Source of the DNA: Actinomycetota bacterium
Lineage (GTDB): Bacteria; Actinomycetota; Acidimicrobiia; Acidimicrobiales; GCA-2861595
NCBI GenBank assembly: GCA_016781225.1
Contig: JADDQT010000001.1
Coordinates: forward strand, 10,537-49,656
Reading direction: 5' to 3'
Length of the DNA: 39,120 bases
The notes below the pieces were generated by a model. It made no database searches, was not told where the DNA came from, and saw nothing but the letters and a program-made list of their open reading frames with translations. Both the position numbers and the translations under genes were made by a program. Below, one piece after another: positions 1 to 39,120 of the stretch. How positions within the stretch are numbered: the stretch's first letter is position 1; every line of letters begins with the position of its first letter.

Positions 1-555
1 TCGGGCTGCAACCTGGTGATGGGGATGGACCCGGCGTGGGCCCAGCTCCAGGTGGCTCGCGAGCGAGGCGGCGGGCCGTCCTACTGCCGCTCGGAGGCGG
101 CCCATCTCCCACTGGCATCGGGGGTGTTCGACGCGGTGGTGGCCTGCCTGGTGTTCGAGCACATCGACGCCGTCGACACCGCCATCGCCGAGGTGGCCCG
201 GGTCCTGGCACCGGGCGGGCGCTTCCTGTTCTTCTTGAACCACCCGCTCCTCCAGGCGCCCGGCAGCGGCTGGATCGACGACCACATCATCGACGAGCAG
301 TACTGGCGCATAGGCCCGTACCTGAAGGAGGACACGTCGCTCGAAGAGGTCGAGAAGGACGTCTTCCTGCCCTTCGTCCACCGTCCCCTGTCGCGCTACG
401 TGAACGCCATGGCTGCACACGGGCTCCTGGTCACCCGGATGGAGGAACCGGCGCCGCCCCCCGGCTTCCTGGCCCGCGCCGAGGAGTACCGGGACGCGGC
501 CACCATCCCGCGCTTGCTCTTCATGCGGGCCGAGAAGCAGCCAGGGCGCACTTGA
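1..555 (+). CDS. Class I SAM-dependent methyltransferase, 5' end cut by the window edge
   Basis: Frame 1 is open from base 1 to the TGA at 553-555. It contains a Methyltransf_11-like segment, FDAVVACLVFEHIDAVDTAIAEVARVLAPGGRFLFF. Confidence 0.7.
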   Translation, partial: SGCNLVMGMDPAWAQLQVARERGGGPSYCRSEAAHLPLASGVFDAVVACLVFEHIDAVDTAIAEVARVLAPGGRFLFFLNHPLLQAPGSGWIDDHIIDEQYWRIGPYLKEDTSLEEVEKDVFLPFVHRPLSRYVNAMAAHGLLVTRMEEPAPPPGFLARAEEYRDAATIPRLLFMRAEKQPGRT

Positions 556-584
556 CGCCCTCCTGGGTCTCAACTGCGCACCGA

Positions 585-1466
585 ATGGCGTCGGGGTGTG
601 ACAATTGGCCCGTGGCCGAGTATCTGATCATCACCGGGCTCTCGGGTGCGGGGCGCAGCACGGCTGCCGACACCCTGGAGGACCGGGGGTGGCTGGTGAT
701 CGACAACCTGCCCCCTGCACTGATACCCAAGGTCAGCGAGCTGGTGGCCCGTCCGGGCAGTGAGAAGGAGAAGGTGGTCCTCGTCAGCGGGCGGGGAGGA
801 GCCGAGTACGTGGAGGAGCTGACGGCCGCCATCGAGCAGCTGAGGCACGCCGGCAACCACGTGGGCGTCCTGTTCCTGGAGGCCGACGACGACGTGCTCG
901 TGAGACGCTTCAAGGGAACGCGGCGGCGCCACCCCGTCGCCGCGGGCAGCGTGGCCGAGGGCATCGCCCGGGAGAGGGACGTGCTGCAGGCGATCAAGCG
1001 CCAAGCCGACGTGGTGGTGGACACGAGCGAGCTGAACGTGCACCAGCTGCGGGACCGGGTGGTCGAGCTGTTCGAAGGGTCGGACCCAGCCGGAGGCATG
1101 CAGACGTCGGTGGTGTCCTTCGGTTACAAGCACGGCGTCCCGCTGGAGGCCGACCTCGTCCTCGACTGCCGCTTCCTTCCCAACCCCCACTGGGTCGACG
1201 AGCTGCGGCCCAAGACGGGACTCGACGCACCGGTGCGCGAATACGTGATGGCCCAGCCGGACACCAAGGACTTCCTGCATCGACTGGACGACCTGTTGGA
1301 GCTCGTGCTCCCCGGCTATGACAAGGAGGGCAAGTCGTATCTCACCATTGCCGTGGGGTGCACGGGCGGCCGCCACCGCTCCGTCGTGCTGGCTCAGGAG
1401 ATCGCCGACTTCATGCGAGCCCACGGCTTCGAGCCGAGCGTGCATCACAGGGACCTCTACCGGTGA
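585..1466 (+). CDS. rapZ: RNase adapter / nucleotide-binding protein RapZ (YvcJ family)
   Basis: ATG 585 is in frame with ORF 36..1466. A Walker A motif (ITGLSGAGRST) lies near the N-terminus and the C-terminal motif IAVGCTGGRHRSV is present. It precedes yvcK, the conserved synteny. Confidence 0.9.
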   Translation: MASGCDNWPVAEYLIITGLSGAGRSTAADTLEDRGWLVIDNLPPALIPKVSELVARPGSEKEKVVLVSGRGGAEYVEELTAAIEQLRHAGNHVGVLFLEADDDVLVRRFKGTRRRHPVAAGSVAEGIARERDVLQAIKRQADVVVDTSELNVHQLRDRVVELFEGSDPAGGMQTSVVSFGYKHGVPLEADLVLDCRFLPNPHWVDELRPKTGLDAPVREYVMAQPDTKDFLHRLDDLLELVLPGYDKEGKSYLTIAVGCTGGRHRSVVLAQEIADFMRAHGFEPSVHHRDLYR

Positions 1467-1482
1467 GCGGGCCGACGCCTGC

Positions 1483-3410
<1,928 letters not shown>

Positions 3411-3412
3411 AC

Positions 3413-4507
3413 ATGGAGATCCCCCAGCTGGAGGATCTCCCCGACCCGTCGGGCAAGAAGGTCCTCGTCAGAGCCGACTTCAACGTCCCCATCTCCGACG
3501 GTGAGGTGGGCGACGACATGCGCATCAAGGCCGCCCTCCCCACCATCGAGTGGCTGACGGAGCACGGGGCAGAGGTGACGGTGTGTACGCATCTGGGCAG
3601 GCCCAAGGGTGAGCCCAACGACGAGTACTCGCTGGACCCGGTCCGGGAGCGCCTGAAGGAGCTGGCGCCCGACGTGGAGCTCATGGAGAACCTTCGCTTC
3701 GACCCGGGCGAGGAGGACAACGACGAAGACTTCGTCGAGCGCCTCATCGAGGGCCAGGACCTCTACGTGAACGACGCCTTCGGTGCCTCACATCGCTCGC
3801 ACGCCTCCATAGTGGGGCCGCCCAAGCACCTTCCCAGCGCCGCCGGCCGGCTCCTCACCAAGGAGGTGGACAAGCTCGGTGGCCTCCTCGAGGACCCGGG
3901 ACGGCCCTTCGTGGCCATCCTGGGCGGCGCCAAGGTGAGCGACAAGATCGGCATCATCAAGGCTCTCCTGGACAAGGTCGACCGCCTCCTCATCGGGGGG
4001 GCCATGGCCTTCACCTTCCTGAAGGCCTCGGGCCACGACATCGGGGATTCCCTGGTCGAGGAGGACCAGATCGACGCGTGCAAGGAGCTGCTGGAGACGG
4101 AGAAGATCGTCATCCCCGTCGACAACGTGGCCTTGAACGAAGACGACGAGGTGGAGACCGTGGGCGAGGACATACCCGACGGCTCCAAGGGCATGGACAT
4201 CGGTCCCGATACCTGCGAGAAGTTCGCCGAGGAGATCAAGAAGGCGAAGACGGTGTTCTGGAACGGGCCCATGGGCGTGTTCGAGGACGAGCGCTTCGAG
4301 GCGGGCACGAAGGCGGTGGCCGAGGCGGTGGCCGAGGCCGAGGGCTTCACCGTGGTGGGCGGTGGCGACAGCGCCAGCGCGCTGGCCCAGTTCGGCTTGG
4401 ACGACCAGGTCGACCACCTGTCGACGGGCGGGGGGGCGTCGCTCGAGTTCCTGGAGCAGGGTGACCTTCCTGGGCTCGAGGCCCTTCGTGAGTCGGCGGG
4501 GAGCTGA
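3413..4507 (+). CDS. pgk: Phosphoglycerate kinase
   Basis: ATG 3413. Motifs VRADFNVP, ILGGAKVSDKIG and STGGGASLEFLE. Conserved gap-pgk-tpiA order. Confidence 0.95.
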   Translation: MEIPQLEDLPDPSGKKVLVRADFNVPISDGEVGDDMRIKAALPTIEWLTEHGAEVTVCTHLGRPKGEPNDEYSLDPVRERLKELAPDVELMENLRFDPGEEDNDEDFVERLIEGQDLYVNDAFGASHRSHASIVGPPKHLPSAAGRLLTKEVDKLGGLLEDPGRPFVAILGGAKVSDKIGIIKALLDKVDRLLIGGAMAFTFLKASGHDIGDSLVEEDQIDACKELLETEKIVIPVDNVALNEDDEVETVGEDIPDGSKGMDIGPDTCEKFAEEIKKAKTVFWNGPMGVFEDERFEAGTKAVAEAVAEAEGFTVVGGGDSASALAQFGLDDQVDHLSTGGGASLEFLEQGDLPGLEALRESAGS

Positions 4508-5301
4508 TGGCCGAGAACGGCGGGGGTCGCAAGCCGCTCATGAGCGGCAACTGGAAGATGAACCACAACCACCTGGAGGCCATCCAGGTCGTGCAGAAGC
4601 TGGCCATCAGGCTGGACGACAGGGTCCTCGACGCGGTGGACGTGTCGGTGCATCCGCCCTTCACGGGCCTGCGCTCGATCCAGACCCTGATAGAGGCCGA
4701 CAAGCTCCGCCTCGCCCTCGGCGCCCAGAACTGCCACTGGGAGGACTCCGGTGCCTACACCGGAGAGGTGAGCCCCACCATGCTGGCCAAGCTCAGCGTG
4801 ACCTACGTGGTAGTGGGCCACTCCGAGCGGCGGCAGCACTTCGACGAGACGGACGAAATGGTCAACAAGAAGGTCCGGGCTGTGCTGGCGACGGGGATGA
4901 CGCCCATCATGTGCGTCGGCGAGACGATGGAGGAGCGAGAGGCGGGAGACGCCCAGGACAAGGTGCAGGGCCAGGTCCGCGCCGGCCTCGAGGGGGTGTC
5001 CGACGAGCAGGTGGGCGCCATGGTGATCGCCTACGAGCCAGTCTGGGCCATAGGTACGGGCGAGACGGCTACCGCCGACGACGCTCAGGAGATGTGCGAG
5101 GCCATCCGGGTGCTGGTGGCCGAGACCAACGGCGACGATGCCGCCGAGGCGCTGCGCATCCAGTACGGGGGCTCGGTGAAGCCGGACAACACCGCGGAGC
5201 TGATGGACCAGCCCGACATCGACGGGGCGCTCGTGGGCGGCGGGAGCCTCGACCCGGACGACTTCTCCAAGATCGTGCGCTGCCAGGCGCCGTCGGACTG
5301 A
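4507..5301 (+). CDS. tpiA: Triosephosphate isomerase
   Basis: The ATG overlaps the pgk stop (TGATG). Motifs SGNWKMN, VGHSERR, AYEPVWAIGTG and YGGSVK. Confidence 0.95.
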   Translation: MAENGGGRKPLMSGNWKMNHNHLEAIQVVQKLAIRLDDRVLDAVDVSVHPPFTGLRSIQTLIEADKLRLALGAQNCHWEDSGAYTGEVSPTMLAKLSVTYVVVGHSERRQHFDETDEMVNKKVRAVLATGMTPIMCVGETMEEREAGDAQDKVQGQVRAGLEGVSDEQVGAMVIAYEPVWAIGTGETATADDAQEMCEAIRVLVAETNGDDAAEALRIQYGGSVKPDNTAELMDQPDIDGALVGGGSLDPDDFSKIVRCQAPSD

Positions 5302-5344
5302 CGACCGGCGTACCGCCAACACAGGCTGCTACCCTCGAATCGAC

Positions 5345-5575
5345 GTGCTGACCGCGCTCGTTGTGATCGTTCACGTTGTGGTGTCCCTGGTGCTGATCCT
5401 CCTGATCCTGCTCCACAGCGGCCGTGGGGGAGGGCTTTCGGACATGTTCGGAGGCGGCATGGGCAGCGCGGCGGCTGGCTCCACGGTCGTGGAGCGCAAC
5501 CTCGACCGCATCACGGTCTTCGCTGCAGTGGTGTTCGCCTTCACCACGGTGATCCTGGCCATTCGCCTGCAGTGA
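5345..5575 (+). CDS. secG: Preprotein translocase subunit SecG
   Basis: GTG start, 76 aa. Two hydrophobic helices flank a Gly-rich loop (GRGGGLSDMFGGGMGS). Conserved position after tpiA. Confidence 0.85.
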   Translation: MLTALVVIVHVVVSLVLILLILLHSGRGGGLSDMFGGGMGSAAAGSTVVERNLDRITVFAAVVFAFTTVILAIRLQ

Positions 5576-5576
5576 C

Positions 5577-5594
5577 CGCGCCGGTCATGGCGCG
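5577..5594 (+). terminator. Weak GC hairpin after secG (CGCGCC-GGTCAT-GGCGCG)
   Basis: 6-bp perfect stem and 6-nt loop, 2 nt after the secG stop. There is no U-tract. Confidence 0.25.
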
Positions 5595-5618
5595 AGGTGC
5601 CCTCTCTAGAGGTGGCCT

Positions 5619-7196
5619 GTGAGGCGGGCCCTCTGGGGCGTGCTGGCGCTGGGTGCCCTTCTGCTGCCGCCTTTGCCGCTCGGCGGCGAGCGCGAGGCAG
5701 CGCAGTCCCGGCGGCCCCAGCAGGTCGACCCGGGCAAGGTCCTGCGGATCGGCGTCACCCGCGTGCCAACGCTCGATCCGGCCCAGGCCCGCTCGGTGGA
5801 CCAGGCCCTGGTGGCCGACCAGCTGTTCGACTCGGTGACCGCCGTGGACTCCACGACCCTGCAACCGGTGCCCTCTCTGGCCGAACGCTGGACGGCCTCT
5901 GCGGACCAGAGGCAGTGGGACTTCGTGCTGCGGCCCGGAGCGGTGTTCTCCAACGGCCGGCCGATCACCGCCGAAGACGTGCGGTACACCTTGGAGCGCG
6001 TTGCTCGTCCCGGCTCGGGCTCGCCGGTGGCCGAGGTTCTCCAGCTCGTCAGCGGCTACGACCCCTTCCGCAAGAACGCCGCTCCGGGCCTGGCGGGCAT
6101 CACCGCCCCGGCGCCCAACGTGGTCCACATCAGCCTCGATCAGCCCTGGGCTCTCCTGCCCACGGCCTTGAGCAGCCCCCTGTTCGGCGTGGTGGCCAAG
6201 GAGTCGGCCGAGGCCGAAGGCCCCGGACCGACCATCACCGACGAGCCGGTGTCCAGTGGGCCGTTCCAGGTGGGGCGCCAGCGAGGGCAGACGCTGCCGC
6301 TCGTGCCCGCTCGCAACACGAGCACGAAGCTGGCGGGCATCGACGTCGTGCGCTTCGACGAGATCGGCCTGGCGTACCAGGCGTTCGAGAACGGCGACTT
6401 GGACTTCGTCCGGGTGCCCGCCGACGACATCACCGAGGCGGGCCGCCGCTACGGGCGCCAGGGGTTCCGGCCCTACCTGGCCGAGCTCTTCTACGGCTTC
6501 AACATGAAGAACCCCAAGTTCGCCGACGGACGGTTCCGGGAGGCCATCGTGCGCGGCATCAACCGCCGAGCCATCGTGACCGCGATCTACCAGGGCACGG
6601 TGCGACCCACGGACAGCACGGTGCTCGACGGGGTTGGCAGCAAGGAGTACGTATGTGAGCGCTGCGCTCACGACCCGGCGCGGTCCAGAGCTCTCGTGCA
6701 GGAGGTCTTCAAGGGAGGGCCGCCGCCACCGGTCGCCCTCGACTACGACGACGACGCCACTCAGGACGCCATCGCCAAGGCCATCCAGGCCAGCCTGGCG
6801 GAGGTGGGCATCAAGGTCGATCTGCGCCCGAAGGCGCCCCGCGACTACGACGGGTTCGCCGTCTCCAATGAGCCGGAGCTGTTCCGCCTGGGCTGGATCG
6901 CCAACTACCCGTCGCCCGACGCCATCCTCCCCCCGCTGTTCGGCACCGACTCGCTCGACAACCTCACCAACTTCAGCAACCCCGCCGTGGACGCCATGAT
7001 CAGGGCGGCCCGAGCCGAGGGCGACCCCGGCCGGAGAGCCCAGCTGTACCAGGACATCGAGCGCACGGTCATGGAGCAGCTGCCGGTCGTGCCCATCGCC
7101 CAGTTCAACGTCCACTCGGTGATCTCCAAGCGGGCCAAAGGCGTGAAGCTGAACAGCTACGGCGGCTTCGACGCCACCCAGGTTCGGGTCGGCTGA
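5619..7196 (+). CDS. ABC transporter substrate-binding protein, family 5 (peptide/nickel type)
   Basis: GTG 5619 follows AGAGGTGG. The N-terminus looks like a signal peptide (MRRALWGVLALGALLLPPLPLGG). SBP_bac_5-like segments: FSNGRPITAEDVRYTLERV, GFNMKNPKF. Confidence 0.85.
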   Translation: MRRALWGVLALGALLLPPLPLGGEREAAQSRRPQQVDPGKVLRIGVTRVPTLDPAQARSVDQALVADQLFDSVTAVDSTTLQPVPSLAERWTASADQRQWDFVLRPGAVFSNGRPITAEDVRYTLERVARPGSGSPVAEVLQLVSGYDPFRKNAAPGLAGITAPAPNVVHISLDQPWALLPTALSSPLFGVVAKESAEAEGPGPTITDEPVSSGPFQVGRQRGQTLPLVPARNTSTKLAGIDVVRFDEIGLAYQAFENGDLDFVRVPADDITEAGRRYGRQGFRPYLAELFYGFNMKNPKFADGRFREAIVRGINRRAIVTAIYQGTVRPTDSTVLDGVGSKEYVCERCAHDPARSRALVQEVFKGGPPPPVALDYDDDATQDAIAKAIQASLAEVGIKVDLRPKAPRDYDGFAVSNEPELFRLGWIANYPSPDAILPPLFGTDSLDNLTNFSNPAVDAMIRAARAEGDPGRRAQLYQDIERTVMEQLPVVPIAQFNVHSVISKRAKGVKLNSYGGFDATQVRVG

Positions 7197-7262
7197 GCGG
7201 CGGGTCCGCCGTCACCGGCAGGGTAGAGTCGCGGTCCTCCCGGCCGTCGAGGCCGGCGCTTC

Positions 7263-7346
7263 GTCGGAGTGGCGGAATAGGTAGACGCGCTAGCTTGAGG
7301 GGCTAGTGCCCGCAAGGGCGTGGGGGTTCAAGTCCCCCCTCCGACA
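7263..7346 (+). tRNA. tRNA-Leu, anticodon GAG, class II with long variable arm; no encoded CCA
   Basis: Hand fold:
- acceptor GTCGGAG/CTCCGAC plus discriminator A
- D arm GCG-GAATAGGTAGA-CGC
- anticodon stem CTAGC/GCTAG with loop TTGAGGG
- variable arm GCCC-GCAA-GGGC
- T arm GGGGG-TTCAAGT-CCCCC. Confidence 0.9.
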
Positions 7347-7462
7347 CTGGCGATACGGACACCTAGATCCGCAGTCGCCTCGACCACCTTCTCGTGCGGG
7401 TCGTACACGGCGCGGAGCCCGATCTCCTCGTAGAACGGGTGCGCAGCTTCGGATGGGTCACC
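7328..7462 (-). other. Out-of-frame (-1) conserved-looking integrase C-terminal segment, crossing the att core into the tRNA
   Basis: Reads GDPSEAAHPFYEEIGLRAVYDPHEKVVEATADLGVRIASVGGGT*. It joins the main frame at the G4 run (C-run 7461-7464 on the + strand). Confidence 0.55.
7336..7344 (+). other. attL core CCCCTCCGA (tRNA T-stem and acceptor 3' strand)
   Basis: This is the only segment shared exactly by the tRNA end, the inter-copy junction and the distal end. Confidence 0.7.
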
Positions 7463-8985
7463 CCGACCAGGCCGACCAGGCCACCGATCTCCTCGACCGC
7501 CTCGCGGATCTGCGCCTTGGTCATCCGGACCGCGTCGGCGTCCGCTGAGGCGGCTCGGAGCATCGCTTCTGCCTCCCGGCGCTCGCGCGTGACCTCGGCG
7601 ATCCACTGGCCGACGACCTTCGGGTCGGTGCCGCCGTCGAGAGCGACGCGGTAGCGCTCGAGCTTCCGGTCGCACTCCCGAATAGCTGCCTGTGCCTCGG
7701 CCCGAGCGGCGATTGACGCGTCAGTGTCAATGGCTTCGACCAGGGCGTCGCAGGTGGCATCGATGTTCTCCGGGTCGAAGATGGTCCCGAGCCAATCGTC
7801 GATGTGCGGCAGCAGATCGCGTTCGCGGAGATAGACCGCCTTCGGGTGGCGGAACTCACTCGCCGTCGCGTACTGCGCCGCATATAGGCAGCGGTAGTAC
7901 GGCTCGTCGTGGTGCCAACTGCCTTGAAGCCGCTTCCCGCACAGCCGGCAGCGAAGCCGGCCACGGAGCAGGTACGGCCGATCCGTACGCTTCGGGCGAC
8001 GCTCCTGCGGTCCACGCTTCGCCGCTTGCATCTTCACCTGGACGGCATCGAAGACCTCGCGTTCGATCAGCGGCTCGTGCGCCGGCTCGGCCGACCAGAT
8101 CCACTCGCTCTCACCGTTCCACCGCATCACCGTCCGGTGCCCCGCGCCGACGTCCTCGACGTCGACGAGTACCTCCTCACGCCGCTGCTTCGCCCAGACC
8201 TGGTAGCCGGTGTAGCGGGGATTCATGAGGATCGCCCGGACGGCGGACTTCCCCCATGCCCAGCCGTGACGGTGTGGGTTTCGCTCGCGGTCGTAGCCGC
8301 TCGGCGACGGAACACCTTCGGCGGTCAGCTGCTCGGCGATGGCGAGGTAGCCCACGCCGGCCAGGTACTCGTCGAAGATCCGTCGCACGACCGGCGCGGT
8401 GACCGGGTCGGGCTTGAGCTGATGCAGTCGCTTTCCGTCACTCGCCTTCTCTGGGTTCGGGTGCGGTCCGATGTCGCCCAGCCGGTAGCCGTACGGCGGC
8501 CGACCTCCGAGAAACCGCCCCTGCATCTCGGCCTGCGCGCTCATCGCCGTGCGAACGCGCGTCTTGATGCGTGACCGCTCGCCCTTGGACATGCCGCCGA
8601 AGAGCATCATCACCAGGTCGTGCGCCTCGGAGCCGGGATCGATGGCACCGCCAACCTCGGGAACCCAGACGGCGACGCCGTAGTGCGTGAAGACCGGGAA
8701 CGTGAGGCCGAACTGGTTGCCGTAGAAGGCCCGCTGCGGCTCGCCGATCACGACAGCCTCGAACCCGCGGGCACGCTGCGCGAGCGCGGCGAGCAGCGCC
8801 GACGCCTCCGGCCGGCGCTTCCAGGGCAGCGACCGGCTCTGTGCGACGTCGAAGAACTCTGCGACCACTGTCCCGCCGGCGGGCTCGATGAGCTGCCGGC
8901 TGCGGTGGAGCTGCCACTGCTTCGACGACTCGGGGTCCTGCTGGTCCTCGGTGCTCACCCGGCCGTAGAAGGCGAAGCGGATCAT
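7363..8985 (-). CDS. Large serine recombinase (integrase), copy 1; the 3' end is probably frameshifted
   Basis: Resolvase catalytic motif FAFYGRVSTEDQ, recombinase domain GGRPPYGYRL, zinc ribbon CRLCGKRLQG...YYRC. The last ~32 aa are Arg/Ser/Thr-rich and look out of frame. Confidence 0.85.
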   Translation of the reverse strand: MIRFAFYGRVSTEDQQDPESSKQWQLHRSRQLIEPAGGTVVAEFFDVAQSRSLPWKRRPEASALLAALAQRARGFEAVVIGEPQRAFYGNQFGLTFPVFTHYGVAVWVPEVGGAIDPGSEAHDLVMMLFGGMSKGERSRIKTRVRTAMSAQAEMQGRFLGGRPPYGYRLGDIGPHPNPEKASDGKRLHQLKPDPVTAPVVRRIFDEYLAGVGYLAIAEQLTAEGVPSPSGYDRERNPHRHGWAWGKSAVRAILMNPRYTGYQVWAKQRREEVLVDVEDVGAGHRTVMRWNGESEWIWSAEPAHEPLIEREVFDAVQVKMQAAKRGPQERRPKRTDRPYLLRGRLRCRLCGKRLQGSWHHDEPYYRCLYAAQYATASEFRHPKAVYLRERDLLPHIDDWLGTIFDPENIDATCDALVEAIDTDASIAARAEAQAAIRECDRKLERYRVALDGGTDPKVVGQWIAEVTRERREAEAMLRAASADADAVRMTKAQIREAVEEIGGLVGLVGVTHPKLRTRSTRRSGSAPCTTRTRRWSRRLRI

Positions 8986-9260
8986 CGGTTGGACCCTAGG
9001 CCGCGTCCTCGGGCGGTAGCGGTGACCGCTGGTCGCACTGCCGGCGCTTGGCTTCTCGCACCATGGCGAGCAATACGGCGGCAGCCCGAGGGCTGATGCT
9101 CGGCGGTCGGGCAGGGGAGGGCTTGACGCGTTTGCAGACGGGCTGGGATCGGGACGGTTGACGTTGGTGTCTTGTCATGCCCTGACGGTGAAGTTCGCCC
9201 CTCAACGGAAACCTCAACGGAGCTCTCAACGATCGAGCTTCCGTCGCTTCCACTCCTTCA

Positions 9261-9488
9261 TCACCGGCCCCGGGCGGTCACCGATCTTGTTGAGCGCCCT
9301 CTGGCCACCGCCGCGAAGCGCTGATAAGCCGACTGACGGGTAATGCCGAAGGCGGCACCCACGTCGGCCCAGGTAGCGCCAGCGTCACGGGCGAGTGCGA
9401 CGTACTCGCCCGCCTGATGCTTCAGCTCCTTGGCTCGCTCGTCGGCCCCTCGGGCACGACGCAGCAGCTGGCTTACGAGTGCGCTCAT
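9261..9488 (-). CDS. Small HTH DNA-binding protein (75 aa), possible regulator or excision factor
   Basis: Internal ATG 9488 is preceded by GGGGAGA. HTH segment WADVGAAFGITRQSAYQRF. It is divergent from the 9629 gene. Confidence 0.6.
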   Translation of the reverse strand: MSALVSQLLRRARGADERAKELKHQAGEYVALARDAGATWADVGAAFGITRQSAYQRFAAVARGRSTRSVTARGR

Positions 9489-9628
9489 GGGATCTCCCCG
9501 CGTCAAGGACCAGGAGAGAGCCGCAGCCGGCTCCGAGCCGAGCATCAGTGTGCCAGGAAACCCGTCGCGAATCGGGCGTCTGGAGGCACGTAGATCGTCT
9601 AGGAGCCCTCGACCCGTGGAGGTGGACC

Positions 9629-10624
9629 ATGAGCGATCACGAGATTGGGCGGAGCAAGGCAGGGGACGACCGCAGGCTCAGCGACCAGGAGAAAAATCAG
9701 CGCCTCCGATCACTCCTCACGCCCCTCGTCAACGACCTCGTCCGCGCCACTCCGGCCCATCCGCACGACCCAACCCGCCGCGTTCATCAGCCCGGCCACG
9801 ATCCTTCGCCGACGCCCTCAACGCTCCCTTCATGCAACCACACAGACTTGCCGCTTCCGCAGAGCGGAAGCAGCGGAAGCAGTCCCACCGGCGAAGGAGG
9901 GCGGCAACAGCCGACCGCCGCCGACCTGATGGAGATCCTTGACCAGACGCTCGTCATGCCGGTTGCGCCGCCCCTCCGTGATCTCGAGCCCCAGGTCGTG
10001 GTGCGGTGGGTAGAGGCTGCGTCGGAGGCACTCCTGCATCGACGCGAACGCCGCCGCCTGGTGCGCGAAGTCCTACGCGTGCTCGATGAGGAGTGGGCGA
10101 CGGCCGAGGCAGCCAAGCGGCTGCGCGAGCAGATCGCCACGTGCGAAGCGGCGCGCCGCCGGCGCGAGGCGGGCACCTACTGGCAGCACCGCGAGGCAGG
10201 CCGCCGATCCCAGCGTCCGGTGCGCGTCGAGGTGGACAGCGAGGCCTGGCGCCGAGCGAAGGAGATCGCCAGGCAGCTCGCCGTCGGTCTGGGCGAGTAC
10301 GTCGGCCAGGTCGTCCGCGATCACCTGGCCACACCGCTCGACGAGGGCGCGATCGCCCGGCTCAGCCAGACGAGGCGCCGCCAGACCACCCGTGAGCGGA
10401 TCTACTTACGGATCGACGTCTCGAGCAGTGACTGGGATGACCTGGTCGCCCGCGCTCGAAACCGCCGCACAACTCTGCTCCGCTACCTCGGAGCGCTCGT
10501 CGAGGCCACCGTCTGGGAGGAGTGTGAGCTGCGCACAGACGGGCGACCCGTTGCCTCTGGCCCGTACGATCGAACGGATGGTTACCACCGGCTGCCCGGC
10601 CGCGACGCCGATGAGCAGGCGTAG
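9629..10624 (+). CDS. Hypothetical protein with a disordered N-terminus, a coiled coil and two tandem ribbon-helix-helix-like motifs
   Basis: ATG 9629 follows GGAGGTGG. RHH-like units: VRVEVDSEAWRRAKEIARQLAVGLGEYVGQVVRDHL and RIYLRIDVSSSDWDDLVARARNRRTTLLRYLGALVEA. Confidence 0.6.
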   Translation: MSDHEIGRSKAGDDRRLSDQEKNQRLRSLLTPLVNDLVRATPAHPHDPTRRVHQPGHDPSPTPSTLPSCNHTDLPLPQSGSSGSSPTGEGGRQQPTAADLMEILDQTLVMPVAPPLRDLEPQVVVRWVEAASEALLHRRERRRLVREVLRVLDEEWATAEAAKRLREQIATCEAARRRREAGTYWQHREAGRRSQRPVRVEVDSEAWRRAKEIARQLAVGLGEYVGQVVRDHLATPLDEGAIARLSQTRRRQTTRERIYLRIDVSSSDWDDLVARARNRRTTLLRYLGALVEATVWEECELRTDGRPVASGPYDRTDGYHRLPGRDADEQA

Positions 10625-10627
10625 CAC

Positions 10628-11584
10628 GTGACGTTGCGGTGGACGGACCTCCACCCAGAGGCGGGTATGACGGCCGCACTGGATCATGCCGACGCGGAGA
10701 CATCCCGCGTCGTCATCGAAGCCGATGTCGCCCGCATTGCCGAACAAGGTCTGTCGCGCGAGCAGCGAAAGCGCGAGCGCGAGCCCCTCCGCGACATGCG
10801 GAAGCGGTGGTCAGAGCGCTTCGCGAACGGATCGGCCACGATGCTCGCGAACGAGTTGCGGGGTCATCGTGTCGTCTCGCGTCGGTTCAGGGTCGCGCCC
10901 CTTCCAGATGGAACAGGGCAGGAGTCGTTCTGGCCCCTGGGCTATCGGAGTGGCAAGCGGATCGACGTAGTGGTCGCCAGAGAGCTCGTGGGCCTCCAGC
11001 TCGGCGCGTCGCTCAAGGGATTGAACTTCCGAGACGACGAGGGCGGGAACTTCGACAAGAACCTGACCGGGCGCCTGTACGAGTTGGCCGATGAGATGAC
11101 GACGGTGCACCGCCATCTCCCTCGCGCCTTCATGGCAGGGATCTTCTTCCTGCCGATCGACGCGTGCTTCGATAAGGGACCCGGGCAGTCGTCATTCGCG
11201 CACACGGTCCTCGAACTCCGTCGGCGTTCGGATCGCGACCCAGCAGACGCGTCACAGTCCGCAAGGTGTGACTTCGCTGCGGTCGGGCTCTATGCGCCCG
11301 GAGGCGGCGTGTCGAGCGAACGAGGGATCGGAAGGGGAGTCGTCCGCTTCTTTCCCGTCGATCGACCACCTCCCCGCAGGGAGCTGCCTCCCGTCGAAAG
11401 AACACTCACCCTCGCCGAGCTGGCCGACCGCATGCTCGCCGGAGCGATCGGTGGGACTGCGGCGAGCGACGCATACGGCGATGCCGAAGACGAGCTCGCC
11501 GAGGGCGAGGAGCCGACAGCGCTCGAGGACGTCGTGCTCGCCGAAGAGGCTGGCGAGATCGACGAGATCGCGCTCGAGGAGTAG
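10628..11584 (+). CDS. Hypothetical protein, possible PD-(D/E)XK nuclease (candidate restriction endonuclease)
   Basis: GTG start 4 nt after the previous stop. Core-like pattern KRIDVVVARELVGLQLGASLKG (D...SxK). The acidic C-terminal tail is disordered. The function is a guess. Confidence 0.4.
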   Translation: MTLRWTDLHPEAGMTAALDHADAETSRVVIEADVARIAEQGLSREQRKREREPLRDMRKRWSERFANGSATMLANELRGHRVVSRRFRVAPLPDGTGQESFWPLGYRSGKRIDVVVARELVGLQLGASLKGLNFRDDEGGNFDKNLTGRLYELADEMTTVHRHLPRAFMAGIFFLPIDACFDKGPGQSSFAHTVLELRRRSDRDPADASQSARCDFAAVGLYAPGGGVSSERGIGRGVVRFFPVDRPPPRRELPPVERTLTLAELADRMLAGAIGGTAASDAYGDAEDELAEGEEPTALEDVVLAEEAGEIDEIALEE

Positions 11585-11607
11585 CTGCGGTTCGTCGCTC
11601 AGCCGCA

Positions 11608-12525
11608 TCAGCCGGCCATCCGGAACCGTTCGTAGCGCTCCTCGAGGAGTTCGCGGTTCGGGCGAGCTGCTCGTTGGCGGGGAAGCTCGATCCGCTCTAG
11701 GTGCAGCCGCTGAAGCGCATACGTCAGCGTGGGGCCGTCCTCCTCGACGAGAACGTCGGGGCGTACCTCGATCGCGTAGTCCGGCCGGACGGCCATCAGC
11801 ATGGTGTCGAAAGCGGCGTGGTGGATCTTGCACATTGCGATGCCGTTAGTCACGACTGGTTCTCCGCCGAGTGAGTCGTTCCGGATGTGGGCCGCGTCGA
11901 GGAGCTCGCGATGCCGTAGACGGCAGAAGGCACAGCGGTTCTCGTAGGCGGCCAGCACTTGAGCTCGGAACACTGGCTGCTGCAGACGTTCTTTGACAAT
12001 GCGGTCGGCATAGGCGCGGCGCAGCTCGATCACGACGGCGTCGTGGGTGTCTCCCCACGTGTGAAGCTGCTCTGGGTCCAGCGCAACGACGAACTGGTGC
12101 TGCTCTGGCTCTTCGGCGACGAGCCACACCGGGAACACCGGTAGATACAGGCCCGGAGCGAGCCCTTGAAACCAGATGAGAGGGAGCTGGCGTTCCATGG
12201 CCTTGCGAAGGGCGACGTTTTCCGGGTGGCTCGCGTTCCTCCCACGCCATTTGTACCGCTGGTAGCCGTCGACCCCGCGTTCATCGGCATAAGGCCGCTG
12301 GTCCGGGCTAGAGGCGAACACCGTCCTGAAGCTCAACGCCGCATCGAGCATGCGCGGCTTTCGGATGCCCCTCTGGATGTCCATGAGAGGGATTCGCTCG
12401 CCGTCGAGCACGAAGCCCGCCACGTCTTCGTGTCGCACCGGTCCGCCGGTGCGCAGTTGGACGGCCCGGAGGTGGGCGAGAGCCGAGGAGCGCAACCGCT
12501 CGTCGAACTCCTCGTCCATGGCCAC
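11608..12525 (-). CDS. HNH nuclease (HNH_2 / COG3440-like predicted restriction endonuclease) with an SRA-like N-terminal domain
   Basis: HNH segment CAFCRLRHRELLDAAHIRND...NGIAMCKIHHAAFD. The N-terminal YADERGVDGYQRYKWRGRNASHPENVALRKA resembles the YDG/SRA signature. Confidence 0.65.
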   Translation of the reverse strand: MAMDEEFDERLRSSALAHLRAVQLRTGGPVRHEDVAGFVLDGERIPLMDIQRGIRKPRMLDAALSFRTVFASSPDQRPYADERGVDGYQRYKWRGRNASHPENVALRKAMERQLPLIWFQGLAPGLYLPVFPVWLVAEEPEQHQFVVALDPEQLHTWGDTHDAVVIELRRAYADRIVKERLQQPVFRAQVLAAYENRCAFCRLRHRELLDAAHIRNDSLGGEPVVTNGIAMCKIHHAAFDTMLMAVRPDYAIEVRPDVLVEEDGPTLTYALQRLHLERIELPRQRAARPNRELLEERYERFRMAG

Positions 12526-12733
12526 GGAGGCGGACTGTAACCACGGCTTGGGCTGATCGCCGAGATCCGCGCCTATGAGGGGGGCGACGACCTATTGTCA
12601 GCTCAGCCTCGTTCCGGCCGCGGGTATCTCGCGGTCGGCGATCGACTGGAGTCGAGCTCTCGGGCAGCAGCGGCGCGGCCGCCCCGCGATGGAGGCCCTC
12701 GTGTGACGAGGCGAGATCGACGGGGGTAGCCCC

Positions 12734-14005
12734 ATGGCCCGATGTGGCGCTGTATCGCTTCAGAAGTCCCTCTTTGCATCCTTGGGACGGGATGGCCTCG
12801 ATGCTGAGTTTCATCGATGTAATTTGGGTCCCGTGGGTAACGTCGCCGGGTTCACGGTCGCCGCGCTGTTCGCCGGAATCGGTGGCATCGAGCGCGGCCT
12901 CGAGAAGGTCGGCGGACATACCGAACTCCTCTGCGAGAACTGGGATCCAGCAGTCGCCGTTCTCGGCGAGCGTTTCCCGGACGTGCCAATGGTGGGGGAC
13001 GTCAGGGATCTACGGTCGCTGCCGAAGGTCGACGTGGTCACGGCGGGCTTCCCGTGCACCGACCTCTCTCAGGCGGGGCGGACGAAAGGGATCCAGGGCA
13101 ACGCGTCCGGCCTCGTCGCCGAGGTGTTCCGTCTTCTGAAGCGCACCAAGGCCCCTGTACTGCTCCTCGAGAATGTGCGGAACATGCTCGTTCTCGACGG
13201 GGGCAAGGCCATGCGGTACCTCGTTGCGGAACTTGAGGCCCTCGGCTACCGCTGGGCCTATCGTCTCGTCGACTCTCGCTTTACGGGAGTCCCTCAGCGG
13301 CGCCAGCGCGTCATCTTCGTGGCAGCAAGGGAAATCGATCCACGGGCAGTGCTGTTCGCCGATGATGCGGGTGAGCCGGACGCCGAGCGTTACAGCGACG
13401 CGTGCTTCGGGTTCTACTGGACCGAGGGGCTGCGCGGCCTCGGATGGGCGAAGGACGCGGTGCCTACGCTCAAGGGCGGGTCCACGATCGGCATACCCTC
13501 GCCGCCGGCAATATGGGCGCCGAACAACCAGCTCGGTCTCCGTCTGGTCACTCCCGCGATCGAAGATGCCGAGGAACTACAGGGATTCGAACCTGGGTGG
13601 ACCGAGCCGGCCGAGCTGGTCACCAAGCGGCGTGGGACCCGCTGGAAGTTGATCGGTAACGCCGTCACCGTCGGCGTGTCGACGTGGTTTGGTCGGCGAT
13701 TGGCCGATCCGGGAGAGCCATTCCTCGAGGGAGCGGCGGTTCAGTCGGGCGACCGATGGCCCAACGCCGCGTTCGGGGCCTCCGGCAAGGCGTGGGCGGT
13801 TGACGTGTCGATGTGGCCCACACACCAGCCATACCGTCATCTCGCGGAAGTGATGGATCTCCTGCGCGCGACACCTGTGTCTGCGCGAGGCGCTGGGGGC
13901 TTCCTTTCGCGTGCGCAGCGTGGAAGCCTTCGGTTCATGGATGGCTTCCTAGAGGATGTCGCCGAGCACGTCCGCTTCATGAACGAGGAACTGTTTGGCG
14001 CCTGA
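12734..14005 (+). CDS. dcm: DNA (cytosine-5)-methyltransferase; the start is uncertain (ATG 12734 or GTG 12833)
   Basis: Motif I LFAGIGG, motif IV GFPCTDLSQAG, motif VI LLLENVRNM, motif VIII QRRQRV, motif X LIGNAVTV. Confidence 0.9.
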   Translation: MARCGAVSLQKSLFASLGRDGLDAEFHRCNLGPVGNVAGFTVAALFAGIGGIERGLEKVGGHTELLCENWDPAVAVLGERFPDVPMVGDVRDLRSLPKVDVVTAGFPCTDLSQAGRTKGIQGNASGLVAEVFRLLKRTKAPVLLLENVRNMLVLDGGKAMRYLVAELEALGYRWAYRLVDSRFTGVPQRRQRVIFVAAREIDPRAVLFADDAGEPDAERYSDACFGFYWTEGLRGLGWAKDAVPTLKGGSTIGIPSPPAIWAPNNQLGLRLVTPAIEDAEELQGFEPGWTEPAELVTKRRGTRWKLIGNAVTVGVSTWFGRRLADPGEPFLEGAAVQSGDRWPNAAFGASGKAWAVDVSMWPTHQPYRHLAEVMDLLRATPVSARGAGGFLSRAQRGSLRFMDGFLEDVAEHVRFMNEELFGA

Positions 14006-14450
14006 GCCTGTGCGTCCGGGGCGGCCAGCAGCGTCGTCGGAGGAGATCCGACTTCGGATGCAGCGTCAGGCCGGCCGGGACACGAAGCCCGAACTCGCCC
14101 TCCGCCGAGAACTGTGGCGTCGAGGATTGCGGTACCGAGTCGACCTTGCACCCATCAGTGGGCTTCCTCGTCGAGCCGACATGGTCTTCAGCCGCGCACG
14201 AGTCGCTGTCTACGTGGACGGGTGTTACTGGCACAGCTGCCCGGATCACGCCACGGTCCCGAAGGCCAACCGCGACTGGTGGGTCGCGAAGCTTGAGGCG
14301 AACGTGAAGCGTGATCGTGACACCGATGCTCGATTGCGATGGGCGGGTTGGGAGGTGGTGCGCGTGTGGGAGCACGAGACGATCGTCGACGCGGCAGATC
14401 GGATCGAGTCCGTCGCGCGCGAGCGACCTGGCAGCGCCGGGAGCGGATGA
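13995..14450 (+). CDS. vsr: Very-short-patch repair endonuclease Vsr
   Basis: Segments DTKPELALRRELWRRGLRYRV, VAVYVDGCYWHSCPDH and NRDWWVAKLEANVKRD. It overlaps the dcm 3' end by 11 nt (TTG 13995; alternative GTG 14010). Confidence 0.9.
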   Translation: MAPEPVRPGRPAASSEEIRLRMQRQAGRDTKPELALRRELWRRGLRYRVDLAPISGLPRRADMVFSRARVAVYVDGCYWHSCPDHATVPKANRDWWVAKLEANVKRDRDTDARLRWAGWEVVRVWEHETIVDAADRIESVARERPGSAGSG

Positions 14451-14524
14451 TGTTCAGCACCCTGACGGGACCCCGTTTGGTGGTCCACCCGCTATGAGAG
14501 TGGTCCATGGGTGACACCCGGCCT

Positions 14525-15421
14525 CTAGGACGCCCGTAGAGGCGCCGGAAGGTCCGGGGATGGGTTGGGAGTGCCGACGAATTGATCGTCGACCTCCCAT
14601 CTTGTTTGGTACTCGGCGGGGGTGAGCCCATCGAGGGCCGAGTGAGGCCGGTAGGTGTTGTACTCGATCCTCCAGGCCTCGATGAGGACCTGCGCCTCGG
14701 CGAGGGAGCCGAACTCCTCGGTGTTGAGCAGCTCGTCTCGCACCCGGCCGTTGAACGACTCGACGTAGGGGTTCTGCCACGGTGAGCCGGGCTCTATGTA
14801 GATGGTCCCGGTGCCGGCCAGGCGGCACCACTCCCGAAGGGCCCAGGCCACGAGCTCGGGTCCGTTGTCCATGCGCAGATGCGCCGGTGCGCCTCGCTCG
14901 GCCACCAGGGCCTCGATGGTGGCCACCACCTCATCGGCGTCGCAGGATCGCCCCACCCGCATGGCCAGGGCTTCACTGCTGTGCTCGTCGACGATGTTCA
15001 ACAGCTTGAGCCTCCTCTGATCGGCGGTCTCGTCGAACTGAAAGTCCAGGGCCCACACGTCATTGGGATGTTCAGCCCTCCGGCGCTCCGCGGTGCTGGC
15101 GTGGGTCCGGCGGCGCTTGTGGCAGTGCTGGGGTCGGCGCAGGCCCTCCTCCCTCCACAGGCGCTGCGTGCGCTTGCGGTTGATGACCCAGCCCTCTCGG
15201 CGAAGGAGGCGATGGGCCGCCTTCCAGCCCCAGCGAGGATGGCGGCGGGCGATGTCTCGCAGACGGCGACGCAGCTTGTCCTCCTCGGCCGGACGAGGCC
15301 GGCACGGCTTGCGCTGGGTGGAGCGCTGCTGGCCCACCACTCGATAGGCCCGGCGTTCGGAGACCCCGAAGCGCTCCTGTAGGACCACGACGGCCCTGCG
15401 GCGGCGCTTCGGGGTCACCAT
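14525..15421 (-). CDS. IS3-family transposase OrfB (DDE/rve integrase core)
   Basis: Segments WALDFQFDE, LRMDNGPELV and PGSPWQNPYVESFNGRVRDE. Its ATG overlaps the orfA stop (ATGGTGA). Confidence 0.9.
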   Translation of the reverse strand: MVTPKRRRRAVVVLQERFGVSERRAYRVVGQQRSTQRKPCRPRPAEEDKLRRRLRDIARRHPRWGWKAAHRLLRREGWVINRKRTQRLWREEGLRRPQHCHKRRRTHASTAERRRAEHPNDVWALDFQFDETADQRRLKLLNIVDEHSSEALAMRVGRSCDADEVVATIEALVAERGAPAHLRMDNGPELVAWALREWCRLAGTGTIYIEPGSPWQNPYVESFNGRVRDELLNTEEFGSLAEAQVLIEAWRIEYNTYRPHSALDGLTPAEYQTRWEVDDQFVGTPNPSPDLPAPLRAS

Positions 15422-15693
15422 TTTCCCTCGGCCAGCTCCTTGAGCGTGGCCTTGTCCAGCTCAGCGTCGGCCAGCAGGCGCTTCAGCCGACCGTTCTCCG
15501 ACTCGAGCTCCCGCAGGCGCTTGGCCTCGGAGGCCTTCATGCCCCCGTACTGGTTGCGCCAGCGGTTCCAGGTGGCTTCGGACACCTCGAGGTGGCGGAG
15601 CACCTCGGTGAGGTCCTTGCCGTCGTTGAGCAGCCGCTCACCCTCGCGGAGCTTGCGCACGACCTGCTCGGGGGTGTGGCGGTGTCGCTTCAT
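15415..15693 (-). CDS. IS3-family transposase OrfA (HTH plus leucine zipper)
   Basis: MKRHRHTPEQVVRKLREGERLL... The slippery heptamer G_GGA_AAA sits just before the stop. A -1 shift gives the fusion ...LAEGKMVTPKRRR. Confidence 0.85.
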   Translation of the reverse strand: MKRHRHTPEQVVRKLREGERLLNDGKDLTEVLRHLEVSEATWNRWRNQYGGMKASEAKRLRELESENGRLKRLLADAELDKATLKELAEGKW

Positions 15694-15976
15694 CGTGGTC
15701 AGTCCCTTCATGCCCAGATCCTGGGCGTCGGACTCCCACAGTTGGTGGACCACTTTCCGGGGGCCCCGTCAACCCCACCGGGCGTCCCGAGTGGCGGGCA
15801 AGGTTCGAGCAGGAGGACGCCGCGTCCGCGAGAAGTCGTCTTCTACTTTCAAGGCTTAGAAGGACGCCACACTGTGGCCGCCCGATCGTCCAGGACGCCT
15901 GCACGCTCGAGGAGACGGTGGAAACCCTTGGTGCGAGCCCTCGGCTCCGCGCGACGTTGTCTGGGCGCACCCTGAG

Positions 15977-15993
15977 CGGGCCCTCACGGCCCG
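15977..15993 (-). terminator. GC hairpin (CGGGCC-CTCAC-GGCCCG) directly after the GHKL gene stop
   Basis: 6-bp perfect stem abutting the stop codon at 15994-15996. There is no U-tract. Confidence 0.3.
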
Positions 15994-17796
15994 TCAGTCC
16001 GCGTCCGCTGTGAACAGGATGTCGGAGAGATCGACTGCTGCCGAATCCTGGATCGTCCCGAGGAGTTCCCACAGGTACTCGGAGATGTCGGTGGTGCCGT
16101 CCCAGTTCGCCCGCACGTCGTATGCCTGGATCACTTCGACGAAACGGCTGAAGACGTAGTCACGCCATCTCGCGCTCTTGGCGCCCTCGTCCTGGAGCAT
16201 CCGCTCGGCGAGTGGGCGCTGCGCGTTGATCCACCACAGGTTGGCCTCGACATCATGGGTCCGCTGGTACACCACCGGCTGACGAGGATGGAGAGTGAAC
16301 ACCTCGCCAGAGTCGGGGTCAGGGTCGTATCCGGAGATCCGAATCTCTGGGAAGCGCGGCACGCTCTTCTTCTTGTCACCGGCACCACCACCGCCAGTCT
16401 GCGTGCCACTGCCGCCCGAACCCGCGCCGCCGCCGCCACCTCCACCGCCGGATCCGCCCTTCTTGTCATGGAACTCGCCCGGGCCGCCGGCGCCGCCACC
16501 ACCCGTGCCGCCTTCGCCTGCGCCTTCGCCCTTACCCACGCTCACCATCACCTCGCGGGCGCGAAGGAACTTGTTCTTCCAGCGGTTCAAGCGGTTTGAC
16601 AGCGCTTGGTTCTCGTTTTCTTCCCGAGCCCGTCGCTTTGCGTTCTCCTCCTTGGCCAGCTCGTCGGAGAGATCATCTATGCGTAACGCAACCCACTCGA
16701 GGATCGCGTCGGTCATAGGGTTCGCTACGAGATGGACACGGTCGTTGGTCTTCAGCCCGTGATCCTCAAGCACCGGAGCGTCGAGCGCTCCGTAGATGAA
16801 GTCGGCGCCTGCTCGGTTCCGGATTGGCAGTTCGCCGACCCGATAGCTGGCGATGATCAGGCCGTTACGTCCCTTGACGTCGATCGCATGAGTCGGATCG
16901 CGGCGTGTAAATGGGTCGAAGGCAACACGAAGCGTTAGCTCACCAGCCTTTGGCTTGTCGGTGAGGGTGAAGACGTCATCCCCGCTCTTCAGCTCGGCTG
17001 GCAGGTCATACGATCGGCCCTCCTCGTAACCCGGTCGATCGGGGATCGCGGGGAGACGGAGAGGGTCAATGATCCTGTCACCGTCAGAGAACGCGACATG
17101 TGCTCGTTCGAGGACTTGCTTTGCCTGCGGATCCGCGAGGAGCTTCAACTCGAAGGCCTCACTCCGGCTCCATTGTGCGGGATGACGCAACCCTCGTCCT
17201 CGTACGATTGTGAAATGACACATCTGCGGGTCGTCGGAGGCCACGGCGGGTCGAACCGCATCAGGCAGGTCGCCGCAAGTCGGGGCGAGCCCGGCGATCG
17301 CTCGCGCTCGGTCCGGTGAGACCGTGGCGCCTCGGTAGCGTTCGTCGAAGCCGTATTGCTTGCTCTCGTCGAATCCGAAGACCGTGATGCGCCCGTCGCG
17401 GTAGGTGATGAACTCTGATCGCTTGAAGTTCTCCCGCATGTGGAACTTGCCGCCGTTTCCGTGCCCGCCAAAGCCGGCGAAGTCGGCACGGCCGCGGCTT
17501 GCGGCGACGTCTGAACCCCACCGCTTGAGGTGTTCGTCTATCTCCTCGTAGGTCGCTCCGATGAAGTCGATGCACTCCATCACGCCATCCGTGCCGGCAC
17601 GCGACGTCGGGGTCTCGACGTGCATGACGATGAACGGGACGCCTGGCTCATCCATGCGAACGGCCTGGTCGTACGCGTTCTTGAGCCACTCTGCGGCGCC
17701 TGCAGCGTACTTCCCTTGGAACTGTGCGCCGAGAAGGTCGAGCACGCGCTCCTTGTCCATCTCGGCTTCCTGATGCGCAATTGCAAAGTCAGTCAT
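15994..17796 (-). CDS. GHKL (Bergerat-fold) ATPase with a coiled coil, a ~57-aa Gly-rich linker and an unknown C-terminal domain
   Basis: N-box EWLKNAYDQA, G1-like ECIDFIGAT, G2 box AGFGGHGNGGKF. The ATG at 17796 overlaps the upstream stop (ATGACTGA). Confidence 0.7.
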   Translation of the reverse strand: MTDFAIAHQEAEMDKERVLDLLGAQFQGKYAAGAAEWLKNAYDQAVRMDEPGVPFIVMHVETPTSRAGTDGVMECIDFIGATYEEIDEHLKRWGSDVAASRGRADFAGFGGHGNGGKFHMRENFKRSEFITYRDGRITVFGFDESKQYGFDERYRGATVSPDRARAIAGLAPTCGDLPDAVRPAVASDDPQMCHFTIVRGRGLRHPAQWSRSEAFELKLLADPQAKQVLERAHVAFSDGDRIIDPLRLPAIPDRPGYEEGRSYDLPAELKSGDDVFTLTDKPKAGELTLRVAFDPFTRRDPTHAIDVKGRNGLIIASYRVGELPIRNRAGADFIYGALDAPVLEDHGLKTNDRVHLVANPMTDAILEWVALRIDDLSDELAKEENAKRRAREENENQALSNRLNRWKNKFLRAREVMVSVGKGEGAGEGGTGGGGAGGPGEFHDKKGGSGGGGGGGGAGSGGSGTQTGGGGAGDKKKSVPRFPEIRISGYDPDPDSGEVFTLHPRQPVVYQRTHDVEANLWWINAQRPLAERMLQDEGAKSARWRDYVFSRFVEVIQAYDVRANWDGTTDISEYLWELLGTIQDSAAVDLSDILFTADAD

Positions 17797-18418
17797 CGTC
17801 GGGGCCCCTTGAGGTCTTCCGGGCAATGATGTCGGCGAACCGGTCTCGGAGGAACTCGTCCACGGCGACGAGTTCCTTCGCTCCGGGTGTGTCCGTCGTC
17901 ACGGCTTCGTCGAGCGCACGACGTGTCTGAGCAAGCCGGCTCTCGAAGTCGCGGGCGGGCGCACGCACGCTCGTGCGATAGAACGCAAAGAAGTCTGTGT
18001 CCAGGATGTCGTCCGTCTGGCCGGCGAGGAAGAGCTGGGTAGCCGTCGCCCGCTCGAGGTGCTGCAACTCCTGGCTACCACTCCTACTCATCCGGCCTGT
18101 TGATGCTGGGCCCTGGGTATCCGCGTCCGAGAACAACGTCGCCGCGAGATCCCAGCCAGCGTTGGTCAGCTTGAACTTCTTCTGGCGTGTCGGACCTGTC
18201 GCGACCAGGCCGCCGGACTTCAGTTCCTTGTAAAGGGAAACGTGAATGTCGCTCGCGTCGGGAAAGCGATCGGAGTAACCGCGAAGCCCGAAGTCATCCG
18301 GGTACAACTCCCACGCCTTGACGACGATGTCCTCATACGTCATAAGGCGAGGCCCGTCCGGCGAGAGGGCATAAAGCGCCTCAAGGATCTTGCGCGGGCG
18401 TCCGCCGAGCTTTGCCAT
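17789..18418 (-). CDS. Hypothetical winged-helix protein (209 aa)
   Basis: The N-terminal segment KILEALYALSPDGPRLMTYEDIVVKAW...KFKLTNAGWDLA looks like a wHTH. The start is 2 nt after the upstream stop. Confidence 0.6.
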   Translation of the reverse strand: MAKLGGRPRKILEALYALSPDGPRLMTYEDIVVKAWELYPDDFGLRGYSDRFPDASDIHVSLYKELKSGGLVATGPTRQKKFKLTNAGWDLAATLFSDADTQGPASTGRMSRSGSQELQHLERATATQLFLAGQTDDILDTDFFAFYRTSVRAPARDFESRLAQTRRALDEAVTTDTPGAKELVAVDEFLRDRFADIIARKTSRGPDDD

Positions 18419-18420
18419 CG

Positions 18421-19932
18421 TCAGCCGCCCCGAGCTCGCCGACGAGCCGCGCCGAACAATCGGAGCACATCTCGGTCCCCACGGGCGGCGAGTAGCTCCT
18501 CGACCTCACCAAGCTGCGCGTGCGGCGAAAGGCCGATCCCAGTCGCGCATGCCGAGAGCCATGCGTGGTCGTCGCTCGTCTGACCCAGCCGAAGTAGGAG
18601 CTCTTGTTCGGCGTCGGCCGCGCTCAGGTCAACCTGACGGACGAGTCGGAAGCCGAGGCGGCCAGTGTCATAGGCGACGACGAACAAGTAGTCGCCCTCG
18701 GCGGCGCCAAGGGACTCAGCGACATGGCGAAGCGATCCGATTCCAGGCGACTGAGAAGGCCAATACATCGGGATGTCACCGAACTCGGATGAGAACTTGA
18801 GCCTGCCTCCGGGGAGGAGCCTCAACAGCGCGGCGAACGCCTCCGGGACGATGTGTCCGCTCCCGCGGAGGGTGTCGTGCGTAACGAGATGCCTCCAGGC
18901 CCAAACCCCTTCGATGACGACGCAGTCGCCCGCCTCCTCTAGTGCTGTATCCGGCACGTAAGGCTCATCCTCACGCCGCAAGCGAACCCAGACGCCGTCC
19001 CGGACGAACCGCGGATGCGTCACGCTCATGATCTCCACCGAAGCTGCGACGATCCCGAACTTCTCGTCGAGGATCCGCTTCAGGCGCTCGATCGGCATCC
19101 CGTGTGGCAGCCCCCCAAGTTCGTCGGCCATCTCGGCGGCGATGCTCTTGTACCGTTCACCGCCCCACTCCGACAGCCCCCACCTGCGGGGACCCCGCCG
19201 CTGAAACCGATCTTCGCTACCGAGGTAGTTCTTGAGCGTCGTAAGCGAGCCTTCGCCGATGTGCTCGTGGATCTCCTCGGCTGTCATGAGCCGGCGCTTC
19301 AGAGCGAGCACGACCGCGGCCTTGTCTCCGAGCGTGCCCGACCACGGCACGACCTTCTCATCGACGATACGGATGTCGCGGCGCGCTCGAAGCGCTTGAA
19401 GCTGGTGATCGTCGTGGATACCCAAGCTGCGCATCGAACGACGCACTTCCACAAGCGGAACGGGCCCCGAGGCGGTCTCGGCGAGGGCAGCACGGAGAGC
19501 GGTGTCGAACTTGGCTGACATCATTGTTTCGGCCGCCACCTGGTATGGGCCGGCCAGGAAGAGCAGCAGATGCACTTCGGTCGGGAGCACGGTCGCGTTG
19601 AGATCAACGCCGATGGCGTCGGCTAGGTCCGTCCTCGAGAAAACAAGCCCCAGGTCGAAGCGGATCCGCGTGATTACGGCGTCCACCTCCGGGATGGATT
19701 TCAGCTGTAGTAACTCCTTGACAGCTGCTGCCTCGATCTGGCGAACGCGTTCGCGGCTGAGGTTGAACCGGTCGCCGAGCTCTTGAAGTGTCGGGATCGA
19801 AGCTCCGATTGCGAAGACTCGTTCCGCGAGGATCGTATGGGCTCGACCGTCGAGCCGGCGGAGAGCGTGCTGGATCACCGGGAGCCACTCTGATCCTTGC
19901 GCGGCGTGCCTCGACGGTGTCTCGTGGACCAT
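18421..19932 (-). CDS. Multi-HTH protein: sigma-70 region-4-type HTH plus HARE-HTH-like winged helices plus an unknown C-terminal domain
   Basis: Segments TLQELGDRFNLSRERVRQIEAAAVKEL and MTAEEIHEHIG...RFQRRGPRRWGLSEW. Alternative starts are at 19944 and 19971. Confidence 0.65.
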   Translation of the reverse strand: MVHETPSRHAAQGSEWLPVIQHALRRLDGRAHTILAERVFAIGASIPTLQELGDRFNLSRERVRQIEAAAVKELLQLKSIPEVDAVITRIRFDLGLVFSRTDLADAIGVDLNATVLPTEVHLLLFLAGPYQVAAETMMSAKFDTALRAALAETASGPVPLVEVRRSMRSLGIHDDHQLQALRARRDIRIVDEKVVPWSGTLGDKAAVVLALKRRLMTAEEIHEHIGEGSLTTLKNYLGSEDRFQRRGPRRWGLSEWGGERYKSIAAEMADELGGLPHGMPIERLKRILDEKFGIVAASVEIMSVTHPRFVRDGVWVRLRREDEPYVPDTALEEAGDCVVIEGVWAWRHLVTHDTLRGSGHIVPEAFAALLRLLPGGRLKFSSEFGDIPMYWPSQSPGIGSLRHVAESLGAAEGDYLFVVAYDTGRLGFRLVRQVDLSAADAEQELLLRLGQTSDDHAWLSACATGIGLSPHAQLGEVEELLAARGDRDVLRLFGAARRRARGG

Positions 19933-19936
19933 CGAG

Positions 19937-20503
19937 CTACTCATTACTACCGAGGCTCTCGACGCGCTCACGTCCAGCCGGTGTGATCTCCCAGATGCCC
20001 CGCGGGGAGCCCTTCTTGATTAGACCGGCCTGGACGAGCTTCAAGCGAACGAATTGCGTCCTGTTCTTCCACCGGACGAGGCCCGAGTCGAGCACCTCGC
20101 GGTCGGCAGGCGTGAGACGGTGGTCGAGCGTGGCCCCCACGTCTTCGATCAATTCGCTTGCTGGCGCGGAGCCGCCCCGGGCAACGAGCGCCCTTAGCAG
20201 CGGCTCTTCGTACTCACGCTCCGGCAGCAGCGAACCACTTTCCGCTCGCGGTCGCGACGAACCCCTCTTGCTCTTCGTCCGGCCCCTCAGCCTCGCCGCC
20301 GACCGCGGCGTCGGTGACCTCTCCTTGGCTTTCAGTTCGGCATCGAGCTCCCGAGCGGTCGAGGCCAAGCGGCCAACGGCTCCGCTGCCATCGATCCCGA
20401 GGAGTCGACGCAGGACCGAGTTCACGTCATCGACGAGCGGTTCAGCAAGGCGTTGCAGCGCCTCGAAGACCTCGTCGTCCACGGGCGGCAGCTGGCGTGT
20501 CAT
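19937..20503 (-). CDS. Mrr_N-type winged-helix protein with a basic disordered linker (188 aa)
   Basis: C-terminal segment YEEPLLRALVARGGSAPASELIE...LVRWKNRTQFVRLKLVQAGLIKKGSPRGIWEITPAGRE. AAGGAAGG lies upstream of the ATG at 20503. Confidence 0.65.
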   Translation of the reverse strand: MTRQLPPVDDEVFEALQRLAEPLVDDVNSVLRRLLGIDGSGAVGRLASTARELDAELKAKERSPTPRSAARLRGRTKSKRGSSRPRAESGSLLPEREYEEPLLRALVARGGSAPASELIEDVGATLDHRLTPADREVLDSGLVRWKNRTQFVRLKLVQAGLIKKGSPRGIWEITPAGRERVESLGSNE

Positions 20504-20529
20504 CAGCAGCGAGCCTTCCTTACAGGAGT

Positions 20530-20583
20530 CATTGCAATGAGTATTGCATCCACCGCCAGCGATTGCAATCTACATTGCAATAA
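20530..20583. promoter_or_regulatory. Array of ATTGCAAT palindromes in the divergent promoter region (putative operators)
   Basis: CATTGCAATG at 20530-20539, TATTGCAT at 20543-20550, GATTGCAATC at 20561-20570 and CATTGCAATA at 20573-20582. This is an AT-rich motif in GC-rich DNA, between the operon start (20503) and phd (20675). Confidence 0.55.
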
Positions 20584-20674
20584 GCTGGCCGGCGGGACCG
20601 CGAATCCAAGGCTCAGGGGAAAGCTCATGCATCGCCCCGGCCCCAGGCGGTATCAAGGTGATACCATAACCGGC

Positions 20675-20878
20675 ATGGCTATGACTCTTCGACTGACCGA
20701 GGACGAGCAGGCCGCGCTCCGGCAACGAGCAGAGCGGGAGGGCATCTCGATGCAGGACGCGGCTCGGCGAGCCGTCCGCGACTACGTCGCCAGGGGCGAG
20801 CATCGGGATCGGGTGGCGGAGGCCGCCGAGCGAGTGAAGGCTGCCCATGCTGAAGCCCTCCGACGTCTCGGGGAGTGA
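20675..20878 (+). CDS. Ribbon-helix-helix antitoxin (Phd/CopG-like)
   Basis: MAMTLRLTEDEQAALRQRAEREGISMQDAARRAVRDYV... Its stop overlaps the doc GTG (GTGA). Confidence 0.8.
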   Translation: MAMTLRLTEDEQAALRQRAEREGISMQDAARRAVRDYVARGEHRDRVAEAAERVKAAHAEALRRLGE

Positions 20879-21261
20879 ACGAGCCGGTCGAGTACCTGGA
20901 TCTGGACGACCTCATCGAGCTCGCCTCCGGGCTCCTGGGAGACCCGCCTCCCATCCGCGACGTCGGACTGCTCGGCTCCGCCGCCGCCCGGCCTCAGACG
21001 AGTGCCTTCGGTGAGGACGCCTACCCGGACATCTGGACCAAGGCGGCTGCGCTGCTCCAATCCATCCTCAAGAACCACGCCCTTGTTGACGGCAACAAGC
21101 GGCTCGGCTGGCTCGCCACGGCTACTTTCCTGGAGATCAACGGGATCCCGGTGACGCACATCGACAACGATGCCGTCCACGACTTCGTGATCGACGTGAC
21201 GGTCGGCCACCAGGATGTCGGCGAGATTGCCGGCGCCCTTCGCCGGCTCGCGGAGCCCTGA
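20875..21261 (+). CDS. doc: Fic/Doc-family toxin (death-on-curing)
   Basis: Doc-type motif NHALVDGNKRLGWLATATFLEING. It is translationally coupled to the antitoxin. Confidence 0.85.
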   Translation: MNEPVEYLDLDDLIELASGLLGDPPPIRDVGLLGSAAARPQTSAFGEDAYPDIWTKAAALLQSILKNHALVDGNKRLGWLATATFLEINGIPVTHIDNDAVHDFVIDVTVGHQDVGEIAGALRRLAEP

Positions 21262-21275
21262 GACGACCTGCAGAT

Positions 21276-21440
21276 TCACAACAACTCGATTCGTGTCCGC
21301 AAGGGGACAATCGCCCCTCCGACACTGGCGATACGGACACCTAGATCCGCAGTCGCCTCGACCACCTTCTCGTGCGGGTCGTACACGGCGCGGAGCCCGA
21401 TCTCCTCGTAGAACGGGTGCGCAGCTTCGGATGGGTCACC
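21276..21440 (-). other. Out-of-frame integrase C-terminal segment, copy 2, with a different tail after the att core
   Basis: Same -1 frame as copy 1, but it ends ...RIASVGGAIVPLRTRIELL* because it reads into the doc-side arm instead of the tRNA. Confidence 0.55.
21314..21322 (+). other. Inter-copy junction core (attP-like: doc-side arm joined to int-side arm)
   Basis: GGGGACAATCG-CCCCTCCGA-CACTGGCGATACGG. The left arm equals the attR left arm and the right arm equals the attL right arm. Confidence 0.7.
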
Positions 21441-22963
21441 CCGACCAGGCCGACCAGGCCACCGATCTCCTCGACCGCCTCGCGGATCTGCGCCTTGGTC
21501 ATCCGGACCGCGTCGGCGTCCGCTGAGGCGGCTCGGAGCATCGCTTCTGCCTCCCGGCGCTCGCGCGTGACCTCGGCGATCCACTGGCCGACGACCTTCG
21601 GGTCGGTGCCGCCGTCGAGAGCGACGCGGTAGCGCTCGAGCTTCCGGTCGCACTCCCGAATAGCTGCCTGTGCCTCGGCCCGAGCGGCGATTGACGCGTC
21701 AGTGTCAATGGCTTCGACCAGGGCGTCGCAGGTGGCATCGATGTTCTCCGGGTCGAAGATGGTCCCGAGCCAATCGTCGATGTGCGGCAGCAGATCGCGT
21801 TCGCGGAGATAGACCGCCTTCGGGTGGCGGAACTCACTCGCCGTCGCGTACTGCGCCGCATATAGGCAGCGGTAGTACGGCTCGTCGTGGTGCCAACTGC
21901 CTTGAAGCCGCTTCCCGCACAGCCGGCAGCGAAGCCGGCCACGGAGCAGGTACGGCCGATCCGTACGCTTCGGGCGACGCTCCTGCGGTCCACGCTTCGC
22001 CGCTTGCATCTTCACCTGGACGGCATCGAAGACCTCGCGTTCGATCAGCGGCTCGTGCGCCGGCTCGGCCGACCAGATCCACTCGCTCTCACCGTTCCAC
22101 CGCATCACCGTCCGGTGCCCCGCGCCGACGTCCTCGACGTCGACGAGTACCTCCTCACGCCGCTGCTTCGCCCAGACCTGGTAGCCGGTGTAGCGGGGAT
22201 TCATGAGGATCGCCCGGACGGCGGACTTCCCCCATGCCCAGCCGTGACGGTGTGGGTTTCGCTCGCGGTCGTAGCCGCTCGGCGACGGAACACCTTCGGC
22301 GGTCAGCTGCTCGGCGATGGCGAGGTAGCCCACGCCGGCCAGGTACTCGTCGAAGATCCGTCGCACGACCGGCGCGGTGACCGGGTCGGGCTTGAGCTGA
22401 TGCAGTCGCTTTCCGTCACTCGCCTTCTCTGGGTTCGGGTGCGGTCCGATGTCGCCCAGCCGGTAGCCGTACGGCGGCCGACCTCCGAGAAACCGCCCCT
22501 GCATCTCGGCCTGCGCGCTCATCGCCGTGCGAACGCGCGTCTTGATGCGTGACCGCTCGCCCTTGGACATGCCGCCGAAGAGCATCATCACCAGGTCGTG
22601 CGCCTCGGAGCCGGGATCGATGGCACCGCCAACCTCGGGAACCCAGACGGCGACGCCGTAGTGCGTGAAGACCGGGAACGTGAGGCCGAACTGGTTGCCG
22701 TAGAAGGCCCGCTGCGGCTCGCCGATCACGACAGCCTCGAACCCGCGGGCACGCTGCGCGAGCGCGGCGAGCAGCGCCGACGCCTCCGGCCGGCGCTTCC
22801 AGGGCAGCGACCGGCTCTGTGCGACGTCGAAGAACTCTGCGACCACTGTCCCGCCGGCGGGCTCGATGAGCTGCCGGCTGCGGTGGAGCTGCCACTGCTT
22901 CGACGACTCGGGGTCCTGCTGGTCCTCGGTGCTCACCCGGCCGTAGAAGGCGAAGCGGATCAT
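21341..22963 (-). CDS. Large serine recombinase, copy 2
   Basis: Translation identical to 7363..8985 (offset +13,978), with the same frameshift. Confidence 0.85.
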   Translation of the reverse strand: MIRFAFYGRVSTEDQQDPESSKQWQLHRSRQLIEPAGGTVVAEFFDVAQSRSLPWKRRPEASALLAALAQRARGFEAVVIGEPQRAFYGNQFGLTFPVFTHYGVAVWVPEVGGAIDPGSEAHDLVMMLFGGMSKGERSRIKTRVRTAMSAQAEMQGRFLGGRPPYGYRLGDIGPHPNPEKASDGKRLHQLKPDPVTAPVVRRIFDEYLAGVGYLAIAEQLTAEGVPSPSGYDRERNPHRHGWAWGKSAVRAILMNPRYTGYQVWAKQRREEVLVDVEDVGAGHRTVMRWNGESEWIWSAEPAHEPLIEREVFDAVQVKMQAAKRGPQERRPKRTDRPYLLRGRLRCRLCGKRLQGSWHHDEPYYRCLYAAQYATASEFRHPKAVYLRERDLLPHIDDWLGTIFDPENIDATCDALVEAIDTDASIAARAEAQAAIRECDRKLERYRVALDGGTDPKVVGQWIAEVTRERREAEAMLRAASADADAVRMTKAQIREAVEEIGGLVGLVGVTHPKLRTRSTRRSGSAPCTTRTRRWSRRLRI

Positions 22964-23238
22964 CGGTTGGACCCTAGGCCGCGTCCTCGGGCGGTAGCGG
23001 TGACCGCTGGTCGCACTGCCGGCGCTTGGCTTCTCGCACCATGGCGAGCAATACGGCGGCAGCCCGAGGGCTGATGCTCGGCGGTCGGGCAGGGGAGGGC
23101 TTGACGCGTTTGCAGACGGGCTGGGATCGGGACGGTTGACGTTGGTGTCTTGTCATGCCCTGACGGTGAAGTTCGCCCCTCAACGGAAACCTCAACGGAG
23201 CTCTCAACGATCGAGCTTCCGTCGCTTCCACTCCTTCA

Positions 23239-23466
23239 TCACCGGCCCCGGGCGGTCACCGATCTTGTTGAGCGCCCTCTGGCCACCGCCGCGAAGCGCT
23301 GATAAGCCGACTGACGGGTAATGCCGAAGGCGGCACCCACGTCGGCCCAGGTAGCGCCAGCGTCACGGGCGAGTGCGACGTACTCGCCCGCCTGATGCTT
23401 CAGCTCCTTGGCTCGCTCGTCGGCCCCTCGGGCACGACGCAGCAGCTGGCTTACGAGTGCGCTCAT
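23239..23466 (-). CDS. Small HTH protein, copy 2
   Basis: Identical to 9261..9488. Confidence 0.6.
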   Translation of the reverse strand: MSALVSQLLRRARGADERAKELKHQAGEYVALARDAGATWADVGAAFGITRQSAYQRFAAVARGRSTRSVTARGR

Positions 23467-23606
23467 GGGATCTCCCCGCGTCAAGGACCAGGAGAGAGCC
23501 GCAGCCGGCTCCGAGCCGAGCATCAGTGTGCCAGGAAACCCGTCGCGAATCGGGCGTCTGGAGGCACGTAGATCGTCTAGGAGCCCTCGACCCGTGGAGG
23601 TGGACC

Positions 23607-24602
23607 ATGAGCGATCACGAGATTGGGCGGAGCAAGGCAGGGGACGACCGCAGGCTCAGCGACCAGGAGAAAAATCAGCGCCTCCGATCACTCCTCACGC
23701 CCCTCGTCAACGACCTCGTCCGCGCCACTCCGGCCCATCCGCACGACCCAACCCGCCGCGTTCATCAGCCCGGCCACGATCCTTCGCCGACGCCCTCAAC
23801 GCTCCCTTCATGCAACCACACAGACTTGCCGCTTCCGCAGAGCGGAAGCAGCGGAAGCAGTCCCACCGGCGAAGGAGGGCGGCAACAGCCGACCGCCGCC
23901 GACCTGATGGAGATCCTTGACCAGACGCTCGTCATGCCGGTTGCGCCGCCCCTCCGTGATCTCGAGCCCCAGGTCGTGGTGCGGTGGGTAGAGGCTGCGT
24001 CGGAGGCACTCCTGCATCGACGCGAACGCCGCCGCCTGGTGCGCGAAGTCCTACGCGTGCTCGATGAGGAGTGGGCGACGGCCGAGGCAGCCAAGCGGCT
24101 GCGCGAGCAGATCGCCACGTGCGAAGCGGCGCGCCGCCGGCGCGAGGCGGGCACCTACTGGCAGCACCGCGAGGCAGGCCGCCGATCCCAGCGTCCGGTG
24201 CGCGTCGAGGTGGACAGCGAGGCCTGGCGCCGAGCGAAGGAGATCGCCAGGCAGCTCGCCGTCGGTCTGGGCGAGTACGTCGGCCAGGTCGTCCGCGATC
24301 ACCTGGCCACACCGCTCGACGAGGGCGCGATCGCCCGGCTCAGCCAGACGAGGCGCCGCCAGACCACCCGTGAGCGGATCTACTTACGGATCGACGTCTC
24401 GAGCAGTGACTGGGATGACCTGGTCGCCCGCGCTCGAAACCGCCGCACAACTCTGCTCCGCTACCTCGGAGCGCTCGTCGAGGCCACCGTCTGGGAGGAG
24501 TGTGAGCTGCGCACAGACGGGCGACCCGTTGCCTCTGGCCCGTACGATCGAACGGATGGTTACCACCGGCTGCCCGGCCGCGACGCCGATGAGCAGGCGT
24601 AG
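23607..24602 (+). CDS. Double RHH-like hypothetical protein, copy 2
   Basis: Identical to 9629..10624. Confidence 0.6.
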   Translation: MSDHEIGRSKAGDDRRLSDQEKNQRLRSLLTPLVNDLVRATPAHPHDPTRRVHQPGHDPSPTPSTLPSCNHTDLPLPQSGSSGSSPTGEGGRQQPTAADLMEILDQTLVMPVAPPLRDLEPQVVVRWVEAASEALLHRRERRRLVREVLRVLDEEWATAEAAKRLREQIATCEAARRRREAGTYWQHREAGRRSQRPVRVEVDSEAWRRAKEIARQLAVGLGEYVGQVVRDHLATPLDEGAIARLSQTRRRQTTRERIYLRIDVSSSDWDDLVARARNRRTTLLRYLGALVEATVWEECELRTDGRPVASGPYDRTDGYHRLPGRDADEQA

Positions 24603-24605
24603 CAC

Positions 24606-25562
24606 GTGACGTTGCGGTGGACGGACCTCCACCCAGAGGCGGGTATGACGGCCGCACTGGATCATGCCGACGCGGAGACATCCCGCGTCGTCATCGAAGC
24701 CGATGTCGCCCGCATTGCCGAACAAGGTCTGTCGCGCGAGCAGCGAAAGCGCGAGCGCGAGCCCCTCCGCGACATGCGGAAGCGGTGGTCAGAGCGCTTC
24801 GCGAACGGATCGGCCACGATGCTCGCGAACGAGTTGCGGGGTCATCGTGTCGTCTCGCGTCGGTTCAGGGTCGCGCCCCTTCCAGATGGAACAGGGCAGG
24901 AGTCGTTCTGGCCCCTGGGCTATCGGAGTGGCAAGCGGATCGACGTAGTGGTCGCCAGAGAGCTCGTGGGCCTCCAGCTCGGCGCGTCGCTCAAGGGATT
25001 GAACTTCCGAGACGACGAGGGCGGGAACTTCGACAAGAACCTGACCGGGCGCCTGTACGAGTTGGCCGATGAGATGACGACGGTGCACCGCCATCTCCCT
25101 CGCGCCTTCATGGCAGGGATCTTCTTCCTGCCGATCGACGCGTGCTTCGATAAGGGACCCGGGCAGTCGTCATTCGCGCACACGGTCCTCGAACTCCGTC
25201 GGCGTTCGGATCGCGACCCAGCAGACGCGTCACAGTCCGCAAGGTGTGACTTCGCTGCGGTCGGGCTCTATGCGCCCGGAGGCGGCGTGTCGAGCGAACG
25301 AGGGATCGGAAGGGGAGTCGTCCGCTTCTTTCCCGTCGATCGACCACCTCCCCGCAGGGAGCTGCCTCCCGTCGAAAGAACACTCACCCTCGCCGAGCTG
25401 GCCGACCGCATGCTCGCCGGAGCGATCGGTGGGACTGCGGCGAGCGACGCATACGGCGATGCCGAAGACGAGCTCGCCGAGGGCGAGGAGCCGACAGCGC
25501 TCGAGGACGTCGTGCTCGCCGAAGAGGCTGGCGAGATCGACGAGATCGCGCTCGAGGAGTAG
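24606..25562 (+). CDS. Possible PD-(D/E)XK nuclease, copy 2
   Basis: Identical to 10628..11584. Confidence 0.4.
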   Translation: MTLRWTDLHPEAGMTAALDHADAETSRVVIEADVARIAEQGLSREQRKREREPLRDMRKRWSERFANGSATMLANELRGHRVVSRRFRVAPLPDGTGQESFWPLGYRSGKRIDVVVARELVGLQLGASLKGLNFRDDEGGNFDKNLTGRLYELADEMTTVHRHLPRAFMAGIFFLPIDACFDKGPGQSSFAHTVLELRRRSDRDPADASQSARCDFAAVGLYAPGGGVSSERGIGRGVVRFFPVDRPPPRRELPPVERTLTLAELADRMLAGAIGGTAASDAYGDAEDELAEGEEPTALEDVVLAEEAGEIDEIALEE

Positions 25563-25585
25563 CTGCGGTTCGTCGCTCAGCCGCA

Positions 25586-26503
25586 TCAGCCGGCCATCCG
25601 GAACCGTTCGTAGCGCTCCTCGAGGAGTTCGCGGTTCGGGCGAGCTGCTCGTTGGCGGGGAAGCTCGATCCGCTCTAGGTGCAGCCGCTGAAGCGCATAC
25701 GTCAGCGTGGGGCCGTCCTCCTCGACGAGAACGTCGGGGCGTACCTCGATCGCGTAGTCCGGCCGGACGGCCATCAGCATGGTGTCGAAAGCGGCGTGGT
25801 GGATCTTGCACATTGCGATGCCGTTAGTCACGACTGGTTCTCCGCCGAGTGAGTCGTTCCGGATGTGGGCCGCGTCGAGGAGCTCGCGATGCCGTAGACG
25901 GCAGAAGGCACAGCGGTTCTCGTAGGCGGCCAGCACTTGAGCTCGGAACACTGGCTGCTGCAGACGTTCTTTGACAATGCGGTCGGCATAGGCGCGGCGC
26001 AGCTCGATCACGACGGCGTCGTGGGTGTCTCCCCACGTGTGAAGCTGCTCTGGGTCCAGCGCAACGACGAACTGGTGCTGCTCTGGCTCTTCGGCGACGA
26101 GCCACACCGGGAACACCGGTAGATACAGGCCCGGAGCGAGCCCTTGAAACCAGATGAGAGGGAGCTGGCGTTCCATGGCCTTGCGAAGGGCGACGTTTTC
26201 CGGGTGGCTCGCGTTCCTCCCACGCCATTTGTACCGCTGGTAGCCGTCGACCCCGCGTTCATCGGCATAAGGCCGCTGGTCCGGGCTAGAGGCGAACACC
26301 GTCCTGAAGCTCAACGCCGCATCGAGCATGCGCGGCTTTCGGATGCCCCTCTGGATGTCCATGAGAGGGATTCGCTCGCCGTCGAGCACGAAGCCCGCCA
26401 CGTCTTCGTGTCGCACCGGTCCGCCGGTGCGCAGTTGGACGGCCCGGAGGTGGGCGAGAGCCGAGGAGCGCAACCGCTCGTCGAACTCCTCGTCCATGGC
26501 CAC
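25586..26503 (-). CDS. SRA-like/HNH nuclease, copy 2
   Basis: Identical to 11608..12525. Confidence 0.65.
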   Translation of the reverse strand: MAMDEEFDERLRSSALAHLRAVQLRTGGPVRHEDVAGFVLDGERIPLMDIQRGIRKPRMLDAALSFRTVFASSPDQRPYADERGVDGYQRYKWRGRNASHPENVALRKAMERQLPLIWFQGLAPGLYLPVFPVWLVAEEPEQHQFVVALDPEQLHTWGDTHDAVVIELRRAYADRIVKERLQQPVFRAQVLAAYENRCAFCRLRHRELLDAAHIRNDSLGGEPVVTNGIAMCKIHHAAFDTMLMAVRPDYAIEVRPDVLVEEDGPTLTYALQRLHLERIELPRQRAARPNRELLEERYERFRMAG

Positions 26504-26711
26504 GGAGGCGGACTGTAACCACGGCTTGGGCTGATCGCCGAGATCCGCGCCTATGAGGGGGGCGACGACCTATTGTCAGCTCAGCCTCGTTCCGGCCGCG
26601 GGTATCTCGCGGTCGGCGATCGACTGGAGTCGAGCTCTCGGGCAGCAGCGGCGCGGCCGCCCCGCGATGGAGGCCCTCGTGTGACGAGGCGAGATCGACG
26701 GGGGTAGCCCC

Positions 26712-27983
26712 ATGGCCCGATGTGGCGCTGTATCGCTTCAGAAGTCCCTCTTTGCATCCTTGGGACGGGATGGCCTCGATGCTGAGTTTCATCGATGTAA
26801 TTTGGGTCCCGTGGGTAACGTCGCCGGGTTCACGGTCGCCGCGCTGTTCGCCGGAATCGGTGGCATCGAGCGCGGCCTCGAGAAGGTCGGCGGACATACC
26901 GAACTCCTCTGCGAGAACTGGGATCCAGCAGTCGCCGTTCTCGGCGAGCGTTTCCCGGACGTGCCAATGGTGGGGGACGTCAGGGATCTACGGTCGCTGC
27001 CGAAGGTCGACGTGGTCACGGCGGGCTTCCCGTGCACCGACCTCTCTCAGGCGGGGCGGACGAAAGGGATCCAGGGCAACGCGTCCGGCCTCGTCGCCGA
27101 GGTGTTCCGTCTTCTGAAGCGCACCAAGGCCCCTGTACTGCTCCTCGAGAATGTGCGGAACATGCTCGTTCTCGACGGGGGCAAGGCCATGCGGTACCTC
27201 GTTGCGGAACTTGAGGCCCTCGGCTACCGCTGGGCCTATCGTCTCGTCGACTCTCGCTTTACGGGAGTCCCTCAGCGGCGCCAGCGCGTCATCTTCGTGG
27301 CAGCAAGGGAAATCGATCCACGGGCAGTGCTGTTCGCCGATGATGCGGGTGAGCCGGACGCCGAGCGTTACAGCGACGCGTGCTTCGGGTTCTACTGGAC
27401 CGAGGGGCTGCGCGGCCTCGGATGGGCGAAGGACGCGGTGCCTACGCTCAAGGGCGGGTCCACGATCGGCATACCCTCGCCGCCGGCAATATGGGCGCCG
27501 AACAACCAGCTCGGTCTCCGTCTGGTCACTCCCGCGATCGAAGATGCCGAGGAACTACAGGGATTCGAACCTGGGTGGACCGAGCCGGCCGAGCTGGTCA
27601 CCAAGCGGCGTGGGACCCGCTGGAAGTTGATCGGTAACGCCGTCACCGTCGGCGTGTCGACGTGGTTTGGTCGGCGATTGGCCGATCCGGGAGAGCCATT
27701 CCTCGAGGGAGCGGCGGTTCAGTCGGGCGACCGATGGCCCAACGCCGCGTTCGGGGCCTCCGGCAAGGCGTGGGCGGTTGACGTGTCGATGTGGCCCACA
27801 CACCAGCCATACCGTCATCTCGCGGAAGTGATGGATCTCCTGCGCGCGACACCTGTGTCTGCGCGAGGCGCTGGGGGCTTCCTTTCGCGTGCGCAGCGTG
27901 GAAGCCTTCGGTTCATGGATGGCTTCCTAGAGGATGTCGCCGAGCACGTCCGCTTCATGAACGAGGAACTGTTTGGCGCCTGA
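26712..27983 (+). CDS. dcm: DNA (cytosine-5)-methyltransferase, copy 2
   Basis: Identical to 12734..14005. Confidence 0.9.
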   Translation: MARCGAVSLQKSLFASLGRDGLDAEFHRCNLGPVGNVAGFTVAALFAGIGGIERGLEKVGGHTELLCENWDPAVAVLGERFPDVPMVGDVRDLRSLPKVDVVTAGFPCTDLSQAGRTKGIQGNASGLVAEVFRLLKRTKAPVLLLENVRNMLVLDGGKAMRYLVAELEALGYRWAYRLVDSRFTGVPQRRQRVIFVAAREIDPRAVLFADDAGEPDAERYSDACFGFYWTEGLRGLGWAKDAVPTLKGGSTIGIPSPPAIWAPNNQLGLRLVTPAIEDAEELQGFEPGWTEPAELVTKRRGTRWKLIGNAVTVGVSTWFGRRLADPGEPFLEGAAVQSGDRWPNAAFGASGKAWAVDVSMWPTHQPYRHLAEVMDLLRATPVSARGAGGFLSRAQRGSLRFMDGFLEDVAEHVRFMNEELFGA

Positions 27984-28428
27984 GCCTGTGCGTCCGGGGC
28001 GGCCAGCAGCGTCGTCGGAGGAGATCCGACTTCGGATGCAGCGTCAGGCCGGCCGGGACACGAAGCCCGAACTCGCCCTCCGCCGAGAACTGTGGCGTCG
28101 AGGATTGCGGTACCGAGTCGACCTTGCACCCATCAGTGGGCTTCCTCGTCGAGCCGACATGGTCTTCAGCCGCGCACGAGTCGCTGTCTACGTGGACGGG
28201 TGTTACTGGCACAGCTGCCCGGATCACGCCACGGTCCCGAAGGCCAACCGCGACTGGTGGGTCGCGAAGCTTGAGGCGAACGTGAAGCGTGATCGTGACA
28301 CCGATGCTCGATTGCGATGGGCGGGTTGGGAGGTGGTGCGCGTGTGGGAGCACGAGACGATCGTCGACGCGGCAGATCGGATCGAGTCCGTCGCGCGCGA
28401 GCGACCTGGCAGCGCCGGGAGCGGATGA
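27973..28428 (+). CDS. vsr: Vsr endonuclease, copy 2
   Basis: Identical to 13995..14450. Confidence 0.9.
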   Translation: MAPEPVRPGRPAASSEEIRLRMQRQAGRDTKPELALRRELWRRGLRYRVDLAPISGLPRRADMVFSRARVAVYVDGCYWHSCPDHATVPKANRDWWVAKLEANVKRDRDTDARLRWAGWEVVRVWEHETIVDAADRIESVARERPGSAGSG

Positions 28429-28502
28429 TGTTCAGCACCCTGACGGGACCCCGTTTGGTGGTCCACCCGCTATGAGAGTGGTCCATGGGTGACACCCGGC
28501 CT

Positions 28503-29399
28503 CTAGGACGCCCGTAGAGGCGCCGGAAGGTCCGGGGATGGGTTGGGAGTGCCGACGAATTGATCGTCGACCTCCCATCTTGTTTGGTACTCGGCGGGGG
28601 TGAGCCCATCGAGGGCCGAGTGAGGCCGGTAGGTGTTGTACTCGATCCTCCAGGCCTCGATGAGGACCTGCGCCTCGGCGAGGGAGCCGAACTCCTCGGT
28701 GTTGAGCAGCTCGTCTCGCACCCGGCCGTTGAACGACTCGACGTAGGGGTTCTGCCACGGTGAGCCGGGCTCTATGTAGATGGTCCCGGTGCCGGCCAGG
28801 CGGCACCACTCCCGAAGGGCCCAGGCCACGAGCTCGGGTCCGTTGTCCATGCGCAGATGCGCCGGTGCGCCTCGCTCGGCCACCAGGGCCTCGATGGTGG
28901 CCACCACCTCATCGGCGTCGCAGGATCGCCCCACCCGCATGGCCAGGGCTTCACTGCTGTGCTCGTCGACGATGTTCAACAGCTTGAGCCTCCTCTGATC
29001 GGCGGTCTCGTCGAACTGAAAGTCCAGGGCCCACACGTCATTGGGATGTTCAGCCCTCCGGCGCTCCGCGGTGCTGGCGTGGGTCCGGCGGCGCTTGTGG
29101 CAGTGCTGGGGTCGGCGCAGGCCCTCCTCCCTCCACAGGCGCTGCGTGCGCTTGCGGTTGATGACCCAGCCCTCTCGGCGAAGGAGGCGATGGGCCGCCT
29201 TCCAGCCCCAGCGAGGATGGCGGCGGGCGATGTCTCGCAGACGGCGACGCAGCTTGTCCTCCTCGGCCGGACGAGGCCGGCACGGCTTGCGCTGGGTGGA
29301 GCGCTGCTGGCCCACCACTCGATAGGCCCGGCGTTCGGAGACCCCGAAGCGCTCCTGTAGGACCACGACGGCCCTGCGGCGGCGCTTCGGGGTCACCAT
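28503..29399 (-). CDS. IS3 transposase OrfB, copy 2
   Basis: Identical to 14525..15421. Confidence 0.9.
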   Translation of the reverse strand: MVTPKRRRRAVVVLQERFGVSERRAYRVVGQQRSTQRKPCRPRPAEEDKLRRRLRDIARRHPRWGWKAAHRLLRREGWVINRKRTQRLWREEGLRRPQHCHKRRRTHASTAERRRAEHPNDVWALDFQFDETADQRRLKLLNIVDEHSSEALAMRVGRSCDADEVVATIEALVAERGAPAHLRMDNGPELVAWALREWCRLAGTGTIYIEPGSPWQNPYVESFNGRVRDELLNTEEFGSLAEAQVLIEAWRIEYNTYRPHSALDGLTPAEYQTRWEVDDQFVGTPNPSPDLPAPLRAS

Positions 29400-29671
29400 T
29401 TTCCCTCGGCCAGCTCCTTGAGCGTGGCCTTGTCCAGCTCAGCGTCGGCCAGCAGGCGCTTCAGCCGACCGTTCTCCGACTCGAGCTCCCGCAGGCGCTT
29501 GGCCTCGGAGGCCTTCATGCCCCCGTACTGGTTGCGCCAGCGGTTCCAGGTGGCTTCGGACACCTCGAGGTGGCGGAGCACCTCGGTGAGGTCCTTGCCG
29601 TCGTTGAGCAGCCGCTCACCCTCGCGGAGCTTGCGCACGACCTGCTCGGGGGTGTGGCGGTGTCGCTTCAT
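29393..29671 (-). CDS. IS3 transposase OrfA, copy 2
   Basis: Identical to 15415..15693. Confidence 0.85.
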   Translation of the reverse strand: MKRHRHTPEQVVRKLREGERLLNDGKDLTEVLRHLEVSEATWNRWRNQYGGMKASEAKRLRELESENGRLKRLLADAELDKATLKELAEGKW

Positions 29672-29954
29672 CGTGGTCAGTCCCTTCATGCCCAGATCCT
29701 GGGCGTCGGACTCCCACAGTTGGTGGACCACTTTCCGGGGGCCCCGTCAACCCCACCGGGCGTCCCGAGTGGCGGGCAAGGTTCGAGCAGGAGGACGCCG
29801 CGTCCGCGAGAAGTCGTCTTCTACTTTCAAGGCTTAGAAGGACGCCACACTGTGGCCGCCCGATCGTCCAGGACGCCTGCACGCTCGAGGAGACGGTGGA
29901 AACCCTTGGTGCGAGCCCTCGGCTCCGCGCGACGTTGTCTGGGCGCACCCTGAG

Positions 29955-29971
29955 CGGGCCCTCACGGCCCG
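29955..29971 (-). terminator. GC hairpin after the GHKL gene, copy 2
   Basis: Identical to 15977..15993. Confidence 0.3.
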
Positions 29972-31774
29972 TCAGTCCGCGTCCGCTGTGAACAGGATGT
30001 CGGAGAGATCGACTGCTGCCGAATCCTGGATCGTCCCGAGGAGTTCCCACAGGTACTCGGAGATGTCGGTGGTGCCGTCCCAGTTCGCCCGCACGTCGTA
30101 TGCCTGGATCACTTCGACGAAACGGCTGAAGACGTAGTCACGCCATCTCGCGCTCTTGGCGCCCTCGTCCTGGAGCATCCGCTCGGCGAGTGGGCGCTGC
30201 GCGTTGATCCACCACAGGTTGGCCTCGACATCATGGGTCCGCTGGTACACCACCGGCTGACGAGGATGGAGAGTGAACACCTCGCCAGAGTCGGGGTCAG
30301 GGTCGTATCCGGAGATCCGAATCTCTGGGAAGCGCGGCACGCTCTTCTTCTTGTCACCGGCACCACCACCGCCAGTCTGCGTGCCACTGCCGCCCGAACC
30401 CGCGCCGCCGCCGCCACCTCCACCGCCGGATCCGCCCTTCTTGTCATGGAACTCGCCCGGGCCGCCGGCGCCGCCACCACCCGTGCCGCCTTCGCCTGCG
30501 CCTTCGCCCTTACCCACGCTCACCATCACCTCGCGGGCGCGAAGGAACTTGTTCTTCCAGCGGTTCAAGCGGTTTGACAGCGCTTGGTTCTCGTTTTCTT
30601 CCCGAGCCCGTCGCTTTGCGTTCTCCTCCTTGGCCAGCTCGTCGGAGAGATCATCTATGCGTAACGCAACCCACTCGAGGATCGCGTCGGTCATAGGGTT
30701 CGCTACGAGATGGACACGGTCGTTGGTCTTCAGCCCGTGATCCTCAAGCACCGGAGCGTCGAGCGCTCCGTAGATGAAGTCGGCGCCTGCTCGGTTCCGG
30801 ATTGGCAGTTCGCCGACCCGATAGCTGGCGATGATCAGGCCGTTACGTCCCTTGACGTCGATCGCATGAGTCGGATCGCGGCGTGTAAATGGGTCGAAGG
30901 CAACACGAAGCGTTAGCTCACCAGCCTTTGGCTTGTCGGTGAGGGTGAAGACGTCATCCCCGCTCTTCAGCTCGGCTGGCAGGTCATACGATCGGCCCTC
31001 CTCGTAACCCGGTCGATCGGGGATCGCGGGGAGACGGAGAGGGTCAATGATCCTGTCACCGTCAGAGAACGCGACATGTGCTCGTTCGAGGACTTGCTTT
31101 GCCTGCGGATCCGCGAGGAGCTTCAACTCGAAGGCCTCACTCCGGCTCCATTGTGCGGGATGACGCAACCCTCGTCCTCGTACGATTGTGAAATGACACA
31201 TCTGCGGGTCGTCGGAGGCCACGGCGGGTCGAACCGCATCAGGCAGGTCGCCGCAAGTCGGGGCGAGCCCGGCGATCGCTCGCGCTCGGTCCGGTGAGAC
31301 CGTGGCGCCTCGGTAGCGTTCGTCGAAGCCGTATTGCTTGCTCTCGTCGAATCCGAAGACCGTGATGCGCCCGTCGCGGTAGGTGATGAACTCTGATCGC
31401 TTGAAGTTCTCCCGCATGTGGAACTTGCCGCCGTTTCCGTGCCCGCCAAAGCCGGCGAAGTCGGCACGGCCGCGGCTTGCGGCGACGTCTGAACCCCACC
31501 GCTTGAGGTGTTCGTCTATCTCCTCGTAGGTCGCTCCGATGAAGTCGATGCACTCCATCACGCCATCCGTGCCGGCACGCGACGTCGGGGTCTCGACGTG
31601 CATGACGATGAACGGGACGCCTGGCTCATCCATGCGAACGGCCTGGTCGTACGCGTTCTTGAGCCACTCTGCGGCGCCTGCAGCGTACTTCCCTTGGAAC
31701 TGTGCGCCGAGAAGGTCGAGCACGCGCTCCTTGTCCATCTCGGCTTCCTGATGCGCAATTGCAAAGTCAGTCAT
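29972..31774 (-). CDS. GHKL ATPase, copy 2
   Basis: Identical to 15994..17796. Confidence 0.7.
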   Translation of the reverse strand: MTDFAIAHQEAEMDKERVLDLLGAQFQGKYAAGAAEWLKNAYDQAVRMDEPGVPFIVMHVETPTSRAGTDGVMECIDFIGATYEEIDEHLKRWGSDVAASRGRADFAGFGGHGNGGKFHMRENFKRSEFITYRDGRITVFGFDESKQYGFDERYRGATVSPDRARAIAGLAPTCGDLPDAVRPAVASDDPQMCHFTIVRGRGLRHPAQWSRSEAFELKLLADPQAKQVLERAHVAFSDGDRIIDPLRLPAIPDRPGYEEGRSYDLPAELKSGDDVFTLTDKPKAGELTLRVAFDPFTRRDPTHAIDVKGRNGLIIASYRVGELPIRNRAGADFIYGALDAPVLEDHGLKTNDRVHLVANPMTDAILEWVALRIDDLSDELAKEENAKRRAREENENQALSNRLNRWKNKFLRAREVMVSVGKGEGAGEGGTGGGGAGGPGEFHDKKGGSGGGGGGGGAGSGGSGTQTGGGGAGDKKKSVPRFPEIRISGYDPDPDSGEVFTLHPRQPVVYQRTHDVEANLWWINAQRPLAERMLQDEGAKSARWRDYVFSRFVEVIQAYDVRANWDGTTDISEYLWELLGTIQDSAAVDLSDILFTADAD

Positions 31775-32396
31775 CGTCGGGGCCCCTTGAGGTCTTCCGG
31801 GCAATGATGTCGGCGAACCGGTCTCGGAGGAACTCGTCCACGGCGACGAGTTCCTTCGCTCCGGGTGTGTCCGTCGTCACGGCTTCGTCGAGCGCACGAC
31901 GTGTCTGAGCAAGCCGGCTCTCGAAGTCGCGGGCGGGCGCACGCACGCTCGTGCGATAGAACGCAAAGAAGTCTGTGTCCAGGATGTCGTCCGTCTGGCC
32001 GGCGAGGAAGAGCTGGGTAGCCGTCGCCCGCTCGAGGTGCTGCAACTCCTGGCTACCACTCCTACTCATCCGGCCTGTTGATGCTGGGCCCTGGGTATCC
32101 GCGTCCGAGAACAACGTCGCCGCGAGATCCCAGCCAGCGTTGGTCAGCTTGAACTTCTTCTGGCGTGTCGGACCTGTCGCGACCAGGCCGCCGGACTTCA
32201 GTTCCTTGTAAAGGGAAACGTGAATGTCGCTCGCGTCGGGAAAGCGATCGGAGTAACCGCGAAGCCCGAAGTCATCCGGGTACAACTCCCACGCCTTGAC
32301 GACGATGTCCTCATACGTCATAAGGCGAGGCCCGTCCGGCGAGAGGGCATAAAGCGCCTCAAGGATCTTGCGCGGGCGTCCGCCGAGCTTTGCCAT
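31767..32396 (-). CDS. Winged-helix hypothetical protein, copy 2
   Basis: Identical to 17789..18418. Confidence 0.6.
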   Translation of the reverse strand: MAKLGGRPRKILEALYALSPDGPRLMTYEDIVVKAWELYPDDFGLRGYSDRFPDASDIHVSLYKELKSGGLVATGPTRQKKFKLTNAGWDLAATLFSDADTQGPASTGRMSRSGSQELQHLERATATQLFLAGQTDDILDTDFFAFYRTSVRAPARDFESRLAQTRRALDEAVTTDTPGAKELVAVDEFLRDRFADIIARKTSRGPDDD

Positions 32397-32398
32397 CG

Positions 32399-33910
32399 TC
32401 AGCCGCCCCGAGCTCGCCGACGAGCCGCGCCGAACAATCGGAGCACATCTCGGTCCCCACGGGCGGCGAGTAGCTCCTCGACCTCACCAAGCTGCGCGTG
32501 CGGCGAAAGGCCGATCCCAGTCGCGCATGCCGAGAGCCATGCGTGGTCGTCGCTCGTCTGACCCAGCCGAAGTAGGAGCTCTTGTTCGGCGTCGGCCGCG
32601 CTCAGGTCAACCTGACGGACGAGTCGGAAGCCGAGGCGGCCAGTGTCATAGGCGACGACGAACAAGTAGTCGCCCTCGGCGGCGCCAAGGGACTCAGCGA
32701 CATGGCGAAGCGATCCGATTCCAGGCGACTGAGAAGGCCAATACATCGGGATGTCACCGAACTCGGATGAGAACTTGAGCCTGCCTCCGGGGAGGAGCCT
32801 CAACAGCGCGGCGAACGCCTCCGGGACGATGTGTCCGCTCCCGCGGAGGGTGTCGTGCGTAACGAGATGCCTCCAGGCCCAAACCCCTTCGATGACGACG
32901 CAGTCGCCCGCCTCCTCTAGTGCTGTATCCGGCACGTAAGGCTCATCCTCACGCCGCAAGCGAACCCAGACGCCGTCCCGGACGAACCGCGGATGCGTCA
33001 CGCTCATGATCTCCACCGAAGCTGCGACGATCCCGAACTTCTCGTCGAGGATCCGCTTCAGGCGCTCGATCGGCATCCCGTGTGGCAGCCCCCCAAGTTC
33101 GTCGGCCATCTCGGCGGCGATGCTCTTGTACCGTTCACCGCCCCACTCCGACAGCCCCCACCTGCGGGGACCCCGCCGCTGAAACCGATCTTCGCTACCG
33201 AGGTAGTTCTTGAGCGTCGTAAGCGAGCCTTCGCCGATGTGCTCGTGGATCTCCTCGGCTGTCATGAGCCGGCGCTTCAGAGCGAGCACGACCGCGGCCT
33301 TGTCTCCGAGCGTGCCCGACCACGGCACGACCTTCTCATCGACGATACGGATGTCGCGGCGCGCTCGAAGCGCTTGAAGCTGGTGATCGTCGTGGATACC
33401 CAAGCTGCGCATCGAACGACGCACTTCCACAAGCGGAACGGGCCCCGAGGCGGTCTCGGCGAGGGCAGCACGGAGAGCGGTGTCGAACTTGGCTGACATC
33501 ATTGTTTCGGCCGCCACCTGGTATGGGCCGGCCAGGAAGAGCAGCAGATGCACTTCGGTCGGGAGCACGGTCGCGTTGAGATCAACGCCGATGGCGTCGG
33601 CTAGGTCCGTCCTCGAGAAAACAAGCCCCAGGTCGAAGCGGATCCGCGTGATTACGGCGTCCACCTCCGGGATGGATTTCAGCTGTAGTAACTCCTTGAC
33701 AGCTGCTGCCTCGATCTGGCGAACGCGTTCGCGGCTGAGGTTGAACCGGTCGCCGAGCTCTTGAAGTGTCGGGATCGAAGCTCCGATTGCGAAGACTCGT
33801 TCCGCGAGGATCGTATGGGCTCGACCGTCGAGCCGGCGGAGAGCGTGCTGGATCACCGGGAGCCACTCTGATCCTTGCGCGGCGTGCCTCGACGGTGTCT
33901 CGTGGACCAT
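32399..33910 (-). CDS. Sigma-r4 HTH / HARE-HTH-like protein, copy 2
   Basis: Identical to 18421..19932. Confidence 0.65.
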   Translation of the reverse strand: MVHETPSRHAAQGSEWLPVIQHALRRLDGRAHTILAERVFAIGASIPTLQELGDRFNLSRERVRQIEAAAVKELLQLKSIPEVDAVITRIRFDLGLVFSRTDLADAIGVDLNATVLPTEVHLLLFLAGPYQVAAETMMSAKFDTALRAALAETASGPVPLVEVRRSMRSLGIHDDHQLQALRARRDIRIVDEKVVPWSGTLGDKAAVVLALKRRLMTAEEIHEHIGEGSLTTLKNYLGSEDRFQRRGPRRWGLSEWGGERYKSIAAEMADELGGLPHGMPIERLKRILDEKFGIVAASVEIMSVTHPRFVRDGVWVRLRREDEPYVPDTALEEAGDCVVIEGVWAWRHLVTHDTLRGSGHIVPEAFAALLRLLPGGRLKFSSEFGDIPMYWPSQSPGIGSLRHVAESLGAAEGDYLFVVAYDTGRLGFRLVRQVDLSAADAEQELLLRLGQTSDDHAWLSACATGIGLSPHAQLGEVEELLAARGDRDVLRLFGAARRRARGG

Positions 33911-33914
33911 CGAG

Positions 33915-34481
33915 CTACTCATTACTACCGAGGCTCTCGACGCGCTCACGTCCAGCCGGTGTGATCTCCCAGATGCCCCGCGGGGAGCCCTTCTTGATTA
34001 GACCGGCCTGGACGAGCTTCAAGCGAACGAATTGCGTCCTGTTCTTCCACCGGACGAGGCCCGAGTCGAGCACCTCGCGGTCGGCAGGCGTGAGACGGTG
34101 GTCGAGCGTGGCCCCCACGTCTTCGATCAATTCGCTTGCTGGCGCGGAGCCGCCCCGGGCAACGAGCGCCCTTAGCAGCGGCTCTTCGTACTCACGCTCC
34201 GGCAGCAGCGAACCACTTTCCGCTCGCGGTCGCGACGAACCCCTCTTGCTCTTCGTCCGGCCCCTCAGCCTCGCCGCCGACCGCGGCGTCGGTGACCTCT
34301 CCTTGGCTTTCAGTTCGGCATCGAGCTCCCGAGCGGTCGAGGCCAAGCGGCCAACGGCTCCGCTGCCATCGATCCCGAGGAGTCGACGCAGGACCGAGTT
34401 CACGTCATCGACGAGCGGTTCAGCAAGGCGTTGCAGCGCCTCGAAGACCTCGTCGTCCACGGGCGGCAGCTGGCGTGTCAT
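33915..34481 (-). CDS. Mrr_N-type winged-helix protein, copy 2
   Basis: Identical to 19937..20503. Confidence 0.65.
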   Translation of the reverse strand: MTRQLPPVDDEVFEALQRLAEPLVDDVNSVLRRLLGIDGSGAVGRLASTARELDAELKAKERSPTPRSAARLRGRTKSKRGSSRPRAESGSLLPEREYEEPLLRALVARGGSAPASELIEDVGATLDHRLTPADREVLDSGLVRWKNRTQFVRLKLVQAGLIKKGSPRGIWEITPAGRERVESLGSNE

Positions 34482-34507
34482 CAGCAGCGAGCCTTCCTTA
34501 CAGGAGT

Positions 34508-34561
34508 CATTGCAATGAGTATTGCATCCACCGCCAGCGATTGCAATCTACATTGCAATAA
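34508..34561. promoter_or_regulatory. ATTGCAAT palindrome array, copy 2
   Basis: Identical to 20530..20583. Confidence 0.55.
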
Positions 34562-34652
34562 GCTGGCCGGCGGGACCGCGAATCCAAGGCTCAGGGGAAA
34601 GCTCATGCATCGCCCCGGCCCCAGGCGGTATCAAGGTGATACCATAACCGGC

Positions 34653-34856
34653 ATGGCTATGACTCTTCGACTGACCGAGGACGAGCAGGCCGCGCTCCGG
34701 CAACGAGCAGAGCGGGAGGGCATCTCGATGCAGGACGCGGCTCGGCGAGCCGTCCGCGACTACGTCGCCAGGGGCGAGCATCGGGATCGGGTGGCGGAGG
34801 CCGCCGAGCGAGTGAAGGCTGCCCATGCTGAAGCCCTCCGACGTCTCGGGGAGTGA
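34653..34856 (+). CDS. RHH antitoxin, copy 2
   Basis: Identical to 20675..20878. Confidence 0.8.
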   Translation: MAMTLRLTEDEQAALRQRAEREGISMQDAARRAVRDYVARGEHRDRVAEAAERVKAAHAEALRRLGE

Positions 34857-35239
34857 ACGAGCCGGTCGAGTACCTGGATCTGGACGACCTCATCGAGCTC
34901 GCCTCCGGGCTCCTGGGAGACCCGCCTCCCATCCGCGACGTCGGACTGCTCGGCTCCGCCGCCGCCCGGCCTCAGACGAGTGCCTTCGGTGAGGACGCCT
35001 ACCCGGACATCTGGACCAAGGCGGCTGCGCTGCTCCAATCCATCCTCAAGAACCACGCCCTTGTTGACGGCAACAAGCGGCTCGGCTGGCTCGCCACGGC
35101 TACTTTCCTGGAGATCAACGGGATCCCGGTAACGCACATCGACAACGATGCCGTCTACGACTTCGTGATCGACGTGACGGTCGGCCACCAGGATGTCGGC
35201 GAGATTGCCAGCGGCCTTCGCCGGCTCGCGGAGCCCTGA
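34853..35239 (+). CDS. doc: Fic/Doc toxin, copy 2 (variant allele: H->Y, AGAL->ASGL near the C-terminus)
   Basis: Same as 20875..21261 apart from substitutions at 35131 (synonymous), 35156, 35210 and 35214. Confidence 0.85.
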   Translation: MNEPVEYLDLDDLIELASGLLGDPPPIRDVGLLGSAAARPQTSAFGEDAYPDIWTKAAALLQSILKNHALVDGNKRLGWLATATFLEINGIPVTHIDNDAVYDFVIDVTVGHQDVGEIASGLRRLAEP

Positions 35240-35291
35240 GACGACCTGCAGATTCACAACACCTCGATCCGTGTCCGGAAGGGGACAATCG

Positions 35292-35300
35292 CCCCTCCGA
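35292..35300 (+). other. attR core CCCCTCCGA
   Basis: The island sequence ends here and is followed by unique GACGGTCCTTACGC. Confidence 0.7.
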
Positions 35301-35320
35301 GACGGTCCTTACGCACGTAG

Positions 35321-38300
35321 CTACGCGACCGCTGCGGCGAAAGCGGCGTAGAGATCCCCGGGGAGCGGATGGTGCAGCTCCCAGGTTATTGCCATTGGCT
35401 TCTCGCCTACGTGGCCTCGATAGGTGGCGGGGCCGAGGAACCAAAAGGATCGCTCGTCGGCCCGGAGGCGGGTGAACAGCAGGATCGCCCGGCCCTCGCG
35501 CTCGTGGTTGCGGTACCGCATGCCGGTGGCGCTGTCGGCTCGAGTCTTCGACTGGCTCTCCCAGTGGACCAGCGTGCGGCTGATGGCGTAGTCCCGGTAC
35601 CTCGTGGTGGGGGAGAAGCTGCCGCTGCTCTTGTCCAGAGTGAAGGCGAACAGTTCGGCGTTCGCCTCCTTGGCCTCGTACACGCCGCTCTGCCAGGCGG
35701 CGATCTTGGCGCCGGGGCTCAGGGCAAAGGCGGCGAGGATCTCGATGCGGCTGTAGCGGGCGTGGACCTGGAGTGGCGCTTCGGGATGGGTGGAGAGGCG
35801 GCGGTGCACGTGATCGACGCGGTCGGCGAGCACCGCCAGGAGGTCGAGTAGCTCGACTCGCACTTGGGGATGCGTCCACAGGAGATCGACTGCCTCCTGC
35901 ACCGTGCGTTCGCGAGTGAGAGCCCGGTCGGCGATCGGGGCGACGAGCATGTGGAGGAGCCTCCGCTCTCGCTCGGCCAGTGCTGACACTGTTGGGTTAG
36001 CGGGGTTGCTGAGGAGCCGCTGGTAGGTGCCTATCCGTTCCTCGTCGTCGACATGGAGGAGGCGGCCGACGGCGCGCCGAAGCATCGGCTCATGCGGACC
36101 GGCCGGGAGCACGGGCGCGTCGGCCGCCTGGCGAAGGTCTGACCAGCTCTTGCCGCCTTCATAGACATCGTCGAGGTCGAGCCCCGACTCGTCCAGGAAG
36201 CCGGCCAGGTCGATCTCCGGCCGGTCTCGGAGGAGCGAACGCAGCTCGTCGACCTTGGCTGGCCATCTTGAAGGGATGGCGTCGCGCAGGCTCCGCAACA
36301 CGATCTCCGCCGCCTTCTGGTCGAGCTGCATGTGGCACCCGGCCGGGAGGAAGGGGAACTGCAGCGCCACGGCTCGTTCGACGTCTCGGCGGGTGCCACC
36401 GAGCAGGGCCCGGTAGCGGCGGTCGAAGCGGAACTCCCTGCGGTGGATACCGACGAAGTCCAGAACGGTGCAGAAGGCCTTTCCCCTCGTCTTGCGCAGG
36501 CCCCGCCCGAGCTGCTGTAGGAAGAGGGTGGGACTCTCGGTCGGCCGGAGCATGAGGACGGTGTCAACGGCGGGAACGTCGACGCCCTCGTTGAACAGGT
36601 CGACGGAGAACACGGTTCGCACTCGACCTTCAGCCAAGTCCCGGAGTGCCGACTCTCGCTCGGCGCGCGGGCTGTCACCCCAAACGGCCACGGCATCGAT
36701 CCCGTGCCGTGTGAAGTGCTGGGCCATGAAGCGGGCGTGGTCGATGCTCACGCAAAAGCCGAGGCAGCGCATCGAAGTCGGTTCGACGTGCTGGGTGACT
36801 TGGTGCACTACGAGCCGAGCCCACGCGTCGGAGCTCGTGTACGCACCGCTGAGCGCTTCGACGTCGTACCCACGGCCCCTCCGCCAAGGAATTTGGCGCA
36901 GGCGAGGCCGTCGTGAATCCCGAAGTAGAGGAACGGGGCGAGGTACTGCTGGTCGATCGCATCCCAGAGGCGCAGCTCGGCAGCGATGCGGTCGTCGAAC
37001 CATTGAAGGACTGGGAGGCCGTCGCTACGTTCCGGTGTGGCAGTGAGACCGAGCAGCTCAACAGGGGCGAGCCGGCGGAGCACCCGCTCGTATGACGCTG
37101 CGGCAGCGTGGTGGAACTCGTCGACGATGACCACGTCGAAGTGATCAGCCGCGAGGGCATCGAGCCCGCTGGCGTTGATGCTCTGGATTGAGGCGAAGAC
37201 ATGATCGAACCTGGCAGGTCGCGATCTGCCGACCCACTTTTCGCCGAATGACGCCTCACGTAGCGCGTAGCGGAAGGTGCCGACGCTCTGGTCGAGGATC
37301 TCTTCCCGGTGGGCGATGAAGAGCAGGCGTGATCGCTCTAGCTGCTGGCGAAGCCGCCCGTAGTCGACAGCCGCCATCACGGTCTTGCCGGTGCCGGTCG
37401 CTGCGACGAGCAAATTCCGATGGTGTCCGCCCTGGCGTGACAGCTCGAGCAGCTCCAGGAGTCTCTCCTGAAAGGGAAGCGGCCGAAGCTCGATCGGACT
37501 CAGGATGACCTGTGGTCCACTGTCCGCCAGGCCGGCTCGGCGTCGCTCGTCCTCGAACTGCTCGGGGTCGTAGGCCAGGAAGTCGCCGGCTGCCCAATAG
37601 CTGTCGAACACAGCACCAAACTTGGCCAGGACATCGGGGTTTCGAGCCGCCGACGCTCGCACGTTCCACTCGAGGCCGGTGACCTGGGCCGAATGCGTGA
37701 GGTTCGACGAACCGACGTAGGCAGTCGAGAAGCCCGAGCGGCGATGGAAGATCCACGCCTTGGCGTGCAGCCGTGTCGTGCTCAAGTCGTAAGAGATACG
37801 CACCTCGGCGCCGAGGTCGACGAGCTGGTCCAAGGCTCGACGTTCGGTCGATCCCGTGTAGGTCGTGGTCAGGACCCGCAACGGCTTTCCCATGTCGCAA
37901 TGGCGTTCGAGCGAGTCGAGCAGGGGGGCGATGCCGCTGCGCCGGATGAATGCCATGACGACATCTACTGCGTCGGCCGAGTGGATTTCCGAGCGGAGCT
38001 GGTTCCACAGGCTGGGCTCACCGGGCGCGTTGGTGAGCAGCGTCGTGTCGAGCAGTGGGATCAGCGGCTCGCTGAAGGCGTCTGGGCTGCCATCCGGGCG
38101 CCGCCTCAGAATGGCGTGGAGCACTGTCGCCGGTTCCACCGGCACTGCCGACTCATCGAGCTCGACCAGCTCACCCAGCCGGTCGAGCAACGCCCGTGCA
38201 ACGCTCAGACCCACCTGGACCCGCTCGTCGTCGCGCACGTCGGCGAGGGCCCGCTCGATCTGACGGCTGAGGTGCCAGGCGATCCGGTCCGATGCTTCGG

Positions 38301-38412
38301 CAGCCCTGATCCCGCGTTGCTCGGTCGGAAACCGCTCGGCCAGCTGGTCCAGCTGGATCTTCAGACCCTCGCTGACGAGCGTCTCGTAGAGCCCCGGTCC
38401 CAACTCCTCCAT
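35321..38412 (-). pseudogene. SauUSI-like type IV (modification-dependent) restriction enzyme: PLD nuclease, SF2 helicase and DUF3427, split by a frameshift near 36895-36912
   Basis: The N-terminal ORF 36808..38412 carries the HKD motif (RLHAKAWIF...VGSSNLT), AATGTGKT, DEFHH and LGLTATPER. It ends off-frame after ...YFGIHDG. The second ORF 35321..37003 resumes with ...LRQIPWRRGRGYDVEAL and carries QQLGRGLR and a DUF3427-like tail (RYRDYAISRTLVHWESQS...ILLFTR). Confidence 0.75.
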
Positions 38413-38485
38413 AGCGCGAAGTTAGGTGGGAGTAGCGCTTGGCTGCTCACCCCTCCGGTCGGCTTGAATAGCGTCAAACACGGCT

Positions 38486-38665
38486 ATGAGCCTTCGGCTC
38501 ACCGATGATGAGCAGGCAGGGCTCCTGCGGGCCGAGCGCGAGGGCATCTCGCTGCAGGACGCGCCTCGGCGGGCCGTCCGCGACTACGCCGCCAAGGGCG
38601 AGCACCGTGACCGGGTGGCCGAGGCCGCCGAGCGGGTAAGGGCCCGCCCACGCCGAAGCCCTTGA
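38486..38665 (+). pseudogene. Diverged paralogue of the island RHH antitoxin, with a 1-nt indel altering the last ~14 aa
   Basis: MSLRLTDDEQAGLLRAEREGISLQDAPRRAVRDYAAKGEHRDRVAEAAERV aligns with the island antitoxin. The tail then reads RARPRRSP*. Removing one G would restore ...AHAEALERLQSE*. Confidence 0.6.
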
Positions 38666-38676
38666 ACGCCTGCAGA

Positions 38677-38818
38677 GTGAGTGAGCCGGTCGAAGGCCTC
38701 ATCCGGCGTGACGTAGGTGGTGAACGATGGCGTGCACCACTTCGTGATCGGCGTGGCGGTCGGCCACGACGACGTTGATGACATCGCTCAGGCCCTTCAC
38801 GATCTCGTGAGCCAATGA
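38677..38818 (+). pseudogene. Doc toxin remnant with an internal ~245-bp deletion
   Basis: GTG-AGT-GAG-CCG-GTC-GAA matches the island doc start (VNEPVE). At 38723-38818 a different frame reads NDGVHHFVIGVAVGHDDVDDIAQALHDLVSQ*, matching the island Doc C-terminus NDAVHDFVIDVTVGHQDVGEIAGAL. The Fic core is absent. Confidence 0.6.
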
Positions 38819-39120
38819 TCGGTGGCTGACCCAGCGGGTCCCCTGTTCGCTGAGCAGGAACCATCGACAGCGGGGTTGCGCCGGTCCGGTACACTCTGGC
38901 TGCGGGTGAAGGGCCACCCCCGACTCGGCGGTCACCAAGGACGCAGCCGGTGCGTCGATCGCCATTGGAAACAGAGCCCGCCGTGCTCGGTGCCCAATCC
39001 TCAAGCCGGGGAGCGGGTGAGGTCCGAACCGGGGAATGACGTGTCCCGTCGCACTGTCGGCGGCCTGCGGCGGAGGAACGCCGAATCACACACATGGACG
39101 ACACCAGACCAGCCGTTGAG

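Follow-up and report, generated by a model that had tools for sequence, protein, structure and literature searches.

tRNA-Leu(GAG) in this Acidimicrobiales-like actinobacterium appears to be a site at which genomic islands are stacked, and the second of two 14-kb island copies in the assembled contig would be the product of an assembler re-traversing the first island in place of an older relic, a reading to which we assign a rough probability of 0.55. The window, meaning the whole stretch of 39,120 nucleotides analysed, had been described as carrying a head-to-tail dimer of a serine-integrase island. Such a dimer is present in the contig sequence, but a sister assembly of essentially the same strain has a 2.3-kb relic in place of the second copy; the full dimer is unproven and may be an assembly path. 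The target, the integrase and the segments on which this argument rests are as follows.

7263-7347, plus strand: tRNA-Leu(GAG), the integration target (ARAGORN); its final 12 nt lie within the repeated block.
7336-7344, plus strand: core 9-mer CCCCTCCGA at attL (tRNA half and int-side arm).
7336-21313, no strand: island unit 1, 13,978 bp, from self-comparison; 9937-21313 is also in the sister assembly, with 1 SNP at 20879.
7345-7842, no strand: segment 'a', the int-side arm and integrase 3′ end, 498 bp, duplicated in the sister relic.
7363-8985, minus strand: large serine integrase, 540 aa (PF00239, PF07508, PF13408).
20622-21152, no strand: segment 't', the tail common to the island and the sister relic, which aligns from 34600 / 20622.
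21153-21313, no strand: E1, the doc-side end allele linked to the junction, with 7 differences from E2; the same allele is in the sister's full island.
21314-21322, plus strand: core 9-mer at the inter-unit junction, attP-like (doc-side arm and int-side arm); the junction is identical on the 200-kb sister contig.
21314-35291, no strand: island unit 2 as assembled, from self-comparison.
35131-35291, no strand: E2, the allele of the doc-side end found with the distal site; the sister relic ends in the identical sequence.
35292-35300, plus strand: core 9-mer at the distal site ('attR').

The ARAGORN call and the domains of the integrase support the original prediction of a serine-integrase island inserted at the tRNA-Leu 3′ end, where attL, an attP-like junction between the units and a distal site can be recognised. 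An N-terminal resolvase-type catalytic domain (PF00239, residues 5-155, 5.9e-10, 39.8 bits against a cutoff of 23.3) is followed by a Recombinase domain (PF07508, 80.8 bits) and a borderline zinc ribbon (PF13408, 25.8 bits, cutoff 25.3). This is the domain order of phiC31, Bxb1 and the SPbeta enzyme SprA/YokA, and the closest solved structure is SPbeta YokA, a very distant match (PDB E-value 2e-5). Large serine integrases are distinguished by a coiled-coil inserted in the zinc-ribbon domain, a 2-bp staggered crossover, and an attP x attB directionality that is governed by a separate factor; no directionality factor was identified for the island integrase. The gene ends 16 bp from the end of the tRNA. 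Homologues number more than 3,870, and tRNA-Leu(GAG) lies directly after the integrase gene, in convergent orientation, in 50 of 80 related loci; it is a solid result that this clade, abundant in Actinomycetota, targets tRNA-Leu(GAG) phylum-wide. As in other genomic islands, an integrase lies at one end, a short direct repeat at both ends, and the target is conserved. A phage origin was considered and rejected, the best phage integrase in INPHARED being less than 32% identical. A 25-mer from the int-side arm had no exact match in JGI metagenome contigs or IMG/VR.

An ungapped self-comparison at an offset of 13,978 found 13,817 bp to be 100% identical (7336-21152 against 21314-35130), and comparison of the ORFs confirmed that every one in the island recurs at that spacing. 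The repeats had been called perfect over 14 kb, which does not hold for their ends: seven mismatches to copy 2 fall in the final ~170 bp before the 9-mer (21153, 21178, 21232, 21236, 21284, 21291 and 21300). E1, at the junction, and E2, at the distal site, thus represent two alleles of the end. As originally described, CCCCTCCGA is present at three places in the window and no others, at 7336 (the 3′ end of tRNA-Leu(GAG)), 21314 (the inter-copy junction) and 35292 (the distal end). The count is by itself not significant, with 1.12 expected and at least three found in 11 of 100 shuffles; the weight of the 9-mer is in its placement at all three block boundaries.

The window sequence is that of contig JAGELH010000002.1 (GCA_017884065.1, 49,659 bp), probably from a metagenome bin, and the window ends where the contig ends. 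A sister contig, JAGELI010000001.1 (GCA_017884105.1, 200,543 bp), has a near-identical flank and island and represents essentially the same strain; the two assemblies show no difference over 3.8 kb of right flank and a single differing site over 11.4 kb of island. The alignment of the sister contig to the window covers 9937-21820 (2 SNPs) and 34600-39120 (3 SNPs), and between these lie 1,083 bp of other DNA, here called X, that are absent from the window. The original prediction had pointed to related genomes as a source of monomer, dimer or empty site; the sister shares the full island and the junction, after which comes a 2.3-kb relic, and the second full copy is not reproduced there (the interval 21843-34599 of unit 2 has no counterpart).

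The relic is composed of the integrase 3′ end (498 bp), X and a tail of 700 bp, and it keeps both ends, with the core 9-mer on each side. One SNP, at 21810, separates its integrase portion from 21323-21820 / 7345-7842, and its tail carries the same seven E2 variants as copy 2 of the window, plus 34620/34621; the relic-specific SNPs in segment 't' are at 20642-3. Segments 'a' and 't' are thus two substrates for homologous recombination or for assembler confusion. X also occurs beyond this strain: a Logan contig from the unrelated run SRR9865947 (L018) contains both X and the fragment of the integrase, 97% identical and bounded at the same point, which bears on the age of the relic. The 207-aa integrase fragment of the relic was found on the sister contig only, and a 219-aa relative on an unrelated Logan contig. 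A second gene call of 207 aa, at the window end, is unrelated to the one in the relic, the two agreeing only by coincidence of length.

An assembly artefact had rightly been listed among the possible origins of the repeat, in the form of a merger of a single integrated island with its own excised circle. The junction does join the doc-side arm to the int-side arm, as originally noted and as expected of attP. For a single strain, however, a circle derived from one copy would carry that copy's own end, whereas the junction has E1 and the distal site E2, which differ at seven sites. The same junction lies between two units of the sister's chromosomal contig, and it is therefore chromosomal. This excludes such a merger for a single strain, and we consider it highly improbable overall. 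The leading artefact reading is instead that the assembler passed through the island a second time and not through a relic that has 498 bp and 700 bp in common with the island.

Under this preferred reading, new units would enter beside tRNA-Leu(GAG) and push older, decaying units outward. The chromosome would then read tRNA-Leu, intact 14-kb defence island, attP-like junction, older unit, a further junction and an oldest relic made up of a split SauUSI-like gene and a phd/doc fragment, the older unit being, in the sister, the 2.3-kb relic (integrase 3′ end, X, tail). In the window, the assembler would have met a collapsed-repeat loop, the stretches common to relic and island being 498 bp and about 530 bp, re-walked the 13-kb island body in place of X, and exited through the relic's own end, E2. 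We infer the order of arrival, the path origin of copy 2 and the use of short-read graph assemblies. If either assembly used long reads, the second full copy could have direct support.

Position 20879/34857 is A in both copies of the window and G in both copies of the sister, as a collapsed repeat node traversed twice would give. A Logan k=31 contig from SRR12717696 (L008) ends at 20673, 30 bases past the relic-specific SNP at 20643, which is suggestive of the relic branch being present in the reads of this study, although no link between SRR12717696 and either assembly was found. Logan contigs of this organism are fragmentary, and another (L016) shows unexplained breaks at 8602 and 11494; the exact break of L008 is therefore suggestive and not proof. 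No X-bearing contig of GCA_017884065.1 was found, and since a leftover contig of ~1.1 kb would probably have gone unbinned, its absence is uninformative. Exact-protein look-ups of the two Doc alleles, the 92-aa and 113-aa tail ORFs and the 483-aa flank gene returned only the two NCBI contigs and no junction-crossing short-read contig.

Homologous recombination, also among the origins first proposed, is a plausible contributor, and it supplies the principal alternative, that the full-length dimer is real. In an island-plus-relic array, X would have been swapped for the island body, either by gene conversion templated on the adjacent island or on that of the sister chromatid, crossing over in both the 498-bp integrase fragment and the tail, or by a duplication and a later deletion between the tails; the crossover on the right would fall between 34621 and 35131 and leave the relic's E2 end. 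Direct repeats of 0.5 kb, such as those on either side of X, are well suited to RecA. Copy 2 has the island-type bases at 21810 and 34620/34621 and the relic-type bases from 35131 onward, the pattern of a crossover in the shared tail, although the assembly-path reading forces the same pattern and the SNPs do not discriminate. The deposited contig is without X, and an island-junction-island path is the natural output where X is truly absent. Against this, the assemblies are near-identical, and a rare structural change would have to dominate one sample of the same strain. The 13.8 kb of perfect identity, and the 20879/34857 allele common to both copies but different in both places in the sister, agree with repeated use of one node, and no Logan contig, and no contig besides the source, has a second full copy or an unbroken gene call over the 20643-20673 branch point. 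We therefore regard a real dimer as unlikely, if clearly the strongest of the rival explanations. A graph assembler would normally output island-junction-island only if X were missing from the graph, which equally fits a true absence of X.

The contig could also be a chimera of two co-occurring strains or molecules, an E2-ended single island and another strain or free element with the E1-junction-integrase linkage. The data are metagenomic, the Logan breaks of SRR12717696 at 8602 and 11494 are not explained by the relic and suggest microdiversity, and two Logan contigs (L054 and L023) show one element in two contexts in related bins. The E1-junction linkage nevertheless lies within the 200-kb chromosomal sister contig, where a chromosomal array suffices, and the linkage of E1 to the flank is not seen in either assembly, which makes a chimera improbable.

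Beyond the distal site, two further features bear on what the distal end represents.

35321-38412, minus strand: SauUSI-like type IV methyl-directed restriction enzyme, split (ORFs 35321-36772 and 36808-38412).
38487-38810, plus strand: degenerate third antitoxin/doc relic, with 87% and 73% identity to the island tail.

The SauUSI-like ORFs contain the Pfam domains PLDc_2, ResIII, Helicase_C and DUF3427, and match model positions 12-416 and 418-941 of PADLOC PDLC03659. The distal end had been taken as attR. Its right arm would not complete the tRNA acceptor stem and agrees in register with the int-side arms of related elements at 14 of 24 positions; it is probably not native tRNA flank and has the look of a further junction between elements. 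The third phd/doc relic was rejected as a donor of the E2 variants by gene conversion, as that relic matches E1, not E2, at the variant positions.

The island itself carries the following genes besides the integrase.

9629-11584, plus strand: two genes without assigned function (331 aa and 318 aa), with no match in Pfam, PADLOC or NCBIfam.
11608-12525, minus strand: HNH_2 endonuclease, a candidate restriction enzyme (PF13391 5e-8; PADLOC HNH 4e-17).
12734-14005, plus strand: C5 cytosine DNA methyltransferase (PF00145 3e-42; PADLOC MTase_II 1.6e-127).
13995-14450, plus strand: Vsr mismatch endonuclease (PF03852 5e-17).
14467-15766, minus strand: IS3-family insertion sequence (orfA 15415-15753, orfB 14525-15421; rve, HTH_Tnp_1; 35-nt terminal inverted repeats).
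15994-20503, minus strand: four-gene block encoding a 600-aa Gly-rich protein, 209-aa and 503-aa proteins and a 188-aa Mrr_N protein.
20537-20878, plus strand: RHH antitoxin, from weak RHH matches below cutoff.
20875-21261, plus strand: Doc toxin (PF02661 1e-15, 58.7 bits; TIGR01550 DOC_P1 39.9 bits, cutoff 38.65).

The methyltransferase of this putative type II restriction-modification cargo is clear and has Vsr adjacent to it, and the HNH_2 protein is a candidate for the cognate endonuclease. The Doc (Fic-fold) gene is preceded by a small antitoxin ORF with a 4-bp overlap, the arrangement of a Phd/Doc system. The four-gene block is a possible defence module; its 503-aa protein has a sigma70 region-4 / weak MzaA-like tail. 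A domain search detected no conjugation or mobilisation genes in the island.

A tandem array had been thought unexpected for a serine integrase, but within the integrase clade, unrelated genomes repeatedly show stacked arrays with this type of junction. Units in the same orientation, and between them a chimeric site in which one unit's distal arm meets the integrase-side arm of the following unit, the arrangement of tandem accretion, are found on the sister contig and in three further loci. In one of these (L100), 9.5 kb separates two paralogous integrases that are ~72% identical in DNA, and a junction-type site is present; in a second (L049) the outer integrase is frameshifted, a decayed outer unit; and in the third (L089) an integrase and a junction are followed by 9.4 kb and then tRNA-Leu. 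Stacking of islands at tRNA-Leu is thus real, an instance of the known phenomenon of tandem accretion, here with a large serine integrase.

Staphylococcal cassettes such as SCCmec use the large serine recombinases CcrAB/CcrC and are serially stacked at rlmH (orfX), with repeated short integration-site sequences and frequent integrase-less relics. The array described here shares with them the large serine recombinase, single-site stacking, repeated short site sequences and integrase-less relics, but a tRNA gene is targeted, the host belongs to Actinomycetota and the integrase is not a Ccr protein, scoring 25.9 bits (NF047343) and 28.8 bits (NF047347) against cutoffs of 900 for the NCBIfam CcrB and CcrC models. 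For canonical large serine integrases of phages, recombination is reported only between attP and attB, which alone would not build the clade's stacked arrays.

The integrate, decay, integrate-again model is established, and tandem accretion is known from CIME-ICE/IME arrays in Streptococcus and from Streptomyces pathogenicity islands (PMC5704250). Those arrays resemble the present one in insertion at a tRNA 3′ end, in a resident unit that decays to a relic keeping its ends, and in a further unit beside the relic, with a chimeric internal att site and the youngest unit next to the tRNA, but they use tyrosine integrases and a target fully regenerated by a long duplicated tRNA 3′ end (PMC5704250). 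Here, in contrast, the integrase is a large serine enzyme, only 9 bases are common to the three sites, and conjugation or mobilisation genes were not detected. Tandem arrays of identical islands are known for SGI1 (up to 6 copies) and SXT/R391 (PMC5704250). They likewise have head-to-tail copies at the attachment site with attP-like internal junctions, but were shown experimentally and involve tyrosine integrases, whereas the second identical copy here is known from one metagenomic contig and contradicted by the sister assembly.

A recent or selected perfect 14-kb dimer produced by a serine integrase would be unusual, but the dimer itself is doubtful. In metagenome bins, long identical tandem repeats can be default loop traversals, and a reading as amplification calls for read-level support. 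More tentatively, the clade may not keep to the attP x attB rule in its strict form: a tRNA half and the integrase-side arm of an earlier element might together form a resident hybrid site that is accepted as a target, giving serial site-specific stacking and un-stacking at tRNA-Leu(GAG). We think this doubtful, but entertain it because the L100 integrases, ~72% identical in DNA, are too diverged for homologous recombination, and because the window's distal arm resembles an old integrase-side arm. If it were true, a homo-dimer like that of the window could also form by re-integration. Stacking driven by the integrase would bear on the directionality rule that makes serine integrases attractive for genome engineering, and would contribute a natural family of tRNA-specific enzymes for which attP/attB examples are plentiful. 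The solid part is that the islands of this clade, here a defence island with methylase, Vsr, HNH and toxin-antitoxin genes, pile up in tandem with their decaying predecessors.

The island is repeated head to tail at an offset of 13,978 bp, as the original prediction had it, but the repeat is not perfect. In an ungapped self-comparison of the window, 7336-21152 and 21314-35130 were 100% identical (13,817 bp), while the last ~170 bp of the first unit differ from copy 2 at seven positions (21153, 21178, 21232, 21236, 21284, 21291, and 21300), and self-identity at this offset stops at 21322/35300. Because of these seven mismatches, the doc-side ends at the inter-unit junction and at the distal site are different alleles, here termed E1 and E2. 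The single tRNA found by ARAGORN in the window is Leu(GAG), at 7263-7347. The 9-mer CCCCTCCGA has three copies in the window (7336, 21314, and 35292), exactly on the three edges of the repeated block. Its count by itself is unremarkable (at least three copies in 11 of 100 shuffles), and its positions bear out its proposed role as the mark of the tRNA 3' end, the inter-copy junction, and the distal end.

Features of the units and of the DNA to the right of the distal site
Each unit: large serine integrase gene (540 aa), convergent with the tRNA; Resolvase, Recombinase, and zinc-ribbon domains
Each unit: two genes without assigned function
Each unit: HNH_2 endonuclease gene
Each unit: C5 cytosine methyltransferase gene (PADLOC MTase_II, 1.6e-127)
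Each unit: vsr gene, overlapping the C5 methyltransferase gene
14467-15766 and 28445-29744: IS3-family element directly after vsr, with 35-nt imperfect terminal inverted repeats
15994-20503 and 29972-34481, minus strand: four-gene block with no clear family assignment
Each unit: RHH-antitoxin/Doc pair
21153-21313: doc-side end allele E1, at the junction (seven differences from E2)
35131-35291: doc-side end allele E2, at the distal site (seven differences from E1)
35321-38412, minus strand: SauUSI-like type IV methyl-directed restriction gene in two ORFs, right of the distal site
38487-38810, plus strand: degenerate third antitoxin/doc fragment close to the contig end, 87% and 73% identical to the island tail

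An exact-protein look-up placed the locus on the 49,659-bp contig JAGELH010000002.1 of GCA_017884065.1, and the window reaches the contig end. Logan short-read contigs from SRR12717696 and SRR12717688 match the window at 100%, so the sequence most likely comes from a metagenome bin. The same locus is present in a second, sister assembly, GCA_017884105.1, on a contig of 200,543 bp (JAGELI010000001.1). This contig aligns to 9937-21820 of the window with two SNPs, a span that takes in the island with its E1 end, the junction, and 498 bp of the integrase 3' end. Directly after this integrase fragment it carries 1,083 bp of 69% GC (X) that are absent from the window, then aligns to 34600-39120 with three SNPs and continues into an SNF2 helicase gene and housekeeping genes. 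In its counterpart of 34600-35300, the contig has all seven E2 variants of copy 2 along with two relic-specific bases at 34620/34621. The second unit in the sister assembly is thus a 2.3-kb relic (integrase 3' fragment, X, and tail) with the 9-mer on each side. Judged by 0 differences over 3.8 kb of right flank and 1 over 11.4 kb of island, the two assemblies are essentially one strain. The attP-like junction is chromosomal, since it lies between two integrated units of the 200-kb contig.

The relic itself is old, to judge from a Logan contig of an unrelated run (L018, SRR9865947), which is 97% identical over X and the integrase fragment and keeps the internal boundary between them. At 1400-1440 of this contig (SRR9865947_119035), the relic abuts a 23-nt tRNA-Leu 3' piece, GGGTTCAAGTCCCCCCTCCGACA, followed by unrelated genes, which suggests insertion beside the relic of another element that duplicates more of the tRNA. 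Given this age, the sister relic cannot have derived recently from a complete second copy, and copy 2 of the window, if real, came from the relic.

We consider it somewhat more probable (about 55%) that copy 2 is an assembly path, a collapsed repeat walked twice. The assembler would run through the junction into the shared integrase fragment, re-enter the island body, and after this second pass exit through the relic's own end. Copy 2 has the island alleles at 21810 and 34620/34621 and the relic alleles from 35131 on, a pattern predicted equally by such a path and by real recombination, in which the island body took the place of X by crossing over within the 498-bp and ~530-bp stretches that island and relic share. 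The allele switch is as expected for recombination, which we regard as possible but the less probable account. An assembly path is favored by the absence of the second full copy from the sister assembly of the same strain and by position 20879/34857, which alters doc codon 2 and is A in both window copies and G in both sister copies. Such a concerted change is explained most simply by the consensus of a collapsed repeat, one node being used twice and its bubble resolved differently in each assembly. In addition, a Logan contig (L008, k=31, SRR12717696) stops at 20673, exactly 30 bases past the relic-specific SNP at 20643, which places the relic branch in the reads of the study, and neither a complete integrase gene nor a gene call running unbroken over the 20643-20673 branch point was seen on any Logan contig. 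A simple loop that read pairs cannot resolve would be traversed once by SPAdes, giving flank-unit-junction-unit-flank whatever the true copy number, which would also favor an assembly path. Against it, Logan contigs also break at 8602 and 11494, positions that the relic does not explain, and an island-junction-island path normally requires a graph that lacks X; true absence of X would give the same result.

A chimera of strains or molecules is an improbable source of copy 2. Less probable still is an integrated monomer merged by the assembler with its excised circle, an artefact that had been listed among the possible origins. A circle keeps the end of its own copy, yet E1 is found at the junction and E2 at the distal site, which contradicts such a merger for a single strain. 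Of the predicted dimer in tRNA-Leu, the island, its target, and the junction hold, but the full dimer is doubtful, as the sister assembly lacks the second copy, and the full-length homo-dimer is more likely an assembly product.

The distal site, predicted to be attR, is probably a further inter-element junction and not native tRNA flank, because the arm to the right of its 9-mer (GACGGTCCTTACGCACG..., 35301-35340) would cause mispairing in the tRNA acceptor stem and resembles the int-side arms of the relatives L022 and L024 (14/24 and 13/24 positions in register; window-wide 99.9th percentile, 13). In that case, the split SauUSI-like gene and the antitoxin/doc fragment beyond it would belong to the oldest relic of the stack, as is probable for the fragment. 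The SauUSI-like gene is broken at about 36772-36808, with the same break in both assemblies, and adjoins islands carrying a C5 methyltransferase. Loss of this gene's function may have been a condition for tolerating the C5 methylase.

The unit is a small defense and addiction island, in which no conjugation, mobilization, or phage structural genes were detected. Its four-gene block encodes a 600-aa Gly-rich protein, a 209-aa protein, a 503-aa protein with a sigma-70 region-4 or weak MzaA-like tail, and a 188-aa Mrr_N protein, and is a candidate uncharacterized defense module. The IS3-family element is identical across both units and the sister assembly and is therefore older than the event that produced the second unit.

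By domain content, the integrase is a large serine recombinase distant from characterized ones. Its top PDB hit is SPbeta YokA (2e-5), it shares less than 32% identity with phage integrases, and its scores against Ccr models are well under the cutoffs. More than 3,870 homologues were found at E<=1e-10, the nearest other relative (85% identity) coming from an Acidimicrobiales bin. A scan of species-representative genomes gave 186 relatives, and the 80 loci examined span Acidimicrobiales, Micromonospora, Nocardia, Frankia, Amycolatopsis, Streptomyces, and others. In 50 of the 80, the integrase stop is followed immediately by a convergent tRNA-Leu(GAG), and many of the other loci are contigs that end there. 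The int-side arm always provides ...GTGTCGGAGG, the tRNA 3' end, and the order tpiA ... solute-binding protein ... tRNA-Leu is one shared with Acidimicrobiales bins. In a literature search of partial coverage, we found no paper on serine integrases of Actinomycetota that form a clade specific for tRNA-Leu(GAG).

Stacked arrangements occur among these relatives as well. L100 carries two paralogous integrases (495-2140 and 10001-11706) that are 72% identical in DNA and separated by 9.5 kb; a junction-type site comes after the outer one, and the tRNA after the inner one. The outer integrase of L049 (3948-5322) is frameshifted. In L089 (11524-21125), the integrase is followed by a junction-type site, 9.4 kb, and tRNA-Leu, the 9.4-kb unit being without this integrase. 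Junction-type sequence, not tRNA, also follows the integrase in L054, L063, L031, L040, and L072. L054 (11544-11700) and L023 (11545-11712) hold one element (99%), in a tRNA-Leu context in one and in non-tRNA DNA on a 551-kb contig in the other; the non-tRNA context is explained either by stacking or by use of a secondary site.

Stacking of islands at tRNA genes is already known, and the claim of a full-length homo-dimer is unproven. SCC cassettes are a known case of stacking. Tandem island arrays at tRNA genes and SGI1/SXT homo-arrays have also been described, and tandem accretion (integrate, decay, integrate again) is the model for tyrosine-integrase elements (PMC5704250). Outward from the tRNA, the order here is intact unit, relic, and older relic, an anatomy consistent with tandem accretion, in which a new unit would integrate at tRNA-Leu, the resident would decay, and the next would integrate again; the described arrays are tyrosine-integrase systems, whereas this one has a large serine integrase. 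For such an integrase, we infer three candidate routes. Homologous recombination between a circular island and the 498-bp integrase fragment of a resident relic would yield exactly the sister structure. Pre-formed arrays might instead be transferred. Finally, the integrase could recombine attP with a hybrid site, a route favored by the diverged integrases of the L100 array but at odds with canonical phage serine integrase behavior. It is a tentative and rather unlikely suggestion that the clade can use hybrid att sites, in which case stacking would be integrase-driven.

What the first reader, a model, noticed from the sequence alone, without database searches (positions are those of the whole stretch)
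7328..7675. The integrase 3' end is frameshifted at a G4 run, and the conserved-looking frame reads across the attachment core
**Frameshift.** After ...EEIGGLVGLVG the annotated frame continues as VTHPKLRTRSTRRSGSAPCTTRTRRWSRRLRI*, which is compositionally junk-like. From the G4 run (C-run 7461-7464 on the + strand; 21439-21442 in copy 2), the -1 frame reads GDPSEAAHPFYEEIGLRAVYDPHEKVVEATADLGVRIASVGG... This fits the tail I recall at the C-termini of actinobacterial large serine recombinases (DP..A..Y..LGL...Y.P....V.A).

**Reading across att.** That frame does not stop before the crossover core.
- At attL it ends inside the tRNA T-arm (...SVGGGT*, 7328).
- At the attP-like junction it ends 12 codons later (...SVGGAIVPLRTRIELL*, 21276).

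**Alternatives.** Either the integrase is crippled in both copies, which would lock the island in place, or there is a homopolymer sequencing error. If the frame is restored, the Int C-terminus depends on integration state. That would resemble integration-dependent gene truncation in some mycobacteriophage immunity systems.
Basis: partly seen in the sequence, partly recalled or inferred. Interest (0 to 1): 0.6.

Follow-up and report, generated by a model that had tools for sequence, protein, structure and literature searches.

The report
Frameshifted serine integrase beside tRNA-Leu
A mobile island's integrase gene has lost one base near its end, which probably disables the enzyme. Its reading frame normally crosses the island's attachment point and stops inside the neighbouring tRNA gene, and this is an ordinary trait of the whole enzyme family, not a special switch.

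Summary
The frameshift is real in the assembly, but it is not at the G4 run. The annotated frame still matches homologues for nine more codons (VTHPKLRTR). The closest intact homologue (85% identical, 552 aa, same tRNA-Leu site) has CCCGGTTC on the coding strand where the window has CCCGTTC. That is one base missing at window 7436.

The out-of-frame tail FYEEIGL...SVGGGT is the conserved C-terminus. Versus that homologue it shows 10 synonymous and 4 non-synonymous codon changes.

Reading across the att core is a family trait. ARAGORN found tRNA-Leu overlapping the integrase stop in 54 of 80 related loci. The residues after the crossover vary from 2 to more than 70 and are modelled as disordered. 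I therefore see no support for an integration-state switch.

"Copy 2" is not independent evidence. A sister MAG, 99.99% identical, has after the junction only 507 bp of the integrase 3' end, then 1083 bp of unique DNA. The window's perfect tandem is therefore probably a repeat-induced mis-join. The frameshift allele could even belong only to that remnant.

This scan has already reported serine integrase ORFs running into tRNA genes on other DNA. Verdict: an ordinary decaying island integrase, of low interest.

The parts
7263..7347 (+). tRNA-Leu(GAG), intact. Its 3' end is regenerated by the island. It is transcribed towards the integrase 3' end.
   Evidence: ARAGORN. The same tRNA abuts the integrase in 54 of 80 related loci.
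7363..8985 (-). Large serine recombinase ORF as assembled: 540 aa, of which the last 24 residues (RSTRRSG...RLRI) are out of register.
   Evidence: Pfam Resolvase, Recombinase and Zn_ribbon_recom. 85% identical to P0004 over residues 1-522 with no other stop or shift.
7435..7437 (-). Lesion: one base missing relative to the family register. The homologue has ACC CGG TTC; the window has ACC CGT TC. On the plus strand this is GAACGGG against GAACCGGG.
   Evidence: DNA alignment. In the 21-mer test, the version with the extra C is found in L006/L007/L057 and only the shorter version in the window's genome and the sister MAG.
7328..7435 (-). The conserved C-terminal 35 codons plus stop, now out of frame (FYEEIGL...SVGGGT*).
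   Evidence: 31/35 residues identical to P0004. 10 synonymous and 4 non-synonymous codon changes in this frame, against 4/12 and 0/15 in the other two frames.
7461..7464 (-). It is not the lesion.
   Evidence: The annotated frame stays homologous for nine codons beyond it.
7336..7344 (.). Shared 9-bp core CCCCTCCGA at the tRNA junction. The same core is at 21314-21322 and 35292-35300. The likely crossover dinucleotide is GA at its right edge (inferred).
   Evidence: ATCGCC/GGCGAT symmetry around TCCGAC was read from the sequence.
21314..21820 (-). Repeat R1: a second copy of the island's left arm plus 507 bp of the integrase 3' end, joined to the island's right arm at junction J (21314). In the sister MAG only this much of a second copy exists.
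21341..22963 (-). Second 540-aa integrase ORF of the assembly. It is probably a re-used assembly path, not an independent gene copy.
   Evidence: 100% identity over 13.8 kb. The sister MAG replaces 21821-34599 with 1083 bp of unique DNA.
21276..21340 (-). Continuation of the conserved frame across junction J into the island's right arm (...VGG|AIVPLRTRIELL*). The right arm is a decayed copy of the tRNA-Leu 3' half.
   Evidence: Sequence. Local alignment to the antisense tRNA.
35292..35300 (.). Core at the right-hand junction. The DNA to its right looks like a decayed integrase-side arm of an older element, not pristine tRNA flank.
   Evidence: Compared with the remnant in same-genus genome G003.

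Best explanation
**What it is.** The gene at 8985..7363 is the integrase of a roughly 14-kb island inserted at the 3' end of tRNA-Leu(GAG). It belongs to a widespread actinobacterial clade of large serine recombinases. In this clade the island's attachment site sits in the last codons of the integrase's own ORF. In the integrated state the ORF therefore runs over the crossover and is stopped by a TGA in the antisense of the tRNA T-loop (...VGGGT*).

**The lesion.** In this assembly one base has been lost at window 7436. This shifts the frame after residue 516. It replaces the last 35-36 conserved residues, which are the end of a helix plus a beta-hairpin that follow the coiled coil and belong to the second DNA-binding (zinc-ribbon) domain, with 24 junk residues.

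**Timing and effect.** The loss is evolutionarily recent, because the tail still shows purifying selection in its old frame. It most likely leaves an integrase that cannot bind or regulate recombination properly. In short, this is ordinary decay of an island integrase.

**Shown and inferred.** Shown: the position of the lesion, the family register, the overlap with the tRNA, and the conservation pattern. Inferred: loss of function, and that the lesion sits in the full-length gene rather than only in the neighbouring 507-bp remnant.
For: - **Family register.** Homologues are 548-552 aa and end ...VGGGT.
- **Position of the lesion.** The DNA alignment shows the single missing base.
- **Recent loss.** 10 synonymous and 4 non-synonymous changes in the restored frame. 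Non-synonymous rates in the 3' part are no higher than in intact homologue pairs.
- **No other damage.** No other stop or shift in residues 1-522.
- **Structure.** AlphaFold2 model of the intact homologue:
  - helices to residue 521 and hairpin 525-538, at pLDDT 82-89;
  - last 10 residues at pLDDT 27-42.
- **Fold.** Full-length large serine recombinase fold by Foldseek and PDB profile search.
- **Analogy.** In SPbeta integrase the chain returning from the coiled coil is part of DBD2 and matters for directionality (PMC11722253).
- **Reproducibility.** The same 540-aa protein is in a second MAG, GCA_017884105.1.
- **Assembly quality.** The assembly is not indel-prone. At most 1-2 plausible shifts were found among 157 orthologue-like ORFs compared with a same-genus genome.
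- **tRNA overlap.** ARAGORN finds tRNA-Leu overlapping the stop in 54 of 80 related loci, and alignment adds at least 3 more.
Against: - No reads could be inspected.
- The 507 bp that hold the lesion are a repeat shared with a truncated remnant next door (sister MAG).
- Differences between the two repeat copies sit only at the repeat edges, which is what assembler collapse produces. Both positions may therefore show one merged allele.
- Both MAGs come from the same study and probably the same pipeline, so they are not fully independent.
- Loss of function is inferred from a model and from analogy, not measured.
Confidence: 0.6

Rival explanations
1. Repeat collapse. The full-length integrase is intact in the organism. 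The one-base loss belongs to the adjacent 507-bp integrase remnant, and the assembler merged the two near-identical copies and wrote the remnant's allele at both places.
For: - The sister MAG shows a remnant (R1 507 bp, then 1083 bp unique, then the phd/doc end) where the window shows a second full copy.
- Differences between the island and the remnant lie only next to repeat edges: R1 offset 496, and R2 offsets 20, 21 and 531-678.
- N50 is 7.3 kb with runs of N, which points to short-read scaffolds.
Against: - Both assemblies show only the shifted allele.
- The repeat sequence shows no other sign of pseudogene decay.
- No intact near-identical protein exists among 5.8 billion clusters.
Confidence: 0.25
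2. Plain sequencing or consensus error at 7436. No copy in the cell is shifted.
For: - The change is a 2-to-1 run-length change.
- The tail still looks fully selected.
Against: - The assembly looks like short-read scaffolds with few shifts elsewhere.
- The same allele is in a second MAG.
- The site is not a long homopolymer.
Confidence: 0.07
3. The C-terminus is a regulatory device. The form made from the free element carries an extension (here AIVPLRTRIELL) that changes integrase stability or directionality. Integration swaps it for GT*, as in Mx8 IntP/IntX or integration-dependent immunity.
For: - The ORF does cross the core in the whole clade.
- Several non-tRNA tails of relatives end in -AA: P0089, P0117, P0121, L086, L096.
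Against: - The segment is modelled as disordered.
- Tails after the crossover range from 2 to more than 70 residues and follow whatever the antisense tRNA encodes.
- Similarity among the non-tRNA tails is explained by decayed tRNA copies in the right arm.
- This element's tail has no -AA.
Confidence: 0.05
4. Programmed ribosomal frameshift, or a functional short isoform.
For: A second family member (P0008) has a one-base loss 4 nt away and the same 540-aa length.
Against: - There is no X XXY YYZ slippery heptamer at the site (sequence).
- Most of the 119 listed homologues are in one continuous frame.
- The two losses are at different bases.
- The equal length follows from a shared TAG in the conserved arm.
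- Shifts near the 3' end are the ones that still rank high in a search.
Confidence: 0.03

Closest known systems
Serine-recombinase AICEs of Mycobacterium integrated in tRNA-Leu (Ghinet et al. 2011, PMC3218068)
   Same: Large serine recombinases of Actinobacteria that insert at a tRNA-Leu gene. The paper calls such targeting rare. Relatives of the window's enzyme occur in Nocardia, Micromonospora, Streptosporangium, Nonomuraea and Mycobacteriales, at tRNA-Leu(GAG).
   Different: - Direct sequence relatedness to those eight recombinases was not tested.
- This island has no recognised transfer or replication genes according to an earlier unchecked note.
- The paper does not describe the ORF crossing the att core.
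Myxococcus phage Mx8 IntP/IntX (Tojo 1996; Magrini 1999; summarised in PMC6070905) and SSV-type integrases
   Same: attP lies inside the integrase ORF, so integration gives the gene a new 3' end. Islander notes that such integrases extend across attP.
   Different: - Those are tyrosine recombinases.
- In Mx8 the change alters the enzyme's properties, and SSV integration splits the gene.
- Here only the last two codons lie beyond the crossover, in a disordered tail.
Integration-dependent immunity of mycobacteriophages (Broussard 2013, from my own knowledge; Dedrick 2021, PMC8092301)
   Same: A stop codon at attL shortens a phage-encoded protein. tRNA genes are often the partner.
   Different: - There the attP is in the repressor gene, the integrase is a tyrosine recombinase, 20-35 residues are removed, and an ssrA-like -AA tag is lost.
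- None of these applies to this element.
Structurally characterised large serine integrases (SPbeta SprA 9dxd/9dxf, Bxb1 9iu2, phiC31 9rah, LI 4kis)
   Same: Same domain order: catalytic domain, DBD1, and zinc-ribbon DBD2 with an inserted coiled coil. Foldseek E-values run from about 1e-17 (SPbeta, Bxb1) to 2e-7 (LI), and the profile hit to SprA has E 2.5e-11.
   Different: - Sequence identity is 13-19%.
- Their attP sites lie outside the gene and their targets are protein-coding genes or intergenic DNA, not tRNA.

Membership tests
Large serine recombinase (serine integrase) | N-terminal resolvase catalytic domain with the nucleophile serine | tested here: met
   PF00239, E 5.9e-10, residues 5-155. 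YGRVSTEDQ with S11 invariant in 62 homologues.
Large serine recombinase (serine integrase) | Recombinase domain (DBD1) and zinc-ribbon domain (DBD2) with Cys ligands | tested here: met
   PF07508, E 9.8e-23. PF13408 scores 25.8 bits against a cut-off of 25.3. C346, C349 and C366 are invariant.
Large serine recombinase (serine integrase) | Coiled coil inserted in DBD2 | tested here: met
   AlphaFold2 model of the intact homologue P0004 has helices 421-450 and 455-486. Full-length Foldseek hits to SPbeta, Bxb1 and phiC31 integrases.
Large serine recombinase (serine integrase) | Complete DBD2, including the chain that returns after the coiled coil | tested here: not met
   In the assembled window ORF the frame shifts after residue 516 and the conserved helix end plus hairpin are lost.
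Large serine recombinase (serine integrase) | Catalyses attP x attB recombination | not testable with these tools
   Needs an in vivo or in vitro assay.
tRNA-Leu-targeting actinobacterial serine recombinase clade | Integrase 3' end abuts or overlaps the 3' end of tRNA-Leu on the opposite strand | tested here: met
   The window. ARAGORN in 54 of 80 related genome loci, plus at least 3 more by alignment.
tRNA-Leu-targeting actinobacterial serine recombinase clade | Sequence relatedness to the Mycobacterium AICE recombinases of Ghinet et al. | not tested
   Indirect only: 50.5% identity to a Mycolicibacterium aubagnense replicon and 60% to a Mycobacteriales MAG protein.
Integrase with attP inside its own ORF (Mx8 type) | The crossover core lies within the coding frame, so the C-terminus differs between free and integrated forms | tested here: met
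   In the conserved frame, the core at 7336-7344 encodes VGG. It is followed by GT* at the tRNA junction and by AIVPLRTRIELL* at junction J.
Integrase with attP inside its own ORF (Mx8 type) | The two forms differ in activity or specificity | not testable with these tools
   Indirect evidence is against it: the tail is disordered and hypervariable in length among relatives.
Integration-dependent immunity-like tag removal | The free form carries an ssrA-like -AA C-terminus that integration removes | tested here: not met
   The free-form tail of this element ends ...RIELL. Some relatives' non-tRNA tails do end in -AA, but their state is unknown.
Programmed ribosomal frameshift | Slippery heptamer at the shift, and the shift conserved in relatives | tested here: not met
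   No X XXY YYZ in AAG CTG CGC ACC CGT TCT. Most of 119 homologues are unshifted.

The most novel reading that the evidence does not exclude
Across this clade the integrase made by the free, non-integrated element carries a C-terminal extension read from the island's right arm. Several relatives' versions end in -AA. This extension could tune the enzyme's stability or directionality, and docking at tRNA-Leu would remove it by supplying a stop codon from the T-loop. That would be a serine-integrase counterpart of Mx8 IntP/IntX or of integration-dependent immunity.
Probability: 0.05. Interest if true: 0.7.

Novelty: new member of a known kind. Interest (0 to 1): 0.27.

Why it matters
- **Annotation.** In this clade the true integrase C-terminus lies across the att core and ends in the tRNA. 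A 540-aa call with an Arg-rich tail therefore flags a broken gene.
- **Reading this window.** The "tandem duplication", and anything inferred from "two copies", rests on an assembly path that a sister MAG contradicts.
- **Biology.** A broken integrase would mean the defence and addiction cargo is now fixed at tRNA-Leu. That is commonplace.
- **The wider point.** Large serine recombinases that target tRNA-Leu, with the att site in their own last codons, are abundant in Actinomycetota, although Islander (2015) stated that serine integrases are not known to target tRNA genes. This scan has already made that point on other DNA, so this window adds one more example.

Tried and rejected
- **Shift at the G4 run.** Rejected by the protein and DNA alignments.
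- **Indel-prone assembly.** I compared 207 long ORFs of same-genus genome G002 with the window's genome. There were 8 two-frame hits among 157 orthologue-like ORFs, but 6-7 lie at ORF 5' ends with non-coding base composition and so are intergenic indels.
- **A second allele.** A short-query protein search found only the sister MAG's 207-aa remnant. The 21-mer with the extra C is absent from the genome.
- **Sister MAG record.** The genome search does not hold it. I reached it by walking with the look-up of encoding contigs.
- **Empty-site comparison.** G002 and G005 have unrelated DNA after the tRNA. G003 has a remnant. No clean attB was recovered.
- **Phage origin.** No hit in 50,697 phage records and only two large replicons among the plasmids.
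- **Single-sequence PDB search.** It found nothing. The profile search was needed.
- **Source paper.** A literature search for the MAG accessions found nothing relevant.
- **Conserved peptide in non-tRNA tails (PVLRGEL-like).** The decayed tRNA copy in the right arm explains it better.
Full report
**What is at the coordinates**

- tRNA-Leu(GAG) lies on the plus strand at 7263-7347.
- Converging on it, on the minus strand, is a 540-aa ORF at 8985..7363. It has Resolvase, Recombinase and zinc-ribbon domains, so it is a large serine recombinase.
- The finding's interval, 7328-7675, is the alternative-frame ORF. It ends ...FYEEIGLRAVYDPHEKVVEATADLGVRIASVGGGT.
- Its TGA at 7330-7328 is the complement of TCA in the tRNA T-loop.
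- A GGGG run lies at 7461-7464, and the same sequence recurs 13,978 bp downstream.
- Long out-of-frame ORFs are common in this 68.5% GC DNA. The open frame alone means nothing; homology has to decide.

**Which frame is conserved, and where the break is**

- A search of 5.8 billion protein clusters returned thousands of relatives. The best 119 are mostly 546-563 aa and cover only about 96% of the query.
- 54 of the 119 end ...GGGT. Many others end GGGI, RGGT or EGGT, and the rest run on as GGLEPP... or RRGDLNPHAL....
- The closest homologue, P0004, is 85% identical and 552 aa. It comes from an Acidimicrobiales MAG at the same tRNA-Leu, with the same SBP, SecG, TIM and PGK neighbours.
- P0004 reads ...GLLGVSRPKLRTRFYEEIGLTAVYDPHQKVVEATADLGVRISSVRGGT.
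- The window's annotated frame gives ...GLVGVTHPKLRTR and then junk. Its other frame gives FYEEIGL... but, before that, GDPSEAAHP, which matches nothing.
- The switch is therefore nine codons downstream of the G4 run.
- The DNA alignment shows it exactly. The homologue has CGCACCCGGTTCTAC and the window has CGCACCC-GTTCTAC. One base is missing at window 7436, where CC has become C on the plus strand.
- The 21-mer with the extra base is present verbatim in the homologue's loci. It is absent from every contig of the window's genome.

**The loss is recent**

- From TTC onward, the window and the homologue differ at 14 codons. In the restored frame 10 are synonymous and 4 non-synonymous. The other two frames give 4/12 and 0/15.
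- Non-synonymous change per codon in the last 135 codons before the lesion is 0.20, and in the tail 0.12. For a pair of intact homologues the same regions give 0.41 and 0.41.
- There is no other stop or shift in residues 1-522.
- The gene looks functional apart from this one lesion.

**What the lost segment is**

- I modelled the intact homologue with AlphaFold2, using 62 aligned sequences (mean pLDDT 79.5).
  - Coiled-coil helices span 421-450 and 455-486.
  - Helices continue to 521, followed by a beta-hairpin at 525-529 and 534-538, at pLDDT 82-89.
  - The last ten residues have pLDDT 27-42.
- Foldseek finds full-length matches to SPbeta, Bxb1, phiC31 and LI integrases. A profile search finds SPbeta SprA at E 2.5e-11.
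- In SPbeta integrase the coiled coil is inserted in the second DNA-binding domain. The returning chain is part of that domain, and a residue there, F532, matters for directionality (PMC11722253).
- By analogy, the shift after residue 516 removes structured parts of DBD2. I infer a defective enzyme, but this is not shown.

**Reading across the att core is a family trait**

- I fetched 80 related loci from Acidimicrobiales, Micromonospora, Nocardia, Streptosporangium, Nonomuraea, Streptomyces and others.
- ARAGORN finds tRNA-Leu (GAG in all but one locus) on the opposite strand within reach of the integrase stop in 54 of them. Alignment adds at least three more.
- Beyond the crossover the protein gets whatever the antisense tRNA encodes in that frame:
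  - two residues where T TGA ACC is in frame;
  - 10-16 residues (GGLEPPRPIKGTSTSS);
  - more than 70 in some;
  - in one locus, an in-frame run-on into the next gene.
- With the disordered model of this segment, this argues that these residues are dictated by the DNA site and are neutral for the protein.
- About 19 loci have decayed-tRNA or non-tRNA junctions instead. Their tails resemble one another because the islands' right arms carry decayed copies of the tRNA 3' half, as here.
- Five such tails end in -AA. I noticed this after the fact and did not follow it up. This element's own tail ends ...IELL.

**"Copy 2" and the attP-like junction**

- In the window, 7336-21152 equals 21314-35130 base for base. 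All differences lie in the last 161 bp before the core.
- The assembly has an N50 of 7.3 kb and contains runs of N, so it looks like short-read scaffolds. Such an assembly cannot resolve a 14-kb perfect repeat.
- Walking along a sister MAG settles most of this. The record is GCA_017884105.1, contig JAGELI010000001.1, 200,543 bp.
  - It matches window 5994-21820 with 2 mismatches and no gaps. That stretch runs from SBP through the tRNA, the whole island and junction J, and then 507 bp of integrase 3' end.
  - It continues with 1083 bp found nowhere in the window's genome.
  - It then rejoins at 34600 (phd/doc, right junction, the split SauUSI-like gene).
- The neighbour of the island is therefore a remnant: an integrase tail, a small membrane-protein ORF and phd/doc.
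- Differences between island and remnant sit only beside the repeat edges: offset 496 of the 507-bp repeat, and offsets 20, 21 and 531-678 of the right-hand repeat. That is the signature of graph collapse, or alternatively of concerted evolution.
- I therefore think the window's tandem is probably a mis-join through two repeats. A true tandem, or a free circular island plus an integrated remnant, is not excluded.
- Two consequences follow.
  - The second copy is no independent witness of the frameshift.
  - The shifted allele might belong to the remnant only and have been written onto the full gene.
- Against the second point:
  - both MAGs show only that allele;
  - the repeat shows no other decay;
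  - no intact near-identical protein exists in the database.

**Sequencing error**

- As a substitute, I compared 207 long ORFs from 400 kb of a same-genus genome with the window's genome.
  - Among 157 orthologue-like ORFs there were 8 two-frame matches.
  - 6-7 lie at ORF 5' ends, where the base composition is non-coding.
  - At most 1-2 are plausible shifts.
- The assembly is not indel-prone, and the site is not a long homopolymer.

**Recoding**

- There is no slippery heptamer at AAG CTG CGC ACC CGT TCT.
- One relative, P0008, has an independent one-base loss 4 nt away and is also 540 aa long. P0037 and P0078 also look shifted in this region.
- The equal length follows from a TAG in the conserved arm (CTAGGTGTCCG).
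- Shifts near the 3' end are the ones that still score well in a search, so I read these as parallel decay.

**The right flank**

- The base after the core at 35301 would give a G1-G72 mismatch in a reconstructed tRNA.
- The DNA there resembles a decayed integrase-side arm like the one in same-genus genome G003. In G003 a tRNA 3' fragment, an integrase 3' remnant and doc sit next to DNA matching window 38859-39120.
- This tRNA-Leu is thus an accretion site, and the island landed next to older debris.

**Comparison with what is known**

- Ghinet et al. 2011 reported eight Mycobacterium AICE serine recombinases that integrate into tRNA-Leu, and called such targeting rare.
- Islander (2015) stated that serine integrases are not known to target tRNA genes. 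It also noted that some integrases (Mx8, SSV) extend across attP.
- In Mx8 the attP lies in int, and integration gives the gene a new 3' end.
- Integration-dependent immunity truncates repressors by 20-35 residues and removes -AA tags.
- The present case shares the geometry, with the att site inside the ORF and a tRNA partner. It shows none of the functional hallmarks.
- This scan has already described serine integrase ORFs running into tRNA genes on other DNA, including an actinobacterial clade.

**Verdict**

- This is an ordinary, recently broken island integrase of a known kind, and there is a real chance that assembly collapse exaggerates the damage.

Noticed in passing
window 21314-35300; L139 (sister MAG GCA_017884105.1): The perfect 13,978-bp tandem is contradicted by a 99.99% identical sister MAG. 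After the junction that MAG has only 507 bp of integrase 3' end, then 1083 bp of unique DNA with a 157-aa membrane-protein-like ORF, then the phd/doc end. The unique DNA is absent from all contigs of the window's genome.
   Followed up: yes
P0089, P0117, P0121; L086, L096: Five relatives whose integrase ORF leaves the tRNA-like sequence after the core end in -AA (DLDAA, LNAA, DFAAA, RPAA, SVAA). This is reminiscent of ssrA-like tags. It was noticed post hoc, and their integration state is unknown.
   Followed up: no
L008 3330-3606 (Logan contig of SRR7456202): A 73%-identical relative (P0008) has an independent one-base loss 4 nt from the window's lesion and the same 540-aa length.
   Followed up: partly
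L036 2340-3251 (same-genus genome G003): A tRNA-Leu 3' fragment, a roughly 130-bp integrase 3' remnant and a doc homologue lie next to DNA 85% identical to window 38859-39120. This is an older layer of the same accretion site.
   Followed up: partly
G002:C9:290039-290062 and similar short hits in G003, G006, G007, G017 and G020: Exact 22-24-nt copies of the tRNA-Leu 3' end lie elsewhere on the same or other contigs (in G002, about 10.5 kb from the tRNA). This suggests other islands at this tRNA in the family.
   Followed up: no
window 35321-38412; L139 1045-4136: The split SauUSI-like gene (534 aa plus 483 aa) is split the same way in the sister MAG, so the split is reproducible across the two assemblies.
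   Followed up: partly
L109 4611-6123 (Pseudonocardia kunmingensis): The integrase ORF reads through the whole antisense tRNA-Leu and continues in frame for about 500 residues into what looks like the neighbouring peptidase gene.
   Followed up: no
L024, L025 (Logan contigs of SRR12717696, SRR12717688): Contigs carrying the identical SBP gene stop inside the tRNA, at about window 7300-7312, before the core. This suggests a branch or a coverage break there in those runs.
   Followed up: no
G024 (same order), five places: One genome holds five integrases of this family at 55-59% identity.
   Followed up: no

Follow-up and report, generated by a model that had tools for sequence, protein, structure and literature searches.

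The locus described here lies within a window of 39,120 nt – the whole stretch of actinobacterial DNA that was analysed – and comprises four tightly coupled minus-strand open reading frames, g1–g4, between positions 15994 and 20503 (Table 1). Re-reading of the frames and of all three junctions upheld the packing reported in a first-pass annotation: g1 and g2 are separated as TAG-ctcg-ATG, g2 and g3 as TGA-cg-ATG, while g3 and g4 share a ATGACTGA overlap. The start of g2 was taken as ATG, as in the public gene call, and that of g4 also as ATG, which alignment of homologues favours over an upstream TTG. The recurrence of the operon further along the window, and its setting on a mobile island, had likewise been read correctly. 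The second copy (0 mismatches over 4,627 nt) exists because an entire tRNA-Leu island of 13,978 bp is duplicated in tandem, and it is therefore not independent support for the operon.

Table 1. Positions of the operon, its duplicate and the neighbouring features in the window
Feature	Position	Strand	Details
HNH_2 endonuclease	11608-12525	minus	PF13391, 5.4e-8
Dcm-type cytosine-5 DNA methyltransferase	12734-14005	plus	PF00145, 2.9e-42
Vsr very-short-patch-repair endonuclease	13995-14450	plus	PF03852, 4.5e-17
IS3-family insertion sequence	14467-15766	minus	transposase domains; orfA 15415-15753, orfB 14525-15421
g4	15994-17796	minus	600 aa
g3	17789-18418	minus	209 aa
g2	18421-19932	minus	503 aa
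g1	19937-20503	minus	188 aa
Candidate operator/promoter	20531-20581		three exact ATTGCAAT palindromes and one ATGCAAT variant, upstream of g1
Second g1-g4 copy	29972-34481	minus	identical; offset 13,978 nt

The character of g4 is apparent from both its motifs and its predicted fold. The protein is composed of a GHKL (Bergerat-fold) ATPase, a transducer domain, a long helix (aa 360–413), a Gly-rich disordered linker (aa 420–478) and a conserved, mostly helical C-terminal domain (aa 480–597). The Bergerat motifs noted earlier by eye – motif I, ExxxNxxD (E36/N40/D43), together with D77-x-x-G80, a DxxG variant, and GGHGNGGK at 110–117 – are invariant in 40 homologues. An AF2 model (pLDDT 82) gave Foldseek matches to SMCHD1, MORC2/3/4, TRAP1/Hsp90 and GyrB (E 5e-10 to 1e-7 over 400–470 columns), the closest folds being SMCHD1, MORC and Hsp90. 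On this predicted model g4 is confirmed as a member of the GHKL superfamily with the transducer (S5-like) domain that GHL clamps also have, and the MORC-like character originally attributed to it is borne out by the fold matches. It was rejected as a MORC sensu stricto: HATPase_c_3 is not matched, and the likeness is one of fold only. Indeed, searches of Pfam (even at E up to 1), NCBIfam and PADLOC gave no match to g4, nor was there a sequence-level match to MutL. A two-component sensor kinase – the housekeeping identity named by the first-pass annotation as an outcome that would refute its proposal – was also rejected, as none of g1–g4 matches HisKA, HATPase_c or Response_reg, and the folds nearest to g4 are those of GHL clamps, not of kinases.

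The domains that had been recognised by eye in the other three proteins stand, with one qualification. The winged helix and helical tail of g3 appear in its AF2 model (pLDDT 87.5) as an N-terminal winged helix (aa 1–96) and an all-helical C-terminal domain (aa 112–203). Its sequence gives weak signals to HTH_45 and MarR and no match among PADLOC models, and a fold search against the PDB found no catalytic fold, the best matches being VanR/PadR and MukE at E of about 0.02 only. The sigma-70 region-4-type helix-turn-helix of g2 (aa ~16–85) is recovered by Sigma70_r4 (3.6e-8) and by profile comparison with SigA region 4 structures (3.6e-10); two HARE-HTH-like modules (~aa 195–320) and an unplaced C-terminal region of ~170 aa follow. 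It is the HARE-HTH assignment that needs qualifying: 21 of the 52 members of the g2 family match (E up to 0.01), whereas the orthologues, in the aligned region, remain below threshold (18–22 bits against a gathering value of 25.9 for PF05066, E 3e-4 to 4e-3) and the window protein has no match. In the same family Sigma70_r4 is found in 52/52 members, RNA_pol_A_CTD in 28 and Bac_DnaA_C in 16, while in some CPR lineages an HNH domain is fused to g2. Chimeras of sigma, alpha-CTD and HARE-HTH domains were reportedly noted in 2012. The HARE-HTH domain is held to be a likely reader of cytosine modifications (PMC11037411). We rejected g2 as a sigma factor of the sigma-70 family: Sigma70_r4 is the sole sigma domain found in the window protein, which lacks sigma region 2 and thus cannot act as one.

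The Mrr_N-type winged helix proposed for g1 is present at aa 97–181 (6.5e-14), preceded by a basic linker and by an N-terminal segment that by eye is ribbon-helix-helix-like; the sole PADLOC match is to the Mrr-like wHTH of mREase_IV. Present in all close relatives but in just 5/80 distant loci, g1 is a clade-specific accessory gene and possibly an autoregulator. The upstream region, rightly described as palindrome-rich, has counterparts elsewhere: TTGCAAT boxes lie within 100 bp upstream of g1 at loci L083, L089, L090, L092 and L049, and another near the end of a short g1-bearing contig (L087), the boxes being kept in these six related loci despite differing neighbours.

On the far side of g4 lie a methylase, whose TIGR00675 score exceeds the cut-off and whose match to PADLOC MTase_II reaches 1.6e-127, and a Vsr gene that overlaps its stop codon and scores 119.8 against a TIGR00632 cut-off of 97.85. 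Vsr serves by default in the repair of T:G mismatches caused by Dcm methylation; the profile score of the window protein is that of an ordinary Vsr, so that Dcm by itself may account for the gene. In the window the IS3 element alone, with its 35-nt imperfect terminal inverted repeats, parts Dcm–Vsr from g4; in the relative L090, Vsr is 126 bp from g4 with no IS between. The HNH_2 gene, which hits PADLOC HNH models at 4e-17 and 2e-6 and one of type II at no better than 2.3e-6, neighbours the operon in actinobacterial loci, with orthologues adjoining g4 in L049 and L088/89 and absent in L090, L083 and L091. It is an optional component, and a candidate for the nuclease partner of the operon or for a type II restriction enzyme paired with Dcm. 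A Phd/Doc toxin–antitoxin pair also adjoins the module in the window.

Which of these genes belong together was evident from a census of 80 genomes/loci from many phyla, CPR bacteria included. The conserved unit had been taken to be the four genes; the core is g3 plus g4, with g3 immediately upstream of g4 in 75/80 loci, a g2-family protein common (62/80) and g1 confined to one clade. Dcm adjoins g3–g4 at 52 of the 80 loci, Vsr at no fewer than 38. Where the flanks are complete, Dcm is adjacent in 32/46 loci and Vsr in 24/46; about 30% have no Dcm nearby, and in 14/46 the core occurs with neither. Stop/start overlaps – 4-nt overlaps consistent with translational coupling – are common between the core and the Dcm/Vsr genes, and the smallest unit to recur is g3-g4-Dcm-Vsr, its genes overlapping; some loci carry Dcm–Vsr fusions. 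Distances among g4 proteins are correlated with those of g3 (Mantel rho 0.62), Dcm (0.56) and g2 (0.55; all p = 0.001), although these correlations could partly mirror host phylogeny. Within the close clade the Dcm and Vsr orthologues move with g1–g4 between unrelated contexts. Dcm/Vsr is thus the most consistent partner of the g3–g4 core, and the R-M/Vsr block, earlier treated as mere context, belongs to the system.

The four-gene synteny that the first-pass annotation had proposed checking is kept in the close relatives L083, L089, L090, L091/92 and L049, which differ in genomic context. Neighbourhoods are rich in defence genes (CBASS, McrBC, Wadjet, GmrSD) and also in toxin–antitoxin pairs and serine recombinases, with VapBC next to the module in 12 loci; loci of the Ignavibacteria type are flanked by housekeeping genes. 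When all neighbouring ORFs were clustered, no helicase or nuclease family proved conserved save Vsr. The module family is rare, was not found on sequenced plasmids or phages and has many of its carriers among Actinobacteria and CPR bacteria, with others in Verrucomicrobia, Acidobacteria and Myxococcales. An exhaustive profile search stayed inside a closed family of 479 clusters.

As had been claimed, no named defence system matches in PADLOC, NCBIfam and Pfam searches. BREX and similar systems combine a methyltransferase, an ATPase and DNA-binding parts with no obvious core nuclease, and in this they are like the module. Unlike BREX, the module matches no BREX protein family, and its methylase is of the C5 Dcm type with Vsr. 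A sigma-70-related protein is shared with MZA: region 4 of g2 aligns to MzaA (NF041931) at 5.7e-10, and L086 has a sigma-like protein, linked to g4, that reaches 2.7e-62 against MzaA. The MZA of Gao et al. 2020 is also said to include a MutL-like GHKL ATPase. Assignment to MZA was nonetheless rejected: g2 scores 38.7 bits against the 800-bit NF041931 cut-off, by region 4 only and without sigma region 2, the MZA models in PADLOC match neither g3 nor g4, and no Z1 or AIPR genes were found. The RR-like/HEF_HK elements of Bellieny-Rabelo et al. 2021 (PMC8011034) also pair a small partner with a GHKL protein and adjoin a C5 methylase, Vsr and often HNH_2; they differ in having a receiver-like partner and a GHKL protein with HATPase_c_3 and HEF_HK, two families that match neither g3 nor g4.

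The closest parallel means that the system cannot be called undescribed, as it had been. Iyer, Abhiman and Aravind (2008) predicted GHKL+S5 ATPases associated with Dcm and Vsr to be components of R-M systems (PMC2292703). Their paraMORC/MORC operons resemble the module in that a GHKL plus S5 transducer ATPase, extended at its C terminus in a family-specific way, is encoded alongside Dcm-type methylases and Vsr, and in being sporadic and laterally mobile with HNH nucleases sometimes attached. Unlike those operons, the module has no conserved superfamily II helicase, Z1, AIPR or RE-fold nuclease, and no Pfam GHKL model, HATPase_c_3 included, matches g4. Judged by gene composition, it is a variant of the paraMORC-type methylase-linked systems predicted in 2008.

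The reading that we favour, with a probability of about 0.5, is that g1–g4 form part of a mobile, paraMORC-type module for methylation-linked DNA surveillance, here of roughly six genes, in which Dcm is the modification component. The island context makes a role in defence likely, although any gene riding along with an R-M cassette would be expected to show such a context too. The original statement that there is no recognisable effector holds for g1–g4, in which no recognisable nuclease or other effector fold was found (Pfam, NCBIfam and PADLOC searches; PDB folds for g3), but fails for the module as a whole, to which Vsr, the island HNH_2 and HNH–g2 fusions attach. In the mechanism that we envisage, Dcm would mark the host's own DNA with 5-methylcytosine, and g3, g2 and g1 would sense DNA, and how its cytosines are modified, through their respective winged-helix, HARE-HTH and Mrr_N modules. 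Where the DNA is taken for foreign, these readers would load g4, which, by analogy with other GHL clamps, may dimerise on binding ATP and trap or loop the DNA. The clamp could then activate an attached nuclease, much as MutL activates MutH and Vsr, the candidates being the island HNH_2, the HNH domain fused to g2 elsewhere, or Vsr; with no dedicated nuclease, it could block the DNA non-nucleolytically. Expression of the operon would probably be autoregulated by g1 through the conserved ATTGCAAT boxes.

Seen from the window, the genes might not work together at all: a type II R-M cassette of the ordinary sort, made up of HNH_2, Dcm and Vsr and plausible as a stand-alone system, would lie beside an unrelated ATPase operon on the opposite strand, with an IS between them, the two gathered by a defence island. 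This account, to which we give very little credence, is largely refuted by the synteny census: Dcm is linked at 52/80 loci spread over many phyla, frequently as part of one operon whose genes overlap by 4 nt, the distance matrices are correlated, and the HNH_2 gene is missing from most loci. A further alternative, improbable in our judgement, is that the genes exert epigenetic or transcriptional control over the island and have no part in immunity, g2 and g1 being transcription factors and g4 an ATP-driven remodeller or a partner of the sigma-like domain, together tuning methylase, toxin–antitoxin or excision genes. Every non-ATPase protein is indeed an HTH protein, the operon is preceded by conserved palindromic boxes, toxin–antitoxin pairs recur alongside (Phd/Doc here, VapBC at 12 loci), and small GHKL proteins are known as anti-sigma factors. 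Yet g4 resembles GHL clamps with a transducer and not the small anti-sigma kinases, g2 without sigma region 2 cannot be a sigma factor, the composition is kept while neighbours change completely, and a 600-aa ATPase with a 500–1000-aa multi-HTH protein is heavy machinery for one methylase.

Unlikely too, if slightly less so, is a self-contained booster of very-short-patch repair. Here g4 would be a portable MutL and g3 a DNA-recognition adaptor, stimulating Vsr at T:G mismatches that arise from deaminated 5-methylcytosine of an essentially orphan Dcm; such a cassette could spread to hosts that have no MutL of their own or one that does not fit. Actinobacteria and CPR bacteria account for many of the carriers, and Actinobacteria are not known to have MutS or MutL. 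The overlapping g3-g4-Dcm-Vsr unit, the Dcm–Vsr fusions and the canonical Vsr (above the TIGR00632 cut-off) all fit. So does the likeness of g4 to E. coli MutL, which has an N-terminal GHKL ATPase and transducer, a long flexible linker and a C-terminal domain, works with the Vsr nuclease and a methylation mark, as the composition of the module suggests for g4, and binds Vsr nucleotide-dependently through its N-terminal domain (PMC2715241). Unlike the E. coli MutL/MutH/Vsr set, the module has no MutS-like partner, lies on mobile islands and has variable sensor proteins. Repair alone would also leave unexplained the sigma4/alpha-CTD/DnaA_C/HARE-HTH, Mrr_N and DndB sensors and the HNH fusions, at 14 of the 46 fully flanked loci the core occurs with neither Dcm nor Vsr, and the module is found in MutSL-bearing phyla (Verrucomicrobia, Acidobacteria, Myxococcales) as well.

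Methylation-linked surveillance of the paraMORC kind thus remains our preferred reading, and the module departs from the operons of 2008 in that the obligate partner is the small winged-helix protein g3, usually joined by a sigma4/HARE-HTH/alpha-CTD protein. A further version, which we consider rather doubtful, makes the module a nuclease-free MORC-style silencing or decoy-sensing immune system. The copies of sigma region 4, RNAP alpha-CTD and DnaA domain IV in g2 would in that case mimic host promoter and origin binders and steer the g3–g4 clamp to unmethylated promoters or origins on incoming DNA, which g4 would compact and silence, the 5-methylcytosine laid down by Dcm acting as the self mark; in a decoy variant the same modules would be integrated decoys sensing phage proteins that hijack sigma, alpha-CTD or DnaA. 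If silencing proves true, the module would be a bacterial counterpart of eukaryotic methylation-linked MORC silencing.

The first-pass annotation, which described a four-gene GHKL operon, was partly right but drawn too narrowly. Its account of the genes themselves was confirmed in the sequence: g1 (an Mrr_N protein), g2 (a sigma region 4 multi-HTH protein), g3 (a winged helix) and g4 (a GHKL ATPase) are joined by TAG-ctcg-ATG, TGA-cg-ATG and an overlap of ATGACTGA, with ATG start codons at 19932 for g2 and 17796 for g4, and the operon recurs in an identical second copy. Its boundaries look different when other genomes are considered. With one genome taken per species, a pattern scan turned up a g4 relative in 192 genomes, and in the best 80 of these we searched all ORFs for g1–g3 with iterated profiles. 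The 80 include Verrucomicrobiota, Acidobacteriota, Planctomycetota, Myxococcota, Ignavibacteriota, Nitrospirota and Actinomycetota, together with Gammaproteobacteria, Clostridia and many CPR lineages. Directly upstream of g4 in 75 of the 80 loci stands g3, and a g2-family protein is encoded in 62, either upstream (g2-g3-g4) or downstream (g3-g4-g2); g1, located upstream of g3 or g2, is present in five. The full g1-g2-g3-g4 arrangement does occur outside this island, in the closest clade (loci L083, L089, L090, L091/92 and L049; g4 identity 67–85%), but the core is g3-g4, to which the g2-family protein, Dcm-Vsr and accessories are added.

Members of the g4 family are few: when 1.84 billion representatives were searched exhaustively with a profile, only 479 clusters were recovered at E ≤1e-3 and 184 at E ≤1e-30. 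Searching PLSDB plasmids and GenBank phages with g4 (tblastn) gave no match, and IMG/VR yielded only six, all of them distant. A distant subfamily of ~750–800 aa was also seen (IMG/VR contigs L094–L097; P0243–P0357), and in four viral contigs the gene order is flipped, g4 preceding g3.

The "R-M/Vsr block" had been taken for a mere neighbour of the operon, a view at odds with the wider sample. Among the best 80 of the 192, a Dcm cytosine-5 methyltransferase lies within 2.5 kb in 52 loci (32 of the 46 with full flanks) and the Vsr repair endonuclease is nearby in at least 38; the order g4-Dcm-Vsr is frequent, with 4-nt overlaps, and three loci carry Dcm and Vsr as a single fused polypeptide. 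Pairwise-identity matrices of g3, Dcm and g2 correlate with that of g4 (rho 0.62, 0.56 and 0.55, respectively; permutation p = 0.001 each), and in the close clade orthologues of the window Dcm and Vsr move with the operon through unrelated contexts. This census, along with the joint movement, argues that Dcm-Vsr is – to judge from gene neighbourhoods – part of the module, not its neighbour. Ignavibacteria-type loci have no methylase nearby, and their flanks are housekeeping.

Features of the island and of related loci (window positions unless a locus is named)
Feature	Position	Placement	Remarks
tRNA-Leu(GAG)	7263-7347	precedes both island copies	
Co-directional ORF	9395-10624		409 aa as listed; 331 aa in public gene calls
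Co-directional ORF	10628-11584		318 aa as listed; 305 aa in public gene calls
HNH_2 endonuclease	11608-12525	minus strand	
Dcm	12734-14005	plus strand	
Vsr	13995-14450	plus strand	
IS3-family element	14467-15766 and 28445-29744	between Vsr and g4 3′ end	35-nt imperfect terminal inverted repeats
g1-g4	15994-20503 and 29972-34481	minus strand	
Operator boxes	20531-20581	upstream of g1	three exact ATTGCAAT palindromes and one ATGCAAT variant
RHH antitoxin	20675-20878	divergent from g1	probable start 20675, not the long TTG ORF
Doc/Fic toxin	20875-21261	divergent from g1	
(A)TTGCAAT(G) boxes	L083 7249-7299; L092 6240-6290; L090 5175-5212; L089 6229-6247; L049 ~5268-5285		
Dcm-Vsr fusions	L012 9959-11674; L014 9819-11507; L023 9854-11560	directly downstream of g4	~565 aa; Myxococcota and Planctomycetota
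g2-family proteins ending in HNH	L016 2985-3860; L067 2236-3483; L079 10083-11114		CPR bacteria; HNH_3 match of the L016 protein 2.8e-5

The Bergerat motifs of g4 (E36-x3-N40-x2-D43, D77-x2-G80 and GGHGNGGK) are invariant in 40 homologues, and its AlphaFold model (mean pLDDT 82) aligns over 400–470 columns with SMCHD1, MORC2/3/4, TRAP1/Hsp90 and GyrB (E 5e-10 to 1e-7). Because of these motifs and alignments g4 is, as modelled, a GHKL ATPase bearing a transducer domain, and the MORC-like character proposed for it at first reading is borne out by the model and its matches to SMCHD1 and MORC2/3/4. A two-component kinase, also considered, is ruled out by the Pfam search and the structural matches. 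The transducer is followed by a helix of 54 residues and then by a Gly-rich tether (~60 residues, disordered), which leads into a C-terminal domain that is conserved and for the most part helical; overall, the layout is like that of MutL. Neither g3 nor g4 is recognized by Pfam, NCBIfam or PADLOC 2.0 models, and PDB chains searched with the g4 sequence gave only low-complexity Gly-linker matches. The g3 model (pLDDT 87.5) comprises a winged helix and an all-helical C-terminal domain; its best match in the PDB is no better than E 0.02 and a catalytic fold is absent. Against PDB sequences and Pfam the g3 profile gave weak wHTH signals only, and hhalign found no relationship between the g3 and g2 families (probability 0.5%).

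The sigma region 4 domain of g2 is genuine (Pfam 3.6e-8; 3.6e-10 against SigA region 4 structures); no sigma region 2 was found in the protein. Every one of the 52 family members carries Sigma70_r4, with an RNA polymerase alpha-subunit CTD in 28, HARE-HTH in 21 and the DnaA C-terminal HTH in 16. Two HARE-HTH-like modules are visible by alignment in the window g2, the HARE-HTH matches of its orthologues being sub-threshold. A B3/EcoRII-N-like fold, suspected by eye for the C-terminal ~170 aa, found no support from hhalign against a RAV1 B3 sequence, although this is a weak test. A few of the 52, from some CPR bacteria, have an HNH-type zinc-finger nuclease motif at their C-terminus, the sole case of a nuclease fused to a core component. 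A metagenome scan for g2 returned one short locus only.

The first gene of the operon, g1, bears an Mrr_N winged helix detected by Pfam. By eye, its residues 1–40 (window 20390-20503; QLPPVDDEVFEALQRLAEPLVDDVNSVLRRLLG) have a ribbon-helix-helix look; g1 would then be a two-domain RHH plus Mrr_N protein that might bind the ATTGCAAT boxes. TTGCAA is almost absent elsewhere in the GC-rich window sequence, and in L083, L089, L090, L092 and L049 two or three boxes stand upstream of g1, no more than 100 bp away. A short g1-bearing contig (L087) also has them, and the spacings are about 12 nt and about 31 nt in all close relatives. Since the boxes are kept upstream of g1 whatever lies further upstream, they belong to the g1-g4 operon and not to Phd/Doc. 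We infer that g1 is an operon autoregulator, a prediction that would explain its restriction to one clade. TTGCAA also resembles a -35 consensus, which is curious beside the sigma region 4 domain of g2.

In 12 loci from three phyla a PIN gene lies directly upstream of g2(-g3-g4), and ten of these have an ORF whose end coincides with the start of PIN (76–93 aa in nine, 207 aa in one). The PIN protein was considered as an effector and downgraded, for a short ORF plus PIN fits an ordinary VapBC toxin-antitoxin pair; such a pair is not necessarily an effector and echoes the Phd/Doc genes adjoining g1 here. With a PIN gene in 12 distant loci, VapB-like ORFs before it in 10 of them, and RHH/Doc in the window, a toxin-antitoxin neighbour is thus recurrent for the module.

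The flanks of close relatives hold defence genes – CBASS (SMODS, SAVED, ThiF, JAB), McrBC, EcoEI R, Wadjet JetCD, GmrSD and DndB – as well as toxin-antitoxin genes and transposases, and serine recombinases occur in 14 of the best 80 loci. One variant (L086 5223-12359) is arranged DndB(DGQHR)-g3-g4-Vsr, with Dcm and a 623-aa sigma-70-family protein (regions 2 and 4) on the opposite strand; the match of the latter to MzaA (2.7e-62) falls short of the cut-off.

The second copy of the operon does not count as independent evidence for it, because the whole island is duplicated: a 13,978-bp element lies head-to-tail twice after the tRNA gene (roughly 7336-21313 and 21314-35291), each copy comprising a large serine recombinase gene at its left end, two proteins, HNH_2, Dcm, Vsr, an IS3-family element, g1-g4 and RHH/Doc. 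The core CGCCCCTCCGA is the only sequence common to all three junctions (near 7329, 21307 and 35290). Eight mismatches separate the copies; they are confined to the final ~170 bp (21153-21323 versus 35131-35301), and four of them are inside doc. Assembly GCA_017884065.1 (contig JAGELH010000002.1) itself carries the duplication, which could reflect genuine integration in tandem or, this being a MAG, an error of assembly. The spacer between Vsr and g4, occupied by IS3 in the window, measures 126 bp in L090, where the element is lacking. The two co-directional ORFs gave no match to Pfam, NCBIfam or PADLOC; in L088/L089 an HNH_2 gene is accompanied, in the interval from Vsr to g4, by a homologue of the 318-aa product (5e-43), and this protein may act together with the HNH nuclease.

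Of the kinds of system described so far, the MORC/paraMORC class of predicted R-M operons comes closest; in these, GHKL+S5 ATPases with family-specific C-terminal extensions stand beside Dcm, Vsr, helicases and RE nucleases (PMC2292703). With GHKL+S5/Dcm/Vsr operons already predicted there, to call the present system undescribed was an overstatement. ATPase architecture and Dcm/Vsr linkage are common to both; however, the helicase and RE nuclease are absent from the g3-g4 module, which is set apart by its wHTH partner and sigma4/HARE-HTH protein, and g4 is unmatched by the HATPase_c_3 model. MZA shares a sigma-related protein with the module and also includes a MutL-like ATPase, yet g1-g4 fails every MZA model; a tblastn search of annotated plasmids with the MzaA-like protein brought up nothing but ordinary sigma factors. 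The 2012 HARE-HTH paper of Aravind and Iyer reportedly mentions bacterial proteins uniting alpha-subunit and sigma features, presumably the g2 family, and this limits the claim to novelty. RR-like/HEF_HK elements are a parallel case from different families (PMC8011034).

The module thus combines an ATP-binding GHL-type clamp protein (g4) with an obligate wHTH partner (g3) and, frequently, a multi-HTH protein (g2) assembled from modules whose usual targets are promoters, origins or modified DNA; the core is co-inherited with a C5 methylase and Vsr, and HNH nucleases, fused or adjacent, are occasional. Mrr_N comes from a modification-dependent enzyme, in which it is the part that binds DNA. HARE-HTH is considered a likely sensor of cytosine modifications (PMC11037411). 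We give a probability of about 0.5 to the module being an R-M-like or defence system, in which Dcm would mark self DNA, the HTH modules would read DNA and its cytosine-modification state, g3 would load g4, and ATP-driven dimerization of g4 would trap or loop the DNA; an attached nuclease would then cut it, or it would be blocked and left uncleaved. The nuclease option has a precedent in the activation of MutH and Vsr by MutL (PMC2715241; PMC2292703).

The main rival casts g3-g4 as a portable MutL-like helper of Vsr in the repair of deaminated 5mC, which fits the minimal g3-g4-Dcm-Vsr operon but leaves both the Dcm-less loci and the accessory sensors unexplained; we regard it as unlikely. Below it we rank a regulatory role for the module, which seems more doubtful, and pure co-location of the genes, which would be very surprising.

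The prediction that MORC/MutL-like ATPases linked to cytosine methylases form a major restriction-like class is 18 years old, the wHTH-partnered type being known from genes alone. What is new here is a compact, delimited version – wHTH adaptor, GHKL clamp, multi-HTH sigma4/HARE-HTH protein, Dcm and Vsr – supplied with good structural models, a conserved putative operator and about 200 genomic examples from more than 12 phyla, CPR bacteria included, and delimited well enough to probe the coupling between a methyl mark and a MORC/MutL-like clamp. Should the module prove to be a defence system, it would show how the reading of a methyl mark can be passed on to a DNA clamp driven by ATP, with no classical restriction nuclease involved; should it be a portable helper of Vsr repair, it would represent a new kind of repair cassette. 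The module is also relevant to the question of a bacterial origin for MORC silencing in eukaryotes.

What the first reader, a model, noticed from the sequence alone, without database searches (positions are those of the whole stretch)
21153..21300. All inter-copy differences (7 substitutions) are packed into the last ~150 bp of the unit
**Observation.** Copy 1 versus copy 2 differences:

| Copy 1 | Copy 2 | Change | Effect |
|---|---|---|---|
| 21153 | 35131 | G/A | synonymous in doc |
| 21178 | 35156 | C/T | His->Tyr |
| 21232 | 35210 | G/A | part of AGAL->ASGL |
| 21236 | 35214 | C/G | part of AGAL->ASGL |
| 21284 | 35262 | A/C | non-coding right arm |
| 21291 | 35269 | T/C | non-coding right arm |
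| 21300 | 35278 | C/G | non-coding right arm |

That is about 5% divergence over 148 bp. Across the remaining ~13.8 kb I detect none, judged from identical six-frame translations plus spot checks.

**Interpretation.** A simple recent duplication would give zero differences, and two independent acquisitions would scatter differences along the unit. The mosaic pattern implies that the attR-proximal doc end and arm have a different ancestry. One source could be a resident older relative that recombined with the incoming island. Another is gene conversion with the decayed phd/doc at 38486-38818, or strain heterogeneity folded into one assembly.
Basis: seen in the sequence. Interest (0 to 1): 0.6.

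Follow-up and report, generated by a model that had tools for sequence, protein, structure and literature searches.

The report
Island end variants, probably assembly-shaped
The seven clustered differences are real and mark the right ends of two neighbouring mobile islands with different histories, but the "perfect" 13.8-kb second copy is probably one stretch of a short-read assembly written out twice, so the pattern is ordinary.

Summary
**Observation: confirmed.** An ungapped comparison of 7336-21313 with 21314-35291 gives exactly the seven listed mismatches and no others.

**What the unit is.** It is a 13,978-bp island with a large serine recombinase, inserted at tRNA-Leu(GAG). A 9-bp core is repeated at all three junctions.

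**Assembly context.**
- The genome is a fragmented, N-scaffolded Acidimicrobiales MAG: 467 contigs, N50 7.2 kb.
- A sister MAG of the same strain has 1 difference in about 21.6 kb compared. It carries the same two right-end alleles with the same linkage.
- In the sister MAG, allele 1 runs into an attP-type junction.
- Allele 2 joins the chromosomal flank, but sits on a 2.3-kb relic island rather than on a full second copy. The relic is 496 bp of island left end, 1,083 bp of other DNA, and phd/doc.
- That relic also occurs in two unrelated sequencing runs, next to a different island.

**Verdict.**
- The "different ancestry / older resident relative" reading is supported.
- "Zero differences over 13.8 kb" is probably produced by the assembly.
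- Gene conversion from the decayed phd/doc is rejected.
- Interest is low.

The parts
7263..7347 (+). tRNA-Leu(GAG), the integration target. Its 3' end is rebuilt by the island's left end (attL).
   Evidence: ARAGORN. Relatives of the recombinase in 5 other Acidimicrobiales MAGs sit next to the same tRNA.
7336..7344 (.). 9-bp core CCCCTCCGA at attL. The same core occurs at 21314-21322 and 35292-35300.
   Evidence: Three-way junction comparison and motif scan.
7336..21313 (.). Island E, first written copy (13,978 bp). It carries a serine recombinase, HNH nuclease, C5 methylase, an IS3-family transposase, an operon with sigma70_r4 and Mrr_N proteins, and RHH antitoxin plus Doc.
   Evidence: Pfam scans. 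The sister MAG matches it with one difference, at 20879.
7363..8985 (-). Large serine recombinase, 540 aa (Resolvase, Recombinase and Zn-ribbon domains).
   Evidence: Pfam.
20875..21261 (+). doc, allele 1 (His102, Gly120-Ala121). The upstream RHH antitoxin ORF ends at 20878, overlapping doc by 4 bp.
   Evidence: Pfam Fic/DOC 1.1e-15; protein alignment.
21153..21323 (.). Divergent tract, allele 1. It is linked to the attP-type junction that runs into the island's left end.
   Evidence: The sister MAG has the same states and the same linkage.
21293..21340 (.). attP-type junction. Dyad centre lies between 21316 and 21317, with outer 7-bp arms GTGTCCG and CGGACAC. The variants lie 17, 26 and 33 bp from the centre.
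   Evidence: Dyad scan. The reading as a recombinase site is inference.
21314..35291 (.). Second written copy of E. Only 21314-21809 (A), 34622-35130 (C) and 35131-35291 (D2) are corroborated in the sister MAG as lying here. The 12.8-kb interior is replaced there by 1,083 bp of other DNA.
34853..35239 (+). doc, allele 2 (Tyr102, Ser120-Gly121).
35131..35301 (.). Divergent tract, allele 2. It is linked to the chromosomal flank (attR) and includes the probable eighth difference at 35301.
35321..38412 (-). Flank: PLD-ResIII-Helicase_C-DUF3427 gene in two overlapping ORFs. It is split the same way in the sister MAG.
   Evidence: Pfam; gene tables.
38486..38818 (+). Third, decayed RHH/doc pair. It is 81-87% identical over the antitoxin part and 73% over the doc tail. 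It is not the donor of either allele.

Best explanation
The seven differences separate the right ends of two adjacent elements of one island family at the tRNA-Leu(GAG) site. One is the full 14-kb serine-recombinase island E. The other is an older 2.3-kb relic made of a recombinase tail, a small membrane-protein gene, and phd/doc.

One allele is joined to an attP-type junction that leads back into island left-end sequence. The other allele is joined to the chromosomal flank.

The window's second full copy is most likely the same assembly-graph path (A-B-C) written twice by a short-read assembler, in place of the true A-I-C relic. If so, identity over 13.8 kb is produced by the assembly. Only differences chained to the unique junction could survive bubble merging. 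The chain here has gaps of 25, 54, 4, 48, 7, 9 and 23 bp, all shorter than a final k of 55 or more.

**Shown:** the two alleles, their linkage in two assemblies, the relic in the sister MAG and in other samples, and the presence of the relic junction in one run.

**Inferred:** that this MAG has the same structure as its sister, and the bubble-merging account.
For: - **Assembly type.** The MAG has 467 contigs and N50 7.2 kb. It has 81 N gaps of 6-266 bases, which fits paired-end scaffolding.
- **Repeated nodes.** The same assembly holds another exact 827-bp repeat twice inside one gap-free stretch, so its assembler does pass repeated nodes twice.
- **Sister MAG structure.** GCA_017884105.1 is identical over the flanks and E except at 20879. 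It reads: tRNA, E with allele 1, core, 496 bp of E left end, 1,083 bp of novel DNA, E right end with allele 2 at all 7 sites, core, same flank.
- **Same strain.** About 21.6 kb compared between the two MAGs shows 1 difference.
- **Where that difference lies.** It is at 20879, inside the 509-bp segment shared by E and the relic, and it is written identically in both copies of each assembly. This is expected if a real paralogous variant was merged differently in the two assemblies. By position alone the chance is about 5%.
- **Graph simulation.** With k=31, the sister structure predicts a unitig end at 20673, which is the exact end of Logan contig SRR12717696_35396. The window as assembled predicts 21152.
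- **Relic in other samples.** The relic's gene order (recombinase tail, membrane-protein gene, phd/doc, bounded by cores) recurs at 94-97% identity in SRR22405860. Its left part (core, recombinase tail, membrane-protein region) recurs in SRR9865947, where the contig ends about 40 bp into the phd/doc segment. In both it lies next to a different island arm.
- **Missing pieces are common.** Pieces of 1-2 kb near this locus are missing from this MAG anyway, so the absence of the 1,083 bp means little.
- **Precedent.** Concatenation artefacts with direct repeats over 5 kb are a documented problem of metagenome assemblies (PMC7162821).
Against: - No reads could be examined, so the depth of the island interior relative to the flanks is unknown.
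- The 1,083-bp relic segment is not in this MAG. This is also what a true full tandem predicts.
- The assembler is not identified. Contig-end overlaps are variable, 23-51 bp.
- The run or runs behind this MAG are unknown, so the Logan evidence for the relic may concern only the sister's sample.
- The ~500-bp repeats in the sister contig could themselves have been resolved in the wrong order. The assignment of allele 1 to E and allele 2 to the relic therefore rests on that assembler. The close outgroup's relic shares 5 of 7 states with allele 1.
- Identity of segments A and C in the sister may also be produced by the assembly.
Confidence: 0.55

Rival explanations
1. The full tandem is real in this strain. 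The relic, or a second copy, was rebuilt from the neighbouring island by gap repair or gene conversion using the ~500-bp homologies on either side. The conversion tract ended between 20879 and 21153, leaving the old right end and attR untouched.
For: - The relic-specific states at 21810 and 34620-34621 are replaced by island states here, and the 1,083 bp is absent.
- The 20879 A state is present in both copies, as a tract covering it would give.
- Both right-end alleles and the attP-type junction demand at least two right ends in the sample.
Against: - Every one of these points is equally predicted by a graph path written twice.
- The sister MAG is the same strain, with 1 difference in about 21.6 kb, and has the relic.
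- A short-read assembler cannot have had evidence for the interior of a 14-kb exact repeat.
Confidence: 0.3
2. Population mixture. The two alleles sit in different cells or molecules, and the assemblers threaded them into one path. For example, the chromosome could carry only the relic (or only one island) while E exists as a free circle or as a tandem in a subpopulation.
For: The graph L-A-(B|I)-C-(D1|D2) with D1 leading back to A admits several walks, including 'relic in chromosome plus circle A-B-C-D1'. Repeats A (496 bp) and C (509 bp) exceed common insert sizes.
Against: - The island has no recognisable replication genes in the Pfam scans, so a stable free circle is unlikely.
- Two assemblies give the same linkages.
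Confidence: 0.12
3. Gene conversion from the decayed phd/doc at 38486-38818, sequencing or polishing error, or targeted hypermutation produced the cluster.
For: The decayed copy shares His102 (CAC) with allele 1, whereas all other relatives have Tyr.
Against: - The decayed copy is 73% identical over the tract, so a conversion would have brought in many more changes. It lacks the arm and core altogether.
- The same seven states recur in an independent MAG, which rules out error.
- The substitutions are G>A, C>T, G>A, C>G, A>C, T>C and C>G. They are not adenine-specific, so they do not fit retroelement-driven diversification.
Confidence: 0.02

Closest known systems
Concatenation or repeated-path artefacts in short-read metagenome assemblies (flagged as direct repeats over 5 kb in Al-Shayeb et al. 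2020, PMC7162821)
   Same: An exact multi-kb direct repeat, far longer than paired reads can span, inside one contig of a fragmented, scaffolded MAG. A conflicting assembly of the same strain exists. Differences survive only next to the unique junction.
   Different: The cases described there are mostly whole circular phage genomes written end to end. Here the walk goes through a chromosomal island, and a true second (relic) element does lie at that place. The artefact would therefore be a wrong branch choice, not an invented junction.
Tandem accretion of islands and relics at one attachment site, for example composite SCC / pseudo-SCC arrays at rlmH made by large serine recombinases (CcrAB), and tandem islands at tRNA genes (own knowledge, not tested here)
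   Same: The short att core is repeated at each junction. A full element lies beside a relic that lacks an intact recombinase. The same relic is found beside different neighbours in other strains.
   Different: This is a different recombinase lineage and host (Acidimicrobiales), and the target is tRNA-Leu(GAG). No activity data exist. How a serine recombinase would add a second element to an occupied site is unknown here; homologous (Campbell-type) entry through the ~500-bp shared ends is an equally good route.
Phd/Doc toxin-antitoxin modules on mobile elements
   Same: Fic/DOC domain with the HxFx(D/N)(A/G)NKR motif (HALVDGNKR), preceded by an overlapping RHH antitoxin gene at the island's end.
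   Different: Nothing unusual. Residues 120-121 vary across close homologues (GA, SG, GG, RA, SA), so two of the seven sites are ordinary polymorphic positions.

Membership tests
Large-serine-recombinase integrative island | Recombinase with Resolvase catalytic domain, Recombinase domain and zinc ribbon | tested here: met
   Pfam PF00239, PF07508 and PF13408 on the 540-aa ORF.
Large-serine-recombinase integrative island | Short shared core at both ends, with the target gene rebuilt at one end | tested here: met
   The 9-bp core is present at 7336, 21314 and 35292. tRNA-Leu is intact at attL.
Large-serine-recombinase integrative island | attP with imperfect dyad symmetry around the crossover | tested here: inconclusive
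   The best dyad centre is 21316/21317, with 13 of 26 positions paired, including 7-bp outer arms. No significance test or binding data.
Large-serine-recombinase integrative island | Conserved site preference in relatives | tested here: met
   Of six relatives scanned (61-85% identity), five lie beside tRNA-Leu(GAG); no tRNA was found in the sixth locus, L077.
Large-serine-recombinase integrative island | Excision and integration activity | not testable with these tools
   Needs reads showing empty-site or circle junctions, or an experiment.
Assembly repeated-path artefact | Short-read, scaffolded, fragmented assembly | tested here: met
   467 contigs, N50 7.2 kb, 81 N runs of 6-266 bases. The sequencing platform itself is inferred.
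Assembly repeated-path artefact | Exact repeat much longer than read pairs, with differences only within a chain reaching the unique junction | tested here: met
   13.8 kb with 0 differences. All gaps between differences and the junction are 54 bp or less.
Assembly repeated-path artefact | Independent assembly of the same strain disagrees | tested here: met
   The sister MAG has a 2.3-kb relic in place of copy 2.
Assembly repeated-path artefact | Read depth of the repeated unit equals single copy, and reads support the omitted branch | not testable with these tools
Tandem island accretion with relic | Relic bounded by the same cores, lacking an intact recombinase, and found with other neighbours elsewhere | tested here: met
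   Sister MAG. Logan contigs L127 and L128 are preceded by a different arm that carries about 26 bp of tRNA 3' end. The relic in L128 abuts a flank resembling the native tRNA downstream sequence.
Phd/Doc toxin-antitoxin | Fic/DOC fold with catalytic motif plus an adjacent antitoxin gene | tested here: met
   PF02661 at 1.1e-15, motif HALVDGNKR, weak RHH hits on the upstream ORF.
Diversity-generating retroelement or targeted hypermutation | Adenine-specific substitutions between a template and a variable repeat | tested here: not met
   The substitution spectrum is mixed.

The most novel reading that the evidence does not exclude
In this strain a decayed relic island has truly been rebuilt into a full, functional second copy by gap repair from the newly arrived neighbour. 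The conversion tract stopped about 170 bp short of attR. More generally, resident relics would serve as homology landing pads that let serine-recombinase islands enter an already occupied tRNA site. The old, mutated attR (changes at -17 and -26 from the dyad centre and in the core) would then lock the array in place.
Probability: 0.25. Interest if true: 0.4.

Novelty: new member of a known kind. Interest (0 to 1): 0.18.

Why it matters
**Mainly a caution.** In short-read MAGs, a perfect multi-kb tandem with variants only at its edge should not be read as a recent duplication or as a recombination mosaic until read depth and long-range linkage are checked.

**Biologically.** The locus is an ordinary example of island accretion at a tRNA gene in uncultured Acidimicrobiales:
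- a full defence and addiction island;
- a 2.3-kb relic conserved across samples;
- an older decayed phd/doc.

It could be used to study how serine-recombinase islands stack at one site.

Tried and rejected
1. **Read-level test.** I did not pass run ids learned elsewhere to read laying.
2. **Exact search for the arm-plus-core junction.** A 46-nt pattern with both alleles allowed found nothing in the metagenome, genome or viral collections.
3. **Papers.** No paper mentions the assembly accessions. The only papers matching a run-accession prefix were unrelated chloroplast-genome reports.
4. **Sister record.** It could not be opened as a genome handle. It was reached piecewise through protein look-ups instead.
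5. **Guessed partial Doc products.** Two 92-aa guesses, meant to fetch the short Logan contig of the shared segment and so identify which run matches which MAG, were not on record.
6. **Contig-end overlaps.** They did not reveal a fixed k, so the assembler stays unidentified.
7. **Donor hypothesis for the decayed phd/doc.** Rejected.
8. **Other copies of the island or either allele in this MAG.** None found.
9. **The relic's 1,083 bp.** Not found in this MAG or in 40 related genomes.

Full report
**1.
- Comparing 7336-21313 with 21314-35291 without gaps gives exactly seven mismatches, at 21153, 21178, 21232, 21236, 21284, 21291 and 21300. There are none in the other 13.8 kb (repeat families).
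Three further changes lie in the non-coding arm.
- Under uniform placement, the chance that all seven fall in one terminal 161-bp segment is about 5e-14.
- There is probably an eighth difference, at 21323/35301 (C/G). A congeneric genome and a related run read CCGACAC there, as does the middle junction. The right junction reads CCGAGAC.

**2. What the unit is.**
- The left boundary lies in tRNA-Leu(GAG) at 7263-7347.
- A 9-bp core, CCCCTCCGA, stands at 7336, 21314 and 35292.
- The gene next to attL is a 540-aa large serine recombinase.
- The cargo includes an HNH nuclease, a C5 cytosine methylase, an IS3-family transposase, proteins with sigma70_r4 and Mrr_N domains, and an RHH antitoxin plus Doc at the right end.
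- The middle junction has dyad symmetry centred between 21316 and 21317, with 7-bp outer arms. The three non-coding variants lie 17, 26 and 33 bp from that centre. Reading this as the recombinase's attP is inference.
- Six relatives of the recombinase (61-85% identical) in other Acidimicrobiales MAGs were scanned for tRNAs. Five lie beside tRNA-Leu(GAG) in the same orientation; none was found in the sixth locus. This is therefore a family of islands with a fixed target.

**3. The kind of assembly matters.**
- The window is part of contig C232 of a MAG of 2.46 Mb in 467 contigs, 85.6% complete, with N50 7.2 kb. It has 81 N runs of 6-266 bases, which fits paired-end scaffolding.
- The window starts just after an N gap and ends at the contig end. 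The public record is GCA_017884065.1.
- No read pair can span a 14-kb exact repeat. The interior of a second copy in such an assembly is therefore a choice of path, not a measurement.
- The same MAG has another exact 827-bp repeat written twice within a gap-free stretch, so its assembler does pass repeated nodes twice.
- Concatenation artefacts with direct repeats above 5 kb are a documented problem (PMC7162821).

**4. A sister assembly of the same strain disagrees.**
- GCA_017884105.1, on a 200,543-bp contig, carries the locus.
- It equals window 5994-21820 except at 20879 and 21810. This stretch covers the left flank, tRNA, the full island with allele 1, the core, and the first ~500 bp of island left end.
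- It then has 1,083 bp that are absent from this MAG.
- It then equals window 34600-39120 except at 34620, 34621 and 34857. This stretch covers the phd/doc end with allele 2 at all seven sites, the core, and the same flank.
- So allele 2 sits there on a relic of about 2.28 kb, built as A (496 bp, tail of the recombinase gene), I (1,083 bp), C (509 bp), D2.
- Outside this, the two MAGs are identical. About 21.6 kb compared shows one difference.
- Pieces of 1-2 kb beyond the window end are also missing from this MAG, so the absence of I means little.

**5. The relic is a real, older resident.**
- I holds a 147-aa membrane-like ORF with homologues of 92-96% identity in other runs, and of about 50% identity in other Acidimicrobiales. 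It has no Pfam family.
- A contig from SRR22405860 carries a core, A, most of I plus a short recombinase-like piece, phd/doc and a second core. It is 94-97% identical to the relic.
- A contig from SRR9865947 carries a core, A and most of I. It ends about 40 bp into the phd/doc segment, so its right end was not seen.
- In both contigs the relic is preceded by a different island arm that contains about 26 bp of the tRNA's 3' end.
- In SRR22405860 it is followed by sequence resembling the native downstream flank of the tRNA in a congener.
- The locus thus looks like a stack: newest island next to the tRNA, then the relic, then (in this strain) a helicase segment with a third, decayed phd/doc.

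**6. Polarity of the seven sites.**
- The close outgroup (SRR22405860) shares five states with allele 1 (21153, 21232, 21236, 21284, 21300) and two with allele 2 (21178, 21291).
- More distant relatives agree. Tyr102 is universal, so allele 1's His is derived. The G at 21153 and the G at 21232 are the common states.
- Both alleles carry derived states, so they are two lineages and not one decayed copy of the other.
- Residues 120-121 vary freely among close homologues.
- The decayed phd/doc at 38486-38818 is not a donor. It is 73% identical over the tract, lacks arm and core, and matches allele 1 at three of the four coding sites and neither allele at the fourth.

**7. Why the differences sit only at the end.**
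- Write the graph as L, A, then B or I, then C, then D1 or D2. D1 leads back to A, and D2 leads to the right flank.
- Differences inside shared nodes that lie more than k from a branch form closed bubbles, and assemblers merge these.
- Differences chained to a branch at spacings below k stay on separate paths.
- The spacings from 21153 to the junction are 25, 54, 4, 48, 7, 9 and 23 bp, so they stay separate for a final k of 55 or more.
- In the sister contig, the only other island-versus-relic differences lie within 10 bp and about 20 bp of the two I boundaries. This fits the same rule, although real conversion tracts limited by homology would look alike.
- The one difference between the two MAGs, at 20879, lies in node C, which is repeated in both assemblies, and is written identically in both copies of each assembly. 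This is what a true paralogous variant merged differently in the two assemblies would give. By position alone the chance is about 5%.
- The rate comparison points the same way. The outgroup differs from C at about 2% and from D at about 6%. Roughly seven island-versus-relic differences would therefore be expected in C, where none is written.
- C is therefore homogenised either by real conversion or by the assembler. The sequence alone cannot say which.

**8. Direct trace of the relic in reads.**
- Logan contig SRR12717696_35396 equals window 15686-20673.
- In a k=31 graph, the sister structure predicts a unitig end at exactly 20673. The window as deposited predicts 21152.
- That run therefore contains the I-C junction. 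Which run or runs gave this MAG is unknown.

**9. Verdict.**
- *Robust:* there are two right-end alleles with fixed linkage, one to an attP-type junction and one to the flank. They belong to two adjacent elements with different histories.
- *Probable (about 0.6-0.65):* the second full copy is a repeated graph walk, and the true neighbour is the relic.
- *Alternative (about 0.3):* the relic was really rebuilt from the island by gap repair in this strain.
- *Caveat:* the order of island and relic, and hence which allele belongs to which, rests on how the sister assembler resolved ~500-bp repeats.

Noticed in passing
L021:6390-8592 (sister MAG); not present in the window: A 2.28-kb relic island bounded by the same 9-bp cores: the last ~156 codons of the recombinase, a 147-aa membrane-like ORF without a Pfam family, and RHH/Doc. 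It is conserved at 92-97% in two unrelated runs (SRR22405860, SRR9865947).
   Followed up: partly
window 20879 and 34857: This is the only difference between this MAG and its sister in about 21.6 kb. It changes Doc residue 2 (Ser in all relatives, Asn here) and is written in both copies of each assembly. It may be a paralogous variant merged differently by the two assemblies.
   Followed up: partly
window 35321-38412 (-): A PLD-ResIII-Helicase_C-DUF3427 gene is split into two overlapping ORFs. It is split the same way in the sister MAG. It lies beside an island that carries a C5 methylase.
   Followed up: no
L127:3940-4010 and L128:1-60: In other samples the relic is preceded by the right arm of a different island. 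That arm carries about 26 bp identical to the tRNA-Leu 3' end, so at least two island types use this site.
   Followed up: no
G000:C434:31561-32387 and 34419-35245: An exact 827-bp repeat is written twice, 2.9 kb apart, in one gap-free stretch of the same MAG. It may be another repeated path or a true repeat.
   Followed up: no
window 7300-7312: The left-flank Logan contigs from two runs end inside the tRNA, at 7312 and 7300. This is earlier than either structure predicts, presumably because tRNA k-mers are shared with other community members. Not explained.
   Followed up: no
L040 / L011 (G003:C45:11357-11951): A genome of the same genus has a 22-bp exact match to the tRNA 3' end and core about 200 bp before a doc homologue (77% identical). 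This may be another relic of the family.
   Followed up: no

What the first reader, a model, noticed from the sequence alone, without database searches (positions are those of the whole stretch)
35321..38412. The chromosomal SauUSI-like m5C-dependent restriction gene next to the Dcm-carrying island is broken by a frameshift
**Architecture.** The gene has the SauUSI layout: an N-terminal PLD/HKD nuclease, an SF2 helicase (AATGTGKT, DEFHH, QQLGRGLR) and a C-terminal DUF3427. In SauUSI the DUF3427 domain is the modified-cytosine recognition domain.

**Frameshift.** The reading frame breaks right after ...LAPFLYFGIHDG. It resumes in another frame as ...LRQIPWRRGRGYDVEAL, consistent with a single-nucleotide indel around 36895-36912.

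**Position and interpretation.** The stop codon lies only 20 bp from attR. The empty site would therefore be tRNA-Leu followed directly by this gene. A host enzyme that cuts m5C DNA is incompatible with acquiring two copies of a dcm-bearing island. Inactivating it is the expected outcome of that conflict, unless the frameshift is a sequencing error.
Basis: partly seen in the sequence, partly recalled or inferred. Interest (0 to 1): 0.6.

Follow-up and report, generated by a model that had tools for sequence, protein, structure and literature searches.

The report
Frameshifted SauUSI-like restriction gene
A gene for an enzyme that cuts methylated foreign DNA has lost one base in this uncultured actinobacterium; this is ordinary gene decay, and comparison with other genomes does not support the proposed link to the neighbouring DNA-methylase island.

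Summary
On the minus strand, 38412 to 35321 encodes a SauUSI-family type IV restriction enzyme: PLD nuclease, SF2 ATPase, DUF3427/SRA reader. Its frame is broken by a single-base deletion between 36903 and 36902. The lost base is the A of a GAC (Asp) codon that is 99% conserved in 106 intact 1030-aa relatives. It is the only lesion. The site is not in a homopolymer.

A second, more contiguous assembly of the same strain carries the same break. I therefore rate it real at about 0.8. Reads could not be checked.

- The gene is not a conserved chromosomal gene. It lies in a variable tRNA-Leu to SNF2 interval, is absent from four congeners, and sits on mobile elements elsewhere.
- Genomes carrying an orthologue of the island Dcm do not avoid this enzyme family: 1 of 20 has an intact copy, against about 32 of 400 in the background.
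- One genome (G493) holds an intact 74% orthologue together with an intact 69% Dcm-Vsr pair.
- The same strain also has a frameshifted type I hsdR.
- Broken alleles of this family occur elsewhere without this Dcm.

Verdict: an ordinary, recent defence-gene pseudogene. Conflict with Dcm remains possible but unshown.

The parts
35321..38412 (-). Whole SauUSI-family type IV restriction pseudogene. With the missing base it would encode 1030 aa, counted as 503 + 1 + 526.
36808..38412 (-). N-terminal ORF of 534 aa. It has 503 native residues (PLD/HKD nuclease, SF2 RecA1 lobe with motifs I-III) followed by 31 out-of-frame residues and a TAG stop.
   Evidence: Aligns to SauUSI residues 32-412.
35321..36901 (-). 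C-terminal reading frame of 526 codons plus stop: RecA2 lobe (Helicase_C, QQLGRGLR), coupler, and DUF3427/SRA-like reader domain. The first ATG in this frame is at 36772, giving the 483-aa product annotated in GenBank.
36902..36903 (-). Site of the single-base deletion. The A of a GAC (Asp) codon is missing. The context is not a homopolymer and not a slippery site.
   Evidence: alignment with L006-L009. (Asp is 99% conserved in 106 intact homologues).
35292..35300 (+). attR core CCCCTCCGA of the serine-recombinase island, 20 bp from the gene's stop codon.
26712..27983 (+). Island C5 cytosine methylase (Dcm), 423 aa, in copy 2. The identical gene lies at 12734-14005 in copy 1. Motifs FAGIGG, PC, ENV, QRRQR and GNAV are present.
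27973..28428 (+). Vsr-type mismatch endonuclease downstream of the Dcm.
   Evidence: PF03852 on the identical Logan contig..
38470..38810 (+). Decayed copy (81% identity) of the island's phd-doc module, with doc deleted internally. It lies between the gene's start and the SNF2 gene.
   Evidence: A related doc next to the SNF2 gene in G003.
39094..39120 (+). First 27 bases of the conserved SNF2/DUF3670 helicase gene, where conserved chromosome resumes. The contig ends here.
7263..7347 (+). tRNA-Leu(GAG), the left border of the variable interval.

Best explanation
**What it is.** This is a real, recent loss-of-function allele of an accessory SauUSI-family type IV restriction gene.

**How the intact enzyme works.** This is inferred from SauUSI. 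The C-terminal SRA-like DUF3427 domain flips out 5-methylcytosine. That switches on the SF2 ATPase, which translocates along DNA. The dimeric N-terminal PLD nuclease then cuts.

**What the lesion does.** One base is lost between the two RecA lobes. Translation now ends after the PLD nuclease and RecA1 lobe. RecA2, the coupler and the reader domain are no longer attached.

**Age and context.** Nothing else in the gene has decayed, so the event is young. The gene is a single-gene cassette in a tRNA-Leu hot spot for mobile and defence DNA. It is not a core gene.

**What fixed the mutation.** Sequence alone cannot say. I rate plain decay of a dispensable or costly defence nuclease slightly ahead of a specific clash with the island Dcm. 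The type I hsdR of the same strain is also broken.
For: - **Family and domains:**. Mechanism of SauUSI: PMC7913695 and PMC3141236.
- **Reader pocket:** the equivalents of SauUSI F841, D858 and W868 are kept in the aligned reader domain.
- **Lesion:** a one-base deletion at 36902/36903 against four intact relatives.
- **Length:** the restored length would be 1030 aa, the modal length of homologues.
- **Only lesion:** of 458 columns that are at least 97% conserved in 106 intact homologues, the window differs at 5, all conservatively. Intact controls differ at 0-9.
- **Same break in a second assembly:** GCA_017884105.1 has it on a 200-kb contig with different neighbouring structure. The DNA from 34858 to 39120 is identical, with no gaps.
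- **No indel noise:** the two island copies show no indels over 14 kb.
- **Accessory status:**
- **Recurrent breakage of the family:** G160, G081, G237 and G276, and about 11 truncated forms among the 120 best hits.
- **hsdR also frameshifted, in both assemblies:**
Against: - No read-level check was possible.
- The two assemblies come from one project and are identical over the gene, so they may share data or a systematic error.
- The strain carries at least five single-base frame breaks (mREase, hsdR, DUF2252, an IS256-type transposase, a 5'-nucleotidase). Two of these are in ordinary genes, which leaves some room for consensus errors.
- No near-identical intact allele exists in any collection to compare with.
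- A fresh single lesion beside a recently arrived Dcm island is also what the conflict reading predicts.
Confidence: 0.5

Rival explanations
1. The enzyme recognised the 5mC mark written by the island's Dcm. After the island arrived, cells with an active enzyme cut their own DNA, and the frameshift was selected as the escape. Alternatively, a pre-existing null allele was what allowed the island to establish.
For: - An intact Dcm-Vsr pair lies on an island 20 bp from the gene.
- The island copies are near-identical, so recent, and the gene has a single fresh lesion.
- The reader domain keeps SRA pocket residues.
- The principle is shown experimentally elsewhere: McrBC against an incoming methylase (PMC2614495), Mrr against StyLTI Mod (PMC3152355), and PcaRCII against a Dcm-like methylase (PMC8989522).
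- In G830 a decayed DUF3427 gene lies 2 kb from a Dcm orthologue.
- 18 of 20 genomes with a Dcm orthologue carry neither a full-length copy nor a reader-domain (DUF3427) remnant of the enzyme.
Against: - Full-length copies occur in 1 of 20 Dcm-orthologue genomes. This matches the background of about 32 of 400 full-length copies.
- G493 has an intact 74% orthologue (reader domain 80-86% identical) and an intact 69% Dcm with Vsr.
- A second, unrelated C5 methylase on C367 is an equally good suspect.
- hsdR does not read methylation, yet it is broken too.
- Broken alleles occur elsewhere without this Dcm.
- Neither the Dcm motif nor the enzyme's specificity is known.
- The sibling assembly has one full island, not two.
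Confidence: 0.27
2. Assembly or consensus artefact. The organism has an intact 1030-aa gene, and one base was dropped in the consensus of both metagenome-derived assemblies.
For: - The genome is a fragmented MAG (467 contigs, N50 7.3 kb, 85.6% complete).
- At least five one-base frame breaks were found, some in ordinary genes.
- The gene has no other defect.
- The two assemblies are identical over the gene and could share reads.
- Reads could not be examined.
Against: - The break is present in a second assembly with very different contiguity and a different island structure.
- The hsdR and DUF2252 breaks are shared in the same way.
- The site is not a homopolymer.
- There are no indels between the two 14-kb island copies, nor in 7.2 kb compared between the assemblies.
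- No intact near-identical protein exists in a collection that includes per-run Logan assemblies.
Confidence: 0.17
3. The split gene still works as a two-subunit enzyme. The 534-aa piece (PLD and RecA1) and a 483-aa piece started at the ATG at 36772 (RecA2, coupler, reader) would assemble non-covalently.
For: - An in-frame ATG lies 36 nt after the first ORF's stop, exactly where the conserved RecA2 core begins.
- Natural SauUSI-like systems with the reader domain on a separate protein are reported (PMC6765204).
Against: - The cut falls inside the ATPase core rather than between domains.
- About 43 native residues are lost and 31 foreign ones are added.
- No Shine-Dalgarno-like sequence precedes the ATG.
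- All but a few of 120 close homologues are single 1030-aa chains.
Confidence: 0.05

Closest known systems
SauUSI of Staphylococcus aureus (PDB 7CLG; PMC3141236, PMC7913695)
   Same: - Same domain order: PLD/HKD nuclease, SF2 ATPase, helical coupler, C-terminal DUF3427/SRA reader.
- Both halves hit the crystal chain, at E 9e-45 and E 9e-29.
- The HAK...GSSNLT nuclease motif, ATGTGKT, DEFHH, TATPER and QQLGRGLR are conserved.
- The equivalents of pocket residues F841, D858 and W868 are kept.
   Different: - The intact form would be 1030 aa, against 953 aa for SauUSI.
- The reader domain aligns only weakly, so the sequence context recognised (S5mCNGS in SauUSI) cannot be assumed.
- Here the gene is split by a frameshift and is presumably inactive.
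PADLOC mREase_IV model PDLC03659, the actinobacterial 1030-aa 'DUF3427 domain-containing protein' clade
   Same: The profile is matched end to end (12-416 and 418-941 of 945). Thousands of relatives are 77-87% identical, almost all 1030 aa.
   Different: This allele is broken. As far as I found, none of the clade has been characterised biochemically.
Epigenetic conflicts between methylation-dependent nucleases and incoming methylases: McrBC (PMC2614495), Mrr against StyLTI Mod (PMC3152355), PcaRCII against PcaRCI (PMC8989522)
   Same: A solitary methylation-dependent nuclease sits beside a newly acquired mobile methylase, and one partner is silenced or lost.
   Different: In those cases toxicity, anti-correlation or silencing was demonstrated. 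Here none could be shown: co-occurrence is at the background rate, and one genome keeps both partners intact.
DUF3427-PD-(D/E)XK fusions (McaZI/YenY4I groups, PMC6765204)
   Same: They share the DUF3427 reader, occur in defence islands that often include C5 methylases, and some are toxic to Dcm+ E. coli.
   Different: They have a different nuclease and no ATPase.

Membership tests
SauUSI-type type IV restriction enzyme | N-terminal PLD/HKD nuclease domain | tested here: met
   PLDc_2 at E 5e-9 and RE_NgoFVII at E 1e-5. HAKAWIF...GSSNLT aligns with HAKGYIF...GSSNLT of 7clg_A.
SauUSI-type type IV restriction enzyme | SF2 helicase-like ATPase with both RecA lobes | tested here: met
   ResIII at E 4e-33 in the first piece and Helicase_C at E 9e-14 in the second. 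Motifs I, II, III and VI are seen. The two lobes are now in different frames.
SauUSI-type type IV restriction enzyme | C-terminal DUF3427 / SRA-fold target recognition domain | tested here: met
   DUF3427 at E 7e-21. A weak alignment to SauUSI 839-916 keeps the F841, D858 and W868 equivalents (residues from PMC7913695). The fold itself was not modelled.
SauUSI-type type IV restriction enzyme | All domains on one polypeptide | tested here: not met
   Split into a 534-aa ORF and a separate frame by a one-base deletion. Relatives are single 1030-aa chains. This is therefore a pseudogene of the family, not a working member.
SauUSI-type type IV restriction enzyme | ATP-dependent cleavage of 5mC/5hmC DNA and its sequence context | not testable with these tools
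   Needs biochemistry. The specificity of this clade is unknown.
Methylase versus methylation-dependent nuclease conflict resolved by loss of the nuclease | The resident methylase's mark is a substrate of the nuclease | not testable with these tools
   Neither the Dcm motif nor the nuclease's target is known.
Methylase versus methylation-dependent nuclease conflict resolved by loss of the nuclease | Anti-correlation of intact nuclease and methylase orthologues across genomes | tested here: inconclusive
   One full-length copy in 20 genomes with a Dcm orthologue, against about 32 in 400 background genomes. This shows no depletion, but the power is low.
Methylase versus methylation-dependent nuclease conflict resolved by loss of the nuclease | Close relatives without the methylase keep an intact nuclease | tested here: inconclusive
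   No close relative has the gene at all. Four congeners lack it, and the nearest intact copy is 87% identical in an unrelated context.
Methylase versus methylation-dependent nuclease conflict resolved by loss of the nuclease | Intact partners do not coexist | tested here: not met
   G493 has an intact nuclease (74% identity, profile 16-942, no stops) and an intact Dcm (69%, all motifs) with Vsr. Caveat: specificities may differ, or one gene may be silenced as in PMC8989522.

The most novel reading that the evidence does not exclude
The strain was caught just after an epigenetic conflict. Arrival of a Dcm-Vsr island at tRNA-Leu made the neighbouring 5mC-dependent SauUSI-like enzyme self-destructive, and a one-base deletion was selected as the escape. 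With the frameshifted hsdR, this would mark a lineage that has shed its restriction nucleases while keeping the methylases, which would open it to further mobile DNA.
Probability: 0.22. Interest if true: 0.45.

Novelty: new member of a known kind. Interest (0 to 1): 0.25.

Why it matters
If the break is real, it is one more natural null allele of a widespread, uncharacterised actinobacterial SauUSI clade, in a strain that carries two C5 methylases. That makes a cheap test case for whether this clade reads Dcm-type marks.

The idea of a clash between a methylation-dependent nuclease and a methylase is already established experimentally. Confirmation here would add an example, not a principle.

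For annotation, the useful points are:
- The two ORFs are one pseudogene.
- The gene is hot-spot cargo, not core chromosome.
- Proximity to a Dcm island is not evidence of cause.

Tried and rejected
- **Read-level check.** I did not pass run ids from another tool to read laying, because that tool asks for ids from the closed one.
- **Exact-pattern scans across the deletion.** With 0 or 1 extra base allowed, the scans found nothing in genome contigs or metagenome contigs.
- **Sibling record.** It is not held for whole-record searches. I reached it through exact-protein look-ups instead.
- **Search for a near-identical intact allele.** The N frame was read through its stops only to set the length filter. 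The only 100% hit is the fragment itself.
- **Look-up of copy-2 Doc.** This was meant to reach per-run Logan contigs across attR. Only the window's own assembly has it.
- **Frameshift census of the MAG.** The codon-usage method found the known case, but 11 of the 15 checked candidates were ordinary neighbouring genes. It gives a floor of five real breaks, not a rate.
- **Programmed frameshift or phase variation.** Rejected: there is no homopolymer, repeat or slippery heptamer at the site.
- **phd-doc relic as marker of an older island.** I considered that the relic right of the gene marks an older island that brought the gene in. This stays unresolved. G003 has a tRNA 3' fragment and doc beside the SNF2 gene but no such gene.
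Full report
**What is there.** The minus strand from 38412 to 35321 carries one gene in two frames.
- The first ORF (36808-38412, 534 aa) matches PLDc_2 and ResIII.
- The second frame (35321 to about 36901) matches Helicase_C and DUF3427.
- The PADLOC type IV model PDLC03659 is covered at positions 12-416 by the first piece and 418-941 by the second, so essentially nothing is missing at the joint.
- Both pieces find the SauUSI crystal chain 7clg_A as best solved relative, at E 9e-45 and E 9e-29. The HKD nuclease motif and helicase motifs I, II, III and VI are conserved.
- In the weakly aligned reader domain, the equivalents of SauUSI pocket residues F841, D858 and W868 are kept (residues from PMC7913695).
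The literature does name DUF3427 as SauUSI's target recognition domain with an SRA fold (PMC6765204, PMC7913695).

**The lesion.**
- Aligned with four intact relatives (68-79% nucleotide identity), the window lacks one base. They read GGC CTC GAC CTN and the window reads GGCCTCG-CCTG. The A of an Asp codon is missing between 36903 and 36902.
- With it the product would be 503 + 1 + 526 = 1030 aa, the modal length of the family.
- The Asp is 99% conserved in 106 intact homologues.
- At 458 highly conserved columns the window's protein differs at only five, all conservatively. This is within the range of intact controls, 0-9. The frameshift is therefore the only defect and must be young.
- The site is not a homopolymer or a slippery sequence. 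I reject phase variation and programmed frameshifting.

**Real or artefact.**
- Exactly the same 534-aa and 483-aa products are annotated in a second GenBank assembly of the same project, GCA_017884105.1, on a 200-kb contig.
- Its DNA is gap-free against the window over 4.5 kb. The three mismatches all lie in the island end (34620-34857), and the gene itself is identical.
- That assembly differs in contiguity and in the structure of the island region, so it is a separate assembly of the same strain.
- The two 14-kb island copies differ by seven substitutions and no indels.
- No near-identical intact allele exists in the large protein collection. The only 100% hit is the fragment itself, and the nearest intact proteins are 87% identical.
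- Against this, the MAG is fragmented (N50 7.3 kb) and holds at least four more one-base frame breaks: hsdR, a DUF2252 gene, an IS256-type transposase and a 5'-nucleotidase.
- The hsdR and DUF2252 breaks are also in the sibling assembly.
- I put the chance that the deletion is real at about 0.8.

**Where the gene sits.**
- The stop codon is 20 bp from the attR core, as stated.
- The gene is not a conserved chromosomal gene. None of four same-genus genomes has it.
- The sibling contig shows that conserved chromosome resumes with an SNF2/DUF3670 helicase gene starting at 39094.
- Between tRNA-Leu(GAG) and that helicase, a congener (G002) carries 12.8 kb of other cargo: an XhoI-type restriction-modification pair, a Fic protein, a transposase and a toxin-antitoxin pair.
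- Another congener (G003) has a tRNA 3' fragment and a doc gene next to the helicase, plus a TraI-like helicase further upstream.
- In the window, a decayed phd-doc copy lies between the gene and the helicase.
- The nearest intact relatives share only the gene itself (82.8% DNA identity, no flank similarity). They sit beside AbiE and a TrwC relaxase.
- The gene is best seen as a single-gene defence cassette in an integration hot spot.

**The island.**
- One unit carries a large serine recombinase, an HNH_2 protein, an intact C5 methylase with all catalytic motifs, a Vsr, an IS3 element, a further operon and phd-doc.
- An earlier follow-up in this scan (e1-3898718) noted that the sibling assembly has only a relic where copy 2 sits. 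I see the same. 'Two copies of a dcm-bearing island' is therefore unproven, but one copy is certain.
- The genome also holds a third PF00145 gene on contig C367. It is only 27% identical to the island Dcm.

**Testing the conflict reading.** The principle is well established: McrBC, Mrr against Mod, and PcaRCII against PcaRCI (PMC2614495, PMC3152355, PMC8989522). I asked whether orthologues of this Dcm avoid this enzyme family.
- In samples of 400 genomes each from the order, class and phylum, 21 genomes carry a Dcm orthologue at 52-74% identity. I tested 20 of them.
- One (G493) has a full-length, stop-free enzyme. One (G830) has a decayed C-terminal remnant 2 kb from its Vsr-Dcm module. One (G163) has only a helicase-core match (profile 231-568) that probably belongs to another family. 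The remaining 17 have no match.
- The background in the order is about 32 full-length copies in 400 genomes, so about 1.6 were expected. There is no sign of avoidance, though the power is low.
- G493 is a direct counter-example. Its enzyme is 74% identical to ours, 80-86% in the reader domain. Its Dcm is 69% identical with all motifs, and has a Vsr next to it. Different specificities or silencing could still reconcile this.
- Same-contig split alleles of the enzyme occur in four other genomes that lack this Dcm: G160, G081, G237 and G276.
- Genomes with intact close orthologues (G015, G022) hold unrelated C5 methylases.
- The type I hsdR of this strain, which does not read methylation, is also frameshifted, while hsdM and hsdS are intact.

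**Conclusion.**
- The gene is a fresh pseudogene of a known family.
- The causal story is possible but not supported by what could be tested.
- I rank plain loss of an accessory defence nuclease slightly ahead of Dcm-driven loss. An assembly artefact is third, and a functional split enzyme is a distant fourth.
- The organism is an uncultured Acidimicrobiales-like actinobacterium, judged from the titles of its nearest relatives.
- Nothing here is new in kind.

Noticed in passing
Own genome contig C265:19958-23738 (loci L055, L065): The type I restriction subunit hsdR is split by a one-base frame break: PADLOC REase_I positions 10-682 in one frame and 684-999 in the next. hsdM and hsdS are intact. 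The break is identical in the sibling assembly. The system lies next to TraG/TrwC conjugation genes.
   Followed up: partly
Own genome C199:1315-2720, C410:1102-2315, C35:4-1588: Three further one-base frame breaks: a DUF2252 gene (profile 3-228 and 230-392), an IS256/Mutator-type transposase (8-162 and 163-377) and a 5'-nucleotidase. The DUF2252 break is also in the sibling assembly.
   Followed up: partly
Window 38470-38810; locus L051:11350-11930 (G003): A decayed phd-doc copy lies between the restriction gene and the SNF2 gene. The closest congener has a tRNA-Leu 3' fragment followed by a doc gene at the same place. This suggests an old island remnant, or an ancestral toxin-antitoxin pair, shared in the genus.
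   Followed up: partly
Locus L017:9813-10897 (sibling assembly): Where the window has island copy 2, the sibling assembly has only the last 700 bp of the island, 1.08 kb of DNA found nowhere in this genome, and the last 480 bp of the recombinase gene.
   Followed up: partly
Locus L052:1-13200 (G002): The same tRNA-Leu(GAG) to SNF2 interval in a congener holds an XhoI-type endonuclease with an Eco57I/TaqI_C-type N6 methylase, a Fic protein, a transposase and a Gp49/HTH pair. The site is a defence hot spot.
   Followed up: no
Locus L162:8975-14601 (G830): A Dcm orthologue (61%) with the same unnamed 318-aa neighbour and a Vsr lies 2 kb from a decayed DUF3427 gene, which has a stop, a frame change and no N-terminal half, and beside an AAA_15/AAA_21 ATPase.
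   Followed up: partly
Own genome C367:259-1299 (locus L025): A third C5 cytosine methylase sits on a 2.8-kb contig, only 27% identical to the island Dcm. It is an alternative source of 5mC in this genome.
   Followed up: no
Window 35131-35278 versus 21153-21300: All seven differences between the island copies are substitutions within the last 150 bp of the unit, next to attR and the junction.
   Followed up: no
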